Shown: piece after piece, positions 1 through 64,000 of the stretch | How positions within the stretch are numbered: position 1 is the stretch's first letter | Layout of the letters: every line of letters begins with the position of its first letter | Source of the DNA: Candidatus Moraniibacteriota bacterium | Lineage (GTDB): Bacteria; Patescibacteriota; Minisyncoccia; Moranbacterales; UBA2206 | DNA: 64,000 bases | Direction: 5' to 3' | NCBI GenBank assembly: GCA_003543115.1 | Contig: DPJH01000036.1 | Span: 9,182-73,181, forward strand | Translations under genes and position numbers: made by a program | Notes under the pieces: model-generated | Told to the model about the DNA's origin: nothing | Databases searched by the model: none | What the model saw: only the letters and a program-made list of their open reading frames with translations

Positions 1-207
1 GCATCCATCAGTCGCACCTGTTTCATTACTGAGTTTTCTTTACCGCCCTTTATCAAAATAATTTCTTCTGGATTAATATCGGATAAATCAAGTTTCGAAA
101 CAGAATATACTTGCCTATATCCGGATCCTTTTTCTTCGGTAGGGAGATTAAAATGTCTATGATATTTAGCGGTAATTTTAAAGAATTCATACACTAAGTC
201 TTTCATG
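1..207 (-). CDS. hypothetical protein, 5' portion only (gene runs off window start)
   Basis: The minus-strand ATG is at 207 and the frame stays open to position 1, translating MKDLVYEFFKITAKYHRHFNLPTEEKGSGYRQVYSVSKLDLSDINPEE. I recognised no family. Confidence 0.3.
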
Positions 208-556
208 GTTTTCTCCTTTTCGAATTTTGAGCCCGATAGTGGACGAGGTGATAAATTGTCGATGAACTTGTTAAGATGTGTTTCTTTGTTATTTCATCTT
301 AACAAGTAAGTATACCAGAAAAATGGTCAAGGGTCAATTATTATGTCTAGTGATTATTTGTTAAATATGACAAAAATTCAATAAAATAGGGATAAAATCA
401 GTAATATATTGATAGTCGTTTGTAGATGTCAAGATTATTGACTATTTTGGGGGATGTGGTAAGATGGGGTTATAATTGAGTATTTTCACACCCCCTCTTT
501 AATTCTCCCCCTCAAAGAGGAGGAGAGGATAGGGTGCGTAGCTCTATATAAATATC

Positions 557-1336
557 ATGAATCATTTAATTGAACCATTGAAAAATCTAGGTTTATCCGA
601 GAAAGAAGTCTTGGTTTATTTGGCGTTGCTTCAATTAGGCTCAGCTACTCCTTACCAAATCGCCAAAAAATCCGGCATTAAAAGGCCCACTGCTTATGTC
701 ATTGCTGAGGATTTGGTTAAAAAAGGCTTAATCGTGCATGTGCCCGGGGAAGAAAAGAAAAGATATATCGCCAAATCGCCAGAAGCTTTTATAGAGGAGC
801 GAGAAGAAAAGCTTATGGCAGCCAAGCAAATATTGCCGGAACTTAAATCATTTCAAAAAAATAGCGAACAAAAAGCTAGTATTATGTATTTTGAAGGAAT
901 GGAGGGTTTGAAACAGGCTTATCAATATAAAGAAAAAGAATTGCACAACAAAGAAATAGTAGGATTTTTCGCTTCCAATGAGGACGCCACGCCAGAAGTG
1001 AATGATTTTTTTATGAAATGGAATGAATACAAAGAAAAAAATAATACTAAAGTGCGCGGAGTAACCGTAGATACGCCGCTCTTGAAATCTTTTGATAAAT
1101 TTATCAATAAAGATATGCACACTATTACGGCCAAATTTCTACCGGAAAGCATGTATAGCGCCAAAATCTCTATTGAAGCGTGTGACGACCAATTTGTCCG
1201 AATCTTTCTTTATGAAAGCGTAGAAACATTAATTGTGGAGTCTCCCAAATTCACCAAGGCAATCAAAGAAATTTTTGAACTGGTCTGGAAAAGCCTAGAA
1301 GGAAAATACGATTCACCCTCCACCTGGGAAAAATAA
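557..1336 (+). CDS. TrmB-family HTH transcriptional regulator
   Basis: The N-terminus has a winged helix-turn-helix typical of TrmB (LSEKEVLVYLALLQLGSATPYQIAKKSGIKRPTAYVIAEDLVKKGLI) followed by a C-terminal sensor-like region. Confidence 0.6.
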   Translation: MNHLIEPLKNLGLSEKEVLVYLALLQLGSATPYQIAKKSGIKRPTAYVIAEDLVKKGLIVHVPGEEKKRYIAKSPEAFIEEREEKLMAAKQILPELKSFQKNSEQKASIMYFEGMEGLKQAYQYKEKELHNKEIVGFFASNEDATPEVNDFFMKWNEYKEKNNTKVRGVTVDTPLLKSFDKFINKDMHTITAKFLPESMYSAKISIEACDDQFVRIFLYESVETLIVESPKFTKAIKEIFELVWKSLEGKYDSPSTWEK

Positions 1337-1438
1337 TTTTTAAAATTGTTCTTGAATTTTCCGATTCCGAATGCTAAAATAAATAATAAAAGTTGCATGT
1401 ACTACGAACTATAAACTACTAACCATAAACTAAACGCT

Positions 1439-2158
1439 ATGTCAGGACATTCACATTGGGCAGGAATAAAACATAAAAAGGGCTTAAACGATGCTAAAAG
1501 GGGCAAGGTTTTCACTAAACACGCCAAGATGATCACCATTATGTCTCGAGATGGCGGAGGCAAGCCGGAAATGAATTTCCAGTTGCGCCTAGCCATTGAT
1601 CGGGCGCGTTTGGATAATATGCCTAGGGAAAACATAGAGCGCGCCATCAAAAAAGGCACCGGCGAGCTCAAGGACGGAGCGGAAATCACTGAAATCATCT
1701 ATGAAGGCATCGGACCTGGAAATGTCATGATGCTTGTCAAAACCGCGACTGACAATCGAAACAGGACAGTTAGTGAGATCAAGAGCATCTTCACTAAGGC
1801 CGGAGGGAAATTAGGCGAGATGGGAAGTTCGATGTGGAATTTCAAAAAAGTAGGCAATATCGTAATTCCTGTTTCAGAAGGCGAAGATCCATACGCCGTC
1901 GAAGAAAAAGCTATTGATGCCGGAGCGGAAGATACGCTCTATGAAGACAGCTCGCTCATTGTCTACACTCTTCCGGAAAATTTGAAAAGCGTACAGGAAA
2001 ACCTGGAAAAAATGGGAATGAAAATCGAAGATGCAGGTCTCGTTTATGCACCTTTGCAAAAAACCACCCTTTCCACTGAAGCACAAATCGATTATGAGAA
2101 ACTTCTTGAAACGCTTGATGAGCAAGATGATGTGCAGGAAATTTTCGATAATTTATAG
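1439..2158 (+). CDS. yebC: YebC/PmpR family DNA-binding regulator
   Basis: Starts MSGHSHWAGIKHKKG, the hallmark YebC N-terminus, and has the typical 239-aa length. Confidence 0.85.
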   Translation: MSGHSHWAGIKHKKGLNDAKRGKVFTKHAKMITIMSRDGGGKPEMNFQLRLAIDRARLDNMPRENIERAIKKGTGELKDGAEITEIIYEGIGPGNVMMLVKTATDNRNRTVSEIKSIFTKAGGKLGEMGSSMWNFKKVGNIVIPVSEGEDPYAVEEKAIDAGAEDTLYEDSSLIVYTLPENLKSVQENLEKMGMKIEDAGLVYAPLQKTTLSTEAQIDYEKLLETLDEQDDVQEIFDNL

Positions 2159-2285
2159 TCATAAAATTCATATCTAATCGATACGGCCATAGCTTCTTTT
2201 TTAAAGAAGCTATTTTGTCGCACATGATAAAAATTCACTTCTTAAAATCTATTTTTAAGACTATAATAGTAAGTAAGAGAATATT

Positions 2286-2801
2286 ATGGATAAAAAATTA
2301 ACCACCCAGGTTTCTGGCGTACGGGTTCTCGGCATTGATCCCGGTACCGCAACCGTAGGCTGGGCTATTATCGAAGAAATAAATGGCGTTTTATGCCCGA
2401 TAGCTTTTGGCCATATTTCTACGGAAAAAGACAAGAGTGAAGAAAATCGTCTGTGTGAAATTTCTTGCGACATTCAAAATATTATTGAAAAATATAAACC
2501 TCAAGAGGCTGCAGTGGAACAATTATTTTTTTTTAAAAACAAAAAAACCATCATCAGTATCGGACAATCCAGAGGAGCCATCCTATTGACTCTGGAGCAG
2601 AAAAATGTTAGCATATCCAGTTATACTCCGCTCCAAGTGAAACAGTCTGTAACGGGTTATGGCAAGGCAGAAAAAAGACAAATTCAGCTTATGGTAAAAA
2701 GTATCCTAAAATTAAAATCCATTCCTAAGCCTGATGACGTTGCTGATGCTATTGCTGTTGCAATTTGCCACATAAATAGCCGCAAAATTAATAATTTATA
2801 A
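2286..2801 (+). CDS. ruvC: Holliday junction resolvase RuvC
   Basis: Contains LGIDPGTATVGWAII (the RNase H-like catalytic Asp region) and a C-terminal DDVADAIAVAI motif. Length is 171 aa. Confidence 0.85.
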   Translation: MDKKLTTQVSGVRVLGIDPGTATVGWAIIEEINGVLCPIAFGHISTEKDKSEENRLCEISCDIQNIIEKYKPQEAAVEQLFFFKNKKTIISIGQSRGAILLTLEQKNVSISSYTPLQVKQSVTGYGKAEKRQIQLMVKSILKLKSIPKPDDVADAIAVAICHINSRKINNL

Positions 2802-2810
2802 CCTTCACCT

Positions 2811-3467
2811 ATGGAAACAACTATCAGTCCTATTATAAAATTCTTTATTCTGCAGGGCGTTCCTATGGAAACTATTATTCTTATCCTGATGCTCCCTCTC
2901 ATTGCTACTTTTATAGCCTTTTTACGGCAAGTAGTAGGAATTAAGGCTTTTGGAATATACACTCCGCTCATCATCACCTTTGCGTTCCTCGCCACCAATG
3001 GACTGCGCTATGGAATCGCTATTTTCCTGGTTATTCTTTTTTTAGGCATGCTTATGCGTTTTATGCTAAAGCCTTTCCGTCTGCTCTATCTTCCTCGAGT
3101 AGCTATAATGCTTACAGTGGTAGCCCTATTTATTCTTTTATTCTTATTTTTCGGAGGCGTCATACAAAGAACCGGACTGGCTTCTGTCTCCATCTTTCCC
3201 ATAGTCATTATGATCACATTAGTAGAAAAATTCGTTTCTGTTCAAATTGAAAAAGGCGACAGAACCGCTCTTATTTTGGCTTTTGAAACCCTTATAATAT
3301 CCATAATTGGTTTTTACATAGCCAGTTGGGGAACACTACGCACCATGCTATTATCCTATCCATGGCTAATCCTGCTCACCATTCCAATCAACATAATCAT
3401 TGGAAAATGGACCGGACTTCGCATCAGTGAATATATCCGTTTTCGCAATATTCTTAAAAAGCTTTAA
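2811..3467 (+). CDS. 7-TM integral membrane protein (partner of ATP-grasp ligase)
   Basis: It has about seven hydrophobic helices and lies immediately upstream of the alpha-L-glutamate-ligase-like ATP-grasp gene with a 3-nt gap. This matches the known conserved pairing of a 7TM protein with TIGR02291-type ligases. Confidence 0.5.
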   Translation: METTISPIIKFFILQGVPMETIILILMLPLIATFIAFLRQVVGIKAFGIYTPLIITFAFLATNGLRYGIAIFLVILFLGMLMRFMLKPFRLLYLPRVAIMLTVVALFILLFLFFGGVIQRTGLASVSIFPIVIMITLVEKFVSVQIEKGDRTALILAFETLIISIIGFYIASWGTLRTMLLSYPWLILLTIPINIIIGKWTGLRISEYIRFRNILKKL

Positions 3468-3470
3468 TCT

Positions 3471-4877
3471 ATGTTTCAGTTTTTCAAAAATAGCAAAAAA
3501 CTTCTCGGCATGAATTCAAGAAATCTTGAATTTATTCGGCCTTATAATCTTCGAGGTGCCAAGAGATTGGCTGATGATAAGCTTCTCAGCAAAAAAATTC
3601 TCAGAAAAAATGAAATTGCTATTCCCAGGCTTATCGCTAAAATAAAAACTATTGAAGATTTAGAAAATTTTGATTGGCAAAGCCTTCCCACCAGTTTCGC
3701 CTTGAAGCCTAGCCGAGGTTTTGGAGGAGAAGGAATCGTTGTGGTTTATGGAAAGAAAAAAAACAGAAATGATGCTTGGATAAAAGCCGATCGTTCTATT
3801 GTCACCATAGATGATCTGCGAAATCACATAAGAAACATTCTTGACGGATCTTTTTCGCTTTCCAATACGCCAGATGTAGCTTTTTTCGAAGAACGCTTGC
3901 AGCTGCTCAAGCTTTTTAAGCCTTATTGCTATAAGGGCATACCGGATATCCGTATTATTGTTTTTAATAAAGTTCCGATTATGGCTATGCTAAGACTTCC
4001 CACTAAAGAATCCCATGGAAAGGCTAATTTACAGCAAGGAGCCGTGGGAGTGGGAATTGACATGGCCACTGGCGTCACCACCACTGCTATCCAAGGCAAA
4101 AGCAGTTTCATTGAAAAAATTCCCGACACAGAACTTTCCGTTAGCGGACTTAAAATTCCCTACTGGAAAGATATGCTGACACTGGCTGTCAAAACCCAAA
4201 AAATTTCTAAATTAGGTTTTTTGGGAGTGGATGTGGCGATTGATAAGAATCTCGGACCTGTCATCCTTGAACTTAATGCCCGCCCAGGACTTTCTATTCA
4301 AGTAGCTAATTTAGCAGGACTTGCGGAAAGACTCAAAAGAGTTTCCGGATTAAAAATACAGACTATTGCCAAAGGAGTGCGCATGGGAATGGATCTTTTT
4401 GGAGGAGAGATTGAAGAAGAACTAGAGGAAATTTCCGGAAAAAAAGTAATTGGAACAATCGAAAAAGTGAGGCTCATGGGAAAAAACGGAAAAGAAATTG
4501 AAGTTGAAGCTAAAATTGACACAGGAGCGTTTTCCACTTCTATTGATACAAAAATTGCTCTAGAATTAGGATTTGAAGATGTTTTAAAATACTTTTCTTC
4601 TCTTGATTTGCCTAAAAATTTTTCCAGAGAGGAATCAAAAAAAATAGAAGAGGATCTCAAAAGAAAATATCTTGAAAAACATCCTGATTTAGCTGATATA
4701 ATTATAATATATTCTTCCAGCGGAGTTTCAGTGCGCCCTAAGATAAAAATTTCTTTTATTCTAGATGGAATAACTATTACATCCAAGGTTAATGTCATTG
4801 ACCGCAGCGAATTAAATTATTCTGCTATTATAGGAAAACAAGATTTAAGAAAATTTTTAATTGATGTAAATAAATAA
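3471..4877 (+). CDS. alpha-L-glutamate ligase-like ATP-grasp enzyme fused to a C-terminal retropepsin-like (RimB/'ATP-dependent zinc protease' PF05618-type) domain
   Basis: The N-terminus (MNSRNLEFIRPYNLRGAKRLADDKLLSKKIL...KPSRGFGGEGIVVV) matches the RimK-related alpha-L-glutamate ligase-like family. The C-terminal roughly 130 aa (IGTIEKVRLMGKNGKEIEVEAKIDTGAFSTSID) carry a D-T-G-A aspartic-protease motif like RimK-associated RimB proteins. Confidence 0.65.
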   Translation: MFQFFKNSKKLLGMNSRNLEFIRPYNLRGAKRLADDKLLSKKILRKNEIAIPRLIAKIKTIEDLENFDWQSLPTSFALKPSRGFGGEGIVVVYGKKKNRNDAWIKADRSIVTIDDLRNHIRNILDGSFSLSNTPDVAFFEERLQLLKLFKPYCYKGIPDIRIIVFNKVPIMAMLRLPTKESHGKANLQQGAVGVGIDMATGVTTTAIQGKSSFIEKIPDTELSVSGLKIPYWKDMLTLAVKTQKISKLGFLGVDVAIDKNLGPVILELNARPGLSIQVANLAGLAERLKRVSGLKIQTIAKGVRMGMDLFGGEIEEELEEISGKKVIGTIEKVRLMGKNGKEIEVEAKIDTGAFSTSIDTKIALELGFEDVLKYFSSLDLPKNFSREESKKIEEDLKRKYLEKHPDLADIIIIYSSSGVSVRPKIKISFILDGITITSKVNVIDRSELNYSAIIGKQDLRKFLIDVNK

Positions 4878-4883
4878 TGCCAG

Positions 4884-5798
4884 ATGAAAAAGATCCTACT
4901 TATCGGAATTGGGGAAGAAAATAATCCCAGCCAAAAAATAATAATTGCTCTCAAAAAACAAAAGATCCCCTATATATACACCAAATGGTCCAATCTGTCT
5001 TTTCAAGGAGAAAATGTTTATATGGGATTGGAAACAATCAACTTTAAAAACATAAGATCTGTCATATTTGATATTTTCCGTTTTCCTATAATAAAAAAAG
5101 AAAACAAAGAAGAGATCAATTACAATCTAGAAAATGAATTCAATGTATTACTCAACCTGATTAAAGAAAAAGGGATCTACACTCCAAATCAATCTTTTTT
5201 TTCACAATACCCTTTTTATAATAAATTTTCGCAAATGCACGTCTTTGCTTCAAAAAAAATCCCTTCTATACCTACTGTCCATCTTTGTGACAATAAAAAA
5301 GAAAAGGTCTTTAACTTATTAAAACAGCTCGCCCCCTCTTTTCCTTTGGTGGTAAAAGAAAGTTATGGGGGGGGTGGAAATAATGTTTGGAAAGTAAAGA
5401 CAAAAAAAGAATTGGAGAATTTTATTGAAAAGAGAAGGAATGTAAATATTGTTTTTCAGCCTTACATAAAAAATGATGCGGACTATAGGGCGATTGTCAT
5501 AAACGGAGATTGTCTTGGTATAATGAAACGAAGCGCGCAAAAGGGGCAATGGAAAAATAACTTTTCTCTAGGCGGAAAGGTGGAAAAATATGCAGATAAA
5601 AAAATGGAACGTTTTGCTGTTATGGTTTGTAAAAAATTAGGGCTTGAAATGGCTGGTCTGGATATTCTTTCCACAAAAAATGGCTTTGCAATAATTGAGA
5701 TTAACCTATTTTTCGGGCTTGATGGCTTTCAGTCAGTTTATCCTGAAATAAATGTAGCGGAAAAAATAATCAATTTTGTTAATACTAAAGTTATATGA
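4884..5798 (+). CDS. RimK/glutathione-synthetase-like ATP-grasp ligase
   Basis: Carries ATP-grasp motifs: LVVKESYGGGGNNVW, DYRAIVINGDCLG, NNFSLGGK and AGLDIL...AIIEIN. Confidence 0.6.
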   Translation: MKKILLIGIGEENNPSQKIIIALKKQKIPYIYTKWSNLSFQGENVYMGLETINFKNIRSVIFDIFRFPIIKKENKEEINYNLENEFNVLLNLIKEKGIYTPNQSFFSQYPFYNKFSQMHVFASKKIPSIPTVHLCDNKKEKVFNLLKQLAPSFPLVVKESYGGGGNNVWKVKTKKELENFIEKRRNVNIVFQPYIKNDADYRAIVINGDCLGIMKRSAQKGQWKNNFSLGGKVEKYADKKMERFAVMVCKKLGLEMAGLDILSTKNGFAIIEINLFFGLDGFQSVYPEINVAEKIINFVNTKVI

Positions 5799-6754
5799 AA
5801 AAAGTAATGATCCTTTTCGGAAAAAGCAATTGGCAAAAAGCCAAGCCTTTTTCCAATAAGGAATATCAATATTCATATGAATATTTTTATTCTTTATGCA
5901 AAAAAAATGAGATTCAGATGTATCGCGCTTCTTATCAGTGGTACGATTATAAAAATCATGTTTTTAAATATGCTTGGATTTATGAGGGAGAAAACGGAAA
6001 TTGGAAAAAAGTTAAAAATATCAAACCTGATTTGATTTATGATAAAACCAAGGCTCGCATGGAAACATATTATATGAAAGAATTGATAGGAGAAAATTAT
6101 CCATTCATCAATAATCAGCTTTTTACGAGGCTTATTGATGATAAATTCACCACCAGCCTAATTTTTTCCGATTGGAGCAAAAAAAATTGGCTTATAAAAA
6201 ATACCTCTGAACTAAGGGATGTTCTTCCCAAAATAAAAACAACGAAAATCGTTATTAAGCCTCTTATGGAAAGCGGCGGCAATGGAGTCCAGGTTTTGTC
6301 CAAAAAAGAAGCTTTGAAAAAAGCCTGTCTTCAGGAAACTAATTTAGTTCAAGAGTTCATTGATTCTTCAAAAGGAGTTCCTAATATCAGCCATTCCATG
6401 CATGATTTGCGCATAGTTATGGTTAATGAAAAAATTATTTATGCCTATATCCGAGAGCCGAAAAAGGGAAGTTATTTAGCCAACCTTGCTCAAGGCGGCT
6501 CTTTAAAAATCGTACCCAAAGAAAAACTCCCAAAATCTATTCTTCCTATAATAAAATCTGTCAATGAAATTTTGTCTTCTTTTAACCCAAGGGTTTTTTC
6601 TATAGACTTTATGTTTGATGAAAATAAAAAACCTTGGATTGTTGAACTTAATTCTATGCCGGGACTCTTTTTCACTTCAGAAGAAAAGCCTTATATGCTA
6701 GAAATGTATCAAGAATTATTAAATGTTTTTAAAAAAGAATTAAATTTGATTTAA
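5795..6754 (+). CDS. ATP-grasp ligase (YheC/YheD- or TTL-like)
   Basis: Shows KIVIKPLMESGGNGVQVL, DLRIVMVNEKIIYAYIR, ANLAQGGS and WIVELNSMPGL. Its start overlaps the stop of the upstream gene (ATGA), indicating an operon. Confidence 0.55.
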   Translation: MKKVMILFGKSNWQKAKPFSNKEYQYSYEYFYSLCKKNEIQMYRASYQWYDYKNHVFKYAWIYEGENGNWKKVKNIKPDLIYDKTKARMETYYMKELIGENYPFINNQLFTRLIDDKFTTSLIFSDWSKKNWLIKNTSELRDVLPKIKTTKIVIKPLMESGGNGVQVLSKKEALKKACLQETNLVQEFIDSSKGVPNISHSMHDLRIVMVNEKIIYAYIREPKKGSYLANLAQGGSLKIVPKEKLPKSILPIIKSVNEILSSFNPRVFSIDFMFDENKKPWIVELNSMPGLFFTSEEKPYMLEMYQELLNVFKKELNLI

Positions 6755-6760
6755 TTTCGT

Positions 6761-7249
6761 ATGCCAAGGATAATTAAAAAATTATCTGCTAAAGATAATT
6801 TGATTCTTCTTAAAATGCATAATAAAAATTTTTCTTCTTCTTATTGGGAAGAGGATAATTGGAATCACTTTTTATCACCCGACAGAAAGTCTCTTATGTG
6901 TGCCATTAAAAAGAAGGGTGCTTACGCAGGTTTTATAATGGGAAAACCCACACAAGCAAGCTGTTCTGTCATGCTCCTCAATACTCTGCTTGTAGCGCCT
7001 GCTTATAGAAAAAATGGCTATGGAAAAAGGCTGGTTGCTTTCTTTTTAAGCACTGCCTTTTCCATTCCTCAAACAAGGAAAGTGATTTTGCATTTTCGAG
7101 ATTCAAATAAAAAAATTCTTCTTCCTTTTTATAAGAAACTGGGCTTCGGAAATCATTCGATCAGGGGTTTTTATACTAATGGAGAGCTCAAGCATTATAT
7201 GTCCCTAACAAAAAAATGTTTCCTCAAAGAATCAAAAAGCCTTAGCTAA
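6761..7249 (+). CDS. GNAT family N-acetyltransferase
   Basis: Has the acetyl-CoA binding motif LVAPAYRKNGYGKRLV and is 162 aa. It is the last gene of the ATP-grasp operon. Confidence 0.6.
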   Translation: MPRIIKKLSAKDNLILLKMHNKNFSSSYWEEDNWNHFLSPDRKSLMCAIKKKGAYAGFIMGKPTQASCSVMLLNTLLVAPAYRKNGYGKRLVAFFLSTAFSIPQTRKVILHFRDSNKKILLPFYKKLGFGNHSIRGFYTNGELKHYMSLTKKCFLKESKSLS

Positions 7250-7357
7250 AAACAAGGTTTTTTTGTATACTAGTCATATAAGAACTTTTCTTGTCTAATT
7301 GTTTGAAAAGTCTTTCATTTTACTGTAAAATATAAAGAATATTAAAGTAATAATTTT

Positions 7358-9895
7358 ATGTATATTTTTTCACCTAAAAGCTCAAATAATGATTTTTCCA
7401 GAAATTTTCCACAAAAAAAATTCAAAATAAACTGGAAACTATTAAGAAAAATCTTTCTTTATTCTTTTATTGCAGGAATGCTTTTAGTGGTAGGAATTTT
7501 TGCTTGGTTCGCCAAAGACCTTCCCAGTCCTGGAAAGGTCAATACTCGCGTGGTGGCAGAATCCACGAAAATTTATGATCGCACCGGAGATCATATTCTC
7601 TATGACATCCACGGAGAAGAGAAAAGAACACAAATATCTTTTAATGACATTCCAGAAACACTGCGCTATGCCACTATTTCTCTGGAAGACCAAAATTTCT
7701 ACAGCCATCCCGGCTTTGATATTAAGGGTCTTGTTAACGCGGTTATGTCTAACATACTAAAAGTGGGCGGCGGAAGAGGCGGTTCAACCATTACGCAGCA
7801 ATTTGTTAAAAATTCACTTCTGTCCGGAGAAAGGTCATTATCTCGCAAAGTAAAAGAGTTGATTTTGGCTATAGAAATTGAAGTTAAATTCTCTAAAGAT
7901 GAGATTTTGGGAATGTACCTTAATGAAATCCCTTATGGATCAAATGCTTATGGCATAGAAGCTGCTGCCCAAACTTTTTTTGGCAAGCATGCATCCGAGC
8001 TTACACTCGACGAGGCAAGCCTTTTAGCTTCTCTTCCCCAAGCTCCTTCTTATTATTCTCCTTATGGAAGCCACACAGATGCTCTTCGCGGCAGGCAAGT
8101 ATATGCTTTGTCTCAAATGAAAAACCTTGGCTATATAACAGAAGAGCAATTTATAGCTGCTAAAGAAGTGGATGTTTTAGATAAGATAAAGCCCTCCTCA
8201 GAAAACATTTCTGCTCCTCATTTTGTAATGTATATCAAAGAATATTTGGAAAAAAACTATGGGAAGCAGGTTCTTGAGCAGGGAGGACTAAAAGTCTACA
8301 CCACTCTTGACTGGGACAAGCAACAAATAGCGGAACAAGCAGTTAGAGAAGGAGCTGAATCCAACACTAAAAAATATAAAGCAGAAAATGCCGCTTTTGT
8401 AGCTATGGACCCTAAAACCGGACAGATTTTAGCCATGGTAGGAAGCAAAGATTATTTCGATAAGTCTATCGACGGACAAGTAAATGTTTCTATTCGAGAG
8501 CGCCAACCAGGCTCATCATTCAAGCCCTTTGTCTATCTTACCGCTTTCAAAAAAGGCTACTTGCCAGAAACTCAACTTTGGGATGTAGATACGAATTTTT
8601 CTGTTGACAGCGAAAAAGATTATAATCCTAAAAATTATGACGGAAAAAATCATGGATTGCTTCAAATGAAAGATGCTCTGGCAATGTCTCTTAATGTTCC
8701 CGCCGTTAAAACTCTTTATCTTGCAGGAATTAATGATTCTATCACCACCGCCAAATCTCTTGGCATAACTACGCTTAATAAGCCTGATAATTATGGCCTT
8801 TCTCTTGTTCTTGGCGGTGGAGAGGTAACGCTTCTAGATCATGTAAACGCGTATGGAACCCTAGCTACCGGAGGAATTCATCATAATAAAACCGGCATCT
8901 TAAGAATATCTGATTCGTCCGGAAAAGTTCTTGAAGAATATAAGGAAGATCCGGGTGAACGAGTCATTGAAGAAAAATATGTAGCTATGCTTGATTATAT
9001 ACTATCTACCAATTCTCTTCGCGAATCGGTTTTTGGAAAAAATAATCCATTAAGCTTTTCTGACCGCCCTGTGGCCGCTAAAACGGGCACCACAAACGAA
9101 TGGCGTGATGGTTGGACACTTGGATACACTCCGTCTATTGCAGCTGGCGTCTGGGCAGGAAATAACGATAATACTATTATGGCTCCAGGAGCTGATGGGG
9201 TTCTTGTCGCTGCTCCTATTTGGAGAAAATTTATGGATAATGTTCTAAAAAACTATACCATTGAAGATTTTCCTAAATATGAAGAGGAAAAGGATGTAGA
9301 AAAGGATATTTTAAAAGGCAAATTAGATCCGACAGGGAAAATAGAAGTGTGTAAAATAAAAAAGGATAAGTATTGTTTAGCCAGTGACGCTTGTCCTGAC
9401 GGATATTCAGAGAAAAAAGAGTTTTTTTCCGGTCATAATATTTTATGGTATGTGGATAAAAAAGATCCCCGAGGAGACACGCCTAAAAAACCTGAAGATG
9501 ACCCCCAATATAAAAACTGGGAAAAGGCCGTTCAAAAGTATGCTGAAAAAAATAAAGATTTTAAAAAAGATTCCGCCCCTACTGAAAAATGCGAGTCTGA
9601 TGATTTTTCAAATATAGAGCCTTCTGTTGAAATAAAAAATCCTTCTAATGAATCTACCATAACATCTTTCAATTTCAATATTAGTGCTTATGGATCCTCG
9701 CCTTTTGACATAGATAAGATAACTTTATATATAAATGGCGACGAGGTGGCTTCTAATAGCGGCTCTAAAATTGATTATGAATACAAAGTGCCTTCCGAAA
9801 AGAACAATTCTGACTTAGAAATAAAAGCCACAGTGAAAGACGGAAATAACTCATCAAAATCTACCAATATAAAGGTGCATATTGCCATTCCTTAG
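7358..9895 (+). CDS. class A penicillin-binding protein (PBP1A: glycosyltransferase + transpeptidase) with C-terminal extension
   Basis: Contains the GT51 motifs EDQNFYSHPGFD and GGSTITQQ, and the transpeptidase motifs SSFKP and KTGT. An N-terminal TM anchor is present. Confidence 0.85.
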   Translation: MYIFSPKSSNNDFSRNFPQKKFKINWKLLRKIFLYSFIAGMLLVVGIFAWFAKDLPSPGKVNTRVVAESTKIYDRTGDHILYDIHGEEKRTQISFNDIPETLRYATISLEDQNFYSHPGFDIKGLVNAVMSNILKVGGGRGGSTITQQFVKNSLLSGERSLSRKVKELILAIEIEVKFSKDEILGMYLNEIPYGSNAYGIEAAAQTFFGKHASELTLDEASLLASLPQAPSYYSPYGSHTDALRGRQVYALSQMKNLGYITEEQFIAAKEVDVLDKIKPSSENISAPHFVMYIKEYLEKNYGKQVLEQGGLKVYTTLDWDKQQIAEQAVREGAESNTKKYKAENAAFVAMDPKTGQILAMVGSKDYFDKSIDGQVNVSIRERQPGSSFKPFVYLTAFKKGYLPETQLWDVDTNFSVDSEKDYNPKNYDGKNHGLLQMKDALAMSLNVPAVKTLYLAGINDSITTAKSLGITTLNKPDNYGLSLVLGGGEVTLLDHVNAYGTLATGGIHHNKTGILRISDSSGKVLEEYKEDPGERVIEEKYVAMLDYILSTNSLRESVFGKNNPLSFSDRPVAAKTGTTNEWRDGWTLGYTPSIAAGVWAGNNDNTIMAPGADGVLVAAPIWRKFMDNVLKNYTIEDFPKYEEEKDVEKDILKGKLDPTGKIEVCKIKKDKYCLASDACPDGYSEKKEFFSGHNILWYVDKKDPRGDTPKKPEDDPQYKNWEKAVQKYAEKNKDFKKDSAPTEKCESDDFSNIEPSVEIKNPSNESTITSFNFNISAYGSSPFDIDKITLYINGDEVASNSGSKIDYEYKVPSEKNNSDLEIKATVKDGNNSSKSTNIKVHIAIP

Positions 9896-10183
9896 TTTGA
9901 CAAAACATAAAAAAAGGAGTATACTGAAAATAGTTAATAAGAAACGGGTGATTTTTATCCTCCGTTTTTTATGTTTTAAAACCCCACACCAATTCCTGTT
10001 AATAAATTTTAATTGGAAGTGGCGTGGGGGCTAAAAACAAAAATAAAAATAAAAACAAATAAAGCAGCCTGCGCAAGCAGAATCAAAAAAACAAGGCTAG
10101 GTATTCCTTGCCTTAGGCCCAGAAGTTAATCTTCGAGGGTTCTAAATAAAAAGCGCCTCTCAATAAAATGGAGGCTGCTTTTT

Positions 10184-10462
10184 TTATATTTTTATTTTAT
10201 CTATCGCCTTGCCGCCTATTTCACTGTTAATTTTCCTTACTATTTTATCTCTATTAAGCCATAATTCAGAAGACCAGACGGAGCTGTTGGATTTTATAAA
10301 AATAGTCTTGTCTTTGTAATATTCCGGGCGCAAATTAGCCAGGCCAATATTCCCAAACTCTTCTTTGATTATTTTTTTAAAAATAAAAAAAATAGTCTTG
10401 TCGTCAAGATTTTTTACTTGAAAAACATTCTTTTGGGATAAATAGCTCTTAATTAATTTCAT
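10184..10462 (-). CDS. DUF721/DciA-like protein
   Basis: A 92-aa basic protein sits directly downstream of dnaN with a 1-nt gap. DUF721 (DciA) proteins characteristically sit in dnaA-dnaN operons. Confidence 0.45.
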   Translation of the reverse strand: MKLIKSYLSQKNVFQVKNLDDKTIFFIFKKIIKEEFGNIGLANLRPEYYKDKTIFIKSNSSVWSSELWLNRDKIVRKINSEIGGKAIDKIKI

Positions 10463-10463
10463 C

Positions 10464-11618
10464 CTATCCTTTTATTGGCATTACAATATATATATATTCA
10501 TCTAAAACTTCTCCTGTTTTTTCATTTATCTCCTTAATAGCCACCGGGGAAGATTCATTGTTTAATAAAATTGCCACCTTGCCGGTTCCAATAATATTTA
10601 TTCCATCTAAAAGGTATTTTGAGTTAAAAACTACTTCTTGAGATGGCCCTACGATGTCTACCATAAGCTCTGTTGAATTTTCTCCACACTCTACGCTTCT
10701 CGCTTCAATAAAAAACTTTTCTGCCTCAGAATCGATTTTAAAAACGATCTCGCTATTTTTAGTTTTGGAAAAAACGCTCGACATTTTTATTGCTCCTTGA
10801 ATAGTACTTTTTTCACCCACAACCCTTGTTTGAAATTCCTTAGGCATTATATGTTTATATTCAGGATATTTCCCATTAATAAGCCTTGATACAATATTAA
10901 CCCCATTAATCTCAAAAAATATCTGTCCATCCTCTATGGCTATATTTATTTCTTCATCTATTTCACTGTTTATGATACGAGCTATTTCTGATAGTGTATT
11001 GGCAGGTATAATTATGCTGTCTTTTTTAGAGATAAAATCAAGATAACCATCTTTTATATTACCCTCTTCCAATAAAAATTTATTTTCTACCAATCGAAAA
11101 CTGTCAGTAGAGGCAAAATATAATTCATTTTCTTTAAAAATAAGATTTATCCCTGTTAATTCTTGTCTAGTTTCATTAAAAGCCACGCAGCTAATAACCT
11201 TGTTTATTATATTTTTTAATTTAATACTAGAAAGAGTTAATATATAATCACTATTTTTCCTTGGCAAAAGAGGAAAATCATCTGCCATCAATCCTTTTAT
11301 TATTGCTTTAGATGTACCACTTTTTATTTTTAAATTCTGATTATCCACCTCTATATTAATATTTTCTCCAGAAGGAAGATTATTTATAAAATTACTTATA
11401 AGTTTTGCAGGAATTGTAATTTTTCCTTCCTTTTCAATTTTAGCTCCTATTTGTTTAGAAATACCTATTTCCAAATTTGTAGCGGATATTTTCAAAACAC
11501 CATTTTCTGTCTCAAATAATATATTATTCAAAATAGGCAATGTGTTTTGTTTAGAAACTACCCTTTCTGAATTTAGAATAGCTTTTTTGAATTTTTCTTG
11601 AGTGCATGTAAGTTTCAT
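10464..11618 (-). CDS. dnaN: DNA polymerase III beta sliding clamp
   Basis: It is 384 aa with a three-domain clamp architecture and lies immediately downstream of dnaA. Confidence 0.85.
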   Translation of the reverse strand: MKLTCTQEKFKKAILNSERVVSKQNTLPILNNILFETENGVLKISATNLEIGISKQIGAKIEKEGKITIPAKLISNFINNLPSGENINIEVDNQNLKIKSGTSKAIIKGLMADDFPLLPRKNSDYILTLSSIKLKNIINKVISCVAFNETRQELTGINLIFKENELYFASTDSFRLVENKFLLEEGNIKDGYLDFISKKDSIIIPANTLSEIARIINSEIDEEINIAIEDGQIFFEINGVNIVSRLINGKYPEYKHIMPKEFQTRVVGEKSTIQGAIKMSSVFSKTKNSEIVFKIDSEAEKFFIEARSVECGENSTELMVDIVGPSQEVVFNSKYLLDGINIIGTGKVAILLNNESSPVAIKEINEKTGEVLDEYIYIVMPIKG

Positions 11619-11890
11619 AATATTAGATATATAATATATTATTTAAATATATATAAATAAATAGTTATTATATATAGAAAACAAAATTGTTAATAAGTCT
11701 ATTTTATGGCTATAATAAAGTATTTTATCTGTGGATATTGGTGTGGATAACTAAATGATTTGGTTTATTATAAAAAGGAGTTATTTTTTAAATTTCTATA
11801 AATCACTTAATTCTAAACACCTAATCAGTCAAATACTAGAGGTTTATTTATAGGGAATAGAGAGGAAAAAAACAACTTATCCACAAGTTA
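11619..11890. promoter_or_regulatory. dnaA-dnaN intergenic region with DnaA boxes (oriC-associated / dnaN promoter)
   Basis: Perfect DnaA boxes (TTATCCACA or its complement) are at 11742-11750 and 11878-11886, plus a one-mismatch box at 11731-11739. The region is AT-rich. Confidence 0.55.
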
Positions 11891-13267
11891 TCAAGTAATC
11901 TTATATAACCTTTCCTTTATAAGGGTTATTTCTTCTATTAATTTATCATTATTTTTTAATTCTCTGGTTATTTTATTACAAGCATGAATAGTTGTTGTGT
12001 GGTCTCTTCCTCCTAATTTTTCTCCTATTCCCGGAAAAGAATATTCTAATTCGCTTCTCATAAGATACATCGCGATTTGTCGTGGCTTAACAACCTCTTT
12101 TTTTCTATTTTTAATAATCAGATCATTTGGGTTTATATCATAAAAAGACGAGACAATATTGATAATATGTTTATGGTTGATGCCTTTTTTCTTTCCACTG
12201 GTAATAAGTTCTGATAGAAGGGTTGAAACATATTCTAAAGAAGGCTCTTTTCCGCTTAATTGAGAGGAGACCATAACTCTATTAAAAGCTCCTTCAAGTT
12301 CACGAATATTATTAGTTATGTTTTCAGCTATAAAGCTTAATGTTTCACTGGGAATATTAAAATTTTCATCACGAGATTTCTTGCTTAATATAGCCATTCT
12401 TGTTTCAAAATCAGCTTTTGAAACATCAGCAATCATGCCTCCTTCAAAACGTGAACGCAATCTTTCTTCTAGGGTTGGAATAGCTTTTGGAGCTCTATCG
12501 CTGCTTAAAACAATTTGTTTGTTAAGTTGGTATAAATAATTAAAAATATGGAAAAATTCCTCCTGCGTTTTTTCTTTTCCAGATAAAAACTGAACGTCAT
12601 CTATAATCAAAAGATCTATTTTTTGATAATGCTCCTTGAAATCATTTACCTTTTGTGTTCTAATAGAATCTATAAGTTCACTTGTAAAGCGCTCTGAAGT
12701 TATATATTTTACTTTTCTAGAGGGATTTTTTTGTAATATTTCATTGCCAATAGATTGAAGAAGATGTGTTTTTCCAAGTCCCACGCCTCCGTAAATAAAC
12801 AAAGGATTGTAAATTCTGCCTAGATTTTGAGAAACAGCGTAACAAGCAGCCTTAGCAAGCTCATTGCTTGATCCGACTATAAAATTTTCAAAAGTATATT
12901 TAGGATTAAGATTATTTTCTTGGCTTATGGTAAGGGTTTTTTTAATGAGAGGCTTATTTAAGATAATTTTCTTTGGAGGTTGAATAGCATCCACCCTGTT
13001 CTCTGAAAAAGAAGTATCATCGCTTGTTTTTATAGAACAAACAACCTCTCGTATGTTGTTTTGGGTATTGCGGAGAGCTTTAAGAATATATAGATTATAT
13101 TTATTCTCCAGCCATTCTTTAGCAAATCCATTTGGAACGCCAATAACAACCCTTCCATTTTCACTGGAAAGGATAGAAGTGTTTTTAAACCACGTAATAA
13201 AATTAGCTTTCGAAATTGAAAGTTCTATTTCCCCCAAAGCAGCCCTCCAAAGCTCTTCATTAGTCAT
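11891..13267 (-). CDS. dnaA: chromosomal replication initiator DnaA
   Basis: Has the AAA+ Walker A GVGLGKTHL and the C-terminal DnaA-box binding domain (GGRDHTTTIHACNKI). Confidence 0.9.
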   Translation of the reverse strand: MTNEELWRAALGEIELSISKANFITWFKNTSILSSENGRVVIGVPNGFAKEWLENKYNLYILKALRNTQNNIREVVCSIKTSDDTSFSENRVDAIQPPKKIILNKPLIKKTLTISQENNLNPKYTFENFIVGSSNELAKAACYAVSQNLGRIYNPLFIYGGVGLGKTHLLQSIGNEILQKNPSRKVKYITSERFTSELIDSIRTQKVNDFKEHYQKIDLLIIDDVQFLSGKEKTQEEFFHIFNYLYQLNKQIVLSSDRAPKAIPTLEERLRSRFEGGMIADVSKADFETRMAILSKKSRDENFNIPSETLSFIAENITNNIRELEGAFNRVMVSSQLSGKEPSLEYVSTLLSELITSGKKKGINHKHIINIVSSFYDINPNDLIIKNRKKEVVKPRQIAMYLMRSELEYSFPGIGEKLGGRDHTTTIHACNKITRELKNNDKLIEEITLIKERLYKIT

Positions 13268-13530
13268 GGTGTGATATTAATAAGAAAGATTCGTTATAAA
13301 AATAATTATATCATGCAAAAAAACAGATGTCTAAGCAAAATGTGGATAAAGGTGTGGATAAGCTGTTGTTAATAAGAAATAATCATAAATATATGTTCAT
13401 TATAGAATAGGATGGTAAAAAAGCAAATGGGAATAATTTAAATAAAAAGATAAAGCATATAATTGACTTTAGTAGAATTAATTGATAAACTTCTAATTAT
13501 TCAAAATAATAAAGAATATAATATATAAGT
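13268..13530. promoter_or_regulatory. probable oriC / dnaA promoter region (rpmH-dnaA divergent intergenic)
   Basis: Two perfect same-orientation DnaA boxes (TGTGGATAA) sit at 13341-13349 and 13353-13361, followed by a roughly 150-bp very AT-rich tract. This is the canonical rpmH<>dnaA origin context. Confidence 0.6.
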
Positions 13531-13668
13531 ATGAGTCAAACATATCAACCATCCAGTACTAGAAGAAAAAGAAGACATGGGTTTCGCAAAAAAAATGAAA
13601 CTGCTTCTGGCCAAGCTGTGCTGAAAAGAAGGAGAAATAAGGGAAGAAAAAATCTGACCACCGTTTAA
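13531..13668 (+). CDS. rpmH: 50S ribosomal protein L34
   Basis: Hand translation gives [45 protein letters not shown] (45 aa). It is absent from the ORF track only because it is under 60 aa. Confidence 0.85.
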
Positions 13669-13697
13669 GGTGAATTAATTCATTCGAGTTCATAATA

Positions 13698-14054
13698 ATG
13701 CTTCCTTTTAAAAATCGCCTAACTAAAAAAAAGGACCACGAAAAAGTTCAAAAACTAGGATATTTTGTTTCTTTAGGCAATATAGCTATAAAGAGCTTAA
13801 AGAATGACTTAAAGGAGACAAGGATAGGTATTGTAGTTGGTCTTAAATTTTCTAAAAAATCCACAGAAAGAAATCAGGTAAAAAGAATTTTACGTGATAT
13901 TGTTCATACTGAGCTGAAAAACATAGAAAAAGGATGGGATGTCGTTATTATGGCCAGAAAAAGAGAGGAAGAAAAAAGCAAAAATATTAATTTCAAAAAA
14001 AATATGTTGGCTGTCCTTGAAAAAGGAAAGCTATTATTAAATAAAAAATCTTAA
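13698..14054 (+). CDS. rnpA: ribonuclease P protein component
   Basis: A 118-aa basic protein starting MLPFKNRLTKKKD sits at the conserved position after rpmH. Confidence 0.8.
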   Translation: MLPFKNRLTKKKDHEKVQKLGYFVSLGNIAIKSLKNDLKETRIGIVVGLKFSKKSTERNQVKRILRDIVHTELKNIEKGWDVVIMARKREEEKSKNINFKKNMLAVLEKGKLLLNKKS

Positions 14055-14066
14055 ATAAATAAAAAA

Positions 14067-14840
14067 ATGTCTTTTTTGTTCCACGTGTTTGTTTATCAAC
14101 CAATTTATAATCTGCTGATTTTTGTTTATAATATTATACCTGATTTTGGAGTGGCAATAATATTCAGCACTATTGTGGTGAAGTTTTTTCTTATCCCATT
14201 AAGCAAAAAACAAATAGAATCACAAAAGAAAATGCAAGAATTGCAACCAAAAATAAAGGAAATTCAGATAAAATATAAAAAAGATAAAGAAAAACAAAGC
14301 CGTGCAATGATGGAATTATATAAGGAAAGCAAGACCAATCCATTTTCCGGGTGTTTGCCTATGATTGTGCAATTAATTTTTTTAATAGCTATTTACAGGG
14401 TTTTATTCAATATTTCCACAGCCGGATTGGTGGTTAATCAGTCTGATTTATATTCTTTTGTTGCTAACCCAGGACAAATCAATAAAATGTTTTTAAGTTT
14501 GGTTGACTTGGCGGCGGCTATTGATTTCTCTAATATAACCATACAGAGCATGCCGCACATAATATTGGTTGTTTTAGCGGCAGCAGCTCAATTTATTCAG
14601 ACAAAAATGTTGATGAATAAAAGCCCAATTAAAACCAATAAAAATGAAGAACCGGATTTTTCAGAAATAATGACCAAGCAAATGCTTTTTCTTGGGCCCC
14701 TCCTAACTCTTTTTATTGGAATAAAGTTTCCGGCAGGACTTGCTTTATATTGGCTAGTTTCTACTTTGTTTATGGTGATACAGCAAGTATATATGGAAGT
14801 AAGAGCTAAAAAAACGGATAGTTTAAAAGTTAATAGCTAA
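14067..14840 (+). CDS. yidC: membrane protein insertase YidC (short form)
   Basis: It is a multi-TM protein with Oxa1-like core motifs (PLSKKQ..., GCLPMIVQ) at the conserved rnpA-yidC position. Confidence 0.8.
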   Translation: MSFLFHVFVYQPIYNLLIFVYNIIPDFGVAIIFSTIVVKFFLIPLSKKQIESQKKMQELQPKIKEIQIKYKKDKEKQSRAMMELYKESKTNPFSGCLPMIVQLIFLIAIYRVLFNISTAGLVVNQSDLYSFVANPGQINKMFLSLVDLAAAIDFSNITIQSMPHIILVVLAAAAQFIQTKMLMNKSPIKTNKNEEPDFSEIMTKQMLFLGPLLTLFIGIKFPAGLALYWLVSTLFMVIQQVYMEVRAKKTDSLKVNS

Positions 14841-14851
14841 GTTTTAAATAT

Positions 14852-15340
14852 ATGGAAAAAAAAGAAATTAAACTGGAAGATCTAATAAAGGAAATAGTAC
14901 TTGAATTATTACAAAAAATGGGATTTTCTTGTGAAATTGAAATCATTAGGGAAAAAGACGTGGAACAGGAAAGAGAAAACTTGATTTGCAATATTAAAAC
15001 CGAAGAGTCTAATTTTTTAATTGGCCAATATGGAGTTAATTTGCAGTCACTTCAGCATATCGCTCGAGTTTTAGTAAGGCAAAAAACGGAAGAAAGGACA
15101 AATTTTATTTTAGATGTTAATTCATATCGCAAGGAAAAAAATTCTTCCATAATAAATTTAGCCAGGAGCACTGCGCAGCAAGTGATACAGGAAAGGCGGC
15201 CGATAGTTCTTCGACCGATGTCTCCTTATGAGCGAAGATTGGTCCATATGGAGCTTGCTAAAAATACAGCCGTTATAACTGAAAGCACAGGAGAGGGCAA
15301 TGAAAGAAAAATTATAGTTAAGCCAGTGAATATTATATAA
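14852..15340 (+). CDS. Jag/KhpB-like RNA-binding protein (KH + R3H)
   Basis: Has a C-terminal R3H motif (RRPIVLRPMSPYERRLVHMEL) at the conserved yidC-jag position. Confidence 0.75.
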   Translation: MEKKEIKLEDLIKEIVLELLQKMGFSCEIEIIREKDVEQERENLICNIKTEESNFLIGQYGVNLQSLQHIARVLVRQKTEERTNFILDVNSYRKEKNSSIINLARSTAQQVIQERRPIVLRPMSPYERRLVHMELAKNTAVITESTGEGNERKIIVKPVNII

Positions 15341-15420
15341 GGAAACAAAACTGATTTTAGAAATTAGTTGCAGTTTATAATCAAAGCTCATTTATTATTT
15401 TCAAAAATAGAAATTAATAA

Positions 15421-16860
15421 TTGAGAGTTGATAATTTTAAAGTTATGGTTGTTGCTCGAAAAATAGCCTACAATGTTTTTGTTAGTAGTTTAACCAAGGT
15501 TCTATCTACTGTTCTAGCTTTGGTTTCTATTGGATTTATCACCAGATATCTAGGCAGAGAAGGGTTTGGAAATTACGCCACTGTGTTGGCGTTTTTATCT
15601 TTTTTCGCTGCTATTGCTGATTTGGGTCTTTATTCAATTGCTACCAGAGAGATATCCAGAGATGGAGCGGATGAAGAAAAGATATTGGGAAATATTTTTT
15701 CAATTAGGCTATTTTCGAGCTTGTTGGTGTTTATAATATCGCCAGTAGTAATTTATTTTTTCGATTATCCTGATGAGGTTAAGCGGGGCATTCTTATAAT
15801 AGCAGCTTCTTTTATTTTTTCTTCGAGCTATCAGATCCTTAATGGAATTTTTCAAAAGAATTTGGCTATGGACAGGGTGGCTATGAGTGAGCTGGCGGGA
15901 AAAATATTTCAAGTAGCCTTTGTGATACTAGCAATAAAACTAAGACTAGGTTTTGACTGGATAATCGGGGCATTGCTAATAAATATGATAATCAATTTTA
16001 TAATAATTTATTTTTTAGCAAAAAAATACGTTAGAATAAGGCTTCAATTTGACTTTTTCTATTGGAAGTCTTTTTTAAAGAAATCTCTTCCTATGGGAAT
16101 AGCAGCTATAGTGGTTTTTGTTTACTTTAAAATAGACACTATTCTTCTCTCCGTTATGAAAAGCAGCTCGGATGTGGGCATTTACAATGTTGCTTATAAG
16201 GTTTTGGAGAATATTACTTTTTTCCCGGCTATGATAGTGGGGTTGGTCATGCCTATCATGTCAAAGAATATTTTTTCCAATAAAGAAAAGTTTTTAGATG
16301 TTTCCAATAAAACATTTAAAGTCTTCTTTCTTTTGATAGTTCCTTTGATCGTAGGTGTTTTATTTTTGGCAGAAGATATTATTAGGCTTATTGGAGGCGA
16401 GGGATTTTCGGAATCTGTTGGAGTTTTGCGGATATTGGTTTTTGCCTTGGCTCTAATTTTCTTTGGGCAGTTGTTTAATATCATTCTTGTAGTAGGGAAC
16501 TTGCAGAAAAAATTGATGTGGGCGTTGGCAATTGCGGCGACATTCAACATTGTTTCTAATTTAATTTTCATTCCTGAATATTCTTACATAGGATCTTCCT
16601 ACATCTCTGTTGCTACAGAGCTTTTGGTGGTATTATTAACGGGCTACATATCTATCAGAGAAATAAGGTTTTTGCCTAAGACAGAGGGCTTTTTAAGAAT
16701 AGCAATAGCGGGCTCTCTAATGGCGGGATTTTTATATGTTTTTAAGTCCTTAAATTTTTTCATATTAGCCTTAGGAAGCGCCTTGGTTTATTTTGTTTTC
16801 TTATGGATATTTAAGGCTATTAAAACAGAGGAAATAATGAGTTTGATTGCTAAAAAATAA
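15421..16860 (+). CDS. oligosaccharide flippase (Wzx/MOP superfamily)
   Basis: A 479-aa protein with about 12-14 TM helices showing the polysaccharide biosynthesis protein pattern. It is the first gene of the glycan cluster. Confidence 0.65.
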   Translation: MRVDNFKVMVVARKIAYNVFVSSLTKVLSTVLALVSIGFITRYLGREGFGNYATVLAFLSFFAAIADLGLYSIATREISRDGADEEKILGNIFSIRLFSSLLVFIISPVVIYFFDYPDEVKRGILIIAASFIFSSSYQILNGIFQKNLAMDRVAMSELAGKIFQVAFVILAIKLRLGFDWIIGALLINMIINFIIIYFLAKKYVRIRLQFDFFYWKSFLKKSLPMGIAAIVVFVYFKIDTILLSVMKSSSDVGIYNVAYKVLENITFFPAMIVGLVMPIMSKNIFSNKEKFLDVSNKTFKVFFLLIVPLIVGVLFLAEDIIRLIGGEGFSESVGVLRILVFALALIFFGQLFNIILVVGNLQKKLMWALAIAATFNIVSNLIFIPEYSYIGSSYISVATELLVVLLTGYISIREIRFLPKTEGFLRIAIAGSLMAGFLYVFKSLNFFILALGSALVYFVFLWIFKAIKTEEIMSLIAKK

Positions 16861-16875
16861 TAATCTATTTAAATT

Positions 16876-17739
16876 ATGTCTACCCAGCCCAAGGTTTTTA
16901 TTGTCGTTTTAAATTATAACGGCAAAGACGTTATAAAAAAATGTTTAGCCAGTGTTTTTAAGCTGGACTATTCTAATTTTGAAGTGGTGTTTGTTGATAA
17001 TAATTCTAAAGACGGATCTTTGGAGCTGGCCAAGAGCTGTTTTCCCAAGGCGCATTTTATAAAAAACGAGGAAAACTTCGGTTATGCTGCCGGAAATAAT
17101 GCGGGAATCAGGTTTTCTTTGGAGAGAATGGCTGATTACGTGTTGCTTTTGAACAATGATACGGAAGTAGAAAATGATTTTTTAGCAAAGTTGATAGAGG
17201 TGGCTGAAAGTGATAATAAAATAGGCCTTATCAGCCCTATTATTTTTGAGGGAAAAACGAAAAAAGTTTGGTTTTCAGGAGGTGAAATATTATGGAGAAA
17301 AATGAGCAATTTGCACAAAAAAGACATAGAAAACAAGGATTATTATGATTCGGATTTTATAACTGGTTGCAGCATGTTGGTTAAGTCGGGTGTTTTTAAA
17401 AAAATAGGCTTGTTGGACGAAGATTATTTTTTATATTGGGAAGATGCAGATTTTAGCTTAAGGGCAAAGAAAGGGGGTTTTAGAAATGTGGTTGTGTCTT
17501 CTAGTCGAATATATCATTTTGAAGCAAGTGAAAAAAATAAGGAGAACAAAATTTATTGGCTGGTAATATCAGGACTGATATTTTTTAAAAAAAACACTCC
17601 CTGGAATAAAAAATATTGGGTGAAAACCTATCTTTTAATGAGAAAAGCGAAAAACTTATGGGATGTGATGTTTAATAAAAATGAAATTGCCTTGACAGTA
17701 CAGAAAGCATATAAGGATTTTAAAAATGCCAAAATCTAA
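16876..17739 (+). CDS. family 2 glycosyltransferase
   Basis: Carries the GT2 signature VIVLNYNGKDVIKKCLASV...VDNNSKDGS and a DxD-like YWEDADFSLRA. Confidence 0.75.
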   Translation: MSTQPKVFIVVLNYNGKDVIKKCLASVFKLDYSNFEVVFVDNNSKDGSLELAKSCFPKAHFIKNEENFGYAAGNNAGIRFSLERMADYVLLLNNDTEVENDFLAKLIEVAESDNKIGLISPIIFEGKTKKVWFSGGEILWRKMSNLHKKDIENKDYYDSDFITGCSMLVKSGVFKKIGLLDEDYFLYWEDADFSLRAKKGGFRNVVVSSSRIYHFEASEKNKENKIYWLVISGLIFFKKNTPWNKKYWVKTYLLMRKAKNLWDVMFNKNEIALTVQKAYKDFKNAKI

Positions 17740-18493
17740 AGAAATTAAACTATCAATAATAATCGTAAACTACAGGAGCGAACATTATCTAGATAAATGT
17801 TTAGCTTCTATTTATAGCAAGAGCGATTCAAAATATTTTGAAGTCATTATAGTGAATAATGATCAAGAGACTGAATTAAAAACAATAGAACAAAAATATA
17901 TCCACGCCAAAATATATAATTTAAAAAAAAATATCGGTTTTGGCAGGGCATGCAATTATGGAGCCGAGAAATCTACCGGATCAATATTCTTTTTTTTGAA
18001 TCCAGATACCCAATTCTTGAATAATTTCGTAGAATATATATTGGAGAAATTTTCAAAAAGCGAAGAAAAAATCGGAATAATCGGCCCTCGACTTTTGACG
18101 GATAACGGAGAAACTCAAATTTGGTGCACAGGAAAAGACTTGACTGTTGGACAAAGAATTAAGAATCATTTCTGGATAATTGAAAGTAAAGAAATTTGGG
18201 AAAGCAAGGAGGAACTTATAGTGGATTGGGTTAGCGGAGCTGCCTTAGCGATAAAAAATGAAGTTTTTAAAAAAATATACGGTTTTGATGAAAAGTTTTT
18301 CATGTATGGGGAGGATTTAGATTTGTGTGCAAGAGCGAGGGATTTGGGTTATAAAATATTGTATTGTCCTAAGATTTCTGTTTTGCATAGCGGAGGGAAA
18401 AGTAGAAAAAGTTTTTTTAGGCAAAAAATTCAATTTTTTAAATCCTCTTTATATTATATAAAGAAAAGAAGACAGCTAAATTTGAACAAATAG
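17726..18493 (+). CDS. family 2 glycosyltransferase
   Basis: Shows LSIIIVNYRSEHYLDKCLASI and MYGEDLDLCARA, and its 5' end overlaps the previous gene. Confidence 0.75.
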   Translation: MPKSKEIKLSIIIVNYRSEHYLDKCLASIYSKSDSKYFEVIIVNNDQETELKTIEQKYIHAKIYNLKKNIGFGRACNYGAEKSTGSIFFFLNPDTQFLNNFVEYILEKFSKSEEKIGIIGPRLLTDNGETQIWCTGKDLTVGQRIKNHFWIIESKEIWESKEELIVDWVSGAALAIKNEVFKKIYGFDEKFFMYGEDLDLCARARDLGYKILYCPKISVLHSGGKSRKSFFRQKIQFFKSSLYYIKKRRQLNLNK

Positions 18494-18495
18494 AT

Positions 18496-19764
18496 ATGTA
18501 TCAGTTTCTTCTTGTTATGGTTCTATATTTGCCATTTCAATTGGCCATTAATCCTTGGCCAGGCATTGACTTGGCTTCAATTAGAATTTTGATCCTTGTT
18601 TTGTTTTTTTGGTGGTTGGCGCTAGGTCTAAAAAATAGAAAAATAGAAATTAATGACAATATGCAGACTTTTTTTGTTGTTTCTTTTTTATTTTTAAACT
18701 TTCTATCTCTTATAGCTGCCAGAAATGTTGACTGGTCCATAAGGAAGCTCCTTTTTCTCTTTTCTGTTTTCCCTGTTTATTTTGTGGCCAGCCAGATAAT
18801 TATAAACAAAAAGAGGTTATTAAAATTCATTACTGTTATTGTTTTTGGCGCTGCAGCGGCATCGGTTGTTGGTATTTTCCAGTTCTTTTCTCAGTTTGTC
18901 TTTGGGTTTAAGGCGGTGTACTCTTTTTGGGCTAATTTTGTGGTGCTTCCCTTTTTGGGCAGCAGTTTTGGAGAAGCGGTCTTAAAAAATCCCAGCTGGC
19001 TGGTTAATGTTTCAGGCAAAACATATTTGCGCGCCACTTCTATTTTCCCAGACCCTCATATGTTTTCTTTTTATTTGGGCTTGGTTTTGCCGTTGGCTTG
19101 CGGGATGTTTTTGTATGAAAAAAAAAGAAAAGCTTTTTTTCTGGCAGCGGCAATAATTATTTTTTTGGCGGATATTTTTACTTTTTCTCGTGGCGGATAT
19201 CTAGGCTTGTTTGGAGGATTTATCTTCATAAGCATCTTTTTTTGGAACAAGATACAAAAAAAATACAAAATAACTACAGGACTCTTTTTAATAGCGGCTT
19301 TTCTGGTTATGCTGGTTCCTTCACCGATCTCTCAAAGATTTTTGTCTAGTTTTAATACCAAGGAGGGTTCCAATATGGGAAGGATATTGATGTGGGAAAA
19401 AGCGATCGAGGTAATAGCGGACAATCCCGTTTTGGGCGTGGGTATCGGCAACTATCCGCTAGAAGTAAGCGCTGTTTCCACATATCGAGATCCTATCTAT
19501 GCGCATAACACATATTTGGATATTGCCGCTGAGACAGGCCTTTTGAATGCAATAATTTGGATATCATTGCTTGCTATGACCATGGTTAGTTTTTGGAAAA
19601 AATTTAAACAAGAACCCATATTTTTCTTTGCTCTGCTCAGTATGATTGTTTTTTCAATCCACTCCTTAGTAGAAACGGCTGTTTATTCTCCGGCAGTATT
19701 GACGCTTTTTTTATTGATAATAAGTTTTTCCCAGACAAAAATAAGCAATGAAAGAAATATTTAA
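18496..19764 (+). CDS. O-antigen ligase / Wzy_C family membrane protein (polymerase or O-oligosaccharyltransferase)
   Basis: It is polytopic and has the Wzy_C motif GVGIGNYPL...YAHNTYLDIAAETGLLNAI. Confidence 0.65.
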   Translation: MYQFLLVMVLYLPFQLAINPWPGIDLASIRILILVLFFWWLALGLKNRKIEINDNMQTFFVVSFLFLNFLSLIAARNVDWSIRKLLFLFSVFPVYFVASQIIINKKRLLKFITVIVFGAAAASVVGIFQFFSQFVFGFKAVYSFWANFVVLPFLGSSFGEAVLKNPSWLVNVSGKTYLRATSIFPDPHMFSFYLGLVLPLACGMFLYEKKRKAFFLAAAIIIFLADIFTFSRGGYLGLFGGFIFISIFFWNKIQKKYKITTGLFLIAAFLVMLVPSPISQRFLSSFNTKEGSNMGRILMWEKAIEVIADNPVLGVGIGNYPLEVSAVSTYRDPIYAHNTYLDIAAETGLLNAIIWISLLAMTMVSFWKKFKQEPIFFFALLSMIVFSIHSLVETAVYSPAVLTLFLLIISFSQTKISNERNI

Positions 19765-20947
19765 TTTGAAAAACCTGGCTTACTTTACCATAATGGCAAT
19801 GCCATTATATATATTTAGATTTTCTATTTTAGGTGTGCCGACCAATGTTTTTGAAATATTGGCTATTGTTAGTATAAGTCTGTTTTTTATCCGTGTTGTG
19901 GGCTCCAAAATTAAGCTTGAAGGCTCTAAAACGTATCTTATGCCTATAATTATGGTATTGGCAGGATTGTTGATTTCCGCGCTCTATAATGACGCGCATC
20001 AAAGCGGCTTTGGCATAATAAAAAGCTGGTTTATAATACCTATTGTTTTTTCCTGGATTTCATTGCAGCTATCAGAAGACAGAAAAGATATTTTAAAGGC
20101 CATGCACGGTTCAGCTTTCTTGGTAGCTTGCTTGTCTTTGCTATATTTTATAGCAGGAGAAACAACTTTTGATGGGAGGTTGCAGGCTTTTTATAATTCT
20201 CCAAATTTTTTAGCGATGTTTCTCGCTCCATCTATCATGATTGGTGTTTTTTTATTGAAAGAGAATAAAAAGATTTATTCGATGACTCTCTCTGTGATGC
20301 TGGTTTCATTGTATTTGACTCAATCATACGCCTCTTGGATAGCTGTTTTCATAGCCATGATTCTTTTATTGTTTCTAAAAAAAGATTTATTAAAAAGGAA
20401 TTTTATATTAATCCTAATGCTCATTTTTATTCTATTCTTTTCCTTGCAAAAAGGAACAGACAAGCTTAATCGCTTTACTAATATGGAGGAAAGGTCTTCT
20501 GCGGCATCTCGAATGATGATTTGGTCATCAGCCATGAAAATAGGCTTGGATAATCCGGCAATAGGCATAGGGCCGGGTAATTTTCAGAATAAATACTTGG
20601 AATACCAAAAATATTTTCCGCCCTATCTTGAATGGGCGGTTCCTCAGCCGCACAATCTATTCTTAGCTTTTTGGCTGCAAGCAGGCGTTTTGGGGATTGT
20701 CGGTTTTTTATGGATTCTTTTTTTGTGGTTTAGGAAATTCATACAAAAAAATGAGAAGCAAAAAGAAGATTACATCTGTTTGGGAATAATAATTTATATC
20801 ATGGTTCACGGATTGTTTGATACGACCTATTTTAAAAATGATTTAGCTGTTATTTTTTGGCTTATAATTTTTTATTATGAAAAACATCTATCCCAAGGAG
20901 ATAGATGTGGAGAATATTTTAACAGGAAATGCAAAACTAAAGCCTGA
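19748..20947 (+). CDS. O-antigen ligase / Wzy_C family membrane protein (second paralog)
   Basis: Has the motif GIGPGNFQNKY...PHNLFLAFWLQAGVLGIVG and is polytopic. Confidence 0.65.
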   Translation: MKEIFNLKNLAYFTIMAMPLYIFRFSILGVPTNVFEILAIVSISLFFIRVVGSKIKLEGSKTYLMPIIMVLAGLLISALYNDAHQSGFGIIKSWFIIPIVFSWISLQLSEDRKDILKAMHGSAFLVACLSLLYFIAGETTFDGRLQAFYNSPNFLAMFLAPSIMIGVFLLKENKKIYSMTLSVMLVSLYLTQSYASWIAVFIAMILLLFLKKDLLKRNFILILMLIFILFFSLQKGTDKLNRFTNMEERSSAASRMMIWSSAMKIGLDNPAIGIGPGNFQNKYLEYQKYFPPYLEWAVPQPHNLFLAFWLQAGVLGIVGFLWILFLWFRKFIQKNEKQKEDYICLGIIIYIMVHGLFDTTYFKNDLAVIFWLIIFYYEKHLSQGDRCGEYFNRKCKTKA

Positions 20948-22088
20948 TCCTATATAGCTTATCATCAATTTTATTCACAAAAAACAGATAGCTCTCATTG
21001 TAGCTAAGAAATAGGCCGGTGGCATCGTAAGTTGTTTTAAGTTCTTCCAGCGGAACTACGCGGGTTTTTTCTCCGGTTTTCAAATTAACTTTCCAAAAAG
21101 TGTCGTTGGTGGTAAAGGAACTATCAAGATAGTCATTAGGTAAGATATTTTTTTCTGAAATAGATCCAGGCAAGGCACAGAATACGAAGCTATTGTTTTT
21201 TGACCAAACACATTTGGAAACGAAAGTGGGCAGTCCGATGTTTTTATATTCTCCGCCTAGGCTGTTGGCAAAGCCTAGTTCCATTTTATGCCCACCCTTT
21301 TGGTCTACATTGCTTCGCAAAAACATGGTTCCGTCGCTGTTCCACAAATAATCAGCGCCAAAAACTCCGGATGACAGTACTTTGGTTTCTCCTCCCATAA
21401 TAGGGGTGGACTGGAATAGTGTTTCGGAAAAGGAGTCAGGCTTATTCCAAAAAGAAATAAAACCTGATTTTGGAACAGGAGCTATGCTAATGCTGTCTGA
21501 GGAAAAGGTAGTAATTTTATTCCAATTTTCTCCATTGGGATCAGAAATATTGATGGATTTCTCTTTATTTTTATTGTCGAAGTAGGTATAAATAATTTTT
21601 TTATTGCTTTGCCATGAGACAGCGCCGATGCTTTCATTGAGCCGAGAGGCTTTTTTGGTCAGATAGTCGAAGAAAGAAAATTTCGGATATCCGGCGCCGC
21701 TCGAAAATTTTGAAATGACCATTCCCTGGTTAGGAGACCAATAAACATCAAGAAGACCGATCAGATTGGCATCAGAAACAACCTTTTTTTCTAAAGTCAA
21801 GAGATCCAATTGATAAACCTTTCCGCTGGATTTGGAATAATATTTCATAGATTCATCGTTGTCTGAGAGTATGGGTGAAATAACGGATTCGTCGGTGATT
21901 TTTTGGATGCGTTCTTCGTTGCCGACAATGCTTGTTTTTTCGACTTGGGCATCATCGGATTTTTTACTGACAACAGCTTCTTTTTCCGGAGAGGGTTTTT
22001 TGAAGGAAAAAATATAGATTCCCCAAAACAAAAGAGTAATCAAGAGGATAGAGGATGATGTAATGAATATTTTTTTTGAGAGAAGCAT
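20937..22088 (-). CDS. membrane-anchored TolB-like beta-propeller protein
   Basis: An N-terminal TM helix is followed by repeated WSPxxxxIxF-like blades (VYWSPNQGMVISKF, VSWQSNKKIIYTYF, LWNSDGTMFL, CVWSKNNSFVFCAL) resembling the WD40-like PF07676 repeat. Confidence 0.5.
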   Translation of the reverse strand: MLLSKKIFITSSSILLITLLFWGIYIFSFKKPSPEKEAVVSKKSDDAQVEKTSIVGNEERIQKITDESVISPILSDNDESMKYYSKSSGKVYQLDLLTLEKKVVSDANLIGLLDVYWSPNQGMVISKFSSGAGYPKFSFFDYLTKKASRLNESIGAVSWQSNKKIIYTYFDNKNKEKSINISDPNGENWNKITTFSSDSISIAPVPKSGFISFWNKPDSFSETLFQSTPIMGGETKVLSSGVFGADYLWNSDGTMFLRSNVDQKGGHKMELGFANSLGGEYKNIGLPTFVSKCVWSKNNSFVFCALPGSISEKNILPNDYLDSSFTTNDTFWKVNLKTGEKTRVVPLEELKTTYDATGLFLSYNESYLFFVNKIDDKLYRIRL

Positions 22089-22105
22089 TTTTTTGTATTT
22101 TAAGC

Positions 22106-23185
22106 TTATTTAGCCAAACATTGTTTTTGGTAGTTTTGAACTTTCTGGACATAGTCCCGGGTTTCTTTATATCCTTGCTTGTTGGGGTTGTTTTTATGGA
22201 CACCTTCTCCTTCCACGCTTCCGTCAGCAAAATAAGGGCATTGCCACGCCGGCATGCTTTCAGGATATCCTGCTCGCCCCTTGCAGGCTTGAGATTCGGC
22301 AAACGGGCCAAGTTTTCCTTCACCAGCCTTTGCTCCTCCTCCGCCATTATAGGATGCGATTAAATCGTCATTTCCTGTATAATAACTGCCTCCATCCGGG
22401 AAAGTTACTTTTTCTGTGCCAGGAGTTGTTTGTTTGCTGGTTGGGAATTTTGTATATGAATTAAGCTGGGATTGGTTTGATTTGAGAAGCTCAGCGGCCT
22501 TTTTGATGCTTTTTTCCGGATCGCTTAACTCCGATGCGCTCATACCGGCGGTATCAGGCTTGATTTGCATGAGTCCATAAGCTCCTTTATTGCTGCCTCC
22601 TACATTAGAATTGCATCCGCTTTCCTGCATGGCAATTCCCTTAAGAAGGCATTGGGTTTCTTTATCCGGAGCAGCTGAATTAAATTGTGAATCATATTTA
22701 TCGCATGCTGGAGAAAGAGATCCTAGTTTGACAGGAGTGCCGGTTGTCGGAGGGGTCTCACCAGGCTTAGTTGGTGTTGTTGGTGCTCCTCCTCCCGTTG
22801 CCGCTCCTCCGCCCTTGGTTCCGCAAATGCCATTTATTTGGGTGAGATCCGGATTGATTTCATACAGAATGAGATAGGAAAAAAAAGCGAGCAACAATCC
22901 TACGATAGCATCAAAAATCACTCCTTTGGCTTTTCCCATGCTGGCATTGTTTCCGGCTGACATGATATACATATAGCCTCCGATTATGATCATAAACATA
23001 GCGCAAATACCGATCACCCAAATCCCGAATTTGTAAACAGCAGAAATATAGTTGCAAAAATTTCCATCAGTCGTAACTCCCGGAATTTTTTCCATGGGAG
23101 TATAATCAAAAGAAGCTAAAACATCCAAAGCAGGCATTGCGATGAAGAGAAGAGCAAAAAAAGGAAGAAGAAATTTTTTAAGCAT
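22106..23185 (-). CDS. VirB1-like cell-wall hydrolase: VirB2/TrbC-like pilin-type membrane anchor fused to SLT lytic transglycosylase domain
   Basis: The N-terminal 130 aa comprise a signal peptide plus two hydrophobic helices separated by a short loop, which is TrbC/VirB2-like topology. A Gly/Pro/Thr linker follows. The C-terminus has the SLT motif AMQESGCNS...GAYGLMQI. Confidence 0.6.
   Translation of the reverse strand: MLKKFLLPFFALLFIAMPALDVLASFDYTPMEKIPGVTTDGNFCNYISAVYKFGIWVIGICAMFMIIIGGYMYIMSAGNNASMGKAKGVIFDAIVGLLLAFFSYLILYEINPDLTQINGICGTKGGGAATGGGAPTTPTKPGETPPTTGTPVKLGSLSPACDKYDSQFNSAAPDKETQCLLKGIAMQESGCNSNVGGSNKGAYGLMQIKPDTAGMSASELSDPEKSIKKAAELLKSNQSQLNSYTKFPTSKQTTPGTEKVTFPDGGSYYTGNDDLIASYNGGGGAKAGEGKLGPFAESQACKGRAGYPESMPAWQCPYFADGSVEGEGVHKNNPNKQGYKETRDYVQKVQNYQKQCLAK
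22789..23185. repeat. direct repeat copy A (~400 bp, 100% identical to 23933-24330)
   Basis: Direct comparison of the two stretches, covering the 5' ends of the two tandem paralogs, showed no mismatch. Confidence 0.85.
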
Positions 23186-23214
23186 AAAAACAGTGCGGTT
23201 AAAACATTTACATT

Positions 23215-24330
23215 TTATTTACAATTATAACATACATCCCAATGATTACCTTCTCTTGCATAAGTGTTTCCAGACGGATCTTTATATAAAGTTGCGCCAT
23301 CGCTACGTGTGCCAGTTTTTTTATAGTTTGTCTGGATATAGTTATTGACTACCGGAGTATCATCGATATCAATTTTATATCCATTCGCATGCGAATAATT
23401 TCCACTTGCGTGTGGGCTGCTTTCTGCTCCTCCGGTAATGACAATTGGTGCGCCAACTTCTTTTTGGAAAGCAATGATGCTGTTAATTGAAGTATCTTTG
23501 AGTCCGCTTATTTTAGTTGCGCCAGGACTTGATTCCCATACGCTGATTTGCCCGTTACTTCTATTTGTTAAATCAGTTCTTGAAGTTGTTTCCGAGGCTG
23601 GGGAGCTTTCAGGACAGGGCTCATTGGTTATAGGATTGCCCCCCTCACATCCATCGGGAGACCTAGAGGTTATGAGTCTTGAGTGTGTGGTGCTTCCGGG
23701 CGTGCACAATGTCCAGGGTGAATATTCAAATTCAGTGCAGGTGTTTCCATTATTGCAAGTCCTGCTGGTAGCTTCTGGTGCTTTGCCGGTGCACCCGATA
23801 GGCAGTCCGGTAGCGGTCCTTGTTTGAGTTTCACTGCCTGTACACTGATCCGGTTCCCAGGATGAATAAGTAAAAGCACTGCATTCCTTGCCTTCTCCAT
23901 AAGGCTTTTCTGTTTCAGTCTTTGTCGTCTCCTCTCCTCCCGTTGCCGCTCCTCCGCCCTTGGTTCCGCAAATGCCATTTATTTGGGTGAGATCCGGATT
24001 GATTTCATACAGAATGAGATAGGAAAAAAAAGCGAGCAACAATCCTACGATAGCATCAAAAATCACTCCTTTGGCTTTTCCCATGCTGGCATTGTTTCCG
24101 GCTGACATGATATACATATAGCCTCCGATTATGATCATAAACATAGCGCAAATACCGATCACCCAAATCCCGAATTTGTAAACAGCAGAAATATAGTTGC
24201 AAAAATTTCCATCAGTCGTAACTCCCGGAATTTTTTCCATGGGAGTATAATCAAAAGAAGCTAAAACATCCAAAGCAGGCATTGCGATGAAGAGAAGAGC
24301 AAAAAAAGGAAGAAGAAATTTTTTAAGCAT
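23215..24330 (-). CDS. paralog with identical pilin-like anchor fused to Cys-rich putative peptidoglycan peptidase (M15-like) domain
   Basis: The first roughly 131 codons are nucleotide-identical to 22106..23185. The C-terminal domain has SPHASGNYSHANGYKIDID and a late HWD, reminiscent of the Zn-peptidase M15 H-x-x-G-x-x-x-D / H arrangement; this is tentative. Confidence 0.45.
   Translation of the reverse strand: MLKKFLLPFFALLFIAMPALDVLASFDYTPMEKIPGVTTDGNFCNYISAVYKFGIWVIGICAMFMIIIGGYMYIMSAGNNASMGKAKGVIFDAIVGLLLAFFSYLILYEINPDLTQINGICGTKGGGAATGGEETTKTETEKPYGEGKECSAFTYSSWEPDQCTGSETQTRTATGLPIGCTGKAPEATSRTCNNGNTCTEFEYSPWTLCTPGSTTHSRLITSRSPDGCEGGNPITNEPCPESSPASETTSRTDLTNRSNGQISVWESSPGATKISGLKDTSINSIIAFQKEVGAPIVITGGAESSPHASGNYSHANGYKIDIDDTPVVNNYIQTNYKKTGTRSDGATLYKDPSGNTYAREGNHWDVCYNCK
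23933..24330. repeat. direct repeat copy B (~400 bp, 100% identical to 22789-23185)
   Basis: Same as copy A: the two stretches are identical by eye with no mismatch. Confidence 0.85.
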
Positions 24331-24338
24331 AAGTTTTT

Positions 24339-27167
24339 CTAATATTCTTTTCTTTCCGGAGAGATGCTGAGGATGAGGCTGCTTGAGAATATGATCAGAG
24401 CAAAGGTTACAATTATTTTAAAAAGGAAGCTTATATATCCAGGCAGGCCTGAGAAAAGGCTGGCTAAAATTTTATTTTCATCTTTTTTCTGATAAGTGAT
24501 TTTTTTCTCTCCATTTATATTATCCGATACTATTACTTTGATTGTTTTAACGATGTCATTTTCCGAAAGGTTTGATCTTGAGATGTTCCATTTGTCATAT
24601 AAGGCTTTTTTTGTGGCTTCGTCTTGTTTGTGCGAAGTGGTGCTAGTTATGGTATAGGAAGCTCCCAGTTGTTTGGTTACGGGAAGATTAAGCGTATTCC
24701 CTCCATCGCTTACGAACGCTTCAATGCTGGAGTTGTTAGTATTTATTATTTCCTCTCCATCTACAGTCCAAGTGGTTGTTCCAAGAGAAGCGGTATTGTT
24801 AGGCGCTTGTAATTTTACCGTAGAGCCTGCTACTGCTTGAAAGAAATCTTTGCTGTAATCATCCCATTGAAGACCTTTGTCCTTATCCACAAATTGTCCC
24901 ATAAGAACAGGCGAAAGATTATTGGGATCGGTAGATTTTATATTGGCAGTTGGCTCGGAGATTGAAAAAGAACGGGTAAGGGTGATTTTTTCGGCAGAAT
25001 CCTTGCCGGCAATATCTAATTTGAGCACATAAGCTTTTCCTATTTCCTCGGTAATAGGAAAATAAATAAGATTATTGTCAGAATTTTCAGGAGAGAGCCT
25101 TTCTCCGTCCAGTGTCCAAGAAAAATTAAATTTGGAAGGATTATATTGTTCAGTTGGAATTCTGGCGGAAATAATTTCATCCGGAGTAACGGGGCATATG
25201 AATTTTTCTGACTCAGCGGTGCATCTTTCTTTTTCTTCATGGGTTAATTTTCCGGTAGCGGCATCAGCCTTAGCGGAATGGACCTTAATTTCTCCTTTGG
25301 AATTTTGAACGGTTATGATCGTAGTTTCTAATCCTTCCTTGGTAACATCAGTTGAAGAATTTTCTTTGGTTTTCAGCGTGGCTCTGACATAAAAAGCACT
25401 GGCATTTTCTGAAATTCCTTTAGCGGCCAAAACCTCTTTCTTAATGGAATCCAGGGGAATGTTCAGTTCTCTCAGTCCGATTCCTTCGAGAGGAAAATTT
25501 CCTCCCAGATCGGTCTGGGTCAAAGAGCGCCAATTGGAAGAATCGGGAGATTCAGCGATAGCCAACTCCCATTTATAATAGGTAAAGCCGCTATCTTCAT
25601 TGTTGGTGGTGTTAGATCGAATGGCAACAGTATCTGAATTTGCTCCTCCGGTGGACGAATCATATTGGGGTTTTGAATTGCTGACAGACAGGTTGTTGTT
25701 TATTTTTTTATAATCCCTTCCAGCGGTTGGTTCAACAAAAGCATCGTCAAGAGATTCATTGATAGATTCTATGGTTGGTTTTTCCGGTTCCTCCTCCCCT
25801 TCTTCCAATTTAGTTTCTGAAGTTTTGCATTCTTGTCCTTCTTCGCCATTATCATCAAAATTAACGCAGACCTCGCAACCTTCGGGATAACTTTTGTCTA
25901 TAAGAATGACTAGATTGGAAGATTCTTCAGCTTTCCATTTGAAAGCAGGGTTGGACTCTTCATATTTTCCAGGTATTCCGGGATTAGCAAATGCTTTGGT
26001 GGTGTTTTCCGAAGAACAGGATATTTGAACGTTGCAATCTCCATCTTTTCCTCCGCAATACGCATCACCTTTTTTATTAAAATGGAAATACCAGTCTCCA
26101 TTTTCTTTTCCATTTCCCATGGTTTTTATAATATCCGGGTTGTTGGAAATAGCCCACATAGTCTTGAAGGAAGAGTCTTTGGTTGAGGTCGAGCCGGTGG
26201 AAATTCCTTCCACTGCCACTCCTATTTTGTCGCCGGGAGAATAGATCCATTTGAATTCCATTTTTCCAAGGCCGGCTACGCTGGCTTCATCCATCACTCC
26301 GCTGCTGGAAGTATCATTGGAATTGGGATCGGTTCTCCAAAAAGATTCTTCTTTGGCTCCGAAATGTCCATCGCCCACTTTCTCATCTTTGAGTCCCGGA
26401 AAAGAGCTGACATCGGGAAAAAGATGTTCACAGCTTTCCATTTCAATGTCCTCTCCCGTCTCTACGTTACGGGCAAAACAATAACTGTTTTTTCCTACCT
26501 GGTCATCTCCTCCGAAAACAGCCAAATATTCGTCGGAATCGTTATTGTTGCCAGATTCACCTTCATATTGATTGGGCAAGGAACAGTGATCAGGCGGATA
26601 TTCGCTTGTACAGTTCGGATCATCTTTGCCAAGAATTTTTTGCCATTCAAAATTCCCCGAAGCGATGATTCGCATAGCTTCAATTTTATAGTCTTCTATA
26701 TCCGTTTCCCCGTCTTTGTTATAATCGCATGATCCGGGCTCTTCTTCGCAACGAGCTCGTTTTAGGAACCATGTAAAATACATATCATTGGGCTTGTTGC
26801 GAAAAAGGGACGTTTCAGCTATAGCGGTCAATTCTTTTCCGGGAATCGGATTGGTCGGAACGAATTGTACATTTACTTGCGGAGCATCTGTTTTGTAACT
26901 CATGTAATTTACTTGGGAAGTCGCCTTTAGAAGCTCTTCTTTTTCCATGCCGAAATCTTCCAAAATCTGAGTGATAATTTTTTTAACACCTGGATCAGCT
27001 TTGATCAATCCGGCAGAGGAAAAAATTCCCGCTTGTCCAAAAATAGAACTGAGAACGTCTCCTTCGGAAGTGTCTGAAGAATCAGCTTTGGATATAAAAG
27101 GAATATTAAGGCCGAGAATTAACGACAAAATCAAGATAAAACAGGATGTCTTTTGAAAAAAATGCAT
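24339..27167 (-). CDS. large (942 aa) Cys-rich secreted/surface protein with C-terminal TM anchor
   Basis: Has an N-terminal signal peptide (MHFFQKTSCFILILSLILGLNIPFISKA), many Cys, Asp/Glu/Asn/Ser-rich stretches, and a C-terminal hydrophobic anchor (IIVTFALIIFSSSLILSI). It is embedded in the T4SS-like operon. Confidence 0.5.
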   Translation of the reverse strand: MHFFQKTSCFILILSLILGLNIPFISKADSSDTSEGDVLSSIFGQAGIFSSAGLIKADPGVKKIITQILEDFGMEKEELLKATSQVNYMSYKTDAPQVNVQFVPTNPIPGKELTAIAETSLFRNKPNDMYFTWFLKRARCEEEPGSCDYNKDGETDIEDYKIEAMRIIASGNFEWQKILGKDDPNCTSEYPPDHCSLPNQYEGESGNNNDSDEYLAVFGGDDQVGKNSYCFARNVETGEDIEMESCEHLFPDVSSFPGLKDEKVGDGHFGAKEESFWRTDPNSNDTSSSGVMDEASVAGLGKMEFKWIYSPGDKIGVAVEGISTGSTSTKDSSFKTMWAISNNPDIIKTMGNGKENGDWYFHFNKKGDAYCGGKDGDCNVQISCSSENTTKAFANPGIPGKYEESNPAFKWKAEESSNLVILIDKSYPEGCEVCVNFDDNGEEGQECKTSETKLEEGEEEPEKPTIESINESLDDAFVEPTAGRDYKKINNNLSVSNSKPQYDSSTGGANSDTVAIRSNTTNNEDSGFTYYKWELAIAESPDSSNWRSLTQTDLGGNFPLEGIGLRELNIPLDSIKKEVLAAKGISENASAFYVRATLKTKENSSTDVTKEGLETTIITVQNSKGEIKVHSAKADAATGKLTHEEKERCTAESEKFICPVTPDEIISARIPTEQYNPSKFNFSWTLDGERLSPENSDNNLIYFPITEEIGKAYVLKLDIAGKDSAEKITLTRSFSISEPTANIKSTDPNNLSPVLMGQFVDKDKGLQWDDYSKDFFQAVAGSTVKLQAPNNTASLGTTTWTVDGEEIINTNNSSIEAFVSDGGNTLNLPVTKQLGASYTITSTTSHKQDEATKKALYDKWNISRSNLSENDIVKTIKVIVSDNINGEKKITYQKKDENKILASLFSGLPGYISFLFKIIVTFALIIFSSSLILSISPERKEY

Positions 27168-27183
27168 AAAATTTAAAAAATAA

Positions 27184-27843
27184 TTACCTTACTAATTCTA
27201 TAATATAAAGGTCTAAAAACAAAATAAAAACAATCCCGGAAAAACAGGAGAAAAGAAACGAACGGCTGTAATAGGAGGCTATTCCTCCGGTTAGGGAAAA
27301 AATAATAAGAGGCGTATATTGCCAGGTCAGTTTTTCGATGAAAAATAGAAAAGAGATGAAGAGAATAAATTGGAAAAAGGGAGCCCAAAAGCCAAATTTT
27401 TTTTCTAAGGTTGTTTGCAAGAAACCGTGAAAAAAAAAGCTTAGAACAAACAAAATAATTCCGATAACGATCAATTCATAAAAAACAAATGCCCAAAAGT
27501 GATTAATGATAAAAATCGGCACTACATATTTTTCTTCTAAATTAAAAAAATAAAAAAGAATAACAGCAATAAAAAAAGAAAACAAGAGCATCAGAGAGGC
27601 CCCAAAAATACCTTTTTTTCTTTCAGAAAAATTTAATCCAAAATCACATAGGTTTTTTTGCAGCACTAGTTTGATAAATAAAGCTGGAAGAAGGACCAGG
27701 AAAAAAGCGATGCGAGAGATGAGTTGCAAGGCGCCCTTAGCAGGAAATGAGATTGCCAAAAATAGGCACGCAAAAGCCACTAGGAAGGTGATTATTTCCC
27801 TTTTCCAATTATGGAGAAAATTAAATATTTTTTGCATATCCAT
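27184..27843 (-). CDS. polytopic membrane protein (possible CPBP/Abi-like)
   Basis: It has about 6 TM helices and lies within the T4SS-like operon. Confidence 0.35.
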   Translation of the reverse strand: MDMQKIFNFLHNWKREIITFLVAFACLFLAISFPAKGALQLISRIAFFLVLLPALFIKLVLQKNLCDFGLNFSERKKGIFGASLMLLFSFFIAVILFYFFNLEEKYVVPIFIINHFWAFVFYELIVIGIILFVLSFFFHGFLQTTLEKKFGFWAPFFQFILFISFLFFIEKLTWQYTPLIIFSLTGGIASYYSRSFLFSCFSGIVFILFLDLYIIELVR

Positions 27844-27871
27844 ACTAAATTTTTTTAGAATTTTTCTGCAG

Positions 27872-28363
27872 CTATTTTTTATTTCCTTGCTCGGCTTTTT
27901 TTCTTTCAGCGAGAGTCATTACGAATGCAACGACAACTAAAACAGTTTCCAGGGGAAGCATTCCTACAGCGGGAATCATTTCGGTAATCGCCGTGCCGAT
28001 CAAAAGAAGGGTTCTTTTGATAATGCTGCGGGCCATTTTTACTTTTCCGGTAGAGCCGGTGATAACCATAATCAGGAAGATGAAAACCGAGATAAAAAAA
28101 GTAAAGATAATGGTTAGAATTTCTCCAATTCCAAAAACGGCGATAAGGACGGTATTGATAATATCCAGCAGATCTTTAAGCATGGCTAGGATAAGCGCAA
28201 TGCCAAACAGCCAATCAATAAAAGGATCGATATATGCGAAAAGCGAAACTGATTTAATGGCAGCGGACGCCCTTTTTCCCCCTTTACTGATAGAATCCTT
28301 AAAAGATCTTTTTTGAACCAGCCTAAGGTTAGAAGCGTAGCTTGAATAAGTTTCTCCTGGCAT
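27872..28363 (-). CDS. small membrane protein of T4SS-like operon
   Basis: Three to four hydrophobic helices sit immediately downstream of the VirB4 ATPase gene. Confidence 0.35.
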   Translation of the reverse strand: MPGETYSSYASNLRLVQKRSFKDSISKGGKRASAAIKSVSLFAYIDPFIDWLFGIALILAMLKDLLDIINTVLIAVFGIGEILTIIFTFFISVFIFLIMVITGSTGKVKMARSIIKRTLLLIGTAITEMIPAVGMLPLETVLVVVAFVMTLAERKKAEQGNKK

Positions 28364-28386
28364 ACTGATTATATGTTAATCATTTT

Positions 28387-30213
28387 TTATTCTCCTTCAT
28401 TATCAAAATCCTTCTTGGCTTGCTCAATTTCAAGCATTTGAGCCGGATCAGTTGTAATAACCTGATCTTCGCCATAAGAAGCTACGACTTTGATAGCTAC
28501 ATGTTTTGTTCCGGCAAAGAAAATTCCTTCACCCACATTGCTTTCAAGAAGAAGGAATTTCTCCTGATCGGTCAGATAAAATGTTTCCGATATGACATCA
28601 ATGGCTGCTGGAGATTGTTTGAGCAAGAGCTGGATAGATGAATTGGTAACGATCGGTTTTCCATAGCGGGAAGAAAGAAAATCATTCACGTCTTGAGTGA
28701 TGGTAGTGAGTCCAGTATAATATTTCCTGCATCTTTTTGCAATTCCAAAAAGGAAAGAAGCGGCATCATCATATTTCATCATTACCCAGGCTTCGTCTAC
28801 AAGAACAATTCTTTTTCGTACGTTGGCTCGCATTTCATTCCAGATGAAATGAAGCACGATATACATGGCGATAGGGCGCAATTCATCTTCCATATCACGA
28901 ATATTGAAAACCACTAATTTATTATCAGCAATAATATTGGTTGGATTGTTGAGAAATCCGGCAAAGATACCATCGGTATATTTTTCCAGCCGAATAGCTA
29001 AATCCTCTCCCCCATCCATGTTGCGCAAAACTTGGTAGAGATCGGTGATTGTCGGGTAAGCTTCTTTGGGAATGGAATTAAAAGGAGTTTGGGCATTAAT
29101 ATCCCGGATAGCATAGGTTTCATGGATGGCTCTGTCAAGAATAGAATCTTCTTCCGGCGTAATATTTCCCAGCATAAGATGAAGAAGGCCTAAAAGGTTG
29201 GCAATGTTGTTTCGCAAAATATCAGCCGGATCCTCGTCATCCGAAATTTTTGGCAAATCAAACGGATTGAGGTGATTGTGGGAATTAAGGGATATTTTCA
29301 GAAAAGACCCCTGGACGGTGTCGCAAAGATGCCTATATTCATTTTCTGGGTCAATAATAATAACATCCGTTCCAATCATCAAAGAGCGCAGAACTTCCAG
29401 TTTTATGGTATAGCTTTTTCCAGCTCCGGATTTGGCAAAAACCACCATATTGCCATTTTCCATTTTGAAGCGATCAAAAAGAATGAGACTGTTATTGTGC
29501 CTATTGATGCCATAAAGAATGCCCTCATCATTGGAAAGCGTGGAAGAGACAAAAGGAAAAGTGGTGGAGAGAGGAGCGGAATTCATGTTGGTGCCGATAT
29601 TAATTTCATCATTGGCAAGCGGTATGGTTGAATTGAATCCTTGCTCTGTTCGGAATATGGCAGGCTTGGTATAAACCAATTGTGCTTCCAGAATAGACTC
29701 GATGCTTCTGGCTGATTTTTCCAATTCTTCTTCACTTGCTCCGTAAACAGTTATATATAAGCCGAAACGAAAGAACTTTTCCGTTCCTTGTTGCAGCTTG
29801 TCTCTCAGTTCTTCAATGTCATTGATAGCGGTTTCCAGAGCTGGGTCGCGAATCATCCCACTTTCTTCTTCAATATGGATCTGAGATTGCACTTGTGTGG
29901 AGCTTCTGCGAAGATTTTTAAGGATATCATAAGTGTCGATGGGATGCACGAACATGGAAATATCCATAGGCATGTCTATGTTTATGATCGGAGAGAACCA
30001 GTTGCTGTGAAGATATCGAGGATAGGAAATTACGAAAATTGTTCGAGCAAAAGTCTCTCCCATGCGGATTGATTTGGGAGTTATTTTAATAGAAGCAGGC
30101 GCTATGATATCTTGCAGCTTGGCTATTCCTTCTTGATAATATTTTTCTGAAGCAAGGATCTCATCTCTTTCTTCAGGCTTCATGGCGCTTTTTTTATTAA
30201 AAAAATCGAACAT
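28387..30213 (-). CDS. VirB4/TrbE/CagE-family type IV secretion ATPase, ATPase portion
   Basis: Walker A is VVFAKSGAGKSYTIK and Walker B-like is RKRIVLVDEAW. At 608 aa it lacks the usual roughly 200-aa N-domain, which is encoded by the upstream ORF. Confidence 0.75.
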   Translation of the reverse strand: MFDFFNKKSAMKPEERDEILASEKYYQEGIAKLQDIIAPASIKITPKSIRMGETFARTIFVISYPRYLHSNWFSPIINIDMPMDISMFVHPIDTYDILKNLRRSSTQVQSQIHIEEESGMIRDPALETAINDIEELRDKLQQGTEKFFRFGLYITVYGASEEELEKSARSIESILEAQLVYTKPAIFRTEQGFNSTIPLANDEINIGTNMNSAPLSTTFPFVSSTLSNDEGILYGINRHNNSLILFDRFKMENGNMVVFAKSGAGKSYTIKLEVLRSLMIGTDVIIIDPENEYRHLCDTVQGSFLKISLNSHNHLNPFDLPKISDDEDPADILRNNIANLLGLLHLMLGNITPEEDSILDRAIHETYAIRDINAQTPFNSIPKEAYPTITDLYQVLRNMDGGEDLAIRLEKYTDGIFAGFLNNPTNIIADNKLVVFNIRDMEDELRPIAMYIVLHFIWNEMRANVRKRIVLVDEAWVMMKYDDAASFLFGIAKRCRKYYTGLTTITQDVNDFLSSRYGKPIVTNSSIQLLLKQSPAAIDVISETFYLTDQEKFLLLESNVGEGIFFAGTKHVAIKVVASYGEDQVITTDPAQMLEIEQAKKDFDNEGE

Positions 30214-30239
30214 AAGGTATGAATTTTATAATTTTTTAA

Positions 30240-30926
30240 TTATTGTATTTCCAGATTATTTACATCCCCGATTTCTGGATTGGTAAATAAGTTAGGGTTA
30301 TAGGAATTATATAGCAGCTCAACTATTTCTTGTGTTTTGAGCGGAGTGAGGCGGAGTCCGATGCCGGAAAGAGACGCGGTGATATGATCCAGTCTTTGGA
30401 AAAGCTGATTTTTATATGTTTCAAAATGCTCTCTTTTTGCCTGGATACTTTTTCGGGGATTAAAATGGTCCATCATATTGCCTAAAAAACCCTTACCCTC
30501 ATTTTCTACCGGGGAAAACGGAACAACAATGTAGAAATTCTTATCCATAATATTGGAAACAGAAACTAATTGCTGGATAAAATTTTGGTATTCCGAAATT
30601 TGAAATTTCAGAAGATCGTTTTTCTGTTGGCGTGATTTTTTCTCAATGAAATCAAGATAATCGGAAATATTGAGCTTTCTGGAGCTTATGACGATTTGAA
30701 CCGGAAAATCAAGGGAATTGAGAAAAGCTTGATATTGCATTATTATAGCATCTTGTTCCTCGGTTGATTTAAGATCAAAATTAATGGCAGAAACAGCCAT
30801 TATGGCTCTCATTGAGCCATTTTTTAGAATAATAACATCTTCTTTCACTTCAGCTACGTCTAAAAATATTTGGGTGGCTGAAGCGTTATTTTGGCCGGAT
30901 AGTTTGTTTGAATGTAAAATTTCCAT
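30240..30926 (-). CDS. VirB4 N-terminal domain encoded as separate ORF
   Basis: ILKNGSMRAIMAVSAINFDLKSTEEQDAIIMQYQAFLNSLDFPVQIVI matches the conserved start of Gram-positive-type VirB4 proteins (PINFxLKSxxEQ...Y..FLxSL.FP.Q). It lies 26 nt upstream of the ATPase ORF, in a different frame. Confidence 0.55.
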   Translation of the reverse strand: MEILHSNKLSGQNNASATQIFLDVAEVKEDVIILKNGSMRAIMAVSAINFDLKSTEEQDAIIMQYQAFLNSLDFPVQIVISSRKLNISDYLDFIEKKSRQQKNDLLKFQISEYQNFIQQLVSVSNIMDKNFYIVVPFSPVENEGKGFLGNMMDHFNPRKSIQAKREHFETYKNQLFQRLDHITASLSGIGLRLTPLKTQEIVELLYNSYNPNLFTNPEIGDVNNLEIQ

Positions 30927-31330
30927 TATTTTTTCTTTATTTCTAGCAATTGGGATACTTTTTTAATTTCTTCAAGGCTGATTTCTTTGTTAGTGTGAAC
31001 GGATGACTTTTCATTGATTATTTTTGTGTGTTTGAATAAGTTTTTGGTGTCTGGCATTCTTCTCCACATATATATTTTTGGCTTGGAGAAAAATATGAAT
31101 ATTGATCCTAGAGCGGATATAAGAGGTTGTCCATTGGGCCGATAGAAAGCCAGTCCTCCAAAAATAAAAGCTACAAAAAAAGTTGACACAACAAAGGCTG
31201 CCAAATCAAGAACGCTCCAAAGTAAAAGAAGACACACTCCTCCTGCTGCCAGCCATCCTAATTGTTTGGCGGTCAAAGGGCCGACGATCTTATCTTCGAT
31301 ATCAATAAATTGTGGGATGTTGAATATCAT
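30926..31330 (-). CDS. VirB3-like small membrane protein
   Basis: A 134-aa protein with two TM helices immediately upstream of VirB4, overlapping it by 1 nt. This is the typical VirB3/ConD-type position and topology. Confidence 0.4.
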   Translation of the reverse strand: MIFNIPQFIDIEDKIVGPLTAKQLGWLAAGGVCLLLLWSVLDLAAFVVSTFFVAFIFGGLAFYRPNGQPLISALGSIFIFFSKPKIYMWRRMPDTKNLFKHTKIINEKSSVHTNKEISLEEIKKVSQLLEIKKK

Positions 31331-31348
31331 GGAATTAATTTTTGAATT

Positions 31349-32635
31349 TTATATCTCTCTTAAGTTTACCACATTTTTTCCGCTTGGTCTTGGAGGTGCG
31401 GGCTTTTTTTCGAGAACGACAGTGTTTGTTTTCGGTGTGGATGATTGGTAGGGCTTGACCGGCAAATTATCGGGTGATTGCGGAGTCGAAAAATATTTTT
31501 TTTGTTTCGCTATAGGATCCTTTTCATATTCATAAGGAAGTTTTTGGGGAGAGGAAAAAGTCATTTTGTTAGTTTGCAGTTCGCTTGCCTGCTCGCCTTG
31601 CTCTCGACTCGTCGAAGCGGGCCGGCGAGGCGGGTAGTTCGTAGTTTGTGGCGAGTTGTTGTCTGTGTATGGTTGGCCGTGGTCATTTTTCTTGTTAGCT
31701 TCAATTGGTCGTGACGTAGATGATTCTGTTTCAGCGATAGATGTTGCCGGTGCAGTTTGAATTTTGGGCTTCAATGTTTCTGGAACGTTTCTGCCTGCTG
31801 CGGGAGAGGTGAAAGGCGGAAAAACTATTTGTCTGGTTGTTTTGTTGATGGAAATGGGAGTTTCATCGTTGAATGATTTTAGGATATATGTCAGTTTTTG
31901 TCTGTCGGAAGAACTCATTTTCTTGGTGTTTTCACTATGAAATAGATAGTTTCCGATTTCAATGGCGCTATGTTTTTCATATCCGAAATATGAAGTGTAG
32001 TCAGCTAGCCAGTTTGCAAGCGATGGACGCACCGATTCCGGAAAGCTGAGAATCTTGATGCGTTGCGAGGTGATGATCTGTTCTCCGATGTCCGGAATCT
32101 CTTTGAGTGCCTGAAAAATAGGCATTTTCATCAGTGAGGGCGCGTTTTGTTCTTGTGATCCGACAGAATTTTTGGAGAGTGGTTCCTGCAAGGACAGTTC
32201 GCGTGCCTTAGAAAGAATTCTAGATGAAATATCTTGCGCAATTTGATTGCAGGCCGCTGAATCTATGCCAAGATTTTTTTCTAACAGGCCATTGATATCT
32301 TCCCATTCTTTAGTTCGGCACAATTGCCATACGATGTGGGGCAGCGCATCTCTTTGTTTTTGGGATAGATTGAATTTTTTAGCCAAATCATCATAGAAAA
32401 GGGCATGCTCAAAAGAAAGCAGAAAAAAAATCAAATTACTGTCCATTCCAGAGAGGGTGTTGGGAAAAATTTGCGCATTGGCGTTTTGTTTCTTCCATTT
32501 TTCCAGTAATTCTTTTTTTGTTTCGGCTATTTCTTCGGCTATTTTTTGTTTTTCCAGTTCTAAATCATAGCCTTGGTATGAAGGATTGCTTTGATTGAAC
32601 CTATTGTAATCAGTCTTATTTTGATATGTTGGCAT
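31349..32635 (-). CDS. hypothetical soluble protein with Pro/Ser/Thr-rich C-terminal tail
   Basis: No TM helix. The C-terminal third is low complexity (PQTTNYPPRRPASTSREQGEQ...) and is encoded by a locally GC-rich stretch at 31560-31700. Confidence 0.4.
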   Translation of the reverse strand: MPTYQNKTDYNRFNQSNPSYQGYDLELEKQKIAEEIAETKKELLEKWKKQNANAQIFPNTLSGMDSNLIFFLLSFEHALFYDDLAKKFNLSQKQRDALPHIVWQLCRTKEWEDINGLLEKNLGIDSAACNQIAQDISSRILSKARELSLQEPLSKNSVGSQEQNAPSLMKMPIFQALKEIPDIGEQIITSQRIKILSFPESVRPSLANWLADYTSYFGYEKHSAIEIGNYLFHSENTKKMSSSDRQKLTYILKSFNDETPISINKTTRQIVFPPFTSPAAGRNVPETLKPKIQTAPATSIAETESSTSRPIEANKKNDHGQPYTDNNSPQTTNYPPRRPASTSREQGEQASELQTNKMTFSSPQKLPYEYEKDPIAKQKKYFSTPQSPDNLPVKPYQSSTPKTNTVVLEKKPAPPRPSGKNVVNLREI

Positions 32636-32655
32636 TTTATATAATATTTTAAATT

Positions 32656-33054
32656 CTAAAATTGAAAAACTGCCTGATTGTCTTTGATATATTGAATAAT
32701 CATATTCAATCTTTGTTGATTTTTGGTTGCGTTTTCTCCTAAGTTTTTATCCATGGCTTCAGAAATTTCAAAAGCTTCTTTTGTGATATAATCTTTTCTG
32801 ATTGTTTCAAGAAGCTCTGTTTTGTAGTTTTCCGGAGCATTTTTGCCGATATATTCTATATTAGCTTCTGAAATGCCGGCTATTATGCTCGGATAGGAAA
32901 AGGAATATACGCTTGATAAGAGAAGCTCTTCCCCTTTGAGGGACAGTATGTGTTGGGCTAATGCAACTTTTTGTTGGATAGTGTCTTGCGGGAAGGCAAT
33001 GTGGGGTATCGCAAATTTATCTAAAATTTCTTCACTAATGATATCGCTAAACAT
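32656..33054 (-). CDS. small hypothetical cytoplasmic protein
   Basis: A 132-aa intact ORF within the operon. Confidence 0.35.
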   Translation of the reverse strand: MFSDIISEEILDKFAIPHIAFPQDTIQQKVALAQHILSLKGEELLLSSVYSFSYPSIIAGISEANIEYIGKNAPENYKTELLETIRKDYITKEAFEISEAMDKNLGENATKNQQRLNMIIQYIKDNQAVFQF

Positions 33055-33071
33055 GTTTTTAAGTAAAATAA

Positions 33072-34964
33072 TTAGGTCCAGAGAGCGTCAACCACTCCCC
33101 TGGCTTTTGCTGCGGCAGTATTAATTTCTGGCGTTGTCGGCTTATCGTTTGTTTCTGCAACTTTATGCGCTTGCTTGGCCTTATCATTAAGCACTTTCCA
33201 ATTGAGAGCGATTTGTTGCTTGATATAATTTTCTTTTTGTTCAGAATTTTTTCCTTGCATATTTGTAGCGTGCATTCTATTTCTTGGATCGAGAACCTCG
33301 CTTCTTACTTTCAATTCAAATTCATCCTTTTTGCTAGTATCAGTTTTAAGATGATGTAGCATGGATGCCACTTTAACAGCTTCTCCATATCGTTTAGACG
33401 GATCTTTGTGGTGTAAGTCAGCTTTTAATATCTGATGAACAAGACTGTCTTTTCCAATCGCATCAATGTGATCATTTTCATCAGCTTTTTCCTTATATTT
33501 CTTTCTGAATTCTTCCACCCTCTTGTTTTTACTGGCATCTTTCCATCCTTTTTTGCCTCCAGTGACTCCTCCTGCAATTTGAGACTCTCGTTCTTCTTTG
33601 CCGCTCTTAAATAAGAATCTTGAATATTTATTATCCATTCCAAAAATTTTCCCGCTCTTTCTTGTGTTTTCCCATCCTTTCTTTATTCCACCTGGAATGC
33701 CAGTTGTGTTCCATGCGCCTTTTCCAAAGCTTTTCGCCATACCAATGCCTTTTCCGCGCACTTTTCCAAGAATTGATCCTGCTCCGTCAATTCCCTTCAC
33801 TGCCATGCCCATTCCTATCCAAAGTATAACAATAGGAGGAATAAATCTTGTCATACCTATAACAATATTGTTGGGCGCTGCTTCCATGCCTCCTATAAAC
33901 CCAACATCATTAGTTACGGCTGCCAATGTATTCATTAATTGTGTTGATATATAAAGAACCAGAGCGATAATTGGTCCAGCCATGGCATATTTGAAAAGAT
34001 TGTTCCACCATTCTCCGCCCTTTCCAATAATAGATCCTGCAAACCCGATAGGAGAAAAAATTATTATAATTCCTAGGGCAATAGTTCGTATGAGCAGTAT
34101 GAAGGCGAGAGCTAAAATAGTAAGAGCCAAGACAAAAATAAATATAATAGAAGCAAGCATTTGAGGAATATTAGCTTTTTTGTCTGTTATGATAATTTGC
34201 AGGTTATCGAAGGCAGATATGCTTGTTATTATTTCTCCCCCAGATTTATTGCTACCCATTAAGTTGTCAAGCAGGGTATACATAAGGGAATTGCTAATAT
34301 CAATAATAAAACGAGTAATAGGAAAACTGAAGTTCACTAAAAGTGCCATAATAACCAACCAAAGCAGTATATTTTTATAGTTATATTTGCTATATTGAAA
34401 AACAGTGGAAAAAGCGGAAAAAAGAAGAACTAAAATAAAGCCTATATTGCAAAGATCTCTGACTTTGCTCCATATTTCATATATAGCTGGATCAGAAAGC
34501 ATAGCTGAGGCAGTGTTTGCATCAATTACTTTTGAAAATAACAAAACAGCTAGATTGAGTATCCATCCAGTAAAATAAAGGACGCCCTGAAGTAACCACA
34601 TAATGGCGCCTTCAGCTGCATCTCCAACAGCTCCTGTAAATTCCTTGTCATTCTTAACTTCTTGTATTAGTCCAGCTGATTTTGTGAAAAATGGATATCC
34701 CGATGTACCTTTTTTTATAAAATCTGTTCCATATTTATAACGTCCACCATTTGATCCGCATTTTTTTTCGCATGCCTCTTTTGTCGGAGCTGTTGTTGAA
34801 TCGCCTGTTGCATAGCTTACAATATCACCAATATTTGCCTGAAAACAAGTACATGTATTTGATGCGGCTAAAATAGGCGTTGTATCAAAAAACAAAAAAC
34901 CGGCAGATATGATAAATATCGCTAAGAGTGTTGTGAATATTTTTTCCCTTTTTTGGTCTTTCAA
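33072..34964 (-). CDS. VirB6/TrbL-like polytopic membrane protein
   Basis: A signal peptide and Cys-rich extracellular N-domain are followed by about 6 TM helices and a Lys-rich cytoplasmic tail. Size and position are typical of VirB6 in Gram-positive/CPR T4SS loci. Confidence 0.5.
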   Translation of the reverse strand: MKDQKREKIFTTLLAIFIISAGFLFFDTTPILAASNTCTCFQANIGDIVSYATGDSTTAPTKEACEKKCGSNGGRYKYGTDFIKKGTSGYPFFTKSAGLIQEVKNDKEFTGAVGDAAEGAIMWLLQGVLYFTGWILNLAVLLFSKVIDANTASAMLSDPAIYEIWSKVRDLCNIGFILVLLFSAFSTVFQYSKYNYKNILLWLVIMALLVNFSFPITRFIIDISNSLMYTLLDNLMGSNKSGGEIITSISAFDNLQIIITDKKANIPQMLASIIFIFVLALTILALAFILLIRTIALGIIIIFSPIGFAGSIIGKGGEWWNNLFKYAMAGPIIALVLYISTQLMNTLAAVTNDVGFIGGMEAAPNNIVIGMTRFIPPIVILWIGMGMAVKGIDGAGSILGKVRGKGIGMAKSFGKGAWNTTGIPGGIKKGWENTRKSGKIFGMDNKYSRFLFKSGKEERESQIAGGVTGGKKGWKDASKNKRVEEFRKKYKEKADENDHIDAIGKDSLVHQILKADLHHKDPSKRYGEAVKVASMLHHLKTDTSKKDEFELKVRSEVLDPRNRMHATNMQGKNSEQKENYIKQQIALNWKVLNDKAKQAHKVAETNDKPTTPEINTAAAKARGVVDALWT

Positions 34965-35011
34965 CTTTTTCGTATATGAAATGATTTCTATTATTTTATC
35001 CAGTCAATTTC

Positions 35012-35965
35012 CTATGTCGGATTGTCCGGATTGACCCATGGTTTGGCCTCTCCTTCCGGTGCTTCATTTTCTTCGCTATTTTGAGCGTCTTGGTCTTCTT
35101 CTCCCGTGTTTTCCTGAGATTTTCCGATTCCGTCTTGAATGGTTTGGGATACGAATTGGGTGACCATTCCGGCTATCACATCTTGCATGCTGGTGGCGCT
35201 GGAAATGGAATCAAAGCTCATGGCATTGGCATTGCTTAACTGGGAAGCGATATAGGCTCCGGGAGTGACAACCTTTCCATTTTTTTCGGTCCCCTTATAT
35301 CCCATGCCGGCGATAGCTTTGACCTCGGCGATTTGTCTTGTTTCTTCCAGTTTCTTTTGATACATGCTCTGGACATATAGTTGGTAGGACCAGGGATTGT
35401 TGATTCCGGAAAGATAGGAATTAAAATTGTTGAGATTCCCATCGCTAAAGAGATTTTCACTTGGATTGCCCACATAAGTCGTTTTCAATTTCTTGGTTTC
35501 TGATTGAATCATTGATTTAGCCATACTGGAGAGTTGTTTTTTGAAGTCAGCTCCTCCGCTGCCTTGAGGAAAATAATCGCCAATGCCTTCAGCTGAAACA
35601 TAGCTGCTCAGATCTTGTCCGCCAACACTTTCACTTATATAGTCATTTATATAGACTTGGGCGCTTTTTTCCGATTGGGTGAAAAGATAGTCCTTATAAT
35701 TGCTGATTATTTTGCTGTCTTTCGAGCTGCTTCCCCCGACAACATTGCTTACTTGTTCGCTGATCATCTTGATTGCCATCTGTTTCATGGCGCCGGTAAG
35801 AATATTTTTGACCATGTCTTGCACATAAGCCATGATTCTGTTTACCAAAGTAGCCGGTATGGCCATCCAGGCATCGGCTTTTTGGGCTTGGACAGGAGCA
35901 AAAGCCAAGCCGATAGAAAAAATAAAAACAAAAATAATTTTACGAAAATTTGATTTAGACTTCAT
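35012..35965 (-). CDS. secreted protein (signal peptide), possible VirB5/pilus-associated component
   Basis: Begins MKSKSNFRKIIFVFIFSIGLAFAPVQAQKADA. The mature protein is predicted helical and ends in an acidic tail. Confidence 0.35.
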   Translation of the reverse strand: MKSKSNFRKIIFVFIFSIGLAFAPVQAQKADAWMAIPATLVNRIMAYVQDMVKNILTGAMKQMAIKMISEQVSNVVGGSSSKDSKIISNYKDYLFTQSEKSAQVYINDYISESVGGQDLSSYVSAEGIGDYFPQGSGGADFKKQLSSMAKSMIQSETKKLKTTYVGNPSENLFSDGNLNNFNSYLSGINNPWSYQLYVQSMYQKKLEETRQIAEVKAIAGMGYKGTEKNGKVVTPGAYIASQLSNANAMSFDSISSATSMQDVIAGMVTQFVSQTIQDGIGKSQENTGEEDQDAQNSEENEAPEGEAKPWVNPDNPT

Positions 35966-35971
35966 ATTGGT

Positions 35972-37003
35972 TTATTTTATTTCCTCGAGAAAATTATCAG
36001 AAACGGAAACCCCATAATCGTTCAGTTGCTTTTGCATATTGGAATCAAGTTTCAAGTCATACTGCTCTATCTTTTTTGTAATAGAGTCGGAAAAATCAGA
36101 AACAAGCATGGTGGCGCTTTGGATGTTTGAATAATTCACTAGATTGGTCAGAGGATCATCTTGGACCGAATTCACCGAGTTTTTGAGCTGATCGACATAA
36201 CTGATCAGCTGGAGTCCCTTGATGTGGTCCTCAGTCATTTCTTCAGGCACTTCTATATCTTTTATTTGAGAGGATATTTTCTTTAGGGACAAGTCCAGAT
36301 CTTCGATGGAGCTGGAGTTTTGAGAGCTAAGAGCGCTTCCTATTTTCTCCATAACAGAAGAGTTGAGCTTATTGATGTCATCGTTTGAGTTGATCGGTTC
36401 CGGGGAATTGGAAAGTAAGACATAGGAAATTCCGGTGATATAGTCGCTCATATCCTGCTTTTTCTTTTCCAGCTGTTTTTCTTTGGATAATCCATCATAA
36501 TCCTGCTTTTTTATTTTTATTTGCTTGGGGTCTGCAGGAGGCGGGAGTTCTCGGGCGGATTTTTCCTGTTCTATGGATTCATTGACAATAGTTTTTATCT
36601 GTTCGATGGTTTCCTGCTGATTTTCGGAATCTGCATTTTTCAAAGTGGTGGAAATTTTTTTAGAAACCTCTTTGGTGAGATTTCTTTTGTCGGAGTCGTT
36701 ATTTTTTTTATCAGAAAAAGTGTTTGCATCCGGAATCAGCTTGTCTCCGGGCGATGGTTTTTTGGGATCATAGCCGCTTTTTACTTCTGCTCCGTCAGAA
36801 TATCCATCTCCGTCAGTATCCGTTTTGTTGGGATTGGTGCCATAAGTTTTTTCTTCATCATCCGAAAGGCCGTCTTGATCGCTATCAAGGAAGATGTTTT
36901 TAGTGGTGATTGATTTTTCTTCAGCATAAGCATAGAAAGAAAAACTGCTGACGATAAGTATCAATAAAACAGCTAAGGATATTTGAAAGTTTTTTATTTT
37001 CAT
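35972..37003 (-). CDS. secreted protein with thrombospondin type-3-like Ca-binding repeats
   Basis: A signal peptide is followed by DSDQDGLSDDEE...TDTDGDGYSDGAEVKSGYDP (DxDxDG motifs). Confidence 0.5.
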   Translation of the reverse strand: MKIKNFQISLAVLLILIVSSFSFYAYAEEKSITTKNIFLDSDQDGLSDDEEKTYGTNPNKTDTDGDGYSDGAEVKSGYDPKKPSPGDKLIPDANTFSDKKNNDSDKRNLTKEVSKKISTTLKNADSENQQETIEQIKTIVNESIEQEKSARELPPPADPKQIKIKKQDYDGLSKEKQLEKKKQDMSDYITGISYVLLSNSPEPINSNDDINKLNSSVMEKIGSALSSQNSSSIEDLDLSLKKISSQIKDIEVPEEMTEDHIKGLQLISYVDQLKNSVNSVQDDPLTNLVNYSNIQSATMLVSDFSDSITKKIEQYDLKLDSNMQKQLNDYGVSVSDNFLEEIK

Positions 37004-37145
37004 CGGATTAGTTTTTGAAGCTAGAAAAATGGGCTTTTTGTAAAATAAATTTCTATAAAAAAAATTTCCAAATCAAGAAGAAGCAGAATATTTCCTATGG
37101 AGAAATTATATCACAAAAAGAAAAAAACAAGAAGTTTTCGAGTGG

Positions 37146-38852
37146 ATGTTCGGCTTGTTAATTTCCAGCCGGGCTGGTATTATGGGTGGTATGACGGGAA
37201 TAAAAAATAAATTCAAAAAACTGGGAAAAAATTTAGCCAATATCTTTCCTCAAGAATTGAGTCCTCTTTTTTTGATGCTTAATTTTTTAGGAATTATCGG
37301 CCTTCGGACTTTCGAAGATAAGTTCTTGGCCTCTTCTAGTTCTCCCTGGGAAGATGTTATGATCGAACTGATGCATAATTTTTTATTCTTTTCACTGACT
37401 TCTCTTCTGGTCTGGTTGATTTTAAGCTTTTTTCTAAAGAAGAAGCCTCGAGAACTGATTTCTTTAGTGGCTTGGTCCAATCTTTTGGTTCTTCTTCCCC
37501 CGCTTTTTGATATGGTAAAAACCAAAGGGAATGTTTTTTGGAGTTTTTATTTGTTGAGTGATATAAAAACTCTATTTTGGCAATTTTTGACTATTTTTGG
37601 CAATCTTCCGACCGGTATTGTTTATTTCGGAACAAAAATAACCTTTTTAGTAGCAATTTTCTTGATAATGCTGGTTATTTATACAAAAACCAGAAAAATA
37701 ATCAAAGCTTTATCGGCCGGGTTGGTCGTCTATATTGCTTTATTTCTTATGGGCAGTTTTCCCTCCTGGTTTGTTTTTTTAGCGCATATGTTTCAAGGGA
37801 AGAGTCCATGGGAAGTTAATGCAATAACCATAGTTCAATTCTTTGGATCGCCAGTAGAGATTTTGGGTTTTGGAACTGCCACTTTGAAATACGCCTTTGC
37901 TTATCAGATAGGCATGATTTTTTATATGCTGCTGATTTTTCTAGCAGCCGCTATTTTTTATTTGAATAATAAAGAAAAATTCTGGGCTATAATCAAAAAT
38001 GCTCGCTTTCCTCAACTAATTTATCATCTCGGCCTCTTGATAGTGGGAATGGGGCTGGGATTTTGGATGTATCCCCAGAATTGGCATTCCAATTTGTTTT
38101 CTATTTTAGCCATATCAATAGTGGCTATAAATATTGTTCTCGCTTGGCTGGCATCGGTCGTTTTCAATGATATTTATGATTATAAAATAGATATCATTTC
38201 TAATTCCTACCGGCCCTTGCAGAAAAAAATTTTTACGATGGAAGAATATTGGCAATTAGGGATAATTCTATTCATTCTTTCTTTGATAGGGAGCATGACG
38301 GTAAGCGTGTTTGGTTTCATACTATTGCTGGCTTATCAGATAGTGGCCTGGTTTTATTCCGCTCCTCCTTATAGATTGAAAAGATTTCCTTTAATAGCGA
38401 CATTTTTTAGTGCTATTGCCTCTCTTTTGATCCTTTTTTTAGGGTTTATTATGTTTTCAGGCGAAGAAAAATTAGCAATTTTCCCTTGGCGCATCGGTTT
38501 TATGTTTTTGTTCGGTTTGACATTGTCTTTGCCAATGAAGGATTTTAGGGATATTGAAGGAGATAGAAAAGACGGAGTGCTTACTTGGCCGATTATTCTA
38601 GGCTATGATTTGGGGGCCAAAGCAGTCGGATCGGGAATTTTTATTTCATTCGTGATGAGTGTTTTTTTTCTTAATGAGCTGAAGCTTTTTTGGTGGGCGG
38701 TTCTTTTTGGTGGAATTTCTTTTTGGATAGTAAATAATCCTGCTTGGAAAGGCAGGATGAAAAAAGGAGAATTGGTGGGGTGGATTTTGTCAGCAGCTAT
38801 GATCTATGCTTTGGTGATGGCTAAGATATTATTTGCTGATATGATCAAATAG
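37146..38852 (+). CDS. UbiA-family prenyltransferase with large N-terminal membrane extension
   Basis: The C-terminal half has the NDxxDxxxD motif (FNDIYDYKIDI) and multiple TM helices. The N-terminal roughly 290 aa form an additional polytopic domain. Confidence 0.55.
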   Translation: MFGLLISSRAGIMGGMTGIKNKFKKLGKNLANIFPQELSPLFLMLNFLGIIGLRTFEDKFLASSSSPWEDVMIELMHNFLFFSLTSLLVWLILSFFLKKKPRELISLVAWSNLLVLLPPLFDMVKTKGNVFWSFYLLSDIKTLFWQFLTIFGNLPTGIVYFGTKITFLVAIFLIMLVIYTKTRKIIKALSAGLVVYIALFLMGSFPSWFVFLAHMFQGKSPWEVNAITIVQFFGSPVEILGFGTATLKYAFAYQIGMIFYMLLIFLAAAIFYLNNKEKFWAIIKNARFPQLIYHLGLLIVGMGLGFWMYPQNWHSNLFSILAISIVAINIVLAWLASVVFNDIYDYKIDIISNSYRPLQKKIFTMEEYWQLGIILFILSLIGSMTVSVFGFILLLAYQIVAWFYSAPPYRLKRFPLIATFFSAIASLLILFLGFIMFSGEEKLAIFPWRIGFMFLFGLTLSLPMKDFRDIEGDRKDGVLTWPIILGYDLGAKAVGSGIFISFVMSVFFLNELKLFWWAVLFGGISFWIVNNPAWKGRMKKGELVGWILSAAMIYALVMAKILFADMIK

Positions 38853-39653
38853 CCTTTTCCAATTATTAACAGTTAATTCCTGGGCCCGAACATTTTTATC
38901 TAAAGACACTAAAGACAATATTTCTTCTATTGTCTCTTTTTTTATTTTCAGGCTGGTGGAAAGATTATTAAGAAGCGTCTTTCTTTTGGAGCAAAATCCA
39001 GCCTTGACTATTCTAAAGAATTTTTTATCTTCTTCTTTGTTGAATTTTTTTTGAGGAACTATTTTTATAACCGAACTGTCTACTTTTGGAACAGGGGAAA
39101 ATGCATTCTTATCTACATCAAAAAGAATTTCTGCGCTGGCATAATATCCTACAGAAACCGCCAAAATGCTCATCTGTCCTTTTGCCGCCACAATTCTTTG
39201 AGCTACTTCCTTTTGGATCATGAGAATCATTTCTTTAGGCTGGATCAGTTGCTCAAGAAAGAGTCTTATGATAGGAGAAGTTATATAATAAGGGATATTG
39301 GCGACTACTTTATATTGTATGCCTGATTTGCAACTTGAATCCTGCATGCGCGTTGCATATTTTTCTATTAATGCCGGCAAATTTGTTCTTAAAATATCTT
39401 CATGGATGATTTCTACATTTTTGTTTGGTGAGAACTTATGCTTTAAATAAGGAATTAATGCGTCATCTAGCTCAACGGCAATAATTTTTTTTCCAAGCTC
39501 GGCTAGCTTTTCGGTTAAAACTCCTTTTCCCGGACCGATTTCCAATACAAAATTAATATCAGTGATGTCTGATGATTGGATGATTTTTTCCAAAATAGCA
39601 GGATCTTTCAAAAAGTTTTGTCCTAGTTTTGTAGGCATAATTTTATAAATCAC
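38829..39653 (-). CDS. rsmA: 16S rRNA (adenine1518/1519-N6)-dimethyltransferase
   Basis: Contains LGQNFLKD and the SAM-binding motif EIGPGKGVLTEKL. Confidence 0.85.
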   Translation of the reverse strand: MIYKIMPTKLGQNFLKDPAILEKIIQSSDITDINFVLEIGPGKGVLTEKLAELGKKIIAVELDDALIPYLKHKFSPNKNVEIIHEDILRTNLPALIEKYATRMQDSSCKSGIQYKVVANIPYYITSPIIRLFLEQLIQPKEMILMIQKEVAQRIVAAKGQMSILAVSVGYYASAEILFDVDKNAFSPVPKVDSSVIKIVPQKKFNKEEDKKFFRIVKAGFCSKRKTLLNNLSTSLKIKKETIEEILSLVSLDKNVRAQELTVNNWKRLFDHISK

Positions 39654-39794
39654 AAAACCAAAATCTCAAATACCAAATAAATTCTAATGTCAAAGTTCAA
39701 ATTTCCAAAGTGGTTTTGAATTTATGGCTTAGGACTTGTAATTTATTTGGAATTTATAACTTTAGATTTGGTATTTTAAGGTTGATTATGTGTG

Positions 39795-40775
39795 CTAATT
39801 TAATACTTGTTCTACTTTCACTCCGATTACTCCCGCTCCGAGCGATGCAATTTTAGTGAAAGCTACTTTGTCTAAATCAATGATTCTTCCTTTTCCTTGA
39901 GGGCCATAATCATTTATCTCTACTATAACAGATTTTCCATTGGCTGTATTCGTGACCTTGGCAAATCCGCCTCTGGGGATAGTCGTACTGGCTGCAAAGA
40001 GGCCTCCTTTGAAAGAATACCATGTTCCTTGTCCTTTTTTAGCCCCTCCAAGTTTCATATAGGTTCCTTTGACCAAAATAGCATTTATAGGTTCTTTGGT
40101 GATATTTTTTTCTAAAATAACGCGCGATATTTCTTTATTGTCCTTATAGGTGATTTTATATTTTATTTCACGAATTCCCTTTTTGCCTGCTTGCTCGGTT
40201 TTTTCCTCTCGCCAACCAAGCTTTCTATCTTCTTTAGTGATGGTTTTGTAATTTATGTCTTCTTCAACAATCTTTTCTTCTACATTGATGCGGGTGACGA
40301 CTATTTTATCTTCGAAGGCAAAGCGAGAATAAAGCGGTTTCGAAACGATATCTAACCGGCCTAAAACAACCCCGTTTTCTTCTAGTATGCCGGAAACAGT
40401 TTTTGTAGAAGATTGATTTTTTATGGTTTTTCCATCAACTTTGATTTCAAAAGGGATTGAATGGTTTATCCTTATATGCATGCCCGAATAAAGAGCTGTA
40501 TTTTTTTCAGGGAATATTTCATCATGGTTTTCGACTTTGATTTTTTGTTCTTGCAGGAAAGATTCCACATTTTGTGCTCGGGTGGAAACATAAAAAACAG
40601 CTTCATTATCCAAAAGAACTATTTTTTTAGAAGCAGAAGAGAAATCCAATGTTCTTTTCGAAAGAAAAAGCGGCTTTTTGAAGAATAAATATTGTCCAAT
40701 AAAAAAAAGAGCCAGCAATGACAAGCTTAAACTGAATAATTTTAGAAGGGATTTTTTTCTGGACATAAACGCCAT
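39795..40775 (-). CDS. YabE-like protein: TM anchor + G5 domain + 3D (RlpA-like DPBB) domain
   Basis: The C-terminal 3D/DPBB region reads GTWYSFKGGLFAASTTIPRGGFAKVTNTANGKSVIVEINDYGP. A G5-like central region and an N-terminal TM helix precede it. Confidence 0.6.
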   Translation of the reverse strand: MAFMSRKKSLLKLFSLSLSLLALFFIGQYLFFKKPLFLSKRTLDFSSASKKIVLLDNEAVFYVSTRAQNVESFLQEQKIKVENHDEIFPEKNTALYSGMHIRINHSIPFEIKVDGKTIKNQSSTKTVSGILEENGVVLGRLDIVSKPLYSRFAFEDKIVVTRINVEEKIVEEDINYKTITKEDRKLGWREEKTEQAGKKGIREIKYKITYKDNKEISRVILEKNITKEPINAILVKGTYMKLGGAKKGQGTWYSFKGGLFAASTTIPRGGFAKVTNTANGKSVIVEINDYGPQGKGRIIDLDKVAFTKIASLGAGVIGVKVEQVLN

Positions 40776-40813
40776 TATTCTATCATGGATTGATTAAATC
40801 AGCAATTAACACT

Positions 40814-42340
40814 CTATTCAGTTTTAAAGCGGTATTGAATGGCTTCGGCAATATGGGACGGTTCAATATGGTCAAACTCTCCTAAATCAGCAACAGTTCT
40901 GGCCACCTTTATGATGCGATAGTATGCGCGAGCGCTAAGATGCAGGTTTGTTACGGCAGTTTTCATTAATTCTATGCAATTTTTATTAAGTTGGCAAAAT
41001 TCCTTTATTTCTTTGCCGCCCATTTCGCTGTTGGTAATTATAGGTGAATTTTTGAAGCGATTTTTCTGAATAATTCTGGCTTTTTCTACTCTTTGGCGAA
41101 TAGAAAGCGAGCTTTCAGAGGTGAAATTTTCTGCTAATTTTTCAAATTTTATTCTTGGCACTTCTACATGAAGATCTATGCGATCAAGGATTGGCCCCGA
41201 AATTTTTCGCTGATACTTAATAATTTGAGCAGGAGAGCAAGAGCAAGCCTTTTCTGGATCAGTGGCATTGCCGCAAGGACAAGGATTCATGGCTGCTACC
41301 AGAGTGAACCTGGCTGGAAATTCAAGGGTTCCTTGAGCTCGAGAAACGGTTATGATTCCGTCTTCCAGTGGCTGGCGAAGGTTTTCTAGGACGTTTCTTG
41401 AAAATTCAGGAAATTCATCCAGGAAAAGCACGCCTCTATGGCTGAGACTGATTTCTCCTGGTTTAGGATATGTTCCTCCTCCTACGAGTGAAACTGCACT
41501 GGCGCTATGATGCGGAGAGCGAAACTGTCTTTTTGTTATAAGCGGAGTGTTGGTTGGAAGTTGGCCGGACACGGAAAAGATTTTGGTGATTTCTAGAGCC
41601 TCAGGGACGGTAAGTTTGGGCAATATTGAAGGCATGGTTTTAGCTAAAAGAGTTTTTCCAGAACCTGGAGGACCATTAAGAATGACATTATGCCCTCCGG
41701 CAGCAGCAATTTCCAATGCTCTTTTGGCATGCTCTTGTCCTTTTATAAGAGACATTTCGCATAAGTGATTTTCAGCAGTAAAAAGACTGTCTAAATCTAA
41801 TTGAGCGATAGGCATCATTGTCTTTTGTCCAGTGAGATGGGAAATCAGCTCTAACAGGTTGTTAACCGAATAAATGTTTAAGCCTTCTATTACTGATGCT
41901 TCCGGAGCATTTTCACTAGGGACAAATATTTCTTTCAATCCCATTTTTTTAGCCATAATGGCCATAGGCAACACTCCTTTGACCGGCCTTACAATCCCAT
42001 CAAGGGAAAGTTCTCCTAAAAACAGTTTTTGAGCATGATCAAATTTTATTTGTTTGGTAGCTAAAAGGAATCCTAGAGCGATAGGCAAATCATAAGCAGG
42101 ACCTTCTTTTTTAAGATCGGCTGGCGCCAGATTAACAGTAATGCGACCGCATTGATGTGGGGGCTTGAATCGGCTATTTCTGATGGCAGCAGCTACTCTG
42201 TCTCGAGCTTCTTTTACAGCAGCATCAGGCAGCCCTACGATATTAAATTGGTGAAGACCGGCTGAAACTGCATCAACTTCAATTTCGATTAGTTCGCTTT
42301 TAAGGCCGATATTGGCTGTAGAAAGAATTTTTGATGACAA
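40814..42340 (-). CDS. comM: YifB/ComM family Mg-chelatase-like AAA+ ATPase
   Basis: Walker A is GPPGSGKT, with Lon-like N-terminal and MCM-like AAA+ features. It is 508 aa. Confidence 0.85.
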   Translation of the reverse strand: MSSKILSTANIGLKSELIEIEVDAVSAGLHQFNIVGLPDAAVKEARDRVAAAIRNSRFKPPHQCGRITVNLAPADLKKEGPAYDLPIALGFLLATKQIKFDHAQKLFLGELSLDGIVRPVKGVLPMAIMAKKMGLKEIFVPSENAPEASVIEGLNIYSVNNLLELISHLTGQKTMMPIAQLDLDSLFTAENHLCEMSLIKGQEHAKRALEIAAAGGHNVILNGPPGSGKTLLAKTMPSILPKLTVPEALEITKIFSVSGQLPTNTPLITKRQFRSPHHSASAVSLVGGGTYPKPGEISLSHRGVLFLDEFPEFSRNVLENLRQPLEDGIITVSRAQGTLEFPARFTLVAAMNPCPCGNATDPEKACSCSPAQIIKYQRKISGPILDRIDLHVEVPRIKFEKLAENFTSESSLSIRQRVEKARIIQKNRFKNSPIITNSEMGGKEIKEFCQLNKNCIELMKTAVTNLHLSARAYYRIIKVARTVADLGEFDHIEPSHIAEAIQYRFKTE

Positions 42341-42383
42341 CTTATTATATTTTTTTATCCGGCACGAGAGATAAAAACTTAAA

Positions 42384-42761
42384 TTAATTTTTATTTTTAA
42401 AAATAGACGATATGGTAATTATAGCACCAAAAAAAATAAATACATCAGCTAAATTAAAAATTGGCCAAAACTTCAAATTTATAAAATCGATTACGCATCC
42501 AAATGTCAATCGATCAATTATATTGGAAAAAGCTCCGCTAAGAATAAGTGTTATTCCGATAGATCTCAGTTTTTGATTTTCAGTTTTTGAAAAAGTATAC
42601 GATGTCAAAAATGCAATGAATATTATCCATAACAGCCAAAATAGGGCGGTTGGCATTTTCACGCCAAAGGATATGCCGGAATTGCAAATATAAAATCCGC
42701 CCGAAAAGCGGATTAAATACTTAGACAATTGGTCAAGTAAAATTGTAAATACAAAAAGCAT
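42384..42761 (-). CDS. lspA: lipoprotein signal peptidase II (short form)
   Basis: Has the LspA motifs NSGISFG, DRLTFGCVIDF and FNLADV. Confidence 0.75.
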   Translation of the reverse strand: MLFVFTILLDQLSKYLIRFSGGFYICNSGISFGVKMPTALFWLLWIIFIAFLTSYTFSKTENQKLRSIGITLILSGAFSNIIDRLTFGCVIDFINLKFWPIFNLADVFIFFGAIITISSIFKNKN

Positions 42762-43118
42762 CTAATTGCAGCTTATACAGGTTTTTGCAGAGGGGTTAGC
42801 TTTCAATCTCTCAATATCAATTTCTTGTTTGCATTTTTCGCAAACACCGAATGTTCCTTTTTCTATTTTTTCTAGCGCTGCAATAATATCTTGGAGCTTT
42901 TTTTCCAAAGTAATCTCTACAGGAAGATTGTCTGTATATTCTTCTACTTCAGTCGCATTGTCTTCTCTATCGCTTCCGATATCGTCAAATGTTGTTTCAT
43001 AGTCGCCTTTTTGCGTGTTAATGGGCTTAGCTATGCGTCTAAGATTTTCTTCGAGTTCTTTTTTTTCTTTCAAAAGAGAATTTTTTATATCAGAAAGAGT
43101 GTTTTTATCAATTGTCAT
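42762..43118 (-). CDS. DksA/TraR family C4 zinc-finger regulator
   Basis: A coiled-coil N-terminus is followed by a CxxC-x17-CxxC finger (CEKCKQEI...CISCN). Confidence 0.7.
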   Translation of the reverse strand: MTIDKNTLSDIKNSLLKEKKELEENLRRIAKPINTQKGDYETTFDDIGSDREDNATEVEEYTDNLPVEITLEKKLQDIIAALEKIEKGTFGVCEKCKQEIDIERLKANPSAKTCISCN

Positions 43119-43275
43119 AATATTATTTTCCTTAAAATTGTTAAAAGTTAATCGTAGCTTTATTTTAGCAAAAATATCGGCAGATGTCTATTGTTTGGGT
43201 TTGTAAGGATAAATCAAAAAACTAATCCATATTACAACATATCATATAAATAATTGCAGATAATGCAGCTTTAAA

Positions 43276-43698
43276 TTAGGAAAGGTAAATGTTGGGCAGA
43301 TGCTTTATTTTGGCTCGCCGCGTTTCCCAATCAAGCCAAACAGAGATAGCATCAAATCTGTACGATTTATCTTCCCAATGCATTTTTCTAAGGTATACGG
43401 AGGCTATTTTCGCTAGTTTTTGTAATTTTTGATAATTAATATTCTCTTCAGGCATAGTCTTGCCATATCTGGCATAATCCCTGCTCTTTACTTCTACGAA
43501 TATGATCTCGTTTTCTTTTGTGTCTCTGGCTATAATATCAATTTCTCCTATCCTTCGTCCGCAGTCATTCTTAAAATTCATTGCCAATATTTCAAAGCCT
43601 TTGCTTCGGAGAAAATTAGCCGCAACTTGCTCACCTGTTTTTCCTACGGATTGGGTATTTGGAATGATTTTCTCTTCGCTCATGACTATATTATACAT
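43276..43698 (-). CDS. yraN: YraN (UPF0102) family endonuclease
   Basis: Contains GEQVAANFLRSKGFEIL, GEIDIIA and FVEVKSR. Confidence 0.75.
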   Translation of the reverse strand: MYNIVMSEEKIIPNTQSVGKTGEQVAANFLRSKGFEILAMNFKNDCGRRIGEIDIIARDTKENEIIFVEVKSRDYARYGKTMPEENINYQKLQKLAKIASVYLRKMHWEDKSYRFDAISVWLDWETRRAKIKHLPNIYLS

Positions 43699-44511
43699 AA
43701 AATTTCACTTTTGGAAACAAAAAAAACACCTCTATGGGTGATATAGAAACCTAGGGTGTTACAGAGGTATGTACCTAAATAATAAAATATTGGACAACAT
43801 ATAACACCCAAAGGTGTTCGTCAATGTGAACGCGTCGGACTTTTTGAGTCATTTGATTGGGTGAGAACCATTTAACCACTAAAAGGTCTAGCGTGTAATG
43901 TTATTACTTACACATTGAAAAGTTTAGTATTATTCTGACTTTACTTAATACTTTTTGACTCTCTTACCATTCTCTGGCACTTGGCCTTTGAATCGTCGGT
44001 AACTACTTGGAGAAGCATTTATCGAATTGCTGCTCGAAGTAGTTACCAACTTGTTTTAAAGAACATTTTTTATTTTTTGTTTTTATTTTAATAAAAATTT
44101 TTTTGTTTTTATTTTAGGGTCCTCCGGTCAGAAGTCGGAGGCGGCTTCAAGATGTTACTTGAAACACTTGAACAGTAGAGAGGTTTCAATCGCAAATAGG
44201 GGGAAATTGCGATTGAAGCTCCTCTACCGTTACTGGAATTTAATTTTCAAGGATCACTATGAACTTATTATAGCAAAAATAAGCGGCTAGGTCAATCATT
44301 TGGATCATCATGGTTAAGAAAATGCAGCATTCATGGGATAAAAGATATTTATAGTTGGATGTATGCTATCGCAATGTTTTTTTGTTGAATAAATAATTAA
44401 AAACTCTTTTTTTAAAATGAAATTTAATTTTAGATAAAAGCGGGTTATTCAACAAGTTATCCACAGCTTATACTATTAATTCCAAATAAAAGGTATTGTC
44501 GGCAGTCTAAA
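43699..44511. ncRNA. candidate structured ncRNA locus (unidentified)
   Basis: The 813-bp region has no ORF of at least 60 aa and is locally GC-richer than its surroundings. It holds multiple strong hairpins (44121-44141, 44173-44229, 43994-44053). I found no tmRNA, RNase P or SRP signature motif. Confidence 0.3.
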
Positions 44512-45585
44512 TTATAGATTTGCTTTGTCTAGGATGGATTCGATTGTGAATTTGGTTGTTGTTATAATAAGTTTATTTCCTTGAAACGCATAATCAATCG
44601 AAAGCTTTTGGGCGGAAATCAAATTTTGATATCTGATAGTATGATTTTTGTATTGAGTGCTTTCAAATGGGGATGTGGGAATTGCAAAATCTGAATATGG
44701 CAGGATGGAAGCAAGCTCCTTATATAAAGAAGTTTCTTCTTGGGAAATTTGATTATTTGCCAACAGGGGATCTGTGGTATTTAAAACCAGACCCACTCCG
44801 AAATTTCCATTATCATCAAACAAAAATAAGCTGAATTTTTTTTCTAGAGAAGATAATATCTCAGCAGAGAGGGTTATATCGGCCATCTTTGCAAAATCAG
44901 AAAATGATATAGGATTATTTTCTTTGTCTACTACTGTAAATTCTATCGGTGTTTTTAATTTGGCGGTAACAATGTTTTGAATTTTGGATTCTAATGTTTT
45001 TTTAAGCGATACCGGATCAATACTGGCAATGTCTATGACAAGATAATTAGGGCTTTCTGCGCTTATTGTCAGAGCAGTATCCTTTTCTTCTAACGGATTT
45101 TCTTGAGCAATATTTAATGATGGGCTGCTTTGAATTTTATTTTCTGGGGATTTTCTCGTAGTAATGAAATAATATGTTCCAATGCCAACAAAAATAATAA
45201 TCAAGAAGCTCAATAAAAGCAGAATTTTTTTTGAACCGGACGACTCGGACATTTTAATATTAGAGTCGATCTTGGGTTGGATGATCTTATTTATTTGTGC
45301 ATAATCTTGTTTTGATTTCGGCCTGCTTTCATCTGAAAGATTTGATTTTTCGGGGGGAGTAAGAAAAGGACTGCTTTTTTGCTTCTCGTTCAATTGCAAT
45401 GATGGATTTTCAGGAGATGATTTTTCCGGGTAAAGAGTTTTCTTCATTGAAGGATTTTCAATTTCTTGGATATCCTTTTCCATTGTATGAATAATGATAT
45501 CTTCAATTTTGTAGTCTTTTTCCTGGCTTAAATTATTGTTATTTTCTTGGTTTTCATCAACAAATGTGCTTTGATTTCTAAACAT
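44512..45585 (-). CDS. hypothetical bitopic membrane protein
   Basis: It is 357 aa with a low-complexity cytoplasmic N-region, one TM helix (ILLLLSFLIIIFVGIGTYYFI) and an extracellular domain. Confidence 0.45.
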   Translation of the reverse strand: MFRNQSTFVDENQENNNNLSQEKDYKIEDIIIHTMEKDIQEIENPSMKKTLYPEKSSPENPSLQLNEKQKSSPFLTPPEKSNLSDESRPKSKQDYAQINKIIQPKIDSNIKMSESSGSKKILLLLSFLIIIFVGIGTYYFITTRKSPENKIQSSPSLNIAQENPLEEKDTALTISAESPNYLVIDIASIDPVSLKKTLESKIQNIVTAKLKTPIEFTVVDKENNPISFSDFAKMADITLSAEILSSLEKKFSLFLFDDNGNFGVGLVLNTTDPLLANNQISQEETSLYKELASILPYSDFAIPTSPFESTQYKNHTIRYQNLISAQKLSIDYAFQGNKLIITTTKFTIESILDKANL

Positions 45586-45626
45586 TTATTTATATTTTAA
45601 TTTTTTTCATCGATTGTTTATATAAA

Positions 45627-45657
45627 AAATAGAGACAATCTTAATTGTCTCTATTTT
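45627..45657 (-). terminator. rho-independent terminator downstream of pnp
   Basis: A perfect 11-bp stem (ATAGAGACAAT/ATTGTCTCTAT) with a 4-nt loop is followed by a T-run on the minus strand. Confidence 0.6.
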
Positions 45658-45678
45658 ACAATAAAATATTCTTTTTGG

Positions 45679-47787
45679 CTACTGGGTTTTTTTGGCAACG
45701 GCTTTCATAGAAAGATTTATTCTTCCTTGAGCGTCAATTTCGCGAACCTTTACAGGAACAATATCTCCAACACTCACCATATCTTCAACTTTTTCCACTC
45801 TTTTTTCTGACAGTTCTGAAATATGAATAAGTCCTTCTTGTCCTGGCAATATTTCAGCAAAAGCTCCGAAAGTCATGATCTTAGTTATCTTGGCATTGAA
45901 TATTTCTCCCGCTTTTACTTCATGGGTAAGATTGTCAATCCATTCCTGTGCTTTCTTAGCAGCCAGGGCATCAGGAGACGTGATGAAGATTGACCCATCA
46001 TCTTCAATGTCTATCTGGACTCCGGTTTCATCGATAATAGCGTTGATGATTTTCCCGCCAGTTCCGATGACATTTCTAATTTTATCCGGATTAATATGCA
46101 TAATGACAATTCTTGGCGCGTATTGGCTCATTTCAGTTCTTGGTGATGGAATTGTTGTTATAATCTTTTCCATTATTTCTAGCCGGTTGATTTTGGATTG
46201 TTCCAATACGGCTTTCAGCATTTCTAGCGTCACTCCTTGTACTTTTACATCCATTTGCAAGGCGGTGATTCCAATTGTTGTTCCGGCAGCTTTGAAATCC
46301 ATATCGCCATAATGATCTTCCAATCCTTGTATATCAGTCAAAACCTTAAAATTCCCTTCTTTACCAACGATTATTCCCATAGCAATTCCAGAAACTGGCC
46401 GTATAATAGGAACTCCGGCATCCATAAGTGAAAGTGTTGACCCGCAAGTTGAAGCCATAGAAGAGGATCCGTTCGACTCAAGAACTTCTGAAACTAAAAG
46501 AATTGTATATGGAAAAACCTCTTTAGCTGGCAAGACTGGGATTAGCGCTTTTTCAGCGAGCGCTCCATGACCCACTTCTCTTCGTCCCGGTCCTCTCATC
46601 GGCCTCACTTCGCCAACAGAATAGGGAGGAAAATTATAGTGATGAATATATCTTTTTTTCATATCTACTTCCATGGTATCTATGATTTGTTCATCTCCAG
46701 GCGAACCTAGGGTGGTTACTGTCAGAGCTTGAGTTTCTCCGCGGGTGAAAAGTCCGGTGCCATGAGTCCTTGGCAGGATTCCAACTTGGCAGTCGATGCG
46801 GCGAATTTGATCCAGCTTCCTTCCGTCTGGTCTTTGCTCTTTGTCTAAAATATTGATATGCACGATTTCATCAGAAACCTCTTCAAAAACTTGCTTGGCT
46901 ATTTCTTTTAATTTATCGATATCTTGCGTAAAGTTAGTTGAAATATATTCACCAACTTTTTCTTCGATAGCCTTAGTTTTTTCTTCAATAACGGCTTTAC
47001 TAGGATCATAGAGAGCTGATTCCAGCCCCTCGGAAATTAAAATTTCTTTGACTTTCGCTTCAAATTCTGGAGTTCCTTGTAAAAGCACAGGCTCTGATTT
47101 TGTTTTTCCAATCTCTGAGGCAATATCTTCAATGAAATTAGCGATCTTTGTGATGGCTTCTTGCCCAAAGGCAAAAGCTTTTATGATAGTTTCTTCAGGA
47201 ACTTCTTTGGCGCCAGCTTCTAGCATATTGATTTTATCTTTTGTGCCAGAAATTACTAAATCCAACTTGCTTTCAGTCAGTTCTCCATTAACGGGATTAA
47301 GAATAAATTCCCCATCGACTTCGCCTACGCGTACTGCTGCTACTGGTCCATTCCAAGGAATGTTAGAAATAGCTAAAGCTGTTGAGGCTGCAATAACGGA
47401 AACTGTATCCGGGTCATTTTCTCCATCAATGGAAAGTACAGTTACAATTACTTGCACTTCATTTCTCATTCTTGAATTGAAAAGCGGTCGAATAGTTCTA
47501 TCAACTACTCTTCCGGTGAGAACAGCCTCGTCAGATGGACGGCCTTCTCGTTTAATGAATCTTGAGCCTTTAATTTTTCCAGCGGCATAATATCTTTCTT
47601 CAAAATCAACCATTAATGGAAAATATCCACTAATACGTGAAGCTCCCTTGCTCATGACAGCTGTCGCTAAAACCACCGTATCTCCATAACGTACGGTTAC
47701 GGACCCATTGGCTTGTTTGGCTAGAAGCCCTGTTTCGATTTCAAGCATTCTCCCTCCAATTTGAAGGGACCATTTTTTTTGTTCCAT
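45679..47787 (-). CDS. pnp: polynucleotide phosphorylase
   Basis: Two RNase PH domains plus KH and S1 domains, 702 aa, downstream of rpsO. Confidence 0.9.
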   Translation of the reverse strand: MEQKKWSLQIGGRMLEIETGLLAKQANGSVTVRYGDTVVLATAVMSKGASRISGYFPLMVDFEERYYAAGKIKGSRFIKREGRPSDEAVLTGRVVDRTIRPLFNSRMRNEVQVIVTVLSIDGENDPDTVSVIAASTALAISNIPWNGPVAAVRVGEVDGEFILNPVNGELTESKLDLVISGTKDKINMLEAGAKEVPEETIIKAFAFGQEAITKIANFIEDIASEIGKTKSEPVLLQGTPEFEAKVKEILISEGLESALYDPSKAVIEEKTKAIEEKVGEYISTNFTQDIDKLKEIAKQVFEEVSDEIVHINILDKEQRPDGRKLDQIRRIDCQVGILPRTHGTGLFTRGETQALTVTTLGSPGDEQIIDTMEVDMKKRYIHHYNFPPYSVGEVRPMRGPGRREVGHGALAEKALIPVLPAKEVFPYTILLVSEVLESNGSSSMASTCGSTLSLMDAGVPIIRPVSGIAMGIIVGKEGNFKVLTDIQGLEDHYGDMDFKAAGTTIGITALQMDVKVQGVTLEMLKAVLEQSKINRLEIMEKIITTIPSPRTEMSQYAPRIVIMHINPDKIRNVIGTGGKIINAIIDETGVQIDIEDDGSIFITSPDALAAKKAQEWIDNLTHEVKAGEIFNAKITKIMTFGAFAEILPGQEGLIHISELSEKRVEKVEDMVSVGDIVPVKVREIDAQGRINLSMKAVAKKTQ

Positions 47788-48003
47788 AGAACATTAGCCT
47801 TGAACTAACGACGTTATAAACACGATATTAATTTCAACGTATTGAACTTAATATTGTGCCTGTTACGCGTTAAACCAAGGTGTGTTAAGTTGTTAAATCG
47901 CAGTATTTTCAAGCATTAGCATGAAATACCACATTTAAAGATTAGCTTATTTTTTTTGCTTTGTCAAAGCAAAAAGCCATTAAATGGCTTTTTATCCGGG
48001 TTA

Positions 48004-48501
48004 TTATATGAGAAATTTTTTCTTATTTTCACTTATATTAGTAAATTCATCTACTTCTTCTACGAGTTTGGCGCTGGTGGATTCAAGAAAGGCCATAATT
48101 TCTACACGACATCCGGTGGTGCTTTGAATATACTTTACAAGCGGTATGTAATCTCCATCTCCAGACATAAGTATGAGAACATCCAGGCTCTTGGACATTT
48201 TGATGGCGTCTACTGCGATTCCTACATCCCAATCGCCTTTTTTGGCTCCTCCTGGAAAAATTTGCAAATCTTTGGTCTTAACTTCAAATCCTTGTTTTTC
48301 CAAGGCTTCAAAGAATTTTTCTTCTTGTCCCTCAAGAGTTTTAATTCCATAGGCAATGGCTCGTATAAGCTTTCTGTCTCCCACTCCATCTTTAAGCAGA
48401 GCTCCAAAATTAGCCTTTTTCTTATGTAGAACCTTAGCTGAATAGTAGAGATTTTGAATATCTACTAAAACCCCTACTCGTTGTTCTTTGAATATAGACA
48501 T
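48004..48501 (-). CDS. NYN-domain (LabA/DUF88-like) protein
   Basis: Carries the NYN motifs VGVLVDIQNLYY and DVLILMSGDGDY. Confidence 0.65.
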   Translation of the reverse strand: MSIFKEQRVGVLVDIQNLYYSAKVLHKKKANFGALLKDGVGDRKLIRAIAYGIKTLEGQEEKFFEALEKQGFEVKTKDLQIFPGGAKKGDWDVGIAVDAIKMSKSLDVLILMSGDGDYIPLVKYIQSTTGCRVEIMAFLESTSAKLVEEVDEFTNISENKKKFLI

Positions 48502-48562
48502 GGTTTGAAATATTAATCAGTTAATAAACAAAAGCAGGCTTCCACCCGCTTTTATATTTAAG

Positions 48563-48832
48563 TTATCCTTTGATTTCAAGCTTTTTTACTATTGTCTTGT
48601 AAGTTTTTTCGTTAGTTTTCTGCAAATAAAGCATTAGCCTTTTTCTTTTTGATATCATCTTCAGAAGTCCTCTTCTGGAATGGAAGTCCTTAGCATTTTT
48701 CTTGAGATGAGAAGTGAGTTTTTTAATTTTTTCTGTAAAAAGAGCAATTTGATATTCTGGAGAACCAGTATCTTTTTCATGTCTTTTTACATCTTCTGTG
48801 ACTTGGCCTTTTTGCTTGTGGGTAAGCGCCAT
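48563..48832 (-). CDS. rpsO: 30S ribosomal protein S15
   Basis: An 89-aa protein starting MALTHKQKGQV with HSRRGLLKMISKRKRLMLYL. Confidence 0.9.
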   Translation of the reverse strand: MALTHKQKGQVTEDVKRHEKDTGSPEYQIALFTEKIKKLTSHLKKNAKDFHSRRGLLKMISKRKRLMLYLQKTNEKTYKTIVKKLEIKG

Positions 48833-49021
48833 ATTTTTTTCGGCTAAACATCAGTTAGGTCTTGCTTTTTATCACAATCCGCAGACCCTATTGGTCAACC
48901 AATGTTTGCTAATAAATTATTACTTTTCAATTTTAGCATAATAAATACATATTGTCCAGTTTTAACGGTCAAAACATGAAGTTTATGCTACAATTAAAAA
49001 ATAATCATAAAAAATGTAAAA

Positions 49022-51184
49022 ATGTTTGATATATTGGAAAAATTAAACTTGGCTCAAAGAGAAGCTGTTGAAAAAACGGAAGGTCCAGTTTTAGTGATTG
49101 CCGGAGCGGGTTCAGGAAAAACAAAAGCTCTTACTCATCGGGTGGCATACTTGATTCGCGAAAAAAAAGTTTCTCCGGGAAACATTTTAGCCGTAACCTT
49201 CACAAACAAAGCTGCTCAAGAAATGAAAGAGAGGATTCTTGATCTTCTGGGGGGAAACAAGAACAGTCTTCCATTAATTGGAACTTTTCATTCGATTTGT
49301 GTAAGGATTTTGAGGACAGAAATTGAAAAAATAGGATATAAAAAGACTTTTAATATTTTTGATACCCAAGATCAGGAATCTTTGATGAAGAAAACTATGC
49401 GGGAACTGGAAATCGACATGGATCAATTTAAGCCCAAAACAATATTGGGGACGATTTCTAGAGCAAAAAACGAACTTAAGGATGCTAATGATTTCTTTCT
49501 TCAAATTGACGGTTACTATGAAGAAATGGTGGCTAAAATATATATCGCTTATCAGAAAAAATTGAAGGAGCAGGATGCTTTGGATTTCGATGATATTATA
49601 ATGCTGACAGTAAAAATACTTAATAGTGTCCCGCAAACATTGCAAAAATATCAAAACCTATTTCGCTATATTATGGTAGACGAATATCAGGACACAAACC
49701 ATGCCCAATATACCTTGGTGCGAATGTTGGCTCAAAAATGGGGAAATATTTGTGTCGTAGGGGACGATTGGCAGGGCATTTATTCTTGGAGAGGTGCTAA
49801 TATCCAAAACATTTTAGATTTTGAAAAAGATTACCCTGAAGCTAAAGTAATTAAATTAGAGCAAAATTATCGCTCTACACAAAACATATTGGATGCAGCT
49901 TATGGAGTTATTTCTCAAAATATAAATCGAAAAGATAAGAAAATATGGACTGAAAACAAAGGAGGACACTTGGTGAGTATATACGAAGCTTCTAATGAAA
50001 GAGACGAGGCTGAATTTTTGATCTCTGAAATTATTAAGCACAAGGAAAGAAATCAATCCAGCTTAAATGATTTTGTGGTTCTTTATCGAACCAATGCCCA
50101 ATCCCGCATAGTTGAAGAGGCTATGCTTAGGAATTCTTTGCCGTATCGCATTATTGGCGGATTAAAATTCTATCAAAGAAAAGAGGTGAAAGATATTATT
50201 GCATATCTGCGCTTGATTCAAAATTTTAATGATGAAATATCTTTGGACAGGATTATTAATGAGCCAAAAAGGAATATTGGAGAAGTGACTTTGAAAAAAA
50301 TAATTTTACTGGCCAAAGAAAACAACATAACCCCGATTGAAGTAGGTTCTCAAATAAAAGAACTTAATTTGCAAATTGAAAAAAAATCTAAAATCCAAAA
50401 TTCAAAAATCGATGCGATTGTAAATTTTTGCGATTTTATCGTTAAGGCTAAAGAAAAAAGCAGCAAGGTGACGGTGGCAAAATTAATTGAATTTACTTTT
50501 TCTGCAAGTGGCTATGAAAAATCATTGCTCGATGGTACGGACGAGGGTCAAGCCCGTTATGAAAATGTGCGTGAATTGCAAACGGTAGCAAAAAAATATG
50601 ATGATTATGAAAATGCAGAGGGCTTGAGTTTGTTTTTGGAAGAAGTGGCCTTAATTGCGGATACGGATAATATTGATCAATCCACTGAGTCAGTGCATTT
50701 GATGACTCTGCATAGTGCCAAGGGATTGGAATTTAAAACAGTTTTCATTATCGGCTTGGAAGAGGGGATTTTTCCTCATTCTAGAAGCGTTATGGATGAT
50801 CGTGAAATGGAGGAAGAGAGAAGATTGATGTATGTGGGCATTACCAGGGCCAAAGAAAAGGTATATTTGCTCTATACTCGAGAGCGAAATATTTTCGGAT
50901 CTTTGCAGATAAATTCACCTTCACGGTTTATTGATGATATTCCTGTTCATTTAATGGATGATGCCCCTAAAGAGAAAAAAAATCTTCTTTTTCAAAAAGA
51001 AAAAGGGGCTTTCCAAGAAAAGAAACTTCCTAAATCTGATTATGTTGATGGAGACAGAGTGGATCATCCTGTTTTTGGGACAGGTCTTATTATTTCTTCT
51101 CAGGGAGATATTTTGACTATAGCCTTTTCCAAGGCGGGCCTTAAAAAACTTTCCGCTTCTATAGCACCGCTTAGAAAAATATGA
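49022..51184 (+). CDS. pcrA: ATP-dependent DNA helicase PcrA/UvrD
   Basis: Has UvrD motifs I (AGAGSGKT), II (DEYQDTN), and V/VI (TLHSAKGLEF, VGITRAK). Confidence 0.85.
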   Translation: MFDILEKLNLAQREAVEKTEGPVLVIAGAGSGKTKALTHRVAYLIREKKVSPGNILAVTFTNKAAQEMKERILDLLGGNKNSLPLIGTFHSICVRILRTEIEKIGYKKTFNIFDTQDQESLMKKTMRELEIDMDQFKPKTILGTISRAKNELKDANDFFLQIDGYYEEMVAKIYIAYQKKLKEQDALDFDDIIMLTVKILNSVPQTLQKYQNLFRYIMVDEYQDTNHAQYTLVRMLAQKWGNICVVGDDWQGIYSWRGANIQNILDFEKDYPEAKVIKLEQNYRSTQNILDAAYGVISQNINRKDKKIWTENKGGHLVSIYEASNERDEAEFLISEIIKHKERNQSSLNDFVVLYRTNAQSRIVEEAMLRNSLPYRIIGGLKFYQRKEVKDIIAYLRLIQNFNDEISLDRIINEPKRNIGEVTLKKIILLAKENNITPIEVGSQIKELNLQIEKKSKIQNSKIDAIVNFCDFIVKAKEKSSKVTVAKLIEFTFSASGYEKSLLDGTDEGQARYENVRELQTVAKKYDDYENAEGLSLFLEEVALIADTDNIDQSTESVHLMTLHSAKGLEFKTVFIIGLEEGIFPHSRSVMDDREMEEERRLMYVGITRAKEKVYLLYTRERNIFGSLQINSPSRFIDDIPVHLMDDAPKEKKNLLFQKEKGAFQEKKLPKSDYVDGDRVDHPVFGTGLIISSQGDILTIAFSKAGLKKLSASIAPLRKI

Positions 51185-51188
51185 TCTA

Positions 51189-51239
51189 TTTCTGCATAAT
51201 AAAAAATCTGCTTAAAGCAGATTTTTTATTATGCAGAAA
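51189..51239. terminator. bidirectional terminator / 23-bp perfect palindrome between convergent pcrA and LysM-CHAP genes
   Basis: TTCTGCATAATAAAAAATCTGCTT-AA-AGCAGATTTTTTATTATGCAGAA has T-runs in both orientations. Confidence 0.55.
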
Positions 51240-51246
51240 TCCGTTT

Positions 51247-52509
51247 TTAATAAATAAATCCTTTAACCACTCGATTGCCAATGCTGATCGTTCTAGTTGA
51301 TTTTTTGGCAAAGCCTCTATAATTCATTTCAGAAACTGTAAACTCGCCTCCTCTAACGCTTTCTACGATAGCCACATGACCCCACCATGACTCAGAAGAA
51401 ACCATGATTGATCCGACTTTCGGTGTTTTCCCTGTTGCATATCCCATGGATTTGGCACGATATAACCAAGTTCCGGCGTTGCCTGACCAAGGAACATATT
51501 TTTTAGAGGCTACATACCATGTGCAATATCCGTAAGGAAATTTATGTCCATTCCCATTGGCTGATCCAACTTTTTTGCCGGATACTTCGAAAGATTCATA
51601 AGGTCTTGCGGCTATTGGAGCAGAATTGTTATTGCGGGCAATATTTGAGTTTGGAGTGGAGACCGGAATATCTTTTTGGCCATCTGGAATGATTATTTCT
51701 TGGCCGTCCTTCAGGTCTCCATTGGCTGGCAAATCATTGAAAGATATGATTTTCTCCTTGTTAGCTTTATATTTTTCACAAATTGAATCGATGGTGTCAT
51801 TCTTTTTAACAGTATAGCTCAAACCTGAAGTAGGTAAAATGAATATTTTATCGCCTGGCATGATAGAGTCAACATTGTCAATTTCATTAGCCCAAAGAAT
51901 AGTATTGACTGAAATATGATGCTTTAATGCTATGGCATTGACAGTGTCACCTGATTGTACTTCATAAATTTCTACCCCTCCATCTTCTTCAGGATCTTTT
52001 TTGACTGGGCTGGTTCCTGCTATCAGAGCCTGACCCTGCATAGTTACGAGAGAAGCAGCATCTTCCTCCTTAAGTGTCGGATCAGGGGCTGTGCTGGCTT
52101 GAGCGATAGGAGCTAGGGCTATTCCTCTTTTTTTATCGGATTCCAAAAAAAGTTTTTTCTCAAGTGGATTTTCAAGATTATCCTCAGCTGATCCAAGATA
52201 TCCAAAAAGAAATCCGCTGGATTCTTTTCCTGATGAAATGTTGGTAGCTGAAACAAGAAAAGCACTTGAAATAACAACAATAAGAGCGGAATAGCTCCTA
52301 AATATATGGAGTAATTTTATGGTTCTTCGCTCCTTTATAAAATTAATGATATTCTTTTGTCCTAGATGAATCTGTTTGAGCAGATTTTTTAGGTTGTCAC
52401 GGCCTAATAAACTTTGGGATAGCGAAATAATTAGTTTACTAATGGCATTGATCTTTCTTTTTGGTTTTGGTTTTAGATAGAAAGCGTATAAGACTCTCTT
52501 GATCATCAT
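51247..52509 (-). CDS. LysM-LysM-CHAP peptidoglycan hydrolase
   Basis: An N-terminal TM helix is followed by two LysM motifs (YEVQSGDTVNAIA, YTVKKNDTIDSIC) and a C-terminal CHAP domain (GYCTWYV...WGHVAIVESV). Confidence 0.7.
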   Translation of the reverse strand: MMIKRVLYAFYLKPKPKRKINAISKLIISLSQSLLGRDNLKNLLKQIHLGQKNIINFIKERRTIKLLHIFRSYSALIVVISSAFLVSATNISSGKESSGFLFGYLGSAEDNLENPLEKKLFLESDKKRGIALAPIAQASTAPDPTLKEEDAASLVTMQGQALIAGTSPVKKDPEEDGGVEIYEVQSGDTVNAIALKHHISVNTILWANEIDNVDSIMPGDKIFILPTSGLSYTVKKNDTIDSICEKYKANKEKIISFNDLPANGDLKDGQEIIIPDGQKDIPVSTPNSNIARNNNSAPIAARPYESFEVSGKKVGSANGNGHKFPYGYCTWYVASKKYVPWSGNAGTWLYRAKSMGYATGKTPKVGSIMVSSESWWGHVAIVESVRGGEFTVSEMNYRGFAKKSTRTISIGNRVVKGFIY

Positions 52510-52701
52510 TCCAGAACCCTAATTTTTATTAATAACAAGTATATATTGAATAGGGTCGTTTGTCAAACATAAAATTAGCATAAATTAGCAAATTACAAAC
52601 AAGGCTTGGTTAAGATAAAAAAATTATAATTATGCAAAGATATAAAAAAATTTTATTTTTTCTCATAATTAGATTATTATGGATACAGGCTTAAAAGAAA
52701 T

Positions 52702-53658
52702 ATGGATATAAATTATTATAAAAAACAATTTCTTGATTATTTGGAAATTGAAAAAGGACGGTCAAGAAAAACAATCGAAAACTATGATCATTATCTGGAT
52801 GTTTTTTTGGATTGGGCTAAAATTGATTCTGTTGGGCAAATAAATGGAGATCTGATCAGAAATTTTAGAATCTATTTGAATAGATTGGAAACAAAAAATG
52901 GGAATACTCTAAAGCGAGTTACGCAGAATTACTACATCATTTCCATAAGAAGCTTTCTTAAGTATATGGCTAAAATTGATGTTAACACTTTGCAGGCAGA
53001 AAAAGTTGAAATCGGAAAGGCAACTAGCAGAGAAGTCGATTTTCTTGAAATTGATGAAATTTATAGGATATTGGCAGCAGCTGAAGGAAATGGCTTTAAG
53101 ACATTGCGCGATAGGGCTATTTTGGAGCTGCTATTTTCAGCGGGCTTGCGTGTTTCAGAGCTTGTTAATATAAATAGGGATAAAATAGATTTAAACAATC
53201 AAGAATTCAGTGTGAGAGGAAAAGGAGATAAGATTAGAATTGTTTTCGTTTCTGCTCAAGCAAAAAAATGTTTAAAAAAATATATAGACATGAGGACTGA
53301 TATTGATCCAGCTTTGTTTGTGCGTGATGCAAGGGCTCTAAAAAAATTTGAAAGCAAGAATAAGTTGCGTGCTGGTAAAAAAGACAATGTGGGTGACGAT
53401 TTAAGATTGACTTCCAGAAGCGTGCAGAGAATAGTCAAATATTATGCGGCTAAAGCTGGAATAATCAAAGATGTCCATCCTCATACGCTGCGCCATTCCT
53501 TTGCAACAAATCTCCTTATGAATGGAGCTGATATAAGAAGCGTTCAGGAAATGCTCGGTCATTCGTCCATAACTACAACCCAGGTATATACTCATATTAC
53601 GAACAAAAAATTGAAGGAGGTTCACTTAAGCTTTCATGGAAAGAGGAATAAAAAATAA
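52702..53658 (+). CDS. tyrosine recombinase XerC/XerD-like
   Basis: The C-terminal catalytic region reads HPHTLRHSFATNLLMNGADIRSVQEMLGHSSITTTQVYTH, and a SAM-like N-domain is present. Confidence 0.8.
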   Translation: MDINYYKKQFLDYLEIEKGRSRKTIENYDHYLDVFLDWAKIDSVGQINGDLIRNFRIYLNRLETKNGNTLKRVTQNYYIISIRSFLKYMAKIDVNTLQAEKVEIGKATSREVDFLEIDEIYRILAAAEGNGFKTLRDRAILELLFSAGLRVSELVNINRDKIDLNNQEFSVRGKGDKIRIVFVSAQAKKCLKKYIDMRTDIDPALFVRDARALKKFESKNKLRAGKKDNVGDDLRLTSRSVQRIVKYYAAKAGIIKDVHPHTLRHSFATNLLMNGADIRSVQEMLGHSSITTTQVYTHITNKKLKEVHLSFHGKRNKK

Positions 53659-53716
53659 CACAGTTGACTAGAAATATATTTTTCAGTAAGATTAGAAATG
53701 TTATTTATGAAATTTT

Positions 53717-53790
53717 GGTCGCTTAGCTCAGTTGGTTAGAGTATCACATTGACATTGTGGGGGTCAGTGGTTCGAGTCCACTAGCGACCA
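53717..53790 (+). tRNA. tRNA-Val (anticodon GAC)
   Basis: Cloverleaf read by eye with a 7-bp acceptor stem (GGTCGCT/AGCGACC), anticodon loop TTGACAT and T-loop GGTTCGAGTCC. CCA is not encoded. Confidence 0.8.
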
Positions 53791-53805
53791 CATATTTTTA
53801 AATAA

Positions 53806-53877
53806 GGGACCATAGCTCAGCGGTAGAGCAGGCGACTCATAATCGCTTGGTCGCTGGTTCGAATCCAGCTGGTCCCA
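53806..53877 (+). tRNA. tRNA-Met (anticodon CAT; elongator or Ile-lysidine type)
   Basis: Acceptor stem GGGACCA/TGGTCCC, anticodon loop CTCATAA, T-loop GGTTCGAATCC. The anticodon stem lacks the three G-C pairs of an initiator. Confidence 0.8.
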
Positions 53878-53885
53878 CTACTAAA

Positions 53886-53913
53886 TTAAAAACCCCTTTT
53901 TAGGGGTTTTTAA
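53886..53913. terminator. bidirectional rho-independent terminator (tRNAs / ftsH)
   Basis: AAAAACCCCT-TTTT-AGGGGTTTTT sits between the convergent tRNA genes and ftsH. Confidence 0.7.
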
Positions 53914-53925
53914 TTTGAAGATTTA

Positions 53926-55881
53926 TTATACGCCTTCAACTGGATTGGGATCAGGAACAGTTTTTTTATTCTTTTCAGAAGGACTCTTGGATGGAGAGCC
54001 TTCTTTTTTTGTGTCAATTTCCACTGGTTGGTCAAGATCGGGTTTTACAGGAGCGGTAGTTCTCTTTTTAATCCCCATGATATTATTGAATTCTTCTTGT
54101 TCCATGGTTTCTTTTTCGATGAGTTTAGCTACCAAATCTCCCATAACATCCTTTTTATCAAGTATGATTTTTTCAGCTACCTTATAAGCATCAGCAATAA
54201 ATTTTGAAACTTGTTTATCGATATCTTCAGCTGTCTTTTCTGAGTAATTTTTTTCTTCATGCATTTCCTTTCCCAAAAAAACCATTTCTTGCTTGTGTCC
54301 AAACGTACGTGGACCAAGTTCGCTCATTCCGTATCTGGTTACTAGATTTCTGGACATTGAGGTAGCTCTTTCCAGATCATTAGAGGCTCCGGTAGTTACG
54401 ACTCCAAAGGCGATTTTTTCGCTCACATAGCCTCCTAGGAGAACCGATAGCTCGTCAATAAAATAATCCCTGGATAAAAGTCTTTTATCTTTGGCTGGAG
54501 CACTAAGGGTATATCCGCCTGCGTGACCGCGAGAAATGATAGATATCTTTTGAACAGGATCGGTGTTTTTAAGGCTTGCTCCTACTAGAGCATGCCCAGC
54601 TTCATGATAGGCAATGATTTTCTTTTCTTCTTCGTCAATAATGCGGCTTCTTCGCTCAGGTCCGAGAATAACTTTTTCAATTGATTCTGTAAGTTCTCGC
54701 ATGAAAATTTCTTTTTTCCCTCTCCTGGCGGAAAAAATAGCTGCCTCATTCAAAAGATTGGATAAATCAGCTCCGGAAAATCCCGGTGTCCTTTCGGCAA
54801 TTACCCGCAAATCAATATTATCGGCTAAGGGTTTGTTTTTGGCATGTATTTTAAGTATTGCTACTCTCTCTTCAATATCAGGCAGATCCATTGTAACGCG
54901 CCTGTCAAAGCGTCCTGGACGAAGAAGAGCGGGATCAAGCACATCTGGCCTGTTGGTAGCAGCTATGACAATTACATTGGTGTTAGTGTCGAAACCATCC
55001 ATTTCTACCAATATTTGATTGAGCGTTTGCTCTCTTTCGTCATGTCCGCCTCCAAGACCTGCTCCACGATGACGTCCTACGGCATCTATTTCATCAATGA
55101 AGACTATAGCAGGCGCATTTTTCTTGGCTTGTTTGAATAGGTCTCGCACTCTTGATGCTCCCACTCCTACAAACATTTCTACAAATTCACTTCCGGAGAT
55201 ATTGAAAAATGGCGCATTAGCTTCGCCAGCCACAGCTTTAGCAATAAGAGTTTTTCCTGTTCCAGGAGGGCCTAACAATAGAACTCCTTTAGGAATTTTC
55301 GCTCCAAGCTTTAAAAATTTACCGGGAGTTTTTAAAAATTCCACTATTTCCATGAGCTCTTCCTTAGCTTCTTTGGCTCCAGCGACATCTTTAAATGTAG
55401 TTCGAAATCTTTTATCTTTTGGATCAACCACTCTGGCTCGGGATGAACCGAAGGAAAGAGCCTGGCTGTTTCCTTTTTGCGCTTGTTTTAGCATAAACCA
55501 AATAAATCCGGCAATAAGAAGGAATGGCAATAGGAATGGCAGAACTGTTCCTAGCCAAAATGACGAAGAAGCGTTATCTTTGATATTTATATTAACTTCA
55601 GCCAATTTTTCCTGGCTTACTCCATAATTTTTTAGAGTTTCTGTAAGTCCGGCTTCCTTTTCCTTGATAGATGTTTCTTTTTTATCATTTTTCAATGATA
55701 TTACAAGACTATTCTCATCTACAACTATCTCTTTCACCAAAGACTCATTTATTTGCGAGGCCAGCTCACTGAGTGAAATTTCAGCTGGCTTTTCTTCGGG
55801 CCCTTTATAGAGAATAAAAAGACCGGAAAAGAGAAGAACAAATAGTATGATTAGACTGATGTTTTTATTTAAATTTTTCAT
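53926..55881 (-). CDS. ftsH: ATP-dependent zinc metalloprotease FtsH
   Basis: An N-terminal TM helix, the AAA motif GPPGTGKT, and the HEAGH zinc site. Confidence 0.9.
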
Positions 55882-55965
55882 GTAATATGTTGGAACCGCG
55901 ATTTTCGCATCTATATATTTGCTTAAATAATATACGAATCCGCCAATTCAATTTATAAATTAATT

Positions 55966-56916
55966 TTATAGTTTGCTAATAGTAACTTTATCACCCTTTC
56001 TGATGATTTTCAACCCTTCGAATGAAATAGTCTGATTCTTACCTTTAGTACTTTTTATTGCTTTTAAAATTTCTTCAATATGCAAAGCGTGAACATTTTT
56101 TTTATCCATCTTTTCACTAGCAATAAAATTGATAATTATCCTTTTTTGAATAGCGGGATAAAGGGAAGTTATTTTTTTTATTGACAAAGACTTGTCATTT
56201 TCGAGATAGCTTCGAGCAAAATCATCTAAAAATGAATTATCTTCACTAATAGAAAGCGTTGCATTAAACAATGTTTTTTTAATATTGGGATTATAATTTT
56301 TTTCCAAATAAGGAATAAGCTGGTTGCGAATTTTATTGCGAAAAAATTTGGATTCCAGATTTGTCTTGTCTGTTCGATAAGTTAAATTTTTTGTTTCAAG
56401 ATAATGCAAGACGTCTCTTCTTGAAGCTGCTAGTAAGGGGCGAATAATACATCCATTTTTAAATCTCATAGAGCCAAGCCCGCTTAATCCGGAACCGCGC
56501 AGAATTCTCATGAGAAAAGTTTCAGCCTGATCATCGCGATTGTGGGCAACAGCGACTAAATCAAAATTATTATCTTTTCGGATCTTTTCAAAAAAATCAT
56601 AACGGATTTTACGTAGCTTTTCTTCTGTGTTTTTTGAGGTCGTTTTTGGTGGATGCAGAATTTGAATAGGAATATTGTATTTTTCTGAAAGACTGGTAAC
56701 AAATTTTTCGTCCATCAAGCTGTCTTTTCCTCGCAAACTATAATTGACGTGGGCAATAATCAATTCCAGGGAATATTTTTTGCTCAGTTGAAAAAAAATA
56801 TCCAAAAGACAGGTTGAGTCTGGACCTCCGGATACACCGATGACAATTTTAGATTTTTTTTGCCAAAGATCGTATTGATGGGAAATGTTTTGAAATTGTT
56901 TAATTAGATTTTTCAT
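55966..56916 (-). CDS. tilS: tRNA(Ile)-lysidine synthetase
   Basis: PP-loop SGGPDS in an N-type ATP pyrophosphatase fold, 316 aa. Confidence 0.8.
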   Translation of the reverse strand: MKNLIKQFQNISHQYDLWQKKSKIVIGVSGGPDSTCLLDIFFQLSKKYSLELIIAHVNYSLRGKDSLMDEKFVTSLSEKYNIPIQILHPPKTTSKNTEEKLRKIRYDFFEKIRKDNNFDLVAVAHNRDDQAETFLMRILRGSGLSGLGSMRFKNGCIIRPLLAASRRDVLHYLETKNLTYRTDKTNLESKFFRNKIRNQLIPYLEKNYNPNIKKTLFNATLSISEDNSFLDDFARSYLENDKSLSIKKITSLYPAIQKRIIINFIASEKMDKKNVHALHIEEILKAIKSTKGKNQTISFEGLKIIRKGDKVTISKL

Positions 56917-57475
56917 TTATAAATGTAATAATTTCTTCAAAAACATCATTAATGTCGAGATTTGTTGTGTCTAAAACAAAATCATAATTTTTTTCATCAT
57001 CCTGCCTGATTCCATAAAGAGAAAAGTATCGTTCGCTATCCTCTTCTCTTCTTTTTAGGATGCTTTTTTCTATGTTTTCAACAGTATTTAAATTGGCATC
57101 TTCATTGTCTCGGTTATTTTTTTCGCTTATATTTTTGAAAATTCGCTCAGCTGCAATTTTTGAATTAACCCGCAGGTAAATCTTTATGGATTGAGGAATG
57201 AAATGCCACGCAGTCCGGCTTTCTATGACGAAGCTTGCTTGTTTTTGCGGAAGTGAAGCTACAAAGTCATCGATCTTATTGTCGAAGCTGGGATCCGCAT
57301 CGCATATTTTTCTAAATTTTGGGAGGGATAATCCTTTTTCTTTAGCCATGTCCCTGTATATTTGTCCCATATAGTAACGTGGGATTTCGAGTTTTTCCGC
57401 TATCATAGCGGCCATAGTGCTCTTTCCTGAGCCTTCTTGTCCATTAAGGGATATGATAAGTTTTTTATGTGGCAT
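56900..57475 (-). CDS. cmk: cytidylate kinase-like P-loop kinase
   Basis: P-loop NGQEGSGKST, 191 aa, at the conserved position upstream of rpsA. Confidence 0.55.
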   Translation of the reverse strand: MPHKKLIISLNGQEGSGKSTMAAMIAEKLEIPRYYMGQIYRDMAKEKGLSLPKFRKICDADPSFDNKIDDFVASLPQKQASFVIESRTAWHFIPQSIKIYLRVNSKIAAERIFKNISEKNNRDNEDANLNTVENIEKSILKRREEDSERYFSLYGIRQDDEKNYDFVLDTTNLDINDVFEEIITFINEKSN

Positions 57476-57532
57476 ATATTTTTTTCAAGTGATTATATTA
57501 GTATAATACCATTAAATGAATTAATCAATAAG

Positions 57533-57566
57533 AAAAAGCTCTAACAAAAATATTAGAGCTTTTCAT
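57533..57566 (-). terminator. rho-independent terminator downstream of rpsA
   Basis: AAGCTCTAA/TTAGAGCTT stem followed by a T-run on the minus strand. Confidence 0.55.
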
Positions 57567-57588
57567 TATAGGAATTTCAAGACTCGGA

Positions 57589-58830
57589 TTATTTCTTTTC
57601 TTCTTCTGTCTTAATTTCTTTGGATTCGCTTTTTTTGGCTTTCTTGTCAGCTAAGACGAGTCCCATTCTGTGATCTTTAGCTTCGATAGAAAGAATCTTC
57701 CATTCATATTCTTGTCCAGGAGCAATTACTTCATCAATGTTTTTTCCTGGAAACATTTCTGACATTTCACTGATGTGCGCTAATCCATGGATATCTCGAT
57801 CTAGATAAACAAAAGCTCCAAATGGATTGATCCTATTGACCACTCCCTTAACCACATCTCCGACGTGATATTTTTCTTCAACTGCGCTCCAAGGATCTTT
57901 TTGAAGAGCTCTGATGGAAAGGGATATTTTGTCATTATCAATCCCAATGATTTTGGCTTGTACCTTATCACCTACTTTGGTAATGTCTCTTGGGTTTTCA
58001 ATTAATTGCCATGCAAGTTCAGAAATATGAACAAGTCCCTCTAGCTTATCTTCTTCTGTCGGCTTTTCTTTTTCAGGATTTGGCTGGAAGAACTTAACGA
58101 AGGCTCCAAAGTCGACAACACCGCTTACCTCTCCTTCTACAACATCGCCTACTTTAAGATTGGAAATGGTTTCCTTGTCTTTTTCGCTTTGAGCTGCTTT
58201 TTCGCTTACAATAAGCTTTTCTGATTCCCTATCAGCATCCAGAATGCGAACTTCAAGTTCTTGGCTAACCAATTTCTTGAGAAGAGTAAGGATCTTATTC
58301 TTATCTCCGTCATCAACGCGAGGATAGTTCTTGCTGGAAAGTTGAGATACTGGCAGGAATCCAGATATTCCATTAACTTCCACAAGAAGCCCTCCTTTAT
58401 TGGCGCTAAGAACTTTTGTACTGATTTTTTCTTGAGTATCACGTTTGCTTTCAATATCTTCCCAAGCTTTTTCATAAGATGCTTCACGAACAGAAAGTTC
58501 AATGTAACCATCTTCATTCTCTAGGTCAATAATTGTAGCTGCGACCCTGTCCCCTTCTTTGAGTTTTCCGGAACCCATACCGTCCTTGATTTCTCTTCCT
58601 AAAACTATTCCAGTTCCAAAAGGATCGATATCGAGATAGATAGCGTTAGAAGAAACCTCAATAACCATTCCTTCTACTACATCGTTTACCTTAGGGAAAC
58701 GTAATTCGCTTGTTTGAAGCAATTCTTCCATTGGAGATAGTTCAGCTTCATTGGTGATTGCAGACTTTTTTGGCTTAGAATCATCTATTTTGTCCACTTC
58801 AGTTGCTAGTTTGTCTAAGATATTAGTCAT
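57589..58830 (-). CDS. rpsA: 30S ribosomal protein S1 (four S1 domains)
   Basis: Repeated S1 OB-fold motifs (GxV.G.V....FGAFV) over 413 aa. Confidence 0.8.
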   Translation of the reverse strand: MTNILDKLATEVDKIDDSKPKKSAITNEAELSPMEELLQTSELRFPKVNDVVEGMVIEVSSNAIYLDIDPFGTGIVLGREIKDGMGSGKLKEGDRVAATIIDLENEDGYIELSVREASYEKAWEDIESKRDTQEKISTKVLSANKGGLLVEVNGISGFLPVSQLSSKNYPRVDDGDKNKILTLLKKLVSQELEVRILDADRESEKLIVSEKAAQSEKDKETISNLKVGDVVEGEVSGVVDFGAFVKFFQPNPEKEKPTEEDKLEGLVHISELAWQLIENPRDITKVGDKVQAKIIGIDNDKISLSIRALQKDPWSAVEEKYHVGDVVKGVVNRINPFGAFVYLDRDIHGLAHISEMSEMFPGKNIDEVIAPGQEYEWKILSIEAKDHRMGLVLADKKAKKSESKEIKTEEEKK

Positions 58831-59169
58831 TTTGTTAAGTAATTACATCTCAATTTATCCTTATTATGATATAAATTGAGATTTGCGATAACATCAAATC
58901 GCGTTAGTTATTAAATTGATGTTGGATATTTTTTTAGAATAAAATAAAAAAAATCCTTTTAAATAAGGAAATTACTAAGAATTATCATTAAAGAGATTGG
59001 AACTTGAATGTTTAAAAACAAAAAAGCATCTCAATATTCAGTTTTCTTAATAATTAACTATAAATTAATCATATATCACATTGGTTGTTTTGGCAAGGTC
59101 TAGTCTATTTTGCCTCGACAGTGCAATTTTGATATGCTAAAATATGTTTATAACAATAAAGAATTTATT

Positions 59170-59820
59170 ATGAATATTCAATACTATGGACATTCTTGCT
59201 TTAAAATAACAACGAAACCCGCAGGAAGAGGCCAAGAAGATATTAATGTTTTTCTTGATCCTTTTGATAAAAAAATCGGTCTTCGCCCGCCTCAAGGGCA
59301 AGCCGATTTAGTGCTTATAAGCCATGATCACTATGATCATAATAATGCAGAAGCTTTAAAAGGAGATCCAACTATTTTAAATATTCCAGGCGAATATTCA
59401 ATTAAAGGTCTTAATGTGGTTGGAATGTCTTCAAGTCACAGTGAGGATGCAAAGGAACCCAACACTATTTTCATTATTGAATCAGAAGATATGAGAATTT
59501 GTCATTTGGGAGATCTTGAGTCTGATTTAAGCGAAAAACAGCTTAGCGAGGTAGATGGAATTGATATTCTAATGATTCCGATCGGTGGAAAATACACTAT
59601 TGATGCAAAAAAAGCGATTGAAATAATTAAAAAACTTGAGCCGAAAGTAGTTATTCCTATGCATTACAAGATGAACGGCACAACTTTAGACATTGAAGAT
59701 GAGAAATTTTTCTGCAATGAGATCGGTAATTGTTCAAATATTAAAACTTCTAAATTAAATATAAAAAAGAAGGACTTAGAAGAGAAAAGAATGGAAGTGT
59801 TGGTGATGACGATTGAATAA
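59170..59820 (+). CDS. MBL-fold metallo-hydrolase (UPF0173-like)
   Basis: HDHYDHN metal-binding motif. The track ORF begins at 59110 but the conserved N-terminus MNIQYYGHSCFKI starts at 59170. Confidence 0.65.
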   Translation: MNIQYYGHSCFKITTKPAGRGQEDINVFLDPFDKKIGLRPPQGQADLVLISHDHYDHNNAEALKGDPTILNIPGEYSIKGLNVVGMSSSHSEDAKEPNTIFIIESEDMRICHLGDLESDLSEKQLSEVDGIDILMIPIGGKYTIDAKKAIEIIKKLEPKVVIPMHYKMNGTTLDIEDEKFFCNEIGNCSNIKTSKLNIKKKDLEEKRMEVLVMTIE

Positions 59821-60202
59821 AAGATTTATGAATCTAGCTGAAAAAATAGAAAAAATAAAAAAAGAACCAGAACATATCAGATTGCGTTATATTTGGTTTT
59901 GTGTTTTTATTTCCATGTTTTTTATAATTATGCTTTGGATTTTTTCATTGCAGATTGGAAACACGGAAAAAAGATCTGAAACAAGTGATGTTCTCGATTT
60001 GGATTCTTTGGGAAGCAGAATTGAGCAGGAAAGAGAAACATTGAAAGAGATAAATGAGAATATTAAAAATAGCAGTGACGAAATCATATCTCAAAACAGC
60101 GAGAGTAAAATAGATGAAAATTTTGAAGAAAATCAAACAATAAAAAATACACAAGAATCTATGGTGGAAAAAGATGCGCCTCTTTCTTTCCCTGTTAAAT
60201 AA
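59813..60202 (+). CDS. hypothetical membrane-anchored protein
   Basis: A 129-aa protein with one TM helix (YIWFCVFISMFFIIMLWIF) and an acidic C-terminal region. It overlaps the upstream gene end by 8 nt. Confidence 0.4.
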   Translation: MNKRFMNLAEKIEKIKKEPEHIRLRYIWFCVFISMFFIIMLWIFSLQIGNTEKRSETSDVLDLDSLGSRIEQERETLKEINENIKNSSDEIISQNSESKIDENFEENQTIKNTQESMVEKDAPLSFPVK

Positions 60203-60312
60203 GTTTTGTGTTAATCATAAAATAGAAAATATAATTTATTTAAATAATAAAATTTTTTTATTCACTTTTTGTTGCGTTCGGCATAGTGAATAAAGAAAAT
60301 TAAAGAATTAGA

Positions 60313-62745
60313 ATGGAAATTGGAAACATCAATTCAAGAGAAATAACTAAGGAAATGTCGCAATCTTATCTGGATTATGCTATGAGTGTGATTGTTTCCA
60401 GAGCTTTGCCGGATGTGCGCGATGGATTGAAGCCGGTTCACAGAAGAATACTCTATTCTATGTGGAATACGGGGCTGCGTTCAAACGCAAAATTTAGAAA
60501 ATCAGCAACGGTTGTCGGAGAGGTGCTGGGAAAATATCATCCGCATGGAGATGTGGCGGTATATGACTCAATGGTTCGTATGGCGCAGGATTTTTCTCTT
60601 CGTTATCCCATGGTAAAAGGACAAGGAAACTTTGGATCCATGGACGGTGATTCTCCAGCTGCTTATCGTTATACAGAAGCCAAATTGTCTCAAATGGCAG
60701 AAGAGATGCTTATAGATATTGAAAAAAATACGGTTAATTTTGTACCGAACTTTGATGGTCAACATAATGAACCGATGGTTTTGCCATCCAATCTTCCCCA
60801 GCTTCTTTTGAATGGCAGCATGGGAATTGCTGTTGGTATGGCTACAAATATTCCACCGCACAATCTAGGAGAGCTTATAGATGGCATATCGCATCTGATA
60901 GATAATCCGAATGCGACAATAGAGGATTTGGCGGAATTTGTGAAAGGGCCGGATTTCCCAACCGGAGGAATTATATATAATAAAAAAGATATACTAGAGG
61001 CCTACAAGACAGGGAGGGGCAAAATATTAACCAGAGCTAAAGCTGATATTTTTGAAACAAAAGCTGGGGCATTCCAAATTATTATAACGGAAATGACCTA
61101 CGCGACAAACAAAGCTGCTATGATTGAAAAAATGGCAGATCTTGTTCATGAAGGAAAAATTGTCGGCATAAGAGATATTAGAGATGAATCTGATAAGGAT
61201 GGAGTAAGATTGGTGATTGATCTAAAGAAAGACGCCTATCCGCAAAAAGTTTTAAATAAGCTATATTCCCTTACTGACCTACAAAAGAATTTCGGAGTTA
61301 ATATGTTGGCTTTGGTAGATGGAATCGAACCGACAGTTTTGAATTTAAAAGCTATTTTAGAATATTATATCATTCACAGAAAAACAGTAATAAGAAGAAA
61401 AACTCAATTTGAATTGGATAAAGCTAGAGACAGGGCACATATCTTAGAAGGATTGAAAAAGGCGCTGGATCATATTGATGAAATTATTGAGACGATTAAA
61501 AAATCTCAAACCAGAGAATTGGCTCATGCAAATTTGATGAAAAAATTCAAATTTTCAGATAGACAGACTACTGCTATCTTGGAAATGAGATTGCAAACCC
61601 TTGCCGGCTTAGAAAGAAAGAAAATTGAAGATGAATTGAAAGAAAAACTAGCTCTTATAAAAGAACTGGAGGCAATATTAAAAAGTGAGAAAAAGATCTT
61701 GGATATTGTAAAAAATGAACTTATTCGTGTAAAGGAAAAATTCGGAGATGAAAGAAGAACAAAGGTTATTAAGTCGGGCGTGGGAGAATTCAAGCAAGAA
61801 GACTTGATACCGAATGAGGAAGCTATAATAACTATTACCGAACAAGGTTATATTAAGAGAATGGATCCCAATGTGTATAAAGTTCAAAAAAGAGGTGGAA
61901 AAGGCGTGATAGGCGCTGTTACAAAAGAAGAGGATGGAATCAAGAAAGTTTTGGCTGTAATGACTCATGATGATCTTCTTTTCTTTACTGATTCAGGAAA
62001 AGTTTTTCAAACAAAGGCTTATGAAATTCCAACATCATCGAGAATTGCCAAGGGTCAATCTATCGTTAATTTCTTACAGCTTTCCCAGGAAGAAACCGTA
62101 ACCGCTATAGTTCCATTTATAAAAGAAGACAATTTTAAATATCTTTTAATGACCACAGAGCTTGGGACTGTTAAGAAAACTCCAATGGAAGATTTTGCAA
62201 ATGTCAGAAGAAGCGGTCTTATAGCAATTAATTTGGCCAAGGATGACATGCTTAAATGGGTGGAGGCAACAACCGGTCAGGATGAAATTATTATTACGAC
62301 CTCTAAAGGTCAAGCTATTCGCTTTAAGGAAAGTGACGTTCGGCCGATGGGAAGAAGCGCAGCAGGCGTCAGGGGAATTAAATTAAGAAAAGAGGACAGT
62401 GTGGTTGGAATGGACGCGGTATTTAAGAATCAAAAAGGAAATCAATTGATGATTATAACTGAAAATGGGTTTGGAAAGAGATCGGACCTGAAAGCTTATA
62501 AGATTCAAAAAAGAGGAGGATCGGGAATAAAAACCGCAAATGTAACGACTAAGACTGGAAATGTAGTGGGAGCTAATATTGTGAATATGGATGAAATGGA
62601 AGAAGATTTGATTTTAAGTTCTGGTAAAGGTCAGATAATAAGAATTCCACTAAATAGCGTGCCTACCTTGGGTAGAGCTACTCAGGGAGTAAGAGTTATG
62701 AAGCCACAGCCAGGAGATAAGGTGGCAGCTACGACTGTTTTGTAA
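60313..62745 (+). CDS. gyrA: DNA gyrase subunit A
   Basis: Has the active-site region [26 protein letters not shown] and C-terminal beta-pinwheel repeats. Length 810 aa. Confidence 0.9.
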
Positions 62746-62754
62746 ACCAAGGAG

Positions 62755-62790
62755 AAAAAAAGACGAGTATGAATACTCGTCTTTTTTGTT
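62755..62790 (+). terminator. rho-independent terminator of gyrA
   Basis: A perfect stem (AAGACGAGTAT-GAA-ATACTCGTCTT) is followed by TTTTTT. Confidence 0.75.
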
Positions 62791-63070
62791 TGCTATTTAT
62801 GGCTAATATAAGCCATAAATTATTAAAATAATTTCTTGCATAAAAAATTCGCCTATAATACAATTTTTAGAATTTAAATGTATCAGACTATGTTAATTAG
62901 GCGTTGTTTTTTAAAAAAATACTCATAGTTAGAAATAGATGAGCTTTTATGGGCATTAAACCGTTTCATTTTATAATCTAGTTTTTTAAGATAGGCAAAA
63001 AATTGAGCTGTAAGCATAATATGTAAAAATACTATATTATGCAATATATAATGCATAATGTCAAATATAA

Positions 63071-64000
63071 TTAATTTTTTATATCATTACTATAACCTGC
63101 TAATGCAAATGTTATAAACAATAATATTTCTCCTTGTTGAATATCCCATAAATAATGGTCAAATAACATGATAAAAATTAAGCCCAATAAGACACCTCTA
63201 CTTATTTTAGATATATAGTAGATCTTTGTAAATGTTCCACGTGGAACATTATTTATTAAATTACTTTTTTTATTTAATTTATTGTTCCACGTGGAACAAT
63301 TAACATTAGTGATTATATTCGATTGCTTTTCTTTACTATTTATTAATCTTGTAAAAAATAGTTTATAAAGTAATGTGATAAATATAATTAATCCTATTAT
63401 TCCTAACTCGCTAAATATAAGAAGAAAAACATTATGAACAGGTTGAAATTGCCAATCTAATAAATTGAGATTTGTATAAGATTGCATTTGAGTAACAAAT
63501 TGACCTGATCCTAAGCCAAAAAATGAATTGCTTAAAATTGTTTCACGTGAAACATTTAAATAGATCATTCTTTCATCCAATGATTTAAATAATAAAGAAT
63601 AAATATTCGGCTTAGCTATTACAAAAAGAGTGGTTATAATTAAAGAAAATAAAAATAATTTTTTGGTAATAATTGTTCCACGTGGAACAATTAAGCTATA
63701 TCCAAATGTAATAAGTTTTGATTTATGCCATTTTTTTAAACTTGGCTGAGGAGGAATGCTTATTTTAAATATGTATAGAGCGGTTATTATTAGCCCTAAG
63801 ATAGCTGATTTCGAGAAAGTAAATAAAAGAGCGATGATTTGAATGGAAAATATTAGTTTCTTATTAGATATTATATATAGAATGTCGCCTGATATTTTAT
63901 TTAAGATGATTTTTTTATTGTTCCACGTGGAACAATAATTCACTTTATTCTTAGATAATTGTTCCACGTGGAACAATTTATAATAAATATAAGTGATGCT
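63071..64000 (-). CDS. O-antigen ligase/Wzy_C-like membrane protein (partial; 5' end beyond window) carrying six in-frame palindromic insertions
   Basis: Wzy_C motif FGLGSGQF...PVHNVFLLIFSELGIIGLI. The reading frame stays open to the window edge, and the track's start is a TTG inside a palindrome. The translation contains the repeat-encoded peptides VPRGT (twice), VSRET, CSTWNN (twice) and FHVEQ. Confidence 0.45.
   Translation of the reverse strand, partial: SITYIYYKLFHVEQLSKNKVNYCSTWNNKKIILNKISGDILYIISNKKLIFSIQIIALLFTFSKSAILGLIITALYIFKISIPPQPSLKKWHKSKLITFGYSLIVPRGTIITKKLFLFSLIITTLFVIAKPNIYSLLFKSLDERMIYLNVSRETILSNSFFGLGSGQFVTQMQSYTNLNLLDWQFQPVHNVFLLIFSELGIIGLIIFITLLYKLFFTRLINSKEKQSNIITNVNCSTWNNKLNKKSNLINNVPRGTFTKIYYISKISRGVLLGLIFIMLFDHYLWDIQQGEILLFITFALAGYSNDIKN
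63231..63250. repeat. palindromic element copy 1 (AATGTTCCACGTGGAACATT)
   Basis: A perfect 20-bp palindrome with a CACGTG core. Confidence 0.85.
63281..63300. repeat. palindromic element copy 2 (ATTGTTCCACGTGGAACAAT)
   Basis: A perfect 20-bp palindrome. Confidence 0.85.
63539..63554. repeat. palindromic element copy 3, variant (TGTTTCACGTGAAACA)
   Basis: A perfect 16-bp palindrome with TTTCAC arms instead of TTCCAC. Confidence 0.7.
63670..63693. repeat. palindromic element copy 4 (TAATTGTTCCACGTGGAACAATTA)
   Basis: A perfect 24-bp palindrome. Confidence 0.85.
63915..63938. repeat. palindromic element copy 5 (TTATTGTTCCACGTGGAACAATAA)
   Basis: A perfect 24-bp palindrome. Confidence 0.85.
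63957..63978. repeat. palindromic element copy 6 (AATTGTTCCACGTGGAACAATT)
   Basis: A perfect 22-bp palindrome. Confidence 0.85.

What the first reader, a model, noticed from the sequence alone, without database searches (positions are those of the whole stretch)
2811..7249. Operon of a 7TM membrane protein, three tandem ATP-grasp amide ligases and a GNAT acetyltransferase
Five tightly spaced or overlapping same-strand genes. The first two form the known 7TM + alpha-L-glutamate-ligase-like pair. Here they are extended by two further, different ATP-grasp ligases (RimK-like and YheC/D- or TTL-like) and a GNAT. Multiple ATP-grasp ligases plus an acetyltransferase suggest stepwise amino-acid or peptide ligation. 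Candidates are a poly-amino-acid chain, a peptide tag on a protein, or a modified metabolite, possibly exported or sensed through the 7TM partner. I recognise no characterised pathway with this exact composition.
Basis: partly seen in the sequence, partly recalled or inferred. Interest (0 to 1): 0.7.

Follow-up and report, generated by a model that had tools for sequence, protein, structure and literature searches.

The report
Rlo-like peptide ligase–protease module, extra ligases
This Moranbacteria locus is a compact relative of the recently named Rlo/Rim glutamate-ligase plus poly-glutamate-protease systems: a membrane protein, a ligase fused to its own protease, and a fast-changing set of extra ligases whose product is still unknown.

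Summary
The five genes exist exactly as described: spacings are 3, 6, -4 and 6 nt, all on the + strand. Residues 1-305 are a TIGR02291/ATPgrasp_ST ligase. Residues ~327-468 are a retropepsin-like (RimB/RloA, PF05618) protease with an intact DTGA motif.

Genes 1-2 are therefore a compact, cytoplasmic-protease version of the P. aeruginosa RloB-RloC-RloA system (mBio 2025). The pair occurs in at least 591 species-level genomes. Its ligase domain is more conserved than the neighbouring RuvC, YebC and PBP1A.

In Moranbacteria the frame YebC-RuvC-7TM-fusion-[slot]-PBP1A is fixed. The slot is hypervariable, with 41 architectures in 64 species. It holds 1-3 extra ATP-grasp genes in 59 of 64 loci, and sometimes MATCAP-type carboxypeptidase, YdjC, glycosyltransferases, a CphA-like Mur ligase or a GNAT. 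The window's combination (g3-g4-GNAT) is seen nowhere else.

Extra ligases also follow the pair in unrelated genomic contexts. Natural fusions exist of ligase+protease with MATCAP, YdjC or a second ATP-grasp, and of the 7TM with the ligase. These support a functional link.

Most likely function: membrane-tethered synthesis and trimming of an acidic, Glu-rich peptide chain, diversified by the accessory ligases. The acceptor and product are unknown. I rate it a new variant of a known kind.

The parts
2811..3467 (+). g1: short RloB-like 7TM membrane protein. It has no extracytoplasmic domain. Predicted N-terminus out, basic C-terminal tail in.
   Evidence: PF14402 7.6e-30. NCBIfam RloB NF052267 matches only model positions 304-507 of 508. 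About seven hydrophobic segments; the C-tail has 5 K/R. It directly precedes the fusion gene in all loci with upstream sequence.
3471..4385 (+). g2 N-terminal domain (residues 1-305): RloC-like ATP-grasp ligase (ATPgrasp_ST / TIGR02291-like).
   Evidence: PF14397 2.6e-70, residues 17-292. TIGR02291 293.9 bits against a cutoff of 314.2. Mg/ATP motif E267-x-N269-x-R271 is invariant. Median identity is 68.8% across 46 genomes, higher than RuvC, YebC or PBP1A.
4392..4448 (+). g2 linker (residues 308-326): DLFGGEIEEELEEISGKKV, a nearly invariant Glu-rich segment.
   Evidence: Conservation over 78 species. pLDDT is below 50 in the AF2 model. Its role is unresolved.
4449..4877 (+). g2 C-terminal domain (residues ~327-468): retropepsin-like aspartic protease (RimB/RloA family). 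The DTGA motif lies at nt 4518-4529.
   Evidence: PF05618 1.3e-7 (32 bits, cutoff 27). NCBIfam RloA1-3, 26-29 bits. PDB 9G59/9G58 by sequence and by fold, with Ddi1 RVP. D350/T351/G352/A353, R422 and R445 are invariant and K348 is nearly invariant. No signal peptide or TM segment.
4884..5798 (+). g3: RimK-like ATP-grasp ligase, an accessory gene of the slot (family AGg3).
   Evidence: PF08443 3.3e-29. TIGR00768 116.7 bits, below the 143.4 cutoff. PDB RimK 7QYR/5ZCT/4IWX at about 1e-14. AGg3 family members sit in 36 slot ORFs of the first 80 loci.
5795..6754 (+). g4: ATP-grasp ligase of a family seen only in Moranbacteria/Parcubacteria-named records, an accessory gene of the slot (family AGg4).
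   Evidence: Weak multi-family ATP-grasp hits. 405 homologs; the 120 listed are 64-84% identical, and every source name given is a Patescibacteria-group one. AF2 pLDDT 88.8. Nearest folds are GshB, ArgX/LysX and RimK at TM ~0.65. It is the first gene after the fusion in 30 of 64 slots.
6761..7249 (+). g5: GNAT N-acetyltransferase, a sporadic slot member with the weakest link to the module.
   Evidence: PF00583 2.7e-12. RimI TIGR01575 42.5 bits, below the 86.4 cutoff. It is the only hit in the 5.8e9-cluster search. Distant GNATs occupy the same slot position in L018, L044, L053, L107, L125 and L128.
2286..2801 (+). RuvC: conserved upstream frame gene (context, not part of the module).
   Evidence: Conserved order YebC-RuvC-7TM-fusion in most of 80 genome loci. 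PF02075.
7358..9895 (+). PBP1A (class A penicillin-binding protein): conserved downstream frame gene that closes the variable slot.
   Evidence: Transgly + Transpeptidase. It lies downstream of the slot in 64 of 80 loci. A sigma-70-like site at 7303-7331 matches 10 of 12 positions, but the scan as a whole is not above chance.

Best explanation
The locus is a Patescibacterial, compact form of the Rlo/Rim type of peptide-ligase plus peptidase module.

Proposed mechanism:
1. g1 is a 7TM membrane protein of the RloB family without an outer domain. It holds g2 at the cytoplasmic face of the membrane.
2. The N-terminal ATP-grasp domain of g2 (RloC/RimK-like) uses ATP to add amino acids, most likely glutamate, one after another to a carboxyl end. 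This makes an acidic alpha-linked peptide chain.
3. The C-terminal retropepsin domain of the same polypeptide acts as a dimer. It cuts such chains, so chain length is set by a built-in writer/eraser pair. RimB does this for RimK, and RloA is inferred to do it for RloC.
4. g3 (RimK-like) and g4 (a family seen only in Moranbacteria/Parcubacteria-named records) come from a hypervariable accessory slot. They add further or different residues to the same product.
5. The GNAT g5 may acetylate a free amino group. This is the weakest step.
6. The product is probably linked to the cell envelope.

Shown: domain identities, intact catalytic motifs, conserved adjacency, natural fusions, and strong purifying selection on the ligase.
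Inferred: glutamate as the substrate, chain trimming, membrane tethering, co-operation of g3/g4/g5 on one product, and an envelope destination.
For: - Domains and motifs. K348/D350/R422/R445 in g2 have the same spacing as K46/D48/R114/R137, the residues RloA uses for poly-Glu binding and catalysis.
- Literature: RimB cleaves poly-Glu tails and stimulates RimK poly-alpha-Glu synthesis. A RimB-RimK hybrid exists and is proteolytically active (PMC11957791). RloA cleaves stretches of at least 8 Glu. Deleting rloB or rloC suppresses the rloA1-3 triple mutant, which places all three in one pathway (PMC12239564).
- Conservation: the pair is in at least 591 species-level genomes. The ligase domain shows 68.8% median identity, against 54-61% for YebC, RuvC and PBP1A.
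- Accessory ligases: 59 of 64 slots hold 1-3 extra ATP-grasp genes, and an ATP-grasp gene is first after the fusion in 59 of 64. The same holds in 18 of 25 loci outside the Moranbacteria synteny.
- Natural fusions: ligase+retropepsin+MATCAP, +YdjC, +second ATP-grasp; 7TM+ligase; transglutaminase+7TM+ligase.
- Slot peptidases: the MATCAP-type proteins keep HExxxH (9 of 9) and have no TM segment. The MATCAP/TMCP family removes C-terminal Tyr/Glu and polyglutamylation (PMC10499314).
- Other slot ligases resemble the G and M domains of cyanophycin synthetase, a poly-amino-acid synthetase.
- Envelope link: glycosyltransferases, YdjC and Wzy_C occur in slots. PBP1A or MreB are neighbours. Long 7TM forms carry an outer PKD domain. 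Pseudomonas rlo phenotypes are osmotic, beta-lactam and cell-shape defects.
Against: - No product, acceptor or amino-acid specificity is known, either here or for RloC itself.
- g2 falls just below the TIGR02291 cutoff and far below the RloA and RloB model cutoffs.
- The protease here is cytoplasmic, whereas RloA is secreted. An exported product trimmed outside the cell cannot be the mechanism here.
- The window holds no rpsF and no acidic-tailed protein. The 7TM C-tail is basic and variable.
- Co-transcription is not shown: the promoter/terminator scan is at chance level.
- Much of the co-occurrence evidence comes from one clade with conserved synteny.
- The GNAT is rare and an orphan.
- Triple-fusion loci lack extra ligases, so the extra ligases are not needed by every form of the module.
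Confidence: 0.5

Rival explanations
1. Cytoplasmic protein-tail editing. The ligases add residues to, and the protease removes them from, the C-terminus of a cytoplasmic protein such as ribosomal protein S6, as RimK/RimB do. This would retune translation. The 7TM protein would be only a sensor or regulator of that activity.
For: - Protease and ligase are fused and lack any signal peptide. This matches the topology of the cytoplasmic RimK/RimB pair and the RimBK hybrid.
- g3 is closest to the solved RimK structures.
- MATCAP-family enzymes act on protein C-terminal tails.
Against: - g3 fails the RimK family cutoff and the S6-ligase equivalog cutoff: 116.7 against 143.4, and 62.6 against 331.
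- g2 is of the RloC/ATPgrasp_ST type, not RimK.
- No rpsF lies in the 64-kb window, so its tail could not be checked.
- The strict pairing with a 7TM protein, and the glycosyltransferase, YdjC and Wzy genes in the slot, have no role in this model.
- In P. aeruginosa, rimB does not interact genetically with the rlo genes.
Confidence: 0.15
2. Cell-wall or glycopolymer decoration. The accessory ATP-grasp ligases attach amino acids to peptidoglycan precursors (stem peptide or cross-bridge) or to sugar acids or amino sugars of a surface glycopolymer. This would give species-specific wall chemistry. The 7TM-fusion pair would be a separate or only loosely coupled envelope-homeostasis module.
For: - The slot always abuts PBP1A in Moranbacteria. 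In another lineage the module abuts MreB and a GT28/MGDG-synthase-like gene.
- Slots contain GT4, GT2, GT8-like, YdjC deacetylase, Wzy_C and Mur-ligase-like genes.
- Pfam defines PF14397 as 'sugar-transfer associated'.
- Hypervariability between close relatives is typical of surface-structure loci. This last point rests on general knowledge.
Against: - No slot ligase reaches any Ddl, Mur or pseudomurein model cutoff.
- The window itself has no glycosyltransferase.
- Fusions tie the second ATP-grasp, MATCAP and YdjC to the core ligase-protease rather than to wall enzymes.
- Adjacency to PBP1A may simply be inherited synteny.
Confidence: 0.15
3. Independent small-molecule pathway. g3-g5 are unrelated to g1-g2 and merely sit in a recombination hot spot. 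They would make or modify a soluble metabolite, for example an N-acetylated di- or tripeptide osmolyte like N-acetylglutaminylglutamine amide, or a glutamyl tail on a cofactor.
For: - GNAT plus ATP-grasp is the make-up of NAGGN synthetase. The related AGc2 slot ligases score 100-116 bits on TIGR03103, and g4 shows a trace hit.
- g3 hits the MptN and CofF cofactor-glutamate ligase models at 88 and 55 bits.
- Slot content varies freely while the core stays fixed.
Against: - All these hits are far below cutoffs.
- Extra ATP-grasp genes follow the core pair in at least three unrelated genomic contexts, and a second ATP-grasp is sometimes fused to the core.
- Within the 20-kb loci examined, all g3- and g4-like genes lie inside the slot.
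- The GNAT is absent from more than 90% of slots.
Confidence: 0.12
4. Graspetide (microviridin-like) RiPP cluster. Two ATP-grasp macrocyclases plus a GNAT would modify a ribosomal precursor peptide.
For: - Microviridin clusters have two ATP-grasp ligases and a GNAT (general knowledge).
- CPR bacteria do encode graspetide clusters (PMC8939145).
- g3 has a trace MvdC hit.
Against: - The MvdC score is 26 bits against a cutoff of 425.
- There is no room for, and no ORF of, a precursor peptide in or beside the cluster.
- The CPR graspetide loci described have different partners: TPR proteins, 'cluster 23' proteins and zincins.
- g3 and g4 are closest to RimK, GshB and LysX, not to macrocyclases.
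Confidence: 0.03

Closest known systems
RloABC operon of Pseudomonas aeruginosa (Lormand et al., mBio 2025, PMC12239564)
   Same: The same three protein families sit side by side: a PF14402 7TM membrane protein (RloB), a TIGR02291/ATPgrasp_ST ATP-grasp (RloC), and a PF05618 retropepsin-like aspartic protease (RloA) with a DTG motif and the basic residues used for poly-Glu binding.
   Different: - The protease here is fused to the C-terminus of the ligase and has no signal peptide, so it is cytoplasmic. RloA is secreted.
- The 7TM protein lacks the inactive transglutaminase domain. Related CPR forms carry a PKD domain instead.
- One to three extra ATP-grasp ligases and other enzymes follow the pair.
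- The host is a Patescibacterium, whereas the paper reports RloB as 96% Proteobacteria.
- None of the NCBIfam Rlo model cutoffs is reached.
RimK/RimB and the RimBK hybrid (Little/Malone lab; PMC11957791, PMC7343187)
   Same: An ATP-grasp glutamate ligase is paired with a retropepsin-like endopeptidase that trims poly-Glu and binds the ligase. A natural ligase-protease fusion exists and is proteolytically active. Both enzymes are cytoplasmic.
   Different: - Domain order is reversed: RimBK has the protease N-terminal, while here the ligase is N-terminal. This points to an independent fusion.
- The ligase here is RloC-type, not RimK.
- A 7TM partner is obligatory here.
- There is no evidence for S6 as a target.
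- There is no RimA/c-di-GMP control.
Tubulin tail code: TTL/TTLL ATP-grasp ligases with MATCAP/TMCP and CCP carboxypeptidases (PMC10499314)
   Same: The logic is the same: ATP-grasp 'writers' add Glu or Tyr to acidic C-terminal tails, and dedicated peptidases erase them. Related loci, and about 40 of the top 150 representative proteins, fuse or juxtapose a MATCAP-family HExxxH carboxypeptidase with the ligase-protease.
   Different: - The system is bacterial, has no tubulin, and its acceptor is unknown.
- The window itself has no MATCAP gene.
- The resemblance is one of logic and family, not of pathway.
Cyanophycin synthetase CphA1 (ATP-grasp G domain plus Mur-ligase-like M domain)
   Same: In related loci the slot carries ATP-grasp genes that score 204-235 bits on the CphA G-domain region, and Mur-ligase-like genes that match the M-domain region. 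In L075 the two are adjacent. This is non-ribosomal poly-amino-acid synthesis.
   Different: - The domains are split into separate genes, and scores are far below the CphA cutoff of 850.
- These genes are not present in the window, where g3 and g4 score only 23 bits or less on CphA.
Microviridin/graspetide clusters and NAGGN synthetase (GNAT + ATP-grasp)
   Same: The gene content is superficially the same: ATP-grasp ligases plus a GNAT.
   Different: There is no precursor peptide and no amidotransferase. Family scores are negligible. The GNAT is not conserved in the slot.

Membership tests
Rlo system (RloA/RloB/RloC) | RloB-type 7TM membrane domain (PF14402) | tested here: met
   g1 scores 104.6 bits on PF14402 (cutoff 25). 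It matches positions 304-507 of the 508-position RloB model NF052267.
Rlo system (RloA/RloB/RloC) | Inactive transglutaminase domain on the outer side of RloB | tested here: not met
   g1 is only 218 aa, with 19 residues before the first TM segment. It scores 81.5 bits on NF052267 against a cutoff of 900. Long CPR forms carry PKD instead.
Rlo system (RloA/RloB/RloC) | RloC-type ATP-grasp (TIGR02291 alpha-L-glutamate ligase-like) | tested here: inconclusive
   g2 residues 8-300 score 293.9 bits on TIGR02291 against a cutoff of 314.2. PF14397 scores 237 bits, well above its cutoff.
Rlo system (RloA/RloB/RloC) | Retropepsin-like protease with catalytic Asp and poly-Glu-binding Lys/Arg | tested here: met
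   PF05618 scores 32 bits (cutoff 27). D350-T-G-A, R422 and R445 are invariant and K348 nearly invariant, with RloA-like spacing. The RloA1-3 equivalog cutoffs (210-280 bits) are not reached: scores are 26-29 bits.
Rlo system (RloA/RloB/RloC) | Protease carries a signal peptide and is secreted | tested here: not met
   The protease domain is internal, at the C-terminus of a soluble ligase. No hydrophobic segment is present: maximum KD19 is 1.27.
Rlo system (RloA/RloB/RloC) | Role in hypo-osmotic tolerance, cell shape and antibiotic tolerance | not testable with these tools
   This needs genetics in a cultivable host.
RimK family alpha-L-glutamate ligases (g3) | Score above the TIGR00768 family cutoff or the PRK10446 S6-ligase cutoff | tested here: not met
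   116.7 bits against 143.4, and 62.6 bits against 331. The Pfam RimK domain is met at 102 bits. The best PDB relatives are RimK.
RimK family alpha-L-glutamate ligases (g3) | S6 (RpsF) with a Glu-Glu C-terminus as substrate | not tested
   No rpsF lies in the 64-kb window. The rest of the genome was not available.
   Both pass their Pfam cutoffs (34.5 and 38.1 bits) but rank below RimK (52.6), ATPgrasp_ST (45.8) and GSH-S (39.7). The fold is nearest to GshB, ArgX/LysX and RimK, and no TTL structure appears among the top 50 hits.
RimI S18 acetyltransferase (g5) | Score above the TIGR01575 cutoff | tested here: not met
   42.5 bits against 86.4. It is a generic GNAT only.
Graspetide / microviridin cluster | MvdC/MvdD-type macrocyclase and an adjacent precursor peptide gene | tested here: not met
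   TIGR04185 scores 26 bits against 425. No free small ORF lies in or beside the cluster.
Anti-phage defence systems | Match to any PADLOC model | tested here: not met
   No hits for g1-g5.

The most novel reading that the evidence does not exclude
Patescibacteria with minimal genomes keep a near-universal, strongly conserved 'peptide-tail code'. The parts would be a membrane-tethered polyglutamylase fused to its own endopeptidase eraser, with interchangeable extra writers (RimK-like, CphA-like and clade-specific ATP-grasps) and a MATCAP-family carboxypeptidase eraser. On this reading it is a prokaryotic counterpart, and possibly the evolutionary source, of the eukaryotic tubulin tyrosination/glutamylation cycle. 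It would write species-specific acidic peptide tails on an envelope-associated acceptor that matters for cell shape or for attachment to the host.
Probability: 0.2. Interest if true: 0.85.

Novelty: new variant of a known kind. Interest (0 to 1): 0.6.

Why it matters
The Rlo system was named only in 2025. It is known only from genetics in Pseudomonas, its product is unknown, and RloB was reported as 96% proteobacterial.

This locus shows a streamlined form in CPR bacteria, found in hundreds of species. Its ligase is under stronger constraint than the RuvC, YebC and PBP1A genes beside it. For organisms with very small genomes, that suggests an important function.

The natural fusions of ligase with protease, MATCAP, YdjC or a second ligase, and of the 7TM with the ligase, amount to a parts list obtained without experiments. 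They say which enzymes work on one product, and they point to an acidic peptide that is written and erased. The two-gene core (about 2 kb) plus defined accessory ligases would be a far simpler object for biochemical reconstitution than the Pseudomonas system. That could answer the open question of what RloC makes.

The link to MATCAP-family peptidases also bears on the bacterial origin of the tubulin-modifying enzymes.

Tried and rejected
- Promoter/terminator scan of 1-10500: counts were at chance level, so it gives no operon boundaries.
- GC and GC3 per gene: g3 and g4 (0.31-0.32) lie within 1.3 sd of the window's genes, so there is no horizontal-transfer signal.
- Search for a precursor peptide or small ORF: none, and there is no room for one. 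The graspetide reading was rejected.
- Search for rpsF and for acidic-tailed proteins in the window: none.
- Test of the 7TM C-terminus as a RimK-type acceptor: the tail is basic and variable, and ends in E in none of the 75 sequences. Rejected.
- PADLOC defence models: no hits.
- AF2 model of g2: only the protease half is confident, and the linker and much of the ligase half are poor. It says nothing on whether the Glu-rich linker sits in the active site.
- Homolog search for g5: it returned only g5 itself, so GNAT contexts could not be surveyed that way.
- The listing of cluster members: it gave almost no taxonomy for the fusion classes.
- Iyer et al. 2009 (PMC3268129), the source of the Pfam families involved, is not held. 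What I say of it comes from citing papers or from memory.
- Rfam and tRNA scans: nothing in or near the locus.

Full report
**1. The observation**

- g1 2811-3467 (218 aa)
- g2 3471-4877 (468 aa)
- g3 4884-5798 (304 aa)
- g4 5795-6754 (319 aa)
- g5 6761-7249 (162 aa)

The gaps are 3, 6, -4 and 6 nt. RuvC ends 9 nt before g1, and PBP1A starts 108 nt after g5. The conserved N-terminus MKKVMILFGKS in g4 homologs supports the overlapping ATG at 5795. The shorter 315-aa call in a public record is less likely.

- g1 is PF14402 7TM_transglut.
- g2 is PF14397 ATPgrasp_ST and TIGR02291-like, at 293.9 bits against a cutoff of 314.2.
- g3 is RimK-like.
- g4 is a divergent ATP-grasp.
- g5 is a GNAT.

g1 has about seven hydrophobic segments and a basic C-terminal tail, so the predicted topology is N-out, C-in. 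The other four proteins have no membrane segment.

**2.

Residues ~327-468 of g2 form a retropepsin-like aspartic protease domain.
- Sequence profiles: PF05618 at 1.3e-7, and NCBIfam RloA1/2/3.
- Solved structures by sequence: 9G59 and 9G58.
- Fold search: Ddi1 retroviral-protease-like domains; 9G58, described as P. fluorescens RloA; and 9G59, described as P. aeruginosa RloA2.

The AF2 model is confident only for this half, with pLDDT 80-90. Over 21 homologs, D350-T-G-A353, R422 and R445 are invariant and K348 is nearly invariant. Their spacing equals that of K46, D48, R114 and R137 of RloA. In RloA those residues were shown by mutagenesis to carry catalysis and poly-glutamate binding (PMC12239564).

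The ligase motif E267-x-N269-x-R271 is also invariant. g2 therefore looks like an active ligase fused to an active protease.

**3. The known relatives**

*RloABC.* In P. aeruginosa the rloABC operon encodes three proteins (PMC12239564):
- RloA is a secreted retropepsin. It cleaves stretches of 8 or more Glu.
- RloB is an inactive transglutaminase fused to a 7TM domain.
- RloC is a cytoplasmic ATP-grasp.

Loss of the three RloA paralogs causes hypo-osmotic lethality, cell-shape defects and antibiotic sensitivity. Deleting rloB or rloC suppresses these defects.

*RimK/RimB.* In this cytoplasmic system RimB cuts poly-Glu tails from ribosomal protein S6 and stimulates poly-alpha-Glu synthesis by RimK. 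A natural RimB-RimK hybrid, with the protease N-terminal, is proteolytically active (PMC11957791).

*How the window differs.* The window's g1-g2 pair has the family content of RloB-RloC-RloA with three differences.
- The protease is fused behind the ligase, in the opposite order to RimBK.
- It has no signal peptide.
- The membrane protein has no outer domain.

**4. How widespread and how constrained**

The window is from a Candidatus Moranbacteria MAG: g2 is 100% identical to the NCBI protein DIC35_03220. The g2 fusion has more than 5,400 relatives at E<=1e-10, and the best 120 are 67-82% identical over the full length.

Across the 46 genomes that carry all the flanking genes, median identity to the window is as follows:

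| Protein or domain | Median identity |
|---|---|
| g2 ligase domain | 68.8% |
| g1 7TM | 62.4% |
| RuvC | 61.2% |
| PBP1A | 59.2% |
| YebC | 54.0% |
| g2 protease domain | 51.5% |

The core ligase is thus at least as constrained as the housekeeping genes beside it.

**5. A fixed frame with a hypervariable slot**

In the 80 genome loci the order YebC-RuvC-7TM-fusion-[slot]-PBP1A is nearly constant. I clustered the slot ORFs and annotated cluster representatives. The slot holds:
- g4-like ATP-grasps (47 ORFs)
- g3/RimK-like ATP-grasps (36)
- A third ATP-grasp family, AGc2 (29). It scores 204-235 bits on the ATP-grasp region of cyanophycin synthetase.
- GT4 glycosyltransferases (11)
- MATCAP/DUF1704 'QEGLA' metallopeptidases (10)
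- YdjC deacetylases (6)
- GT2 and GT8-like transferases, and a Wzy_C protein
- Mur-ligase-like proteins that match the M domain of cyanophycin synthetase
- A few GNATs

Of 64 complete slots, 59 contain one to three extra ATP-grasp genes. In 59 the first gene after the fusion is an ATP-grasp. There are 41 different architectures, and g3-like plus g4-like genes occur together in 20.

None of these loci has the window's g3-g4-GNAT arrangement. The nearest relatives differ too:
- At 82% g2 identity, the slot starts with a GT4.
- At 77%, it is g4-like, GT4, two unknown genes, then PBP1A.
- At 78%, it is g4-like, g3-like, then PBP1A.

g5 has no close relative among 5.8 billion protein clusters. GC content gives no sign of recent import.

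**6. Is the neighbourhood functional or only inherited?**

Two lines of evidence argue for function.

*Other genomic contexts.* A metagenome scan seeded with more distant relatives gave 80 further loci, which I annotated with local HMMs.
- 25 two-domain fusions lie in genomic contexts without YebC, RuvC or PBP1A. Of these, 18 still have one to three ATP-grasp genes directly downstream.
- One recurrent arrangement is 7TM-fusion-AGc2-long AGc2-AGg3, with a MATCAP gene on the other strand (for example L147, L141, L160). In L147 the next neighbours are MreB and a GT28/MGDG-synthase-like gene.

*Gene fusions.* A search of 1.84 billion representative proteins gave 1,977 relatives. Among the best 150, about 40 are proteins of ~790 aa. 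Pfam shows these to be ligase + retropepsin + MATCAP. Other fusions are:
- ligase + retropepsin + YdjC
- ligase + retropepsin + second ATP-grasp
- 7TM + ligase
- transglutaminase + 7TM + ligase

The triple fusions recur on several independent contigs with the same length. They keep the HExxxH and EEG metal motifs.

Free-standing slot MATCAPs all keep HExxxH and have no membrane segment. The MATCAP/TMCP family removes C-terminal Tyr and Glu and also posttranslational polyglutamylation from tubulin (PMC10499314).

There is also an unexplained pattern. 23 of 24 triple-fusion loci have no extra ATP-grasp genes, and most of them pair with a long 7TM protein (about 500-535 aa). The two long forms scanned carry an outer PKD domain.

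**7. The accessory ligases of the window**

- g3 is nearest to the solved RimK structures (7QYR, 5ZCT, 4IWX, at about 1e-14). It is below the RimK family cutoff and the S6-ligase cutoff.
- g4 belongs to a family of about 400 proteins. Where the source gives a name, it is Moranbacteria, Parcubacteria or Patescibacteria, and the 120 listed are 64-84% identical to g4. Its confident model resembles GshB, ArgX/LysX and RimK about equally, at TM ~0.65. The glycine-rich loop and the Mg-binding D271, E284 and N286 are invariant.
- g5 has the usual acetyl-CoA loop (RKNGYGKR, read directly from the sequence). It is below the RimI cutoff.

Nothing in the data tells which amino acids g3 and g4 add, or to what they add them.

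**8. Most likely mechanism**

I commit to the following model, with about 0.5 confidence for the general scheme.
- g1 anchors g2 at the inner face of the membrane.
- The ligase domain of g2 builds an acidic, probably Glu-rich, alpha-linked chain.
- The fused retropepsin dimer trims it.
- g3 and g4 extend or vary the chain.
- g5 may cap an amino group.
- The product ends up in, or acts on, the cell envelope.

The envelope link rests on five observations:
- the obligatory membrane partner;
- the outer PKD or transglutaminase domains in long forms of the 7TM protein;
- the glycan enzymes found in slots;
- the PBP1A and MreB neighbours;
- the Pseudomonas phenotypes.

The main difficulty is topology. 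Here both erasers are cytoplasmic, whereas RloA works outside the cytoplasm. Editing must therefore precede any export in this form of the system.

The nearly invariant linker LFGGE[IV]EEE[ILV]E[ED][IL]SG could be a self-cleavage site or a pseudo-substrate. However, RloA needs 8 uninterrupted Glu, and triple fusions keep only LFG..E...E..SGK. A conserved helix is therefore at least as likely.

**9. Rivals**

The rivals are: tail editing of a cytoplasmic protein of the RimK/S6 kind; decoration of peptidoglycan or a glycopolymer; an independent small-molecule pathway; and a graspetide cluster. Each is weighed in its own section of this report. The graspetide reading is close to excluded. Defence-system membership is also excluded.

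**10. Novelty and verdict**

The locus is a new variant of a known kind: an Rlo/Rim-type ligase-protease module in a fused, cytoplasmic form with a short 7TM partner, joined to a hypervariable accessory-ligase slot in CPR bacteria. The papers I found do not describe this variant. The Rlo paper reports RloB as 96% proteobacterial, and the RimBK hybrid has the opposite domain order.

Interest is 0.6. The system is widespread, strongly conserved in minimal genomes and easy to reconstitute. Its fusions with MATCAP-family peptidases connect it to the tubulin-modifying enzymes. Its product is still unknown, and the window's particular five-gene set is one of many interchangeable versions.

Noticed in passing
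window 11730-11885 and 13341-13361 (with dnaN 10464-11618, dnaA 11891-13267 and DciA 10184-10462 on the - strand): Perfect or 1-mismatch DnaA boxes cluster in the AT-rich dnaN-dnaA spacer (GC 0.22) and just upstream of dnaA. This looks like the chromosomal origin, about 4.5 kb from the locus. Box matches in the whole window (30) exceed all 100 shuffles.
   Followed up: partly
window 4392-4448 (g2 residues 308-326): The Glu-rich linker DLFGGEIEEELEEISGKKV between the ligase and protease domains is nearly invariant over 78 species. It is more conserved than most of the protease domain. It could be a self-cleavage site, a pseudo-substrate or a helix. AF2 confidence is below 50 there.
   Followed up: partly
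L075 slot (ORFs at +16..1026 and +1037..2308 after the fusion gene); L019:13220-14431; L011:5350-6333; L147:10451-12151: Some related slots carry a split cyanophycin-synthetase-like pair. One gene is an ATP-grasp matching the CphA G domain (204-235 bits). The other is a Mur-ligase-like gene matching the CphA M domain (107 bits).
   Followed up: partly
L081-L101, L115, L116, L158 (e.g. L083:6425-7966 and 7977-10367): There is a distinct class of loci. A long PKD-domain + 7TM protein is followed by a ~790-aa triple fusion of ATP-grasp, retropepsin (sometimes not detected by my HMM) and MATCAP-type HExxxH carboxypeptidase. Almost none of these loci has extra ATP-grasp genes.
   Followed up: partly
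window 6761-7249 (g5): In the word-indexed search of 5.8 billion protein clusters the GNAT matches only itself at E<=1e-8. Only distant GNATs (40-63 bits) occupy the same slot position in six other loci. It is an orphan-like, fast-evolving gene.
   Followed up: yes
window 557-1336: A TrmB-family transcription regulator lies upstream of YebC. TrmB-like genes recur at this position in roughly a quarter of the related genome loci. Whether it regulates the block was not examined.
   Followed up: no
L080:3174-4151: In a distant Parcubacteria locus, a DUF3541 protein (PF12060, 3.2e-31) sits between the fusion gene and a RimK-like ligase. This uncharacterised family may be another accessory part.
   Followed up: no
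window 4298-4798 (- strand): A 166-aa antisense ORF lies wholly inside g2. It is most likely a chance ORF in AT-rich DNA. No evidence for it was sought.
   Followed up: no
Genome contigs record titles for L001-L080: Many contigs that carry this clearly Moranbacteria-type syntenic block are titled 'uncultured Bdellovibrionales', 'Micavibrio', 'Bathyarchaeia' or 'Fimivivens' in their public records. These are probably taxonomic mislabels of MAGs.
   Followed up: no

What the first reader, a model, noticed from the sequence alone, without database searches (positions are those of the whole stretch)
3471..4877. ATP-grasp ligase fused to a retropepsin-like (RimB-type) aspartic protease domain
The C-terminal roughly 130 aa (KVRLMGKNGKEIEVEAKIDTGAFSTSID...) carry the D-T-G-A aspartyl-protease signature. 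They resemble the standalone RimK-associated PF05618 proteins (RimB in Pseudomonas rimABK), which process RimK or its substrates. A fusion to an alpha-L-glutamate-ligase-like enzyme suggests a self-contained ligate-then-trim peptide-tailoring enzyme.
Basis: partly seen in the sequence, partly recalled or inferred. Interest (0 to 1): 0.55.

Follow-up and report, generated by a model that had tools for sequence, protein, structure and literature searches.

The report
Ligase–protease fusion of the Rlo system
One gene in an uncultured Moranbacteria genome joins a peptide-building ATP-grasp ligase to a retrovirus-like aspartic protease; this is a compact, undescribed variant of the recently characterised bacterial Rlo/Rim glutamate-tail systems, not a new kind of system.

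Summary
ORF 3471-4877 (+) encodes 468 aa in three parts. Residues 1-310 are an ATP-grasp ligase (PF14397, E 2.6e-70; TIGR02291 293.9 bits, just under its 314.2 cutoff). Residues 313-322 are a strongly conserved linker helix. Residues 324-468 are a retropepsin-like domain (PF05618, 32 bits against a cutoff of 27; profile match to the RloA crystal structures at E 2e-10; Foldseek top hits RloA2, APRc and Ddi1).

D350-T-G-A, R422 and R445 are invariant in 81 of 81 orthologues. The two arginines align with an R-P and a D-R-S motif in the RloA structures.

The window comes from a Candidatus Moranbacteria MAG. The fusion is conserved in at least 80 species-level genomes. In all 77 of the 80 fetched loci with upstream sequence it follows a 7TM gene homologous to the membrane half of RloB.

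It is therefore a compact Rlo-type module (truncated RloB plus an RloC::RloA fusion), not a Rim-type one. The protease sits in the cytoplasm.

A RimB-RimK hybrid was published in 2025, but with the opposite domain order and a different ligase family. I found no description of this fusion.

Ligate-then-trim is plausible but inferred. Verdict: a new variant of a known kind, of moderate interest.

The parts
2811..3467 (+). 7TM membrane partner, homologous to the C-terminal membrane half of RloB. It has no transglutaminase domain.
   Evidence: PF14402 7TM_transglut, E 7.6e-30, profile positions 57-247 of 248. NCBIfam RloB model positions 304-507 of 508, E 5.3e-23. Hydrophobic across aa 7-198. It ends 4 nt before the fusion gene. 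A homologue lies directly upstream of the fusion gene in all 77 of the 80 loci that have upstream sequence, and also in L086 and L084.
3471..4877 (+). Whole fusion gene, 468 aa: RloC-type ATP-grasp ligase joined to an RloA/RimB-type retropepsin domain.
   Evidence: 100% identical to a Candidatus Moranbacteria MAG protein. AlphaFold2 model from a 68-sequence alignment: mean pLDDT 93.6, pTM 0.72. No TM or signal-like segment; the maximum 19-residue hydropathy is 1.27.
3471..4400 (+). ATP-grasp ligase domain, aa 1-310.
   Evidence: PF14397, E 2.6e-70; TIGR02291 293.9 bits. K79, the G83/G85/G86/G88 loop, R175, K184, D254, E267, N269 and R271 are invariant in 81 of 81 orthologues. Foldseek top hits are ArgX/LysX, cyanophycin synthetase, RimK and Ddl. 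The match to unfused Aeromonas RloC runs to query residue 311 and ends five codons before that gene's stop codon.
4398..4445 (+). Conserved linker motif F-G-G-E-I-E-E-E-L-E-E-I-S-G-K-K, aa 310-325. Aa 313-322 are predicted helical.
   Evidence: Translation. Fixed length and about 0.86 mean column identity across 81 orthologues; that equals the ligase core and exceeds most of the protease domain, where aa 371-450 score 0.36-0.60. Predicted as helix H313-322. Distant homologues keep the hydrophobic i/i+4/i+7 spacing and the S-G-K, but often swap Glu for Lys, Arg or Gln.
4440..4874 (+). Retropepsin-like aspartic peptidase domain, aa 324-468.
Evidence: PF05618 32.0 bits against a cutoff of 27. RloA1-3 models 25-29 bits. 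PDB sequence and profile hits to RloA and RloA2. hhalign 97.3% to Legionella RloA.
4518..4529 (+). Catalytic motif D350-T-G-A. Associated basic residues: K348 (nt 4512-4514), R422 (nt 4734-4736) and R445 (nt 4803-4805).
   Evidence: Translation. D, T, G, A, R422 and R445 are invariant in 81 of 81 orthologues; position 348 is K in 74 and R in 7. D, G, A, R422 and R445 are also invariant in 19 domains of 26-60% identity. They align with K-x-D-T-G-A, R-P and D-R-S in RloA and RloA2. In P. aeruginosa RloA, K46, R114 and R137 contact poly-Glu, and the R114A and R137A mutants are inactive (PMC12239564). Equating those residues with K348, R422 and R445 is my inference from the conserved motifs.
4575..4679 (+). 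Two-helix insertion, aa 369-403, ahead of the flap-like beta-hairpin (aa 409-431).
   Evidence: Secondary structure H369-376 and H386-403. It is the least conserved part of the protein, with column identity 0.36-0.41. It is absent from shorter fused homologues and from the MATCAP fusions, where HMM positions about 47-88 are unmatched.
4884..6754 (+). Two further ATP-grasp genes (4884-5798 and 5795-6754). They may be accessory ligases; whether they belong to the module is tentative.
   Evidence: PF08443 RimK-like, E 3.3e-29 and 5.8e-14. Both score below the NCBIfam rimK_fam cutoff (116.7 and 51.7 bits against 143.4). Spacing is tight: a 6-nt gap and a 4-nt overlap. The number of such paralogues between the fusion gene and PBP1A varies from 0 to 3 among the 80 loci. 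One homologue, P0191, carries a second ATP-grasp fused after the retropepsin domain.

Best explanation
The gene encodes a cytoplasmic bifunctional enzyme of the Rlo family. Together with the 7TM protein encoded just upstream, it forms a compact two-gene version of the rloABC system.

Shown by sequence and structure prediction:
- Residues 1-310 are an ATP-grasp amide ligase of the RloC/TIGR02291 type, with all ATP/Mg-binding residues intact.
- Residues 324-468 are a retropepsin-like aspartic peptidase of the RimB/RloA (PF05618) family. It has an intact D-T-G-A motif and conserved Lys/Arg residues that align with basic residues of RloA.
- A rigid, conserved helix joins the two domains.

Inferred:
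- Each chain carries only one catalytic Asp, so the protein must dimerise through the protease domain to form an active site.
- The ligase, docked on the cytoplasmic C-terminal face of the 7TM partner, builds or extends an acidic peptide. This is most likely an alpha-linked poly-glutamate, either free or on a carrier.
- The tethered endopeptidase cuts that product. This sets its length or releases it, so a harmful untrimmed product does not accumulate.

The last point mirrors P. aeruginosa, where loss of rloB or rloC suppresses the defects of mutants lacking the RloA proteases.
For: Domain identity.

Catalytic competence: K79, D254, E267, N269, D350-T-G-A, R422 and R445 are invariant in 81 of 81 orthologues. 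D350, G352, A353, R422 and R445 also stay invariant down to 26% identity.

Rlo-type context: PF14402 and RloB C-terminal-half hits for ORF 2811-3467. The 7TM gene is directly upstream in all 77 of the 80 loci that have upstream sequence. The same holds for a 36%-identical homologue in a different neighbourhood (L086) and for a triple-fusion relative (L084).

Physical coupling of 7TM and ligase: 7TM-ATP-grasp fusions exist in Halobacterium (L083) and in P0292, P0294 and P0301. These place the ligase at the C-terminus of the 7TM domain.

Cytoplasmic location: the ATP-dependent domain lies in the same chain, and there is no TM or signal segment. No cysteine pair is conserved; only 17 of 81 sequences have any Cys in the domain.

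A peptidase is needed next to the ligase: among relatives that add a MATCAP metallopeptidase, 43 of 43 keep HExxxH but only 4 of 43 keep D[TS]G in the retropepsin part. Among two-domain proteins, 29 of 35 keep D[TS]G.

Literature: RimB and RloA cut stretches of at least 6 and at least 8 Glu respectively. RimB stimulates RimK. A RimB-RimK hybrid is proteolytically active. Deleting rloB or rloC suppresses the rloA1-3 triple mutant (PMC11957791; PMC12239564).
Against: No biochemistry exists for this protein or for any RloC; the ligase substrate and product are unknown even in Pseudomonas.

The TIGR02291 score (293.9) is below the curated cutoff (314.2), so this is a related subfamily and not a certified equivalog.

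The region ahead of the flap hairpin carries a lineage-specific two-helix insertion, which could change specificity.

The protease sits in the cytoplasm, whereas RloA is secreted. The two systems may therefore not share a substrate.

No ORF in the window has an acidic run or an acidic tail that could serve as an encoded substrate.

The synteny among the 80 loci partly reflects close relatedness; all are one Moranbacteria-like clade at 61-75% identity.
Confidence: 0.6

Rival explanations
1. The ligase, with the variable downstream ATP-grasp paralogues and the GNAT, builds a non-glutamate or mixed peptide on a membrane- or envelope-associated acceptor. The retropepsin domain matures or recycles that product. 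It does not trim poly-Glu.
For: The locus holds two more ATP-grasp genes and a GNAT. Paralogue number varies from 0 to 3 between species. L084 has three extra ATP-grasps and an extra MATCAP. P0191 fuses a second ATP-grasp after the retropepsin domain. Pfam names the family 'sugar-transfer associated'. In most of the 80 loci the module lies upstream of PBP1A. The lineage-specific helical insertion near the flap could alter specificity.
Against: The Lys/Arg residues that align with basic residues of RloA are invariant, which favours an acidic substrate. The accessory genes are absent from many loci that keep the 7TM-fusion pair, so they are not core. The synteny with PBP1A comes from one clade only.
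Confidence: 0.2
2. The protease domain mainly acts on its own polypeptide. Like a retroviral protease in a polyprotein, it cuts the Glu-rich linker (EIEEELEE) and releases itself. This leaves the ligase with an acidic C-terminal tail.
For: The linker is Glu-rich and as conserved as the catalytic core. RimB and RloA are Glu-specific endopeptidases that can cut internal sites. The first, shallow model gave the linker very low confidence.
Against: The linker has at most 3 contiguous Glu, whereas RimB needs at least 6 and RloA at least 8. Distant homologues keep the hydrophobic i/i+4/i+7 spacing and the S-G-K but replace the acidic residues with Lys, Arg or Gln. The deeper model predicts a helix at aa 313-322. 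The conserved pattern therefore looks structural.
Confidence: 0.1
3. This is a Rim-type system. [quoted passage not shown]
For: PF05618 is the RimB family. An active RimB-RimK hybrid is known. The downstream genes resemble RimK and RimI weakly.
Against: The ligase scores 44.6 bits on the rimK_fam model (cutoff 143.4) and 12.7 bits on the RimK equivalog (cutoff 331), against 293.9 bits on TIGR02291. Domain order is the reverse of RimBK. A membrane 7TM partner is always adjacent; Rim systems have none.
Confidence: 0.07
4. The retropepsin domain is a non-catalytic dimerisation or substrate-binding scaffold.
For: In most MATCAP triple fusions, and in 6 of 35 two-domain relatives, the D[TS]G motif is lost while the domain is kept.
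Against: In the window's clade, D-T-G-A, R422 and R445 are invariant in 81 of 81 sequences. The motif decays mainly where another peptidase is fused.
Confidence: 0.05

Closest known systems
RloABC system of Pseudomonas and other Gammaproteobacteria (Lormand et al. 2025, PMC12239564)
   Same: It has the same three modules: a TIGR02291/PF14397 ATP-grasp (RloC), a PF14402 7TM membrane protein (RloB) and a PF05618 retropepsin (RloA). The genes are adjacent and co-directional. D-T-G-A and aligned basic residues are conserved. Canonical unfused examples were retrieved here: Legionella adelaidensis plasmid L081 and Aeromonas caviae L082.
   Different: Here the protease is fused to the C-terminus of the ligase, so it is cytoplasmic; RloA is a separate, secreted, disulfide-bonded protein. 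The RloB homologue lacks the whole periplasmic inactive-transglutaminase half (218 aa against about 510). Gene order is B then C::A, where the canonical order is A-B-C. The host is a Patescibacteria (CPR) lineage, whereas the paper reports 96% of RloB hits in Proteobacteria.
RimBK hybrid (Desulfotalea psychrophila DP2392; Little et al. 2025, PMC11957791)
   Same: It is a single polypeptide that combines a PF05618 retropepsin with an ATP-grasp glutamate-ligase relative. The hybrid's protease domain was shown to cut poly-glutamylated RpsF.
   Different: Domain order is reversed: RimB is N-terminal in RimBK, while here the protease is C-terminal. The ligase belongs to a different family (RimK against RloC-type). 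RimBK has no membrane partner. It was reported mainly in Flavobacteriales and Rhodobacterales. The two fusions are most simply explained as independent events.
RimB / RimK of Pseudomonas (RimABK)
   Same: The retropepsin is cytoplasmic and works with an ATP-grasp ligase. RimB trims the poly-Glu that RimK adds, and it stimulates RimK.
   Different: They are separate proteins, the target is ribosomal protein S6, and no 7TM partner is involved. The window's ligase scores far below the RimK model cutoffs.
Ligase-retropepsin-like-MATCAP triple fusions in other CPR bacteria (for example P0171 / EKD49309.1)
   Same: They share the same RloC-type ligase, the same linker pattern, a retropepsin-like middle domain and a 7TM gene upstream, in the same YebC-RuvC neighbourhood.
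   Different: They add a C-terminal PF08014 metallopeptidase domain with an intact HExxxH, and most have lost the D[TS]G motif. The window protein has no MATCAP domain, and none is encoded elsewhere in the window.

Membership tests
PF05618 RimB/RloA retropepsin-like peptidases | Pfam HMM score at or above the gathering threshold | tested here: met
   32.0 bits against 27. A profile of the domain hits the RloA structures at E 2e-10.
PF05618 RimB/RloA retropepsin-like peptidases | D-T/S-G-A catalytic motif, one per chain | tested here: met
   D350-T-G-A, invariant in 81 of 81 orthologues.
PF05618 RimB/RloA retropepsin-like peptidases | Retropepsin fold | tested here: met
   In the AlphaFold2 models the domain scores pLDDT 83-98 over nearly its whole length. 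Foldseek top hits are RloA2, APRc, RloA, 2pma, Ddi1 and retroviral proteases. This rests on a predicted structure, not a solved one.
PF05618 RimB/RloA retropepsin-like peptidases | Conserved basic residues lining the substrate channel (RloA K46, R114, R137) | tested here: met
   K348, R422 and R445 align with K-x-D, R-P and D-R-S of RloA and RloA2 and are invariant or K/R only. The mapping onto the P. aeruginosa RloA residue numbers is inferred from these motifs.
PF05618 RimB/RloA retropepsin-like peptidases | Homodimer with poly-Glu endopeptidase activity | not testable with these tools
   This needs SEC-MALS and cleavage assays. No multimer prediction was available.
Secreted RloA subclass | N-terminal signal peptide and a conserved disulfide cysteine pair | tested here: not met
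   The domain is internal, following a cytoplasmic ATP-grasp. There is no hydrophobic segment. Only 17 of 81 sequences have any Cys in the domain.
RloC / TIGR02291 alpha-L-glutamate ligase-like | NCBIfam score at or above the curated cutoff | tested here: not met
   293.9 bits against 314.2. This is a near miss, and PF14397 is met at E 2.6e-70. It is best treated as a sister subfamily.
RloC / TIGR02291 alpha-L-glutamate ligase-like | Intact ATP-grasp nucleotide and Mg-binding residues | tested here: met
   K79, the Gly-rich loop, D254, E267, N269 and R271 are invariant. The fold matches ArgX, RimK and CphA.
rloABC operon | [quoted passage not shown] | tested here: inconclusive
   The 7TM half is present and adjacent (PF14402; RloB model positions 304-507). 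The transglutaminase half is absent.
RimBK hybrid | RimB domain N-terminal to a RimK-family ligase | tested here: not met
   The protease is C-terminal. The ligase scores 44.6 bits on rimK_fam against a cutoff of 143.4. The architecture is described in PMC11957791.

The most novel reading that the evidence does not exclude
The CPR two-gene module (7TM protein plus ligase::protease) is a minimal form of the Rlo system in which the product is both made and cut on the cytoplasmic face of the membrane. Together with the sister fusions that swap the retropepsin active site for a MATCAP-type carboxypeptidase, it would define a widespread prokaryotic writer/eraser machinery for acidic peptide tails. 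That machinery would parallel the eukaryotic TTL/TTLL ligases and the MATCAP/CCP peptidases. It would also mean the rlo system is not a gammaproteobacterial innovation derived from rim.
Probability: 0.25. Interest if true: 0.7.

Novelty: new variant of a known kind. Interest (0 to 1): 0.42.

Why it matters
The Rlo system was described only in 2025. [quoted passage not shown] It also poses a puzzle: the ligase is cytoplasmic and the protease is secreted.

A natural fusion that puts both activities in one cytoplasmic chain, always beside the 7TM partner, is Rosetta-stone evidence that ligase, protease and membrane protein act on one substrate. It also gives a single soluble protein in which the ligate-and-trim hypothesis can be tested directly.

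The fusion extends the system from Proteobacteria to hundreds of Patescibacteria genomes. A related 7TM-ligase fusion extends it to an archaeal plasmid, which questions the proposed origin within Gammaproteobacteria.

The result is not transformative. Both domain families, their functional pairing and a different ligase-protease hybrid are already published.

Tried and rejected
1. Self-cleavage at the Glu-rich linker. This was attractive because the linker is as conserved as the active sites. It was weakened for three reasons. The linker has at most 3 contiguous Glu, against the 6 to 8 or more that RimB and RloA need. Distant homologues keep the hydrophobic periodicity but not the acidity. The deeper model predicts a helix there.

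2. Search for an encoded acidic substrate. No ORF of 80 aa or more in the window has 5 or more consecutive D/E, or an acidic C-terminal tail.

3. Search for MATCAP, or a second retropepsin or RloC copy, in the window. None was found.

4. Homologue search with the C-terminal domain alone. It returned only 37 short proteins, mostly fragments on short contigs, and gave no view of architectures.

5. The first structure model, from 18 close sequences, was poor for the ligase (pLDDT 57). It was redone with 68 diverse sequences (pLDDT 93.6).

6. Promoter and terminator scan of 1-10500. Counts did not exceed those in shuffled sequence, so the scan was uninformative.

7. Iyer et al. 2009 (PMC3268129) could not be read. 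From memory, that paper predicted the link between ATP-grasp, 7TM-transglutaminase and Asp-peptidase genes, so I cannot exclude that it mentions such fusions.

8. The afdb50 fold library was unavailable.

9. Literature searches for PF05618, PF14397, TIGR02291, DUF1704 and MATCAP with ATP-grasp found no description of this fusion.

10. RimB-like versus RloA-like ancestry of the domain could not be resolved, because no RimB sequence was available to me.
Full report
**1. The observation**

ORF 3471-4877 on the + strand is a single 468-aa frame containing the quoted peptide. D-T-G-A is at aa 350-353, nt 4518-4529.

- Pfam places PF14397 (ATPgrasp_ST) at aa 17-292 with E 2.6e-70. It gives PF05618 at 32.0 bits, above its gathering score of 27.
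- NCBIfam gives TIGR02291 (alpha-L-glutamate ligase-like) at aa 8-300 with 293.9 bits, just below the 314.2 cutoff. The three 'retropepsin-like aspartic peptidase RloA' models hit aa 322-467 at 25-29 bits.
- The protease call is confirmed independently. phmmer of aa 321-468 against PDB sequences finds P. aeruginosa RloA2 (9g59) at E 4.2e-6 and P. fluorescens RloA (9g58) at 2.2e-4.
- A profile of 19 diverse homologous domains finds 9g58 at 2.2e-10, 9g59 at 8.9e-9 and Legionella Lpg0085 (2pma) at 1.7e-6.
- hhalign against a Legionella adelaidensis RloA gives 97.3% probability.

**2. Structure**

A first AlphaFold2 model from 18 close sequences was good only for the C-terminal domain. Its Foldseek hits in the PDB were led by RloA2, Rickettsia APRc, RloA, 2pma, Ddi1 and retroviral proteases.

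A second model from 68 sequences reached mean pLDDT 93.6 and pTM 0.72. It shows:

- an ATP-grasp domain up to about residue 310;
- helices at 299-310 and 313-322;
- a beta-rich domain at 325-464, with a two-helix insertion (369-403) ahead of a flap-like hairpin (409-431).

Foldseek hits for the ligase part are ArgX/LysX, cyanophycin synthetase, RimK and Ddl. All of these ligate amino acids onto carboxylates of peptides or proteins.

**3. Source and conservation**

The protein is 100% identical to a hypothetical protein of a Candidatus Moranbacteria MAG. All 120 listed clusters at 67-100% identity match the query from end to end, and most carry both Pfam domains. The best 80, at 61-75% identity, all match the query from end to end.

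Across the window protein and those 80 orthologues:

- the ligase residues K79, the Gly loop, D254, E267, N269 and R271 are invariant;
- the protease residues D350, T351, G352, A353, R422 and R445 are invariant;
- position 348 is K in 74 sequences and R in 7.

D350, G352, A353, R422 and R445 remain invariant in domains as distant as 26% identity. These positions align with K-x-D-T-G-A, R-P and D-R-S in RloA and RloA2. In P. aeruginosa RloA, K46, R114 and R137 contact poly-glutamate, and the R114A and R137A mutants are inactive (PMC12239564). Equating those numbered residues with K348, R422 and R445 is my inference from the conserved motifs. Both domains therefore look catalytically competent.

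**4. Context**

The gene immediately upstream (2811-3467, ending 4 nt before the fusion gene) is a 218-aa polytopic membrane protein. It matches PF14402 and positions 304-507 of the 508-position RloB model. It is therefore the 7TM half of RloB without the periplasmic inactive-transglutaminase half.

Among the 80 fetched loci the order is YebC, RuvC, 7TM, fusion, then 0-3 further ATP-grasp paralogues (sometimes with a GNAT), then PBP1A. The 7TM gene is directly upstream in all 77 loci that have upstream sequence. That synteny could reflect relatedness alone. However, a 36%-identical fused homologue in an unrelated neighbourhood also has a 228-aa 7TM gene directly upstream (L086), and so does a triple-fusion relative (L084).

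Canonical unfused systems were retrieved for comparison:

- Legionella adelaidensis plasmid: RloA 170 aa, RloB 508 aa, RloC 314 aa.
- Aeromonas caviae: RloA 262 aa, RloB 512 aa, RloC 321 aa.

The match to unfused Aeromonas RloC runs to query residue 311 and ends five codons before that gene's stop codon. The fusion therefore begins where RloC normally ends.

A Halobacterium plasmid encodes a 584-aa 7TM-ATP-grasp fusion. Metagenomic representatives include further 7TM-ligase and transglutaminase-7TM-ligase fusions. These place the ligase at the cytoplasmic C-terminus of the 7TM domain.

**5. Survey of architectures**

An exhaustive phmmer search of 1.84 billion representatives gave 1977 hits at E <= 1e-3 and 432 at E <= 1e-30. 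I classified the best 150 plus two fragments from an earlier search, 152 sequences in all, with domain HMMs:

| Architecture | Count |
|---|---|
| ligase-retropepsin | 50 |
| ligase-retropepsin-like-MATCAP (PF08014), about 790 aa | 48 |
| ligase only | 48 |
| 7TM-ligase | 3 |
| retropepsin fragment | 1 |

One homologue adds a second ATP-grasp after the retropepsin domain. The list is ranked by similarity to the query, so it over-represents fused forms.

In the MATCAP fusions, 43 of 43 full-length proteins keep an HExxxH motif but only 4 of 43 keep D[TS]G. Among two-domain proteins, 29 of 35 keep D[TS]G. From memory, HExxxH is the zinc motif of MATCAP. The retropepsin active site thus decays mainly where another peptidase is attached. 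This argues that the ligase needs a peptidase partner, and that in the window's protein the retropepsin fills that role.

**6. The linker**

F310-G-G-E-I-E-E-E-L-E-E-I-S-G-K-K has a fixed length. Its mean column identity is about 0.86 across 81 orthologues. That equals the ligase core and exceeds most of the protease domain, where aa 371-450 score 0.36-0.60.

I considered that it might be a self-cleavage site, since RimB and RloA cut Glu runs. Three results argue for a structural helix instead:

- It has at most three contiguous Glu, whereas RimB needs at least 6 and RloA at least 8.
- Distant homologues keep the hydrophobic i/i+4/i+7 spacing and the S-G-K, but replace Glu with Lys, Arg or Gln.
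- The deeper model predicts a helix there.

**7. Mechanism**

Shown: the domain identities, intact catalytic residues, absence of any export signal, absence of a conserved cysteine pair, and the obligate 7TM neighbour.

Established by others:

- RimK makes poly-alpha-Glu and glutamylates S6. RimB trims these tails and stimulates RimK. A RimB-RimK hybrid is proteolytically active (PMC11957791).
- RloA is a dimeric retropepsin that cuts stretches of at least 8 Glu. Deleting rloB or rloC suppresses the defects of the rloA1-3 triple mutant (PMC12239564).

Inferred for this protein:

- It dimerises through the protease domain.
- The ligase works at the cytoplasmic face of the 7TM partner and makes an acidic peptide.
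- The tethered protease cuts that peptide, which sets its length or releases it.

The main alternative is that the ligase, together with the variable accessory ATP-grasps, builds a different, possibly envelope-linked peptide.

**8. Comparison with known systems and novelty**

The locus has the three modules of rloABC. It differs in gene order, in fusing C and A, in the cytoplasmic location of the protease, in lacking the transglutaminase half of RloB, and in its host phylum.

It differs from the published RimBK hybrid in domain order and ligase family, so the two fusions are most simply explained as independent events.

I found no description of this architecture in the searchable literature. 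I could not read Iyer et al. 2009. Databases already label these proteins generically, as 'alpha-L-glutamate ligase-like' or 'sugar-transfer associated ATP-grasp'.

Verdict: real, well supported, and a new variant of a known kind. Interest is moderate. Its main value is as Rosetta-stone evidence and as a tractable single-protein model for the poorly understood Rlo system.

Noticed in passing
P0171, P0175, P0181 and others; locus L084 3474-5876: Relatives of about 790 aa fuse the same ligase and a mostly inactivated retropepsin-like domain to a MATCAP (PF08014) metallopeptidase with an intact HExxxH. L084 also carries three more ATP-grasp genes and a standalone MATCAP gene. In eukaryotes MATCAP removes the tyrosine that the ATP-grasp enzyme TTL adds to tubulin (this point is from memory), so the pairing looks like a prokaryotic counterpart.
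   Followed up: partly
L083 4164-5918 (Halobacterium sp. DL1 plasmid); P0292, P0294, P0301: Single proteins fuse the RloB-type 7TM domain to the RloC-type ATP-grasp; P0301 also has a transglutaminase core. One of these is on an archaeal plasmid with no retropepsin gene nearby.
   Followed up: partly
window 4884-5798, 5795-6754, 6761-7249: Two more ATP-grasp genes (RimK-family-like, below the curated cutoffs) and a RimI-like GNAT acetyltransferase are packed tightly after the fusion gene. The number of such paralogues varies from 0 to 3 among 80 related genomes.
   Followed up: partly
window 10464-11618 (-) and 11891-13267 (-): By inspection of their translations, these ORFs look like dnaN and dnaA, so the window probably lies next to the chromosomal replication origin. 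They were not scanned against any family library.
   Followed up: no
L002, L005, L008, L015-L018, L022 and others: Many contigs syntenic with Moranbacteria (YebC-RuvC-7TM-fusion-PBP1A) are titled 'uncultured Bdellovibrionales', and one 'Candidatus Bathyarchaeia archaeon'. These are probably mislabelled or mis-binned records.
   Followed up: no
L086 7904-8665: A distant fused homologue (36% identity), with its 7TM partner, lies two genes from a heliorhodopsin gene and next to a two-component system.
   Followed up: no
window 4298-4798 (-): A 166-aa antisense ORF lies inside the fusion gene. It is Ser-rich opposite the Glu-rich codons and is almost certainly a shadow ORF.
   Followed up: no

What the first reader, a model, noticed from the sequence alone, without database searches (positions are those of the whole stretch)
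20937..37003. About 16 kb minus-strand operon-like block of type IV secretion-like genes with unusual composition
Thirteen consecutive same-strand genes encode a VirB4-family ATPase (split), a VirB6-like polytopic protein, a VirB3-like small membrane protein, and two pilin-anchored cell-wall hydrolases. They also encode a 942-aa Cys-rich surface protein, a Ca-binding TSP3-repeat secreted protein, a TolB-like propeller and several unclassifiable membrane and soluble proteins. No relaxase, coupling protein (VirD4) or integrase is visible, so it does not look like a conjugative element. A chromosomal T4SS-like apparatus of this kind, lacking DNA-processing genes, is what CPR/Saccharibacteria-type epibionts use for host interaction. 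Most components here have no assignable family, so the block may hold novel machinery parts.
Basis: partly seen in the sequence, partly recalled or inferred. Interest (0 to 1): 0.8.

Follow-up and report, generated by a model that had tools for sequence, protein, structure and literature searches.

The report
Chromosomal type IV secretion locus, Moranbacteria
This 16-kb gene block is the chromosomal type IV secretion system typical of ultra-small Patescibacteria (here a Moranbacteria genome), a kind of locus already described in 2023-2025 papers, so it is a real but largely expected feature with several still-unnamed parts.

Summary
The block is real. It holds 14 tightly packed minus-strand ORFs (20937-37003), probably one operon.

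- **Assigned parts:** a VirB4 ATPase, a separate TrsD/TraC-like protein, a PrgI/VirB3-like protein and a TrbL/VirB6-family protein. There is also a Ca-binding TSP3 protein. Two exported enzymes are anchored by a VirB2-like pilin hairpin: one SLT transglycosylase and one probable LAS-type peptidase.
- **The VirB4 "split"** is a two-gene arrangement kept in 78 of 78 related loci, not a broken gene.
- **Organism and inheritance:** Candidatus Moranbacteria (Patescibacteria). The whole block, with the same housekeeping flanks, recurs in about 40 related species. It lies 8-24 kb from oriC.
- **Not an ICE:** I found no relaxase, coupling protein, att repeats or adjacent integrase in the window or 10 kb beyond each end.
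- **Already known:** this matches the Patescibacteria T4SS of Quinonero-Coronel 2025 and Wang 2023, so it is a new member of a known kind.
- **Still unassigned:** six conserved genes (g4, g5, g6, g10, g11, g13) have no family. g1 is only weakly TolB-like.
- **Local features:** there is no free-standing pilin gene. The two pilin-enzyme genes share a 100% identical 398-nt 5' part.
- **Composition:** the offset is small (39.2% vs 35.8% GC) and lineage-wide.

The parts
35972..37003 (-). g14: secreted protein with an N-terminal signal peptide and two bacterial TSP3 Ca-binding repeats (DSDQDGLSD at aa 40, DTDGDGYSD at aa 62). First gene of the block.
   Evidence: Pfam TSP3_bac 4.8e-15. Motifs. Homologues in 45 related loci.
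35012..35965 (-). g13: 317-aa protein with a signal peptide or N-terminal anchor, predicted mostly alpha-helical. No family assigned.
   Evidence: No Pfam or PDB hit. The AF2 model is unusable (pLDDT 46). Conserved in 45 loci.
33072..34964 (-). g12: polytopic VirB6/TrbL-family membrane protein (630 aa) with a variable Lys-rich C-terminal tail.
   Evidence: Homologue P0006 (39% identity, 97% coverage) passes Pfam TrbL PF04610 with 30.6 bits, above the 25.9-bit cut-off. Relatives carry PF19590 TrbL_3. Invariant membrane-core residues are listed.
32656..33054 (-). g11: small soluble 132-aa ORF. A variable accessory gene.
   Evidence: Found in only 5 of 80 related loci. No family hit.
31349..32635 (-). 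g10: 428-aa protein with no hydrophobic segment, so presumably cytoplasmic. It has a conserved core at about aa 160-290 and a Pro-rich tail ending in a conserved NVVNLKE motif. No family assigned.
   Evidence: 799 cluster representatives at E<=1e-3. No Pfam domain in 82 members. No PDB match. Always located between VirB6 and VirB3.
30926..31330 (-). g9: PrgI/VirB3-like small membrane protein. Its stop codon overlaps the g8 start by 1 nt.
   Evidence: Pfam PrgI 4.1e-9, 37.3 bits against a 27-bit cut-off. Found in 76 of 80 loci. The overlap is shown.
30240..30926 (-). g8: TrsD/TraC-like protein, homologous to the N-terminal roughly 180 aa of full-length VirB4. A separate gene.
   Evidence: NCBIfam: VirB4_plasma 1.2e-12, TrsD 6.3e-8 (below its cut-off) and conju_CD1110 profile positions 16-119. 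Precomputed PF26593 TraC-like. hhalign against pGO1 TrsD gives P 1.6e-4 over 180 columns. A stop codon precedes g7 in 78 of 78 loci. About 70 positions are at least 90% conserved.
28387..30213 (-). g7: VirB4-family ATPase of the CD1110 / MPF_FATA type, with intact Walker A and B motifs.
   Evidence: It is 69-91% identical to 80 Patescibacteria loci but at most 35% identical to plasmid VirB4s.
27872..28363 (-). g6: 163-aa polytopic membrane protein, always directly downstream of VirB4. Candidate core subunit with no family.
   Evidence: 73 of 80 loci have an ORF with a blastp match covering at least half of g6. That includes the minimal loci, where hhalign to the L058 ORF gives 1.2e-43. Not homologous to the pilin domain or to pGO1 Trs proteins.
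27184..27843 (-). g5: 219-aa polytopic membrane protein with no family.
   Evidence: Hydropathy. Found in 53 loci. No Pfam or NCBIfam hit.
24339..27167 (-). g4: 942-aa surface protein with a signal peptide, a large exported region and a C-terminal TM anchor. It has a conserved Asp-rich N-terminal domain (aa 87-340, including DYNKDGETDIEDYK at aa 148).
   Evidence: No Pfam or PDB match. Found in 50 loci.
23215..24330 (-). g3: signal peptide, then a VirB2-like T4SS_pilin helical hairpin (aa 43-110), two Cys-containing beta modules, and a C-terminal probable LAS-type Zn peptidase domain (aa 275-371, with H314-x6-D321 and E360-x2-H363).
   Evidence: T4SS_pilin 0.0024, sub-threshold. Homologues of the N-domain pass the threshold, and hhalign to free pilins gives 4e-10. 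AF2 pLDDT is 74 overall and above 90 in the C-domain. Invariant motif. Top Foldseek hits are Hedgehog N-domains at E 0.26, not significant.
22106..23185 (-). g2: signal peptide, then the same VirB2-like hairpin fused to an SLT lytic transglycosylase domain (aa 178-286, catalytic QES at aa 187). This is the VirB1 equivalent.
   Evidence: SLT 2.1e-12. Motif. The PF18895+PF01464 architecture is common in relatives.
20937..22088 (-). g1: 383-aa protein with an N-terminal TM anchor and a large exported domain, possibly a TolB-like beta-propeller. Last gene of the block.
   Evidence: TIGR02800 E 0.0013, far below its cut-off. The PDB TolB profile hit has E 0.028. Mean column identity of the family alignment is 53%, and 40 loci have a tblastn match.
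22790..23185 (-). Copy 1 of the perfect direct repeat of about 398 nt (5' end of g2).
   Evidence: 100% DNA identity to 23935-24330.
23935..24330 (-). Copy 2 of the perfect direct repeat (5' end of g3).
   Evidence: Independent assemblies break at this repeat.
20884..20908 (-). Terminator-like hairpin (11 pairs followed by a T-run) just after the g1 stop codon.
   Evidence: a consensus scan only.

Best explanation
**What it is.** This is the chromosomally fixed, vertically inherited type IV secretion system of a Candidatus Moranbacteria (Patescibacteria) genome. It belongs to the Patescibacteria lineage derived from the Gram-positive MPF_FATA conjugation machinery.

**Shown here**
- The membrane translocon is encoded by g7 (VirB4 ATPase), g8 (TrsD/TraC-like N-domain protein), g9 (PrgI/VirB3) and g12 (TrbL/VirB6).
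- g6 is a further conserved small membrane protein next to VirB4.
- g2 is an exported SLT lytic transglycosylase, and g3 a probable LAS-type peptidase. Both are tethered by a VirB2-like helical hairpin.
- g1, g4, g5, g10, g13 and g14 are co-conserved with these genes in one tightly packed cluster.

**Inferred**
- VirB4, TrsD and VirB3 dock on VirB6 to energise assembly and transport across the single membrane.
- The tethered enzymes open peptidoglycan, either the cell's own or the host's.
- The exported proteins g14 (Ca-binding), g13, g4 and g1 form or decorate the extracellular, host-contacting part.
- No relaxase or coupling protein lies in the locus or nearby. The machine therefore most likely serves contact-dependent exchange with a host cell (protein export or uptake of host material) rather than conjugation. 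This follows the proposals made for Saccharibacteria.
For: **Family assignments:**

**Organism and conservation**
- g7 is 69-91% identical to VirB4 in 80 Patescibacteria species-level loci, but at most 35% identical to plasmid VirB4s of Firmicutes and Actinobacteria.
- The full gene order plus the flanks KsgA, UbiA and the two Wzy genes is conserved in about 40 species.
- The TrsD/VirB4 two-gene arrangement occurs in 78 of 78 loci.

**Chromosomal context**
- The flanks are housekeeping genes, and oriC lies nearby (dnaA, dnaN, rnpA, yidC and DnaA boxes).
- No relaxase, T4CP or adjacent integrase was found in 64 kb plus 10 kb on each side.
- No direct repeats flank the block.
- Block GC tracks each genome's GC across relatives.

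**Literature**
- PMC12102498 describes the same component set, the lack of relaxase and the position near dnaA, rnpA and ksgA.
- PMC10633639 shows that the Saccharibacteria T4SS is essential for epibiotic growth and lacks coupling and relaxase proteins.
- PMC12857230 reviews it as a possible conduit.
Against: - The function was not tested. Neither the direction of transport (export or import) nor the substrate is known.
- No VirB8-like protein was detected.
- Six genes have no family, so their membership in the machine rests only on conserved linkage.
- Only the 64-kb window plus 10 kb on each side, not the whole genome, was searched for a coupling protein. Most Patescibacteria genomes do encode VirD4 homologues far from virB4 (PMC12102498).
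- The pilin-like domain of g2 and g3 is itself below the Pfam threshold (18 bits against 26.6). Membership is transitive, through homologues.
- I built no VirB4 phylogeny.
Confidence: 0.8

Rival explanations
1. The block is an integrative conjugative element, or a decayed remnant of one, that happens to sit in the chromosome.
For: - The VirB4, PrgI, TrsD and TrbL genes derive from Gram-positive conjugation systems.
- Block GC is slightly above the flanks.
- A tyrosine recombinase and two tRNA genes lie in the window at 52.7-53.9 kb.
Against: - The same genes sit between the same housekeeping neighbours in about 40 species.
- Block GC follows each host genome, from 30% to 48%.
- There are no flanking direct repeats, no relaxase and no T4CP.
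- The recombinase is 15.7 kb away. KsgA, PNPase, UvrD and other core genes lie in between.
Confidence: 0.03
2. The machine is a DNA-uptake (competence-type) T4SS. It would be analogous to the Helicobacter ComB or the archaeal Ced systems, which also work without a relaxase.
For: - No relaxase or T4CP is present.
- g7 gives a weak NCBIfam hit to the DNA import protein CedB (5.4e-14, far below its cut-off).
- Patescibacteria lack nucleotide synthesis. A 2026 preprint links VirB4 and tubular structures to uptake of host nucleic acid.
Against: - The best VirB4 match is the conjugative CD1110 family, not CedB.
- In Southlakia, loss of comEC abolished competence but not viability, while the T4SS stayed essential (PMC12857230).
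- No DNA-binding or nuclease component was recognised in the block.
Confidence: 0.12
3. Only g6 to g12 form the T4SS. The outer genes (g14 and g13 upstream; g5, g4, g3, g2 and g1 downstream) would be a separate cell-surface and wall-remodelling module that is merely co-located.
For: - A second group of related loci (L055-L074) keeps only pilin genes followed by g9, g8, g7 and g6, without the other genes.
- The outer genes have no T4SS family hits.
- The flanks encode Wzy and glycosyltransferase envelope genes.
Against: - The genes share one strand with gaps of 47 nt or less, and the strongest terminator-like hairpin on the coding strand lies just after g1; the other minus-strand matches are weak and the scan total is no higher than in shuffled sequence.
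- Their order is conserved with the core in about 40 species.
- g2 and g3 carry a T4SS pilin domain, and g2 is the usual VirB1-type enzyme.
Confidence: 0.15

Closest known systems
Patescibacteria-clade T4SS (Quinonero-Coronel et al. 2025, PMC12102498; Southlakia epibionticum SEML1_0006-0019, Wang et al. 2023, PMC10633639)
   Same: - MPF_FATA-type VirB4, a separate TrsD-like gene, PrgI/VirB3, VirB6/TrbL and a VirB1-type hydrolase.
- PF18895 VirB2-like pilin domains near virB4.
- No relaxase or coupling protein in the locus.
- Chromosomal position next to dnaA, dnaN, rnpA and ksgA.
   Different: - There is no array of free-standing pilins. The only pilin-like modules are fused to an SLT domain and to a LAS-like enzyme domain.
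- There is a clade-specific set of conserved extra genes (g1, g4, g5, g10, g13, g14).
- The organism is Moranbacteria (Paceibacteria class), where no functional data exist.
Gram-positive conjugative T4SS of the pGO1/pSK41 type (TrsB, C, D, E, F, G ... K, L)
   Same: - The gene order VirB3-like, TrsD, VirB4, membrane protein, then cell-wall hydrolase.
- TrsD and VirB4 as two genes of similar sizes: 227 and 672 aa in pGO1, 228 and 608 aa here.
- A TrbL-family protein.
   Different: - No relaxase, T4CP (TrsK), topoisomerase or SSB.
- Chromosomal and vertically inherited.
- VirB4 identity of 35% or less to any plasmid VirB4 in the collection.
- The hydrolase has SLT without CHAP and is pilin-anchored.
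- g6 and the other unknown genes show no detectable similarity to TrsA, F, H or J.
Relaxase-less T4SSs that move substrates other than conjugative DNA (Bordetella Ptl and Brucella VirB effector or toxin systems; Helicobacter ComB DNA uptake)
   Same: They operate without a relaxase and, for Ptl, Brucella VirB and ComB, without a VirD4-type coupling protein (PMC12102498; PMC12857230).
   Different: - Those are diderm MPF_T systems with a VirB7, VirB9 and VirB10 outer-membrane core.
- Nothing of that kind is present here.
- The comparison concerns how the machine might work, not family membership.

Membership tests
Type IV secretion system (any class) | A VirB4-family ATPase with intact NTP-binding motifs | tested here: met
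   g7 hits NCBIfam conju_CD1110 with 372 bits, above the 325-bit cut-off, and P-loop_TraG at 9e-29. Walker A is at aa 263 and Walker B at aa 469.
MPF_FATA (monoderm conjugation-type) T4SS | PrgI/TrsC-type VirB3 next to VirB4 | tested here: met
   g9 hits Pfam PrgI with 37.3 bits, above the 27-bit cut-off. It lies directly upstream of g8 and g7.
MPF_FATA (pGO1 subclass) | A separate TrsD protein homologous to the VirB4 N-terminus | tested here: inconclusive
   Four results point the same way. NCBIfam TrsD gives 6.3e-8, but 32.7 bits is below its 200-bit cut-off. VirB4_plasma N-terminal positions match at 1.2e-12. PF26593 TraC-like is precomputed. hhalign to pGO1 TrsD gives P 1.6e-4 and probability 50%. 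The family's own threshold is not reached.
MPF_FATA / T4SS core | VirB6/TrbL-family polytopic protein | tested here: met
   Membership is transitive. g12 has no direct Pfam hit. Homologue P0006 (39% identity, 97% coverage) passes PF04610. Many relatives carry PF19590 TrbL_3.
MPF_FATA / T4SS core | VirB8-like (NTF2-fold) bitopic protein | tested here: inconclusive
   No Pfam, NCBIfam or PDB-profile hit for any block protein. Only g13 was modelled, and that model was unusable. Structure-based detection was not possible for the others.
Conjugative T4SS / ICE | A relaxase and a VirD4/TcpA coupling protein associated with the locus | tested here: not met
   None found among the ORFs of at least 110 aa that were scanned (nearly all of those in the 64-kb window). 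None in the called genes 10 kb beyond each end. The rest of the genome was not searched.
ICE / genomic island | An adjacent integrase, flanking att direct repeats, and variable presence among relatives | tested here: not met
   No flanking repeats. The nearest recombinase is 15.7 kb away, behind core genes. The locus and its flanks are conserved in about 40 species. GC tracks the host genome.
Patescibacteria-clade T4SS (PMC12102498) | VirB4 falls within the monophyletic Patescibacteria clade | not tested
   No tree was built. As a proxy, g7 is 69-91% identical to VirB4 of 80 Patescibacteria MAGs and at most 35% identical to the best plasmid VirB4s.
Patescibacteria-clade T4SS (PMC12102498) | A chromosomal locus near dnaA, dnaN, rnpA and ksgA, with VirB2-like PF18895 domains near virB4 and no relaxase | tested here: met
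   dnaN, dnaA, rnpA and yidC lie at 10.4-14.8 kb, and KsgA at 38829-39653. DnaA boxes are shown. The pilin domains of g2 and g3 are supported.
T4SS_pilin (PF18895, VirB2-like) | A match to the family profile, with signal peptide plus two-helix hairpin topology | tested here: inconclusive
   g2 and g3 score 18 bits, below the 26.6-bit cut-off. Close homologues of the same domain pass it at 27.9-32.4 bits. hhalign to free-standing pilins of L058 gives probability 96.7% and E 4e-10. AF2 predicts a helical hairpin at aa 43-110 with pLDDT 77-88.
LAS / peptidase M15-type Zn hydrolase (g3 C-domain) | H-x6-D ... (E-x2-)H metal and catalytic motif on a Hedgehog/DD-peptidase fold | tested here: inconclusive
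   The motif is invariant in 16 homologues (H314, D321, E360, H363). The top Foldseek PDB hits are Hedgehog N-domains, but at E 0.26-0.5. Peptidase_M15_3 matches only 1 of 16 members, at E 0.02. The PDB profile search found nothing.
TolB-like beta-propeller (g1) | A significant match to TolB/PD40 propeller profiles | tested here: inconclusive
   TIGR02800 gives E 0.0013 with 17.8 bits against a 343-bit cut-off. The PDB TolB profile hit has E 0.028 over about 90 residues. No Pfam hit.

The most novel reading that the evidence does not exclude
In this Moranbacteria clade the T4SS may have been rebuilt into a host-wall-breaching contact apparatus. There is no free pilin. Instead, the VirB2-like hairpin would carry muralytic enzymes (an SLT transglycosylase and a LAS-type peptidase) out through, or alongside, the VirB4, VirB3 and VirB6 channel. 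Six co-conserved proteins without a family would form a previously undescribed extracellular and cytoplasmic module of the machine. These are g4 (a 942-aa Ca-binding surface protein), g1 (a possible propeller), g13, g5, g6 and g10 (presumably cytoplasmic).
Probability: 0.2. Interest if true: 0.6.

Novelty: new member of a known kind. Interest (0 to 1): 0.3.

Why it matters
Patescibacteria make up a large share of bacterial diversity. Their T4SS is the first T4SS shown to be essential for the growth of the bacterium that carries it (Saccharibacteria, PMC10633639), yet its substrate and direction of transport are unknown.

This locus adds a well-resolved Moranbacteria example with three useful properties:
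- It separates a minimal core (pilin domain, VirB3, TrsD, VirB4, g6, VirB6) from a clade-specific set of conserved accessory genes.
- It shows pilin-domain-to-enzyme fusions as the only pilin-like genes present.
- It names concrete unknown families that are candidates for missing T4SS parts. One is g10, with about 800 clusters at 50% identity and no Pfam domain.

None of this changes the current picture. It supplies targets for structure prediction and, once a Moranbacteria co-culture exists, for genetics.

Tried and rejected
- **PDB profile searches.** Profiles of g12, g13, g10 (two alignment depths), g4 and the g3 C-domain found nothing significant. g1 gave only a weak TolB hit.
- **Permissive family scans.** Pfam at E<=5 and NCBIfam at E<=0.1 added nothing for g4, g5, g6, g10, g11 or g13.
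- **g13 structure.** AF2 with 11 sequences gave pLDDT 46, so I ran no fold search on it.
- **g6 as a pilin.** I tested whether g6 is a divergent VirB2-like pilin. hhalign gave probability 1%, so I rejected the idea.
- **Comparison with pGO1.** I compared the unknown families with pGO1 TrsA, B, C, F, G, H, J, K and L. Only g8-TrsD, and weakly g12-TrsL, gave a signal.
- **g10 family.** I scanned 82 members against Pfam and found no domain.
- **Independent contigs.** I looked for contigs that bridge g3 and g2. None is on record.
- **Recent horizontal acquisition.** I considered it because of the GC offset. I rejected it because the offset is small and occurs in 29 of 31 related loci whose GC ranges from 30% to 48%.

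Full report
**Observation**

The region 20937-37003 holds 14 ORFs on the minus strand. Intergenic gaps run from -1 to 47 nt. A terminator-like hairpin follows the last stop codon (20908-20884), and a 142-nt divergent intergenic region lies upstream of the first gene. I number the genes g14 (35972-37003) down to g1 (20937-22088), in the direction of transcription.

**Components with a family**

- **g7** (608 aa) is a VirB4 ATPase. It hits Pfam P-loop_TraG at 9e-29 and AAA_10. It hits NCBIfam conju_CD1110 with 372 bits against a 325-bit cut-off, covering profile positions 180-734 of 752. Walker A (GAGKS, aa 263) and Walker B (IVLVDE, aa 469) are intact.
- **g8** (228 aa) covers positions 16-119 of that same VirB4 model. 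It also hits VirB4_plasma N-terminal positions at 1.2e-12 and TrsD at 6.3e-8, which is below the TrsD cut-off. It carries a precomputed PF26593 TraC-like hit. It aligns end to end with pGO1 TrsD (hhalign P 1.6e-4).
- **The "split" is not a lesion.** In 78 of 78 related loci g8 ends at a stop codon before g7 starts. About 70 positions of g8 are at least 90% conserved.
- **g9** is PrgI/VirB3-like (4e-9, above threshold). Its stop overlaps the g8 start by 1 nt.
- **g12** has no direct Pfam hit. Its homologue P0006 (39% identity over 97% of the length) passes TrbL/VirB6, and many relatives carry TrbL_3.
- **g14** has two TSP3 Ca-binding repeats.
- **g2** has an SLT domain (2e-12) with the QES catalytic motif.

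**The pilin-anchored enzymes**

g2 and g3 share an N-terminal module: a signal peptide followed by a two-helix hairpin.
- The module scores below the Pfam T4SS_pilin cut-off (18 bits against 26.6).
- Close homologues of the same module pass it (27.9-32.4 bits).
- The module is homologous to free-standing pilins that sit upstream of VirB3 in other Moranbacteria loci (hhalign probability 96.7%, E 4e-10).
- AF2 models the hairpin at pLDDT 77-88.
- In relatives this domain is fused to SLT, to SLT_3 or to the g3-type domain. "Pilin-anchored hydrolase" is therefore a recurrent architecture.

The C-domain of g3 (aa 275-371, pLDDT above 90) has invariant H314-x6-D321 and E360-x2-H363. This is the LAS/M15 zinc-peptidase pattern. 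The top Foldseek PDB hits are Hedgehog N-terminal domains, which share the LAS fold, but they are not significant (E 0.26). Sequence searches do not reach threshold either. I treat g3 as a probable peptidase, not an established one.

An HMM of the pilin module finds no other copy in any frame of the 64-kb window. This clade therefore has no free-standing pilin gene at the locus.

**Components without a family**

g4, g5, g6, g10, g11 and g13 gave no hit in Pfam, NCBIfam or PDB.
- They are real genes. tblastn finds them in 45-63 of 80 related loci, except g11, which is found in 5.
- g6 always follows VirB4, even in the minimal loci. I regard it as a candidate core subunit.
- g10 has no hydrophobic segment, so it is presumably cytoplasmic. 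Its family has 799 representatives at E<=1e-3, and none of 82 members scanned has a Pfam domain.
- g1 is only weakly TolB-like.
- g4 has 15 Cys in 942 aa, so "Cys-rich" overstates it. Its conserved N-terminal domain is rich in invariant Asp and Gly and has a DxNxDG loop.

**Organism and inheritance**

- g7 is 69-91% identical to VirB4 in 80 species-level MAGs labelled Moranbacteria, Parcubacteria or Patescibacteria.
- g12, g13 and g3 are identical to NCBI proteins DIC35_03360, DIC35_03365 and DIC35_03315 of a Candidatus Moranbacteria MAG.
- The population comes from a sediment metagenome.
- The order g14 to g1, with KsgA and UbiA on one side and two Wzy genes on the other, is conserved in about 40 species.
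- A second group of loci (L055-L074) keeps only pilins followed by g9, g8, g7 and g6.
- The window flanks are housekeeping genes. dnaN, dnaA, rnpA, yidC and perfect DnaA boxes lie at 11.7-13.4 kb.

**Is it a mobile element?**

The evidence says no.
- There is no relaxase, T4CP or adjacent integrase among the window ORFs that were scanned (nearly all of those of at least 110 aa), or in the 10 kb beyond each end.
- The one tyrosine recombinase (52702-53658, next to tRNA-Val and tRNA-Met) is XerC/D-like. It lies 15.7 kb away, behind KsgA, PNPase and UvrD.
- No direct repeats flank the block.
- The block is slightly GC-richer than the rest of the window: 39.2% against 35.8%, and GC3 0.375 against 0.309 with p 2e-4.
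- The same small excess appears in 29 of 31 related loci, whose GC ranges from 30% to 48%. It is a property of these genes, not a sign of recent transfer.
- The best plasmid VirB4 matches are at most 35% identical. They are CD1110-family proteins of Firmicutes and Actinobacteria.

**Comparison with the literature**

- Quinonero-Coronel et al. 2025 (PMC12102498) describe a monophyletic Patescibacteria VirB4 clade nested in MPF_FATA.
- That clade comes with TrsD, PrgI/VirB3, VirB6, VirB1 and PF18895 pilins near virB4. Relaxases are almost absent, T4CP genes lie far from virB4, and the locus sits next to dnaA, dnaN, rnpA and ksgA. This block fits that description point by point.
- Wang et al. 2023 (PMC10633639) showed that the Southlakia T4SS is essential for epibiotic growth and lacks recognisable coupling and relaxase proteins. 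They proposed protein export or another role.
- A 2025 review suggests a conduit for signals or uptake (PMC12857230).
- A 2026 preprint links tubular structures and VirB4 to the acquisition of host RNA.
- The gene order VirB3, TrsD, VirB4, membrane protein, hydrolase mirrors pGO1 TrsC, D, E, F, G.

**Mechanism**

What is shown is the gene set, its conservation and the intact ATPase motifs. The rest is inference:
- VirB4, TrsD and VirB3 assemble on VirB6 in the single membrane.
- g2 and g3 are placed outside the membrane by their hairpin topology and cut peptidoglycan.
- g14, g13, g4 and g1 build or decorate the external, host-facing part.
- g10 acts on the cytoplasmic side.
- Transport is non-conjugative. 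Its direction and substrate remain open.

**Verdict**

This is a genuine, well-preserved Patescibacteria-type T4SS and a new member of a known kind. The local points of interest are:
- the pilin-enzyme fusions as the only pilin-like genes;
- the perfect 398-nt repeat shared by g2 and g3;
- the head-on orientation of a 16-kb operon next to oriC;
- six conserved genes with no family.

Noticed in passing
window 22790-23185 and 23935-24330: The first 398 nt or so of g2 and g3 (signal peptide plus pilin hairpin) are 100% identical at the DNA level, and the genes then diverge completely. Most relatives have one such gene. L005 has two, with N-termini 90% identical. Independent assemblies of the same population break at this repeat, so only the NCBI MAG contig bridges g3 and g2. 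The cause could be recent duplication, gene conversion or an assembly join.
   Followed up: partly
window 11730-13361 versus 20937-37003: Perfect DnaA boxes and the cumulative GC-skew minimum place oriC around dnaA (11.7-13.4 kb). The 16-kb T4SS operon lies 8-24 kb to its right but on the minus strand. It is therefore transcribed toward the origin, head-on to replication. The orientation relative to the neighbouring genes is the same in related species.
   Followed up: partly
window 23610-23880 (g3 aa ~150-240): The g3 linker holds two Cys-containing modules (C..F.YS.W..C....TQ.R....GCTG..P......C). By eye they resemble thrombospondin type-1-like repeats. AF2 models them as small beta modules, and they recur in homologues P0133, P0136 and P0158.
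   Followed up: no
L055-L074, e.g. L058 7272-12585: A second group of Moranbacteria/Parcubacteria loci has a minimal arrangement next to ComM, G5 and KsgA: two free pilin genes (one with two pilin modules), then VirB3, TrsD, VirB4 and a g6-like gene. It has no VirB6 and none of the accessory genes of this window. VirB6 must be encoded elsewhere in those genomes.
   Followed up: partly
window 52702-53878: A XerC/D-like tyrosine recombinase (Phage_integrase plus SAM_1 domains) lies directly upstream of tRNA-Val(GAC) and tRNA-Met(CAT). Housekeeping genes surround it, and I saw no sign of an island.
   Followed up: partly
window 2811-6754: A cluster of one 7TM_transglut membrane protein and three ATP-grasp (RimK / ATPgrasp_ST) genes, possibly a peptide-ligase module.
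   Followed up: no
L083 1249-4272 (about 9 kb left of the window start): A 1007-aa protein with two T2SSE (PilB/GspE-like) ATPase hits. It probably belongs to the type IV pilus or type II secretion machinery of the same genome.
   Followed up: no
window 51247-52509 and 39795-40775: Two further exported cell-wall enzymes lie outside the block: a LysM+CHAP protein and a G5/DUF348/DPBB (RlpA-like) protein. The second is syntenic with KsgA in relatives.
   Followed up: no
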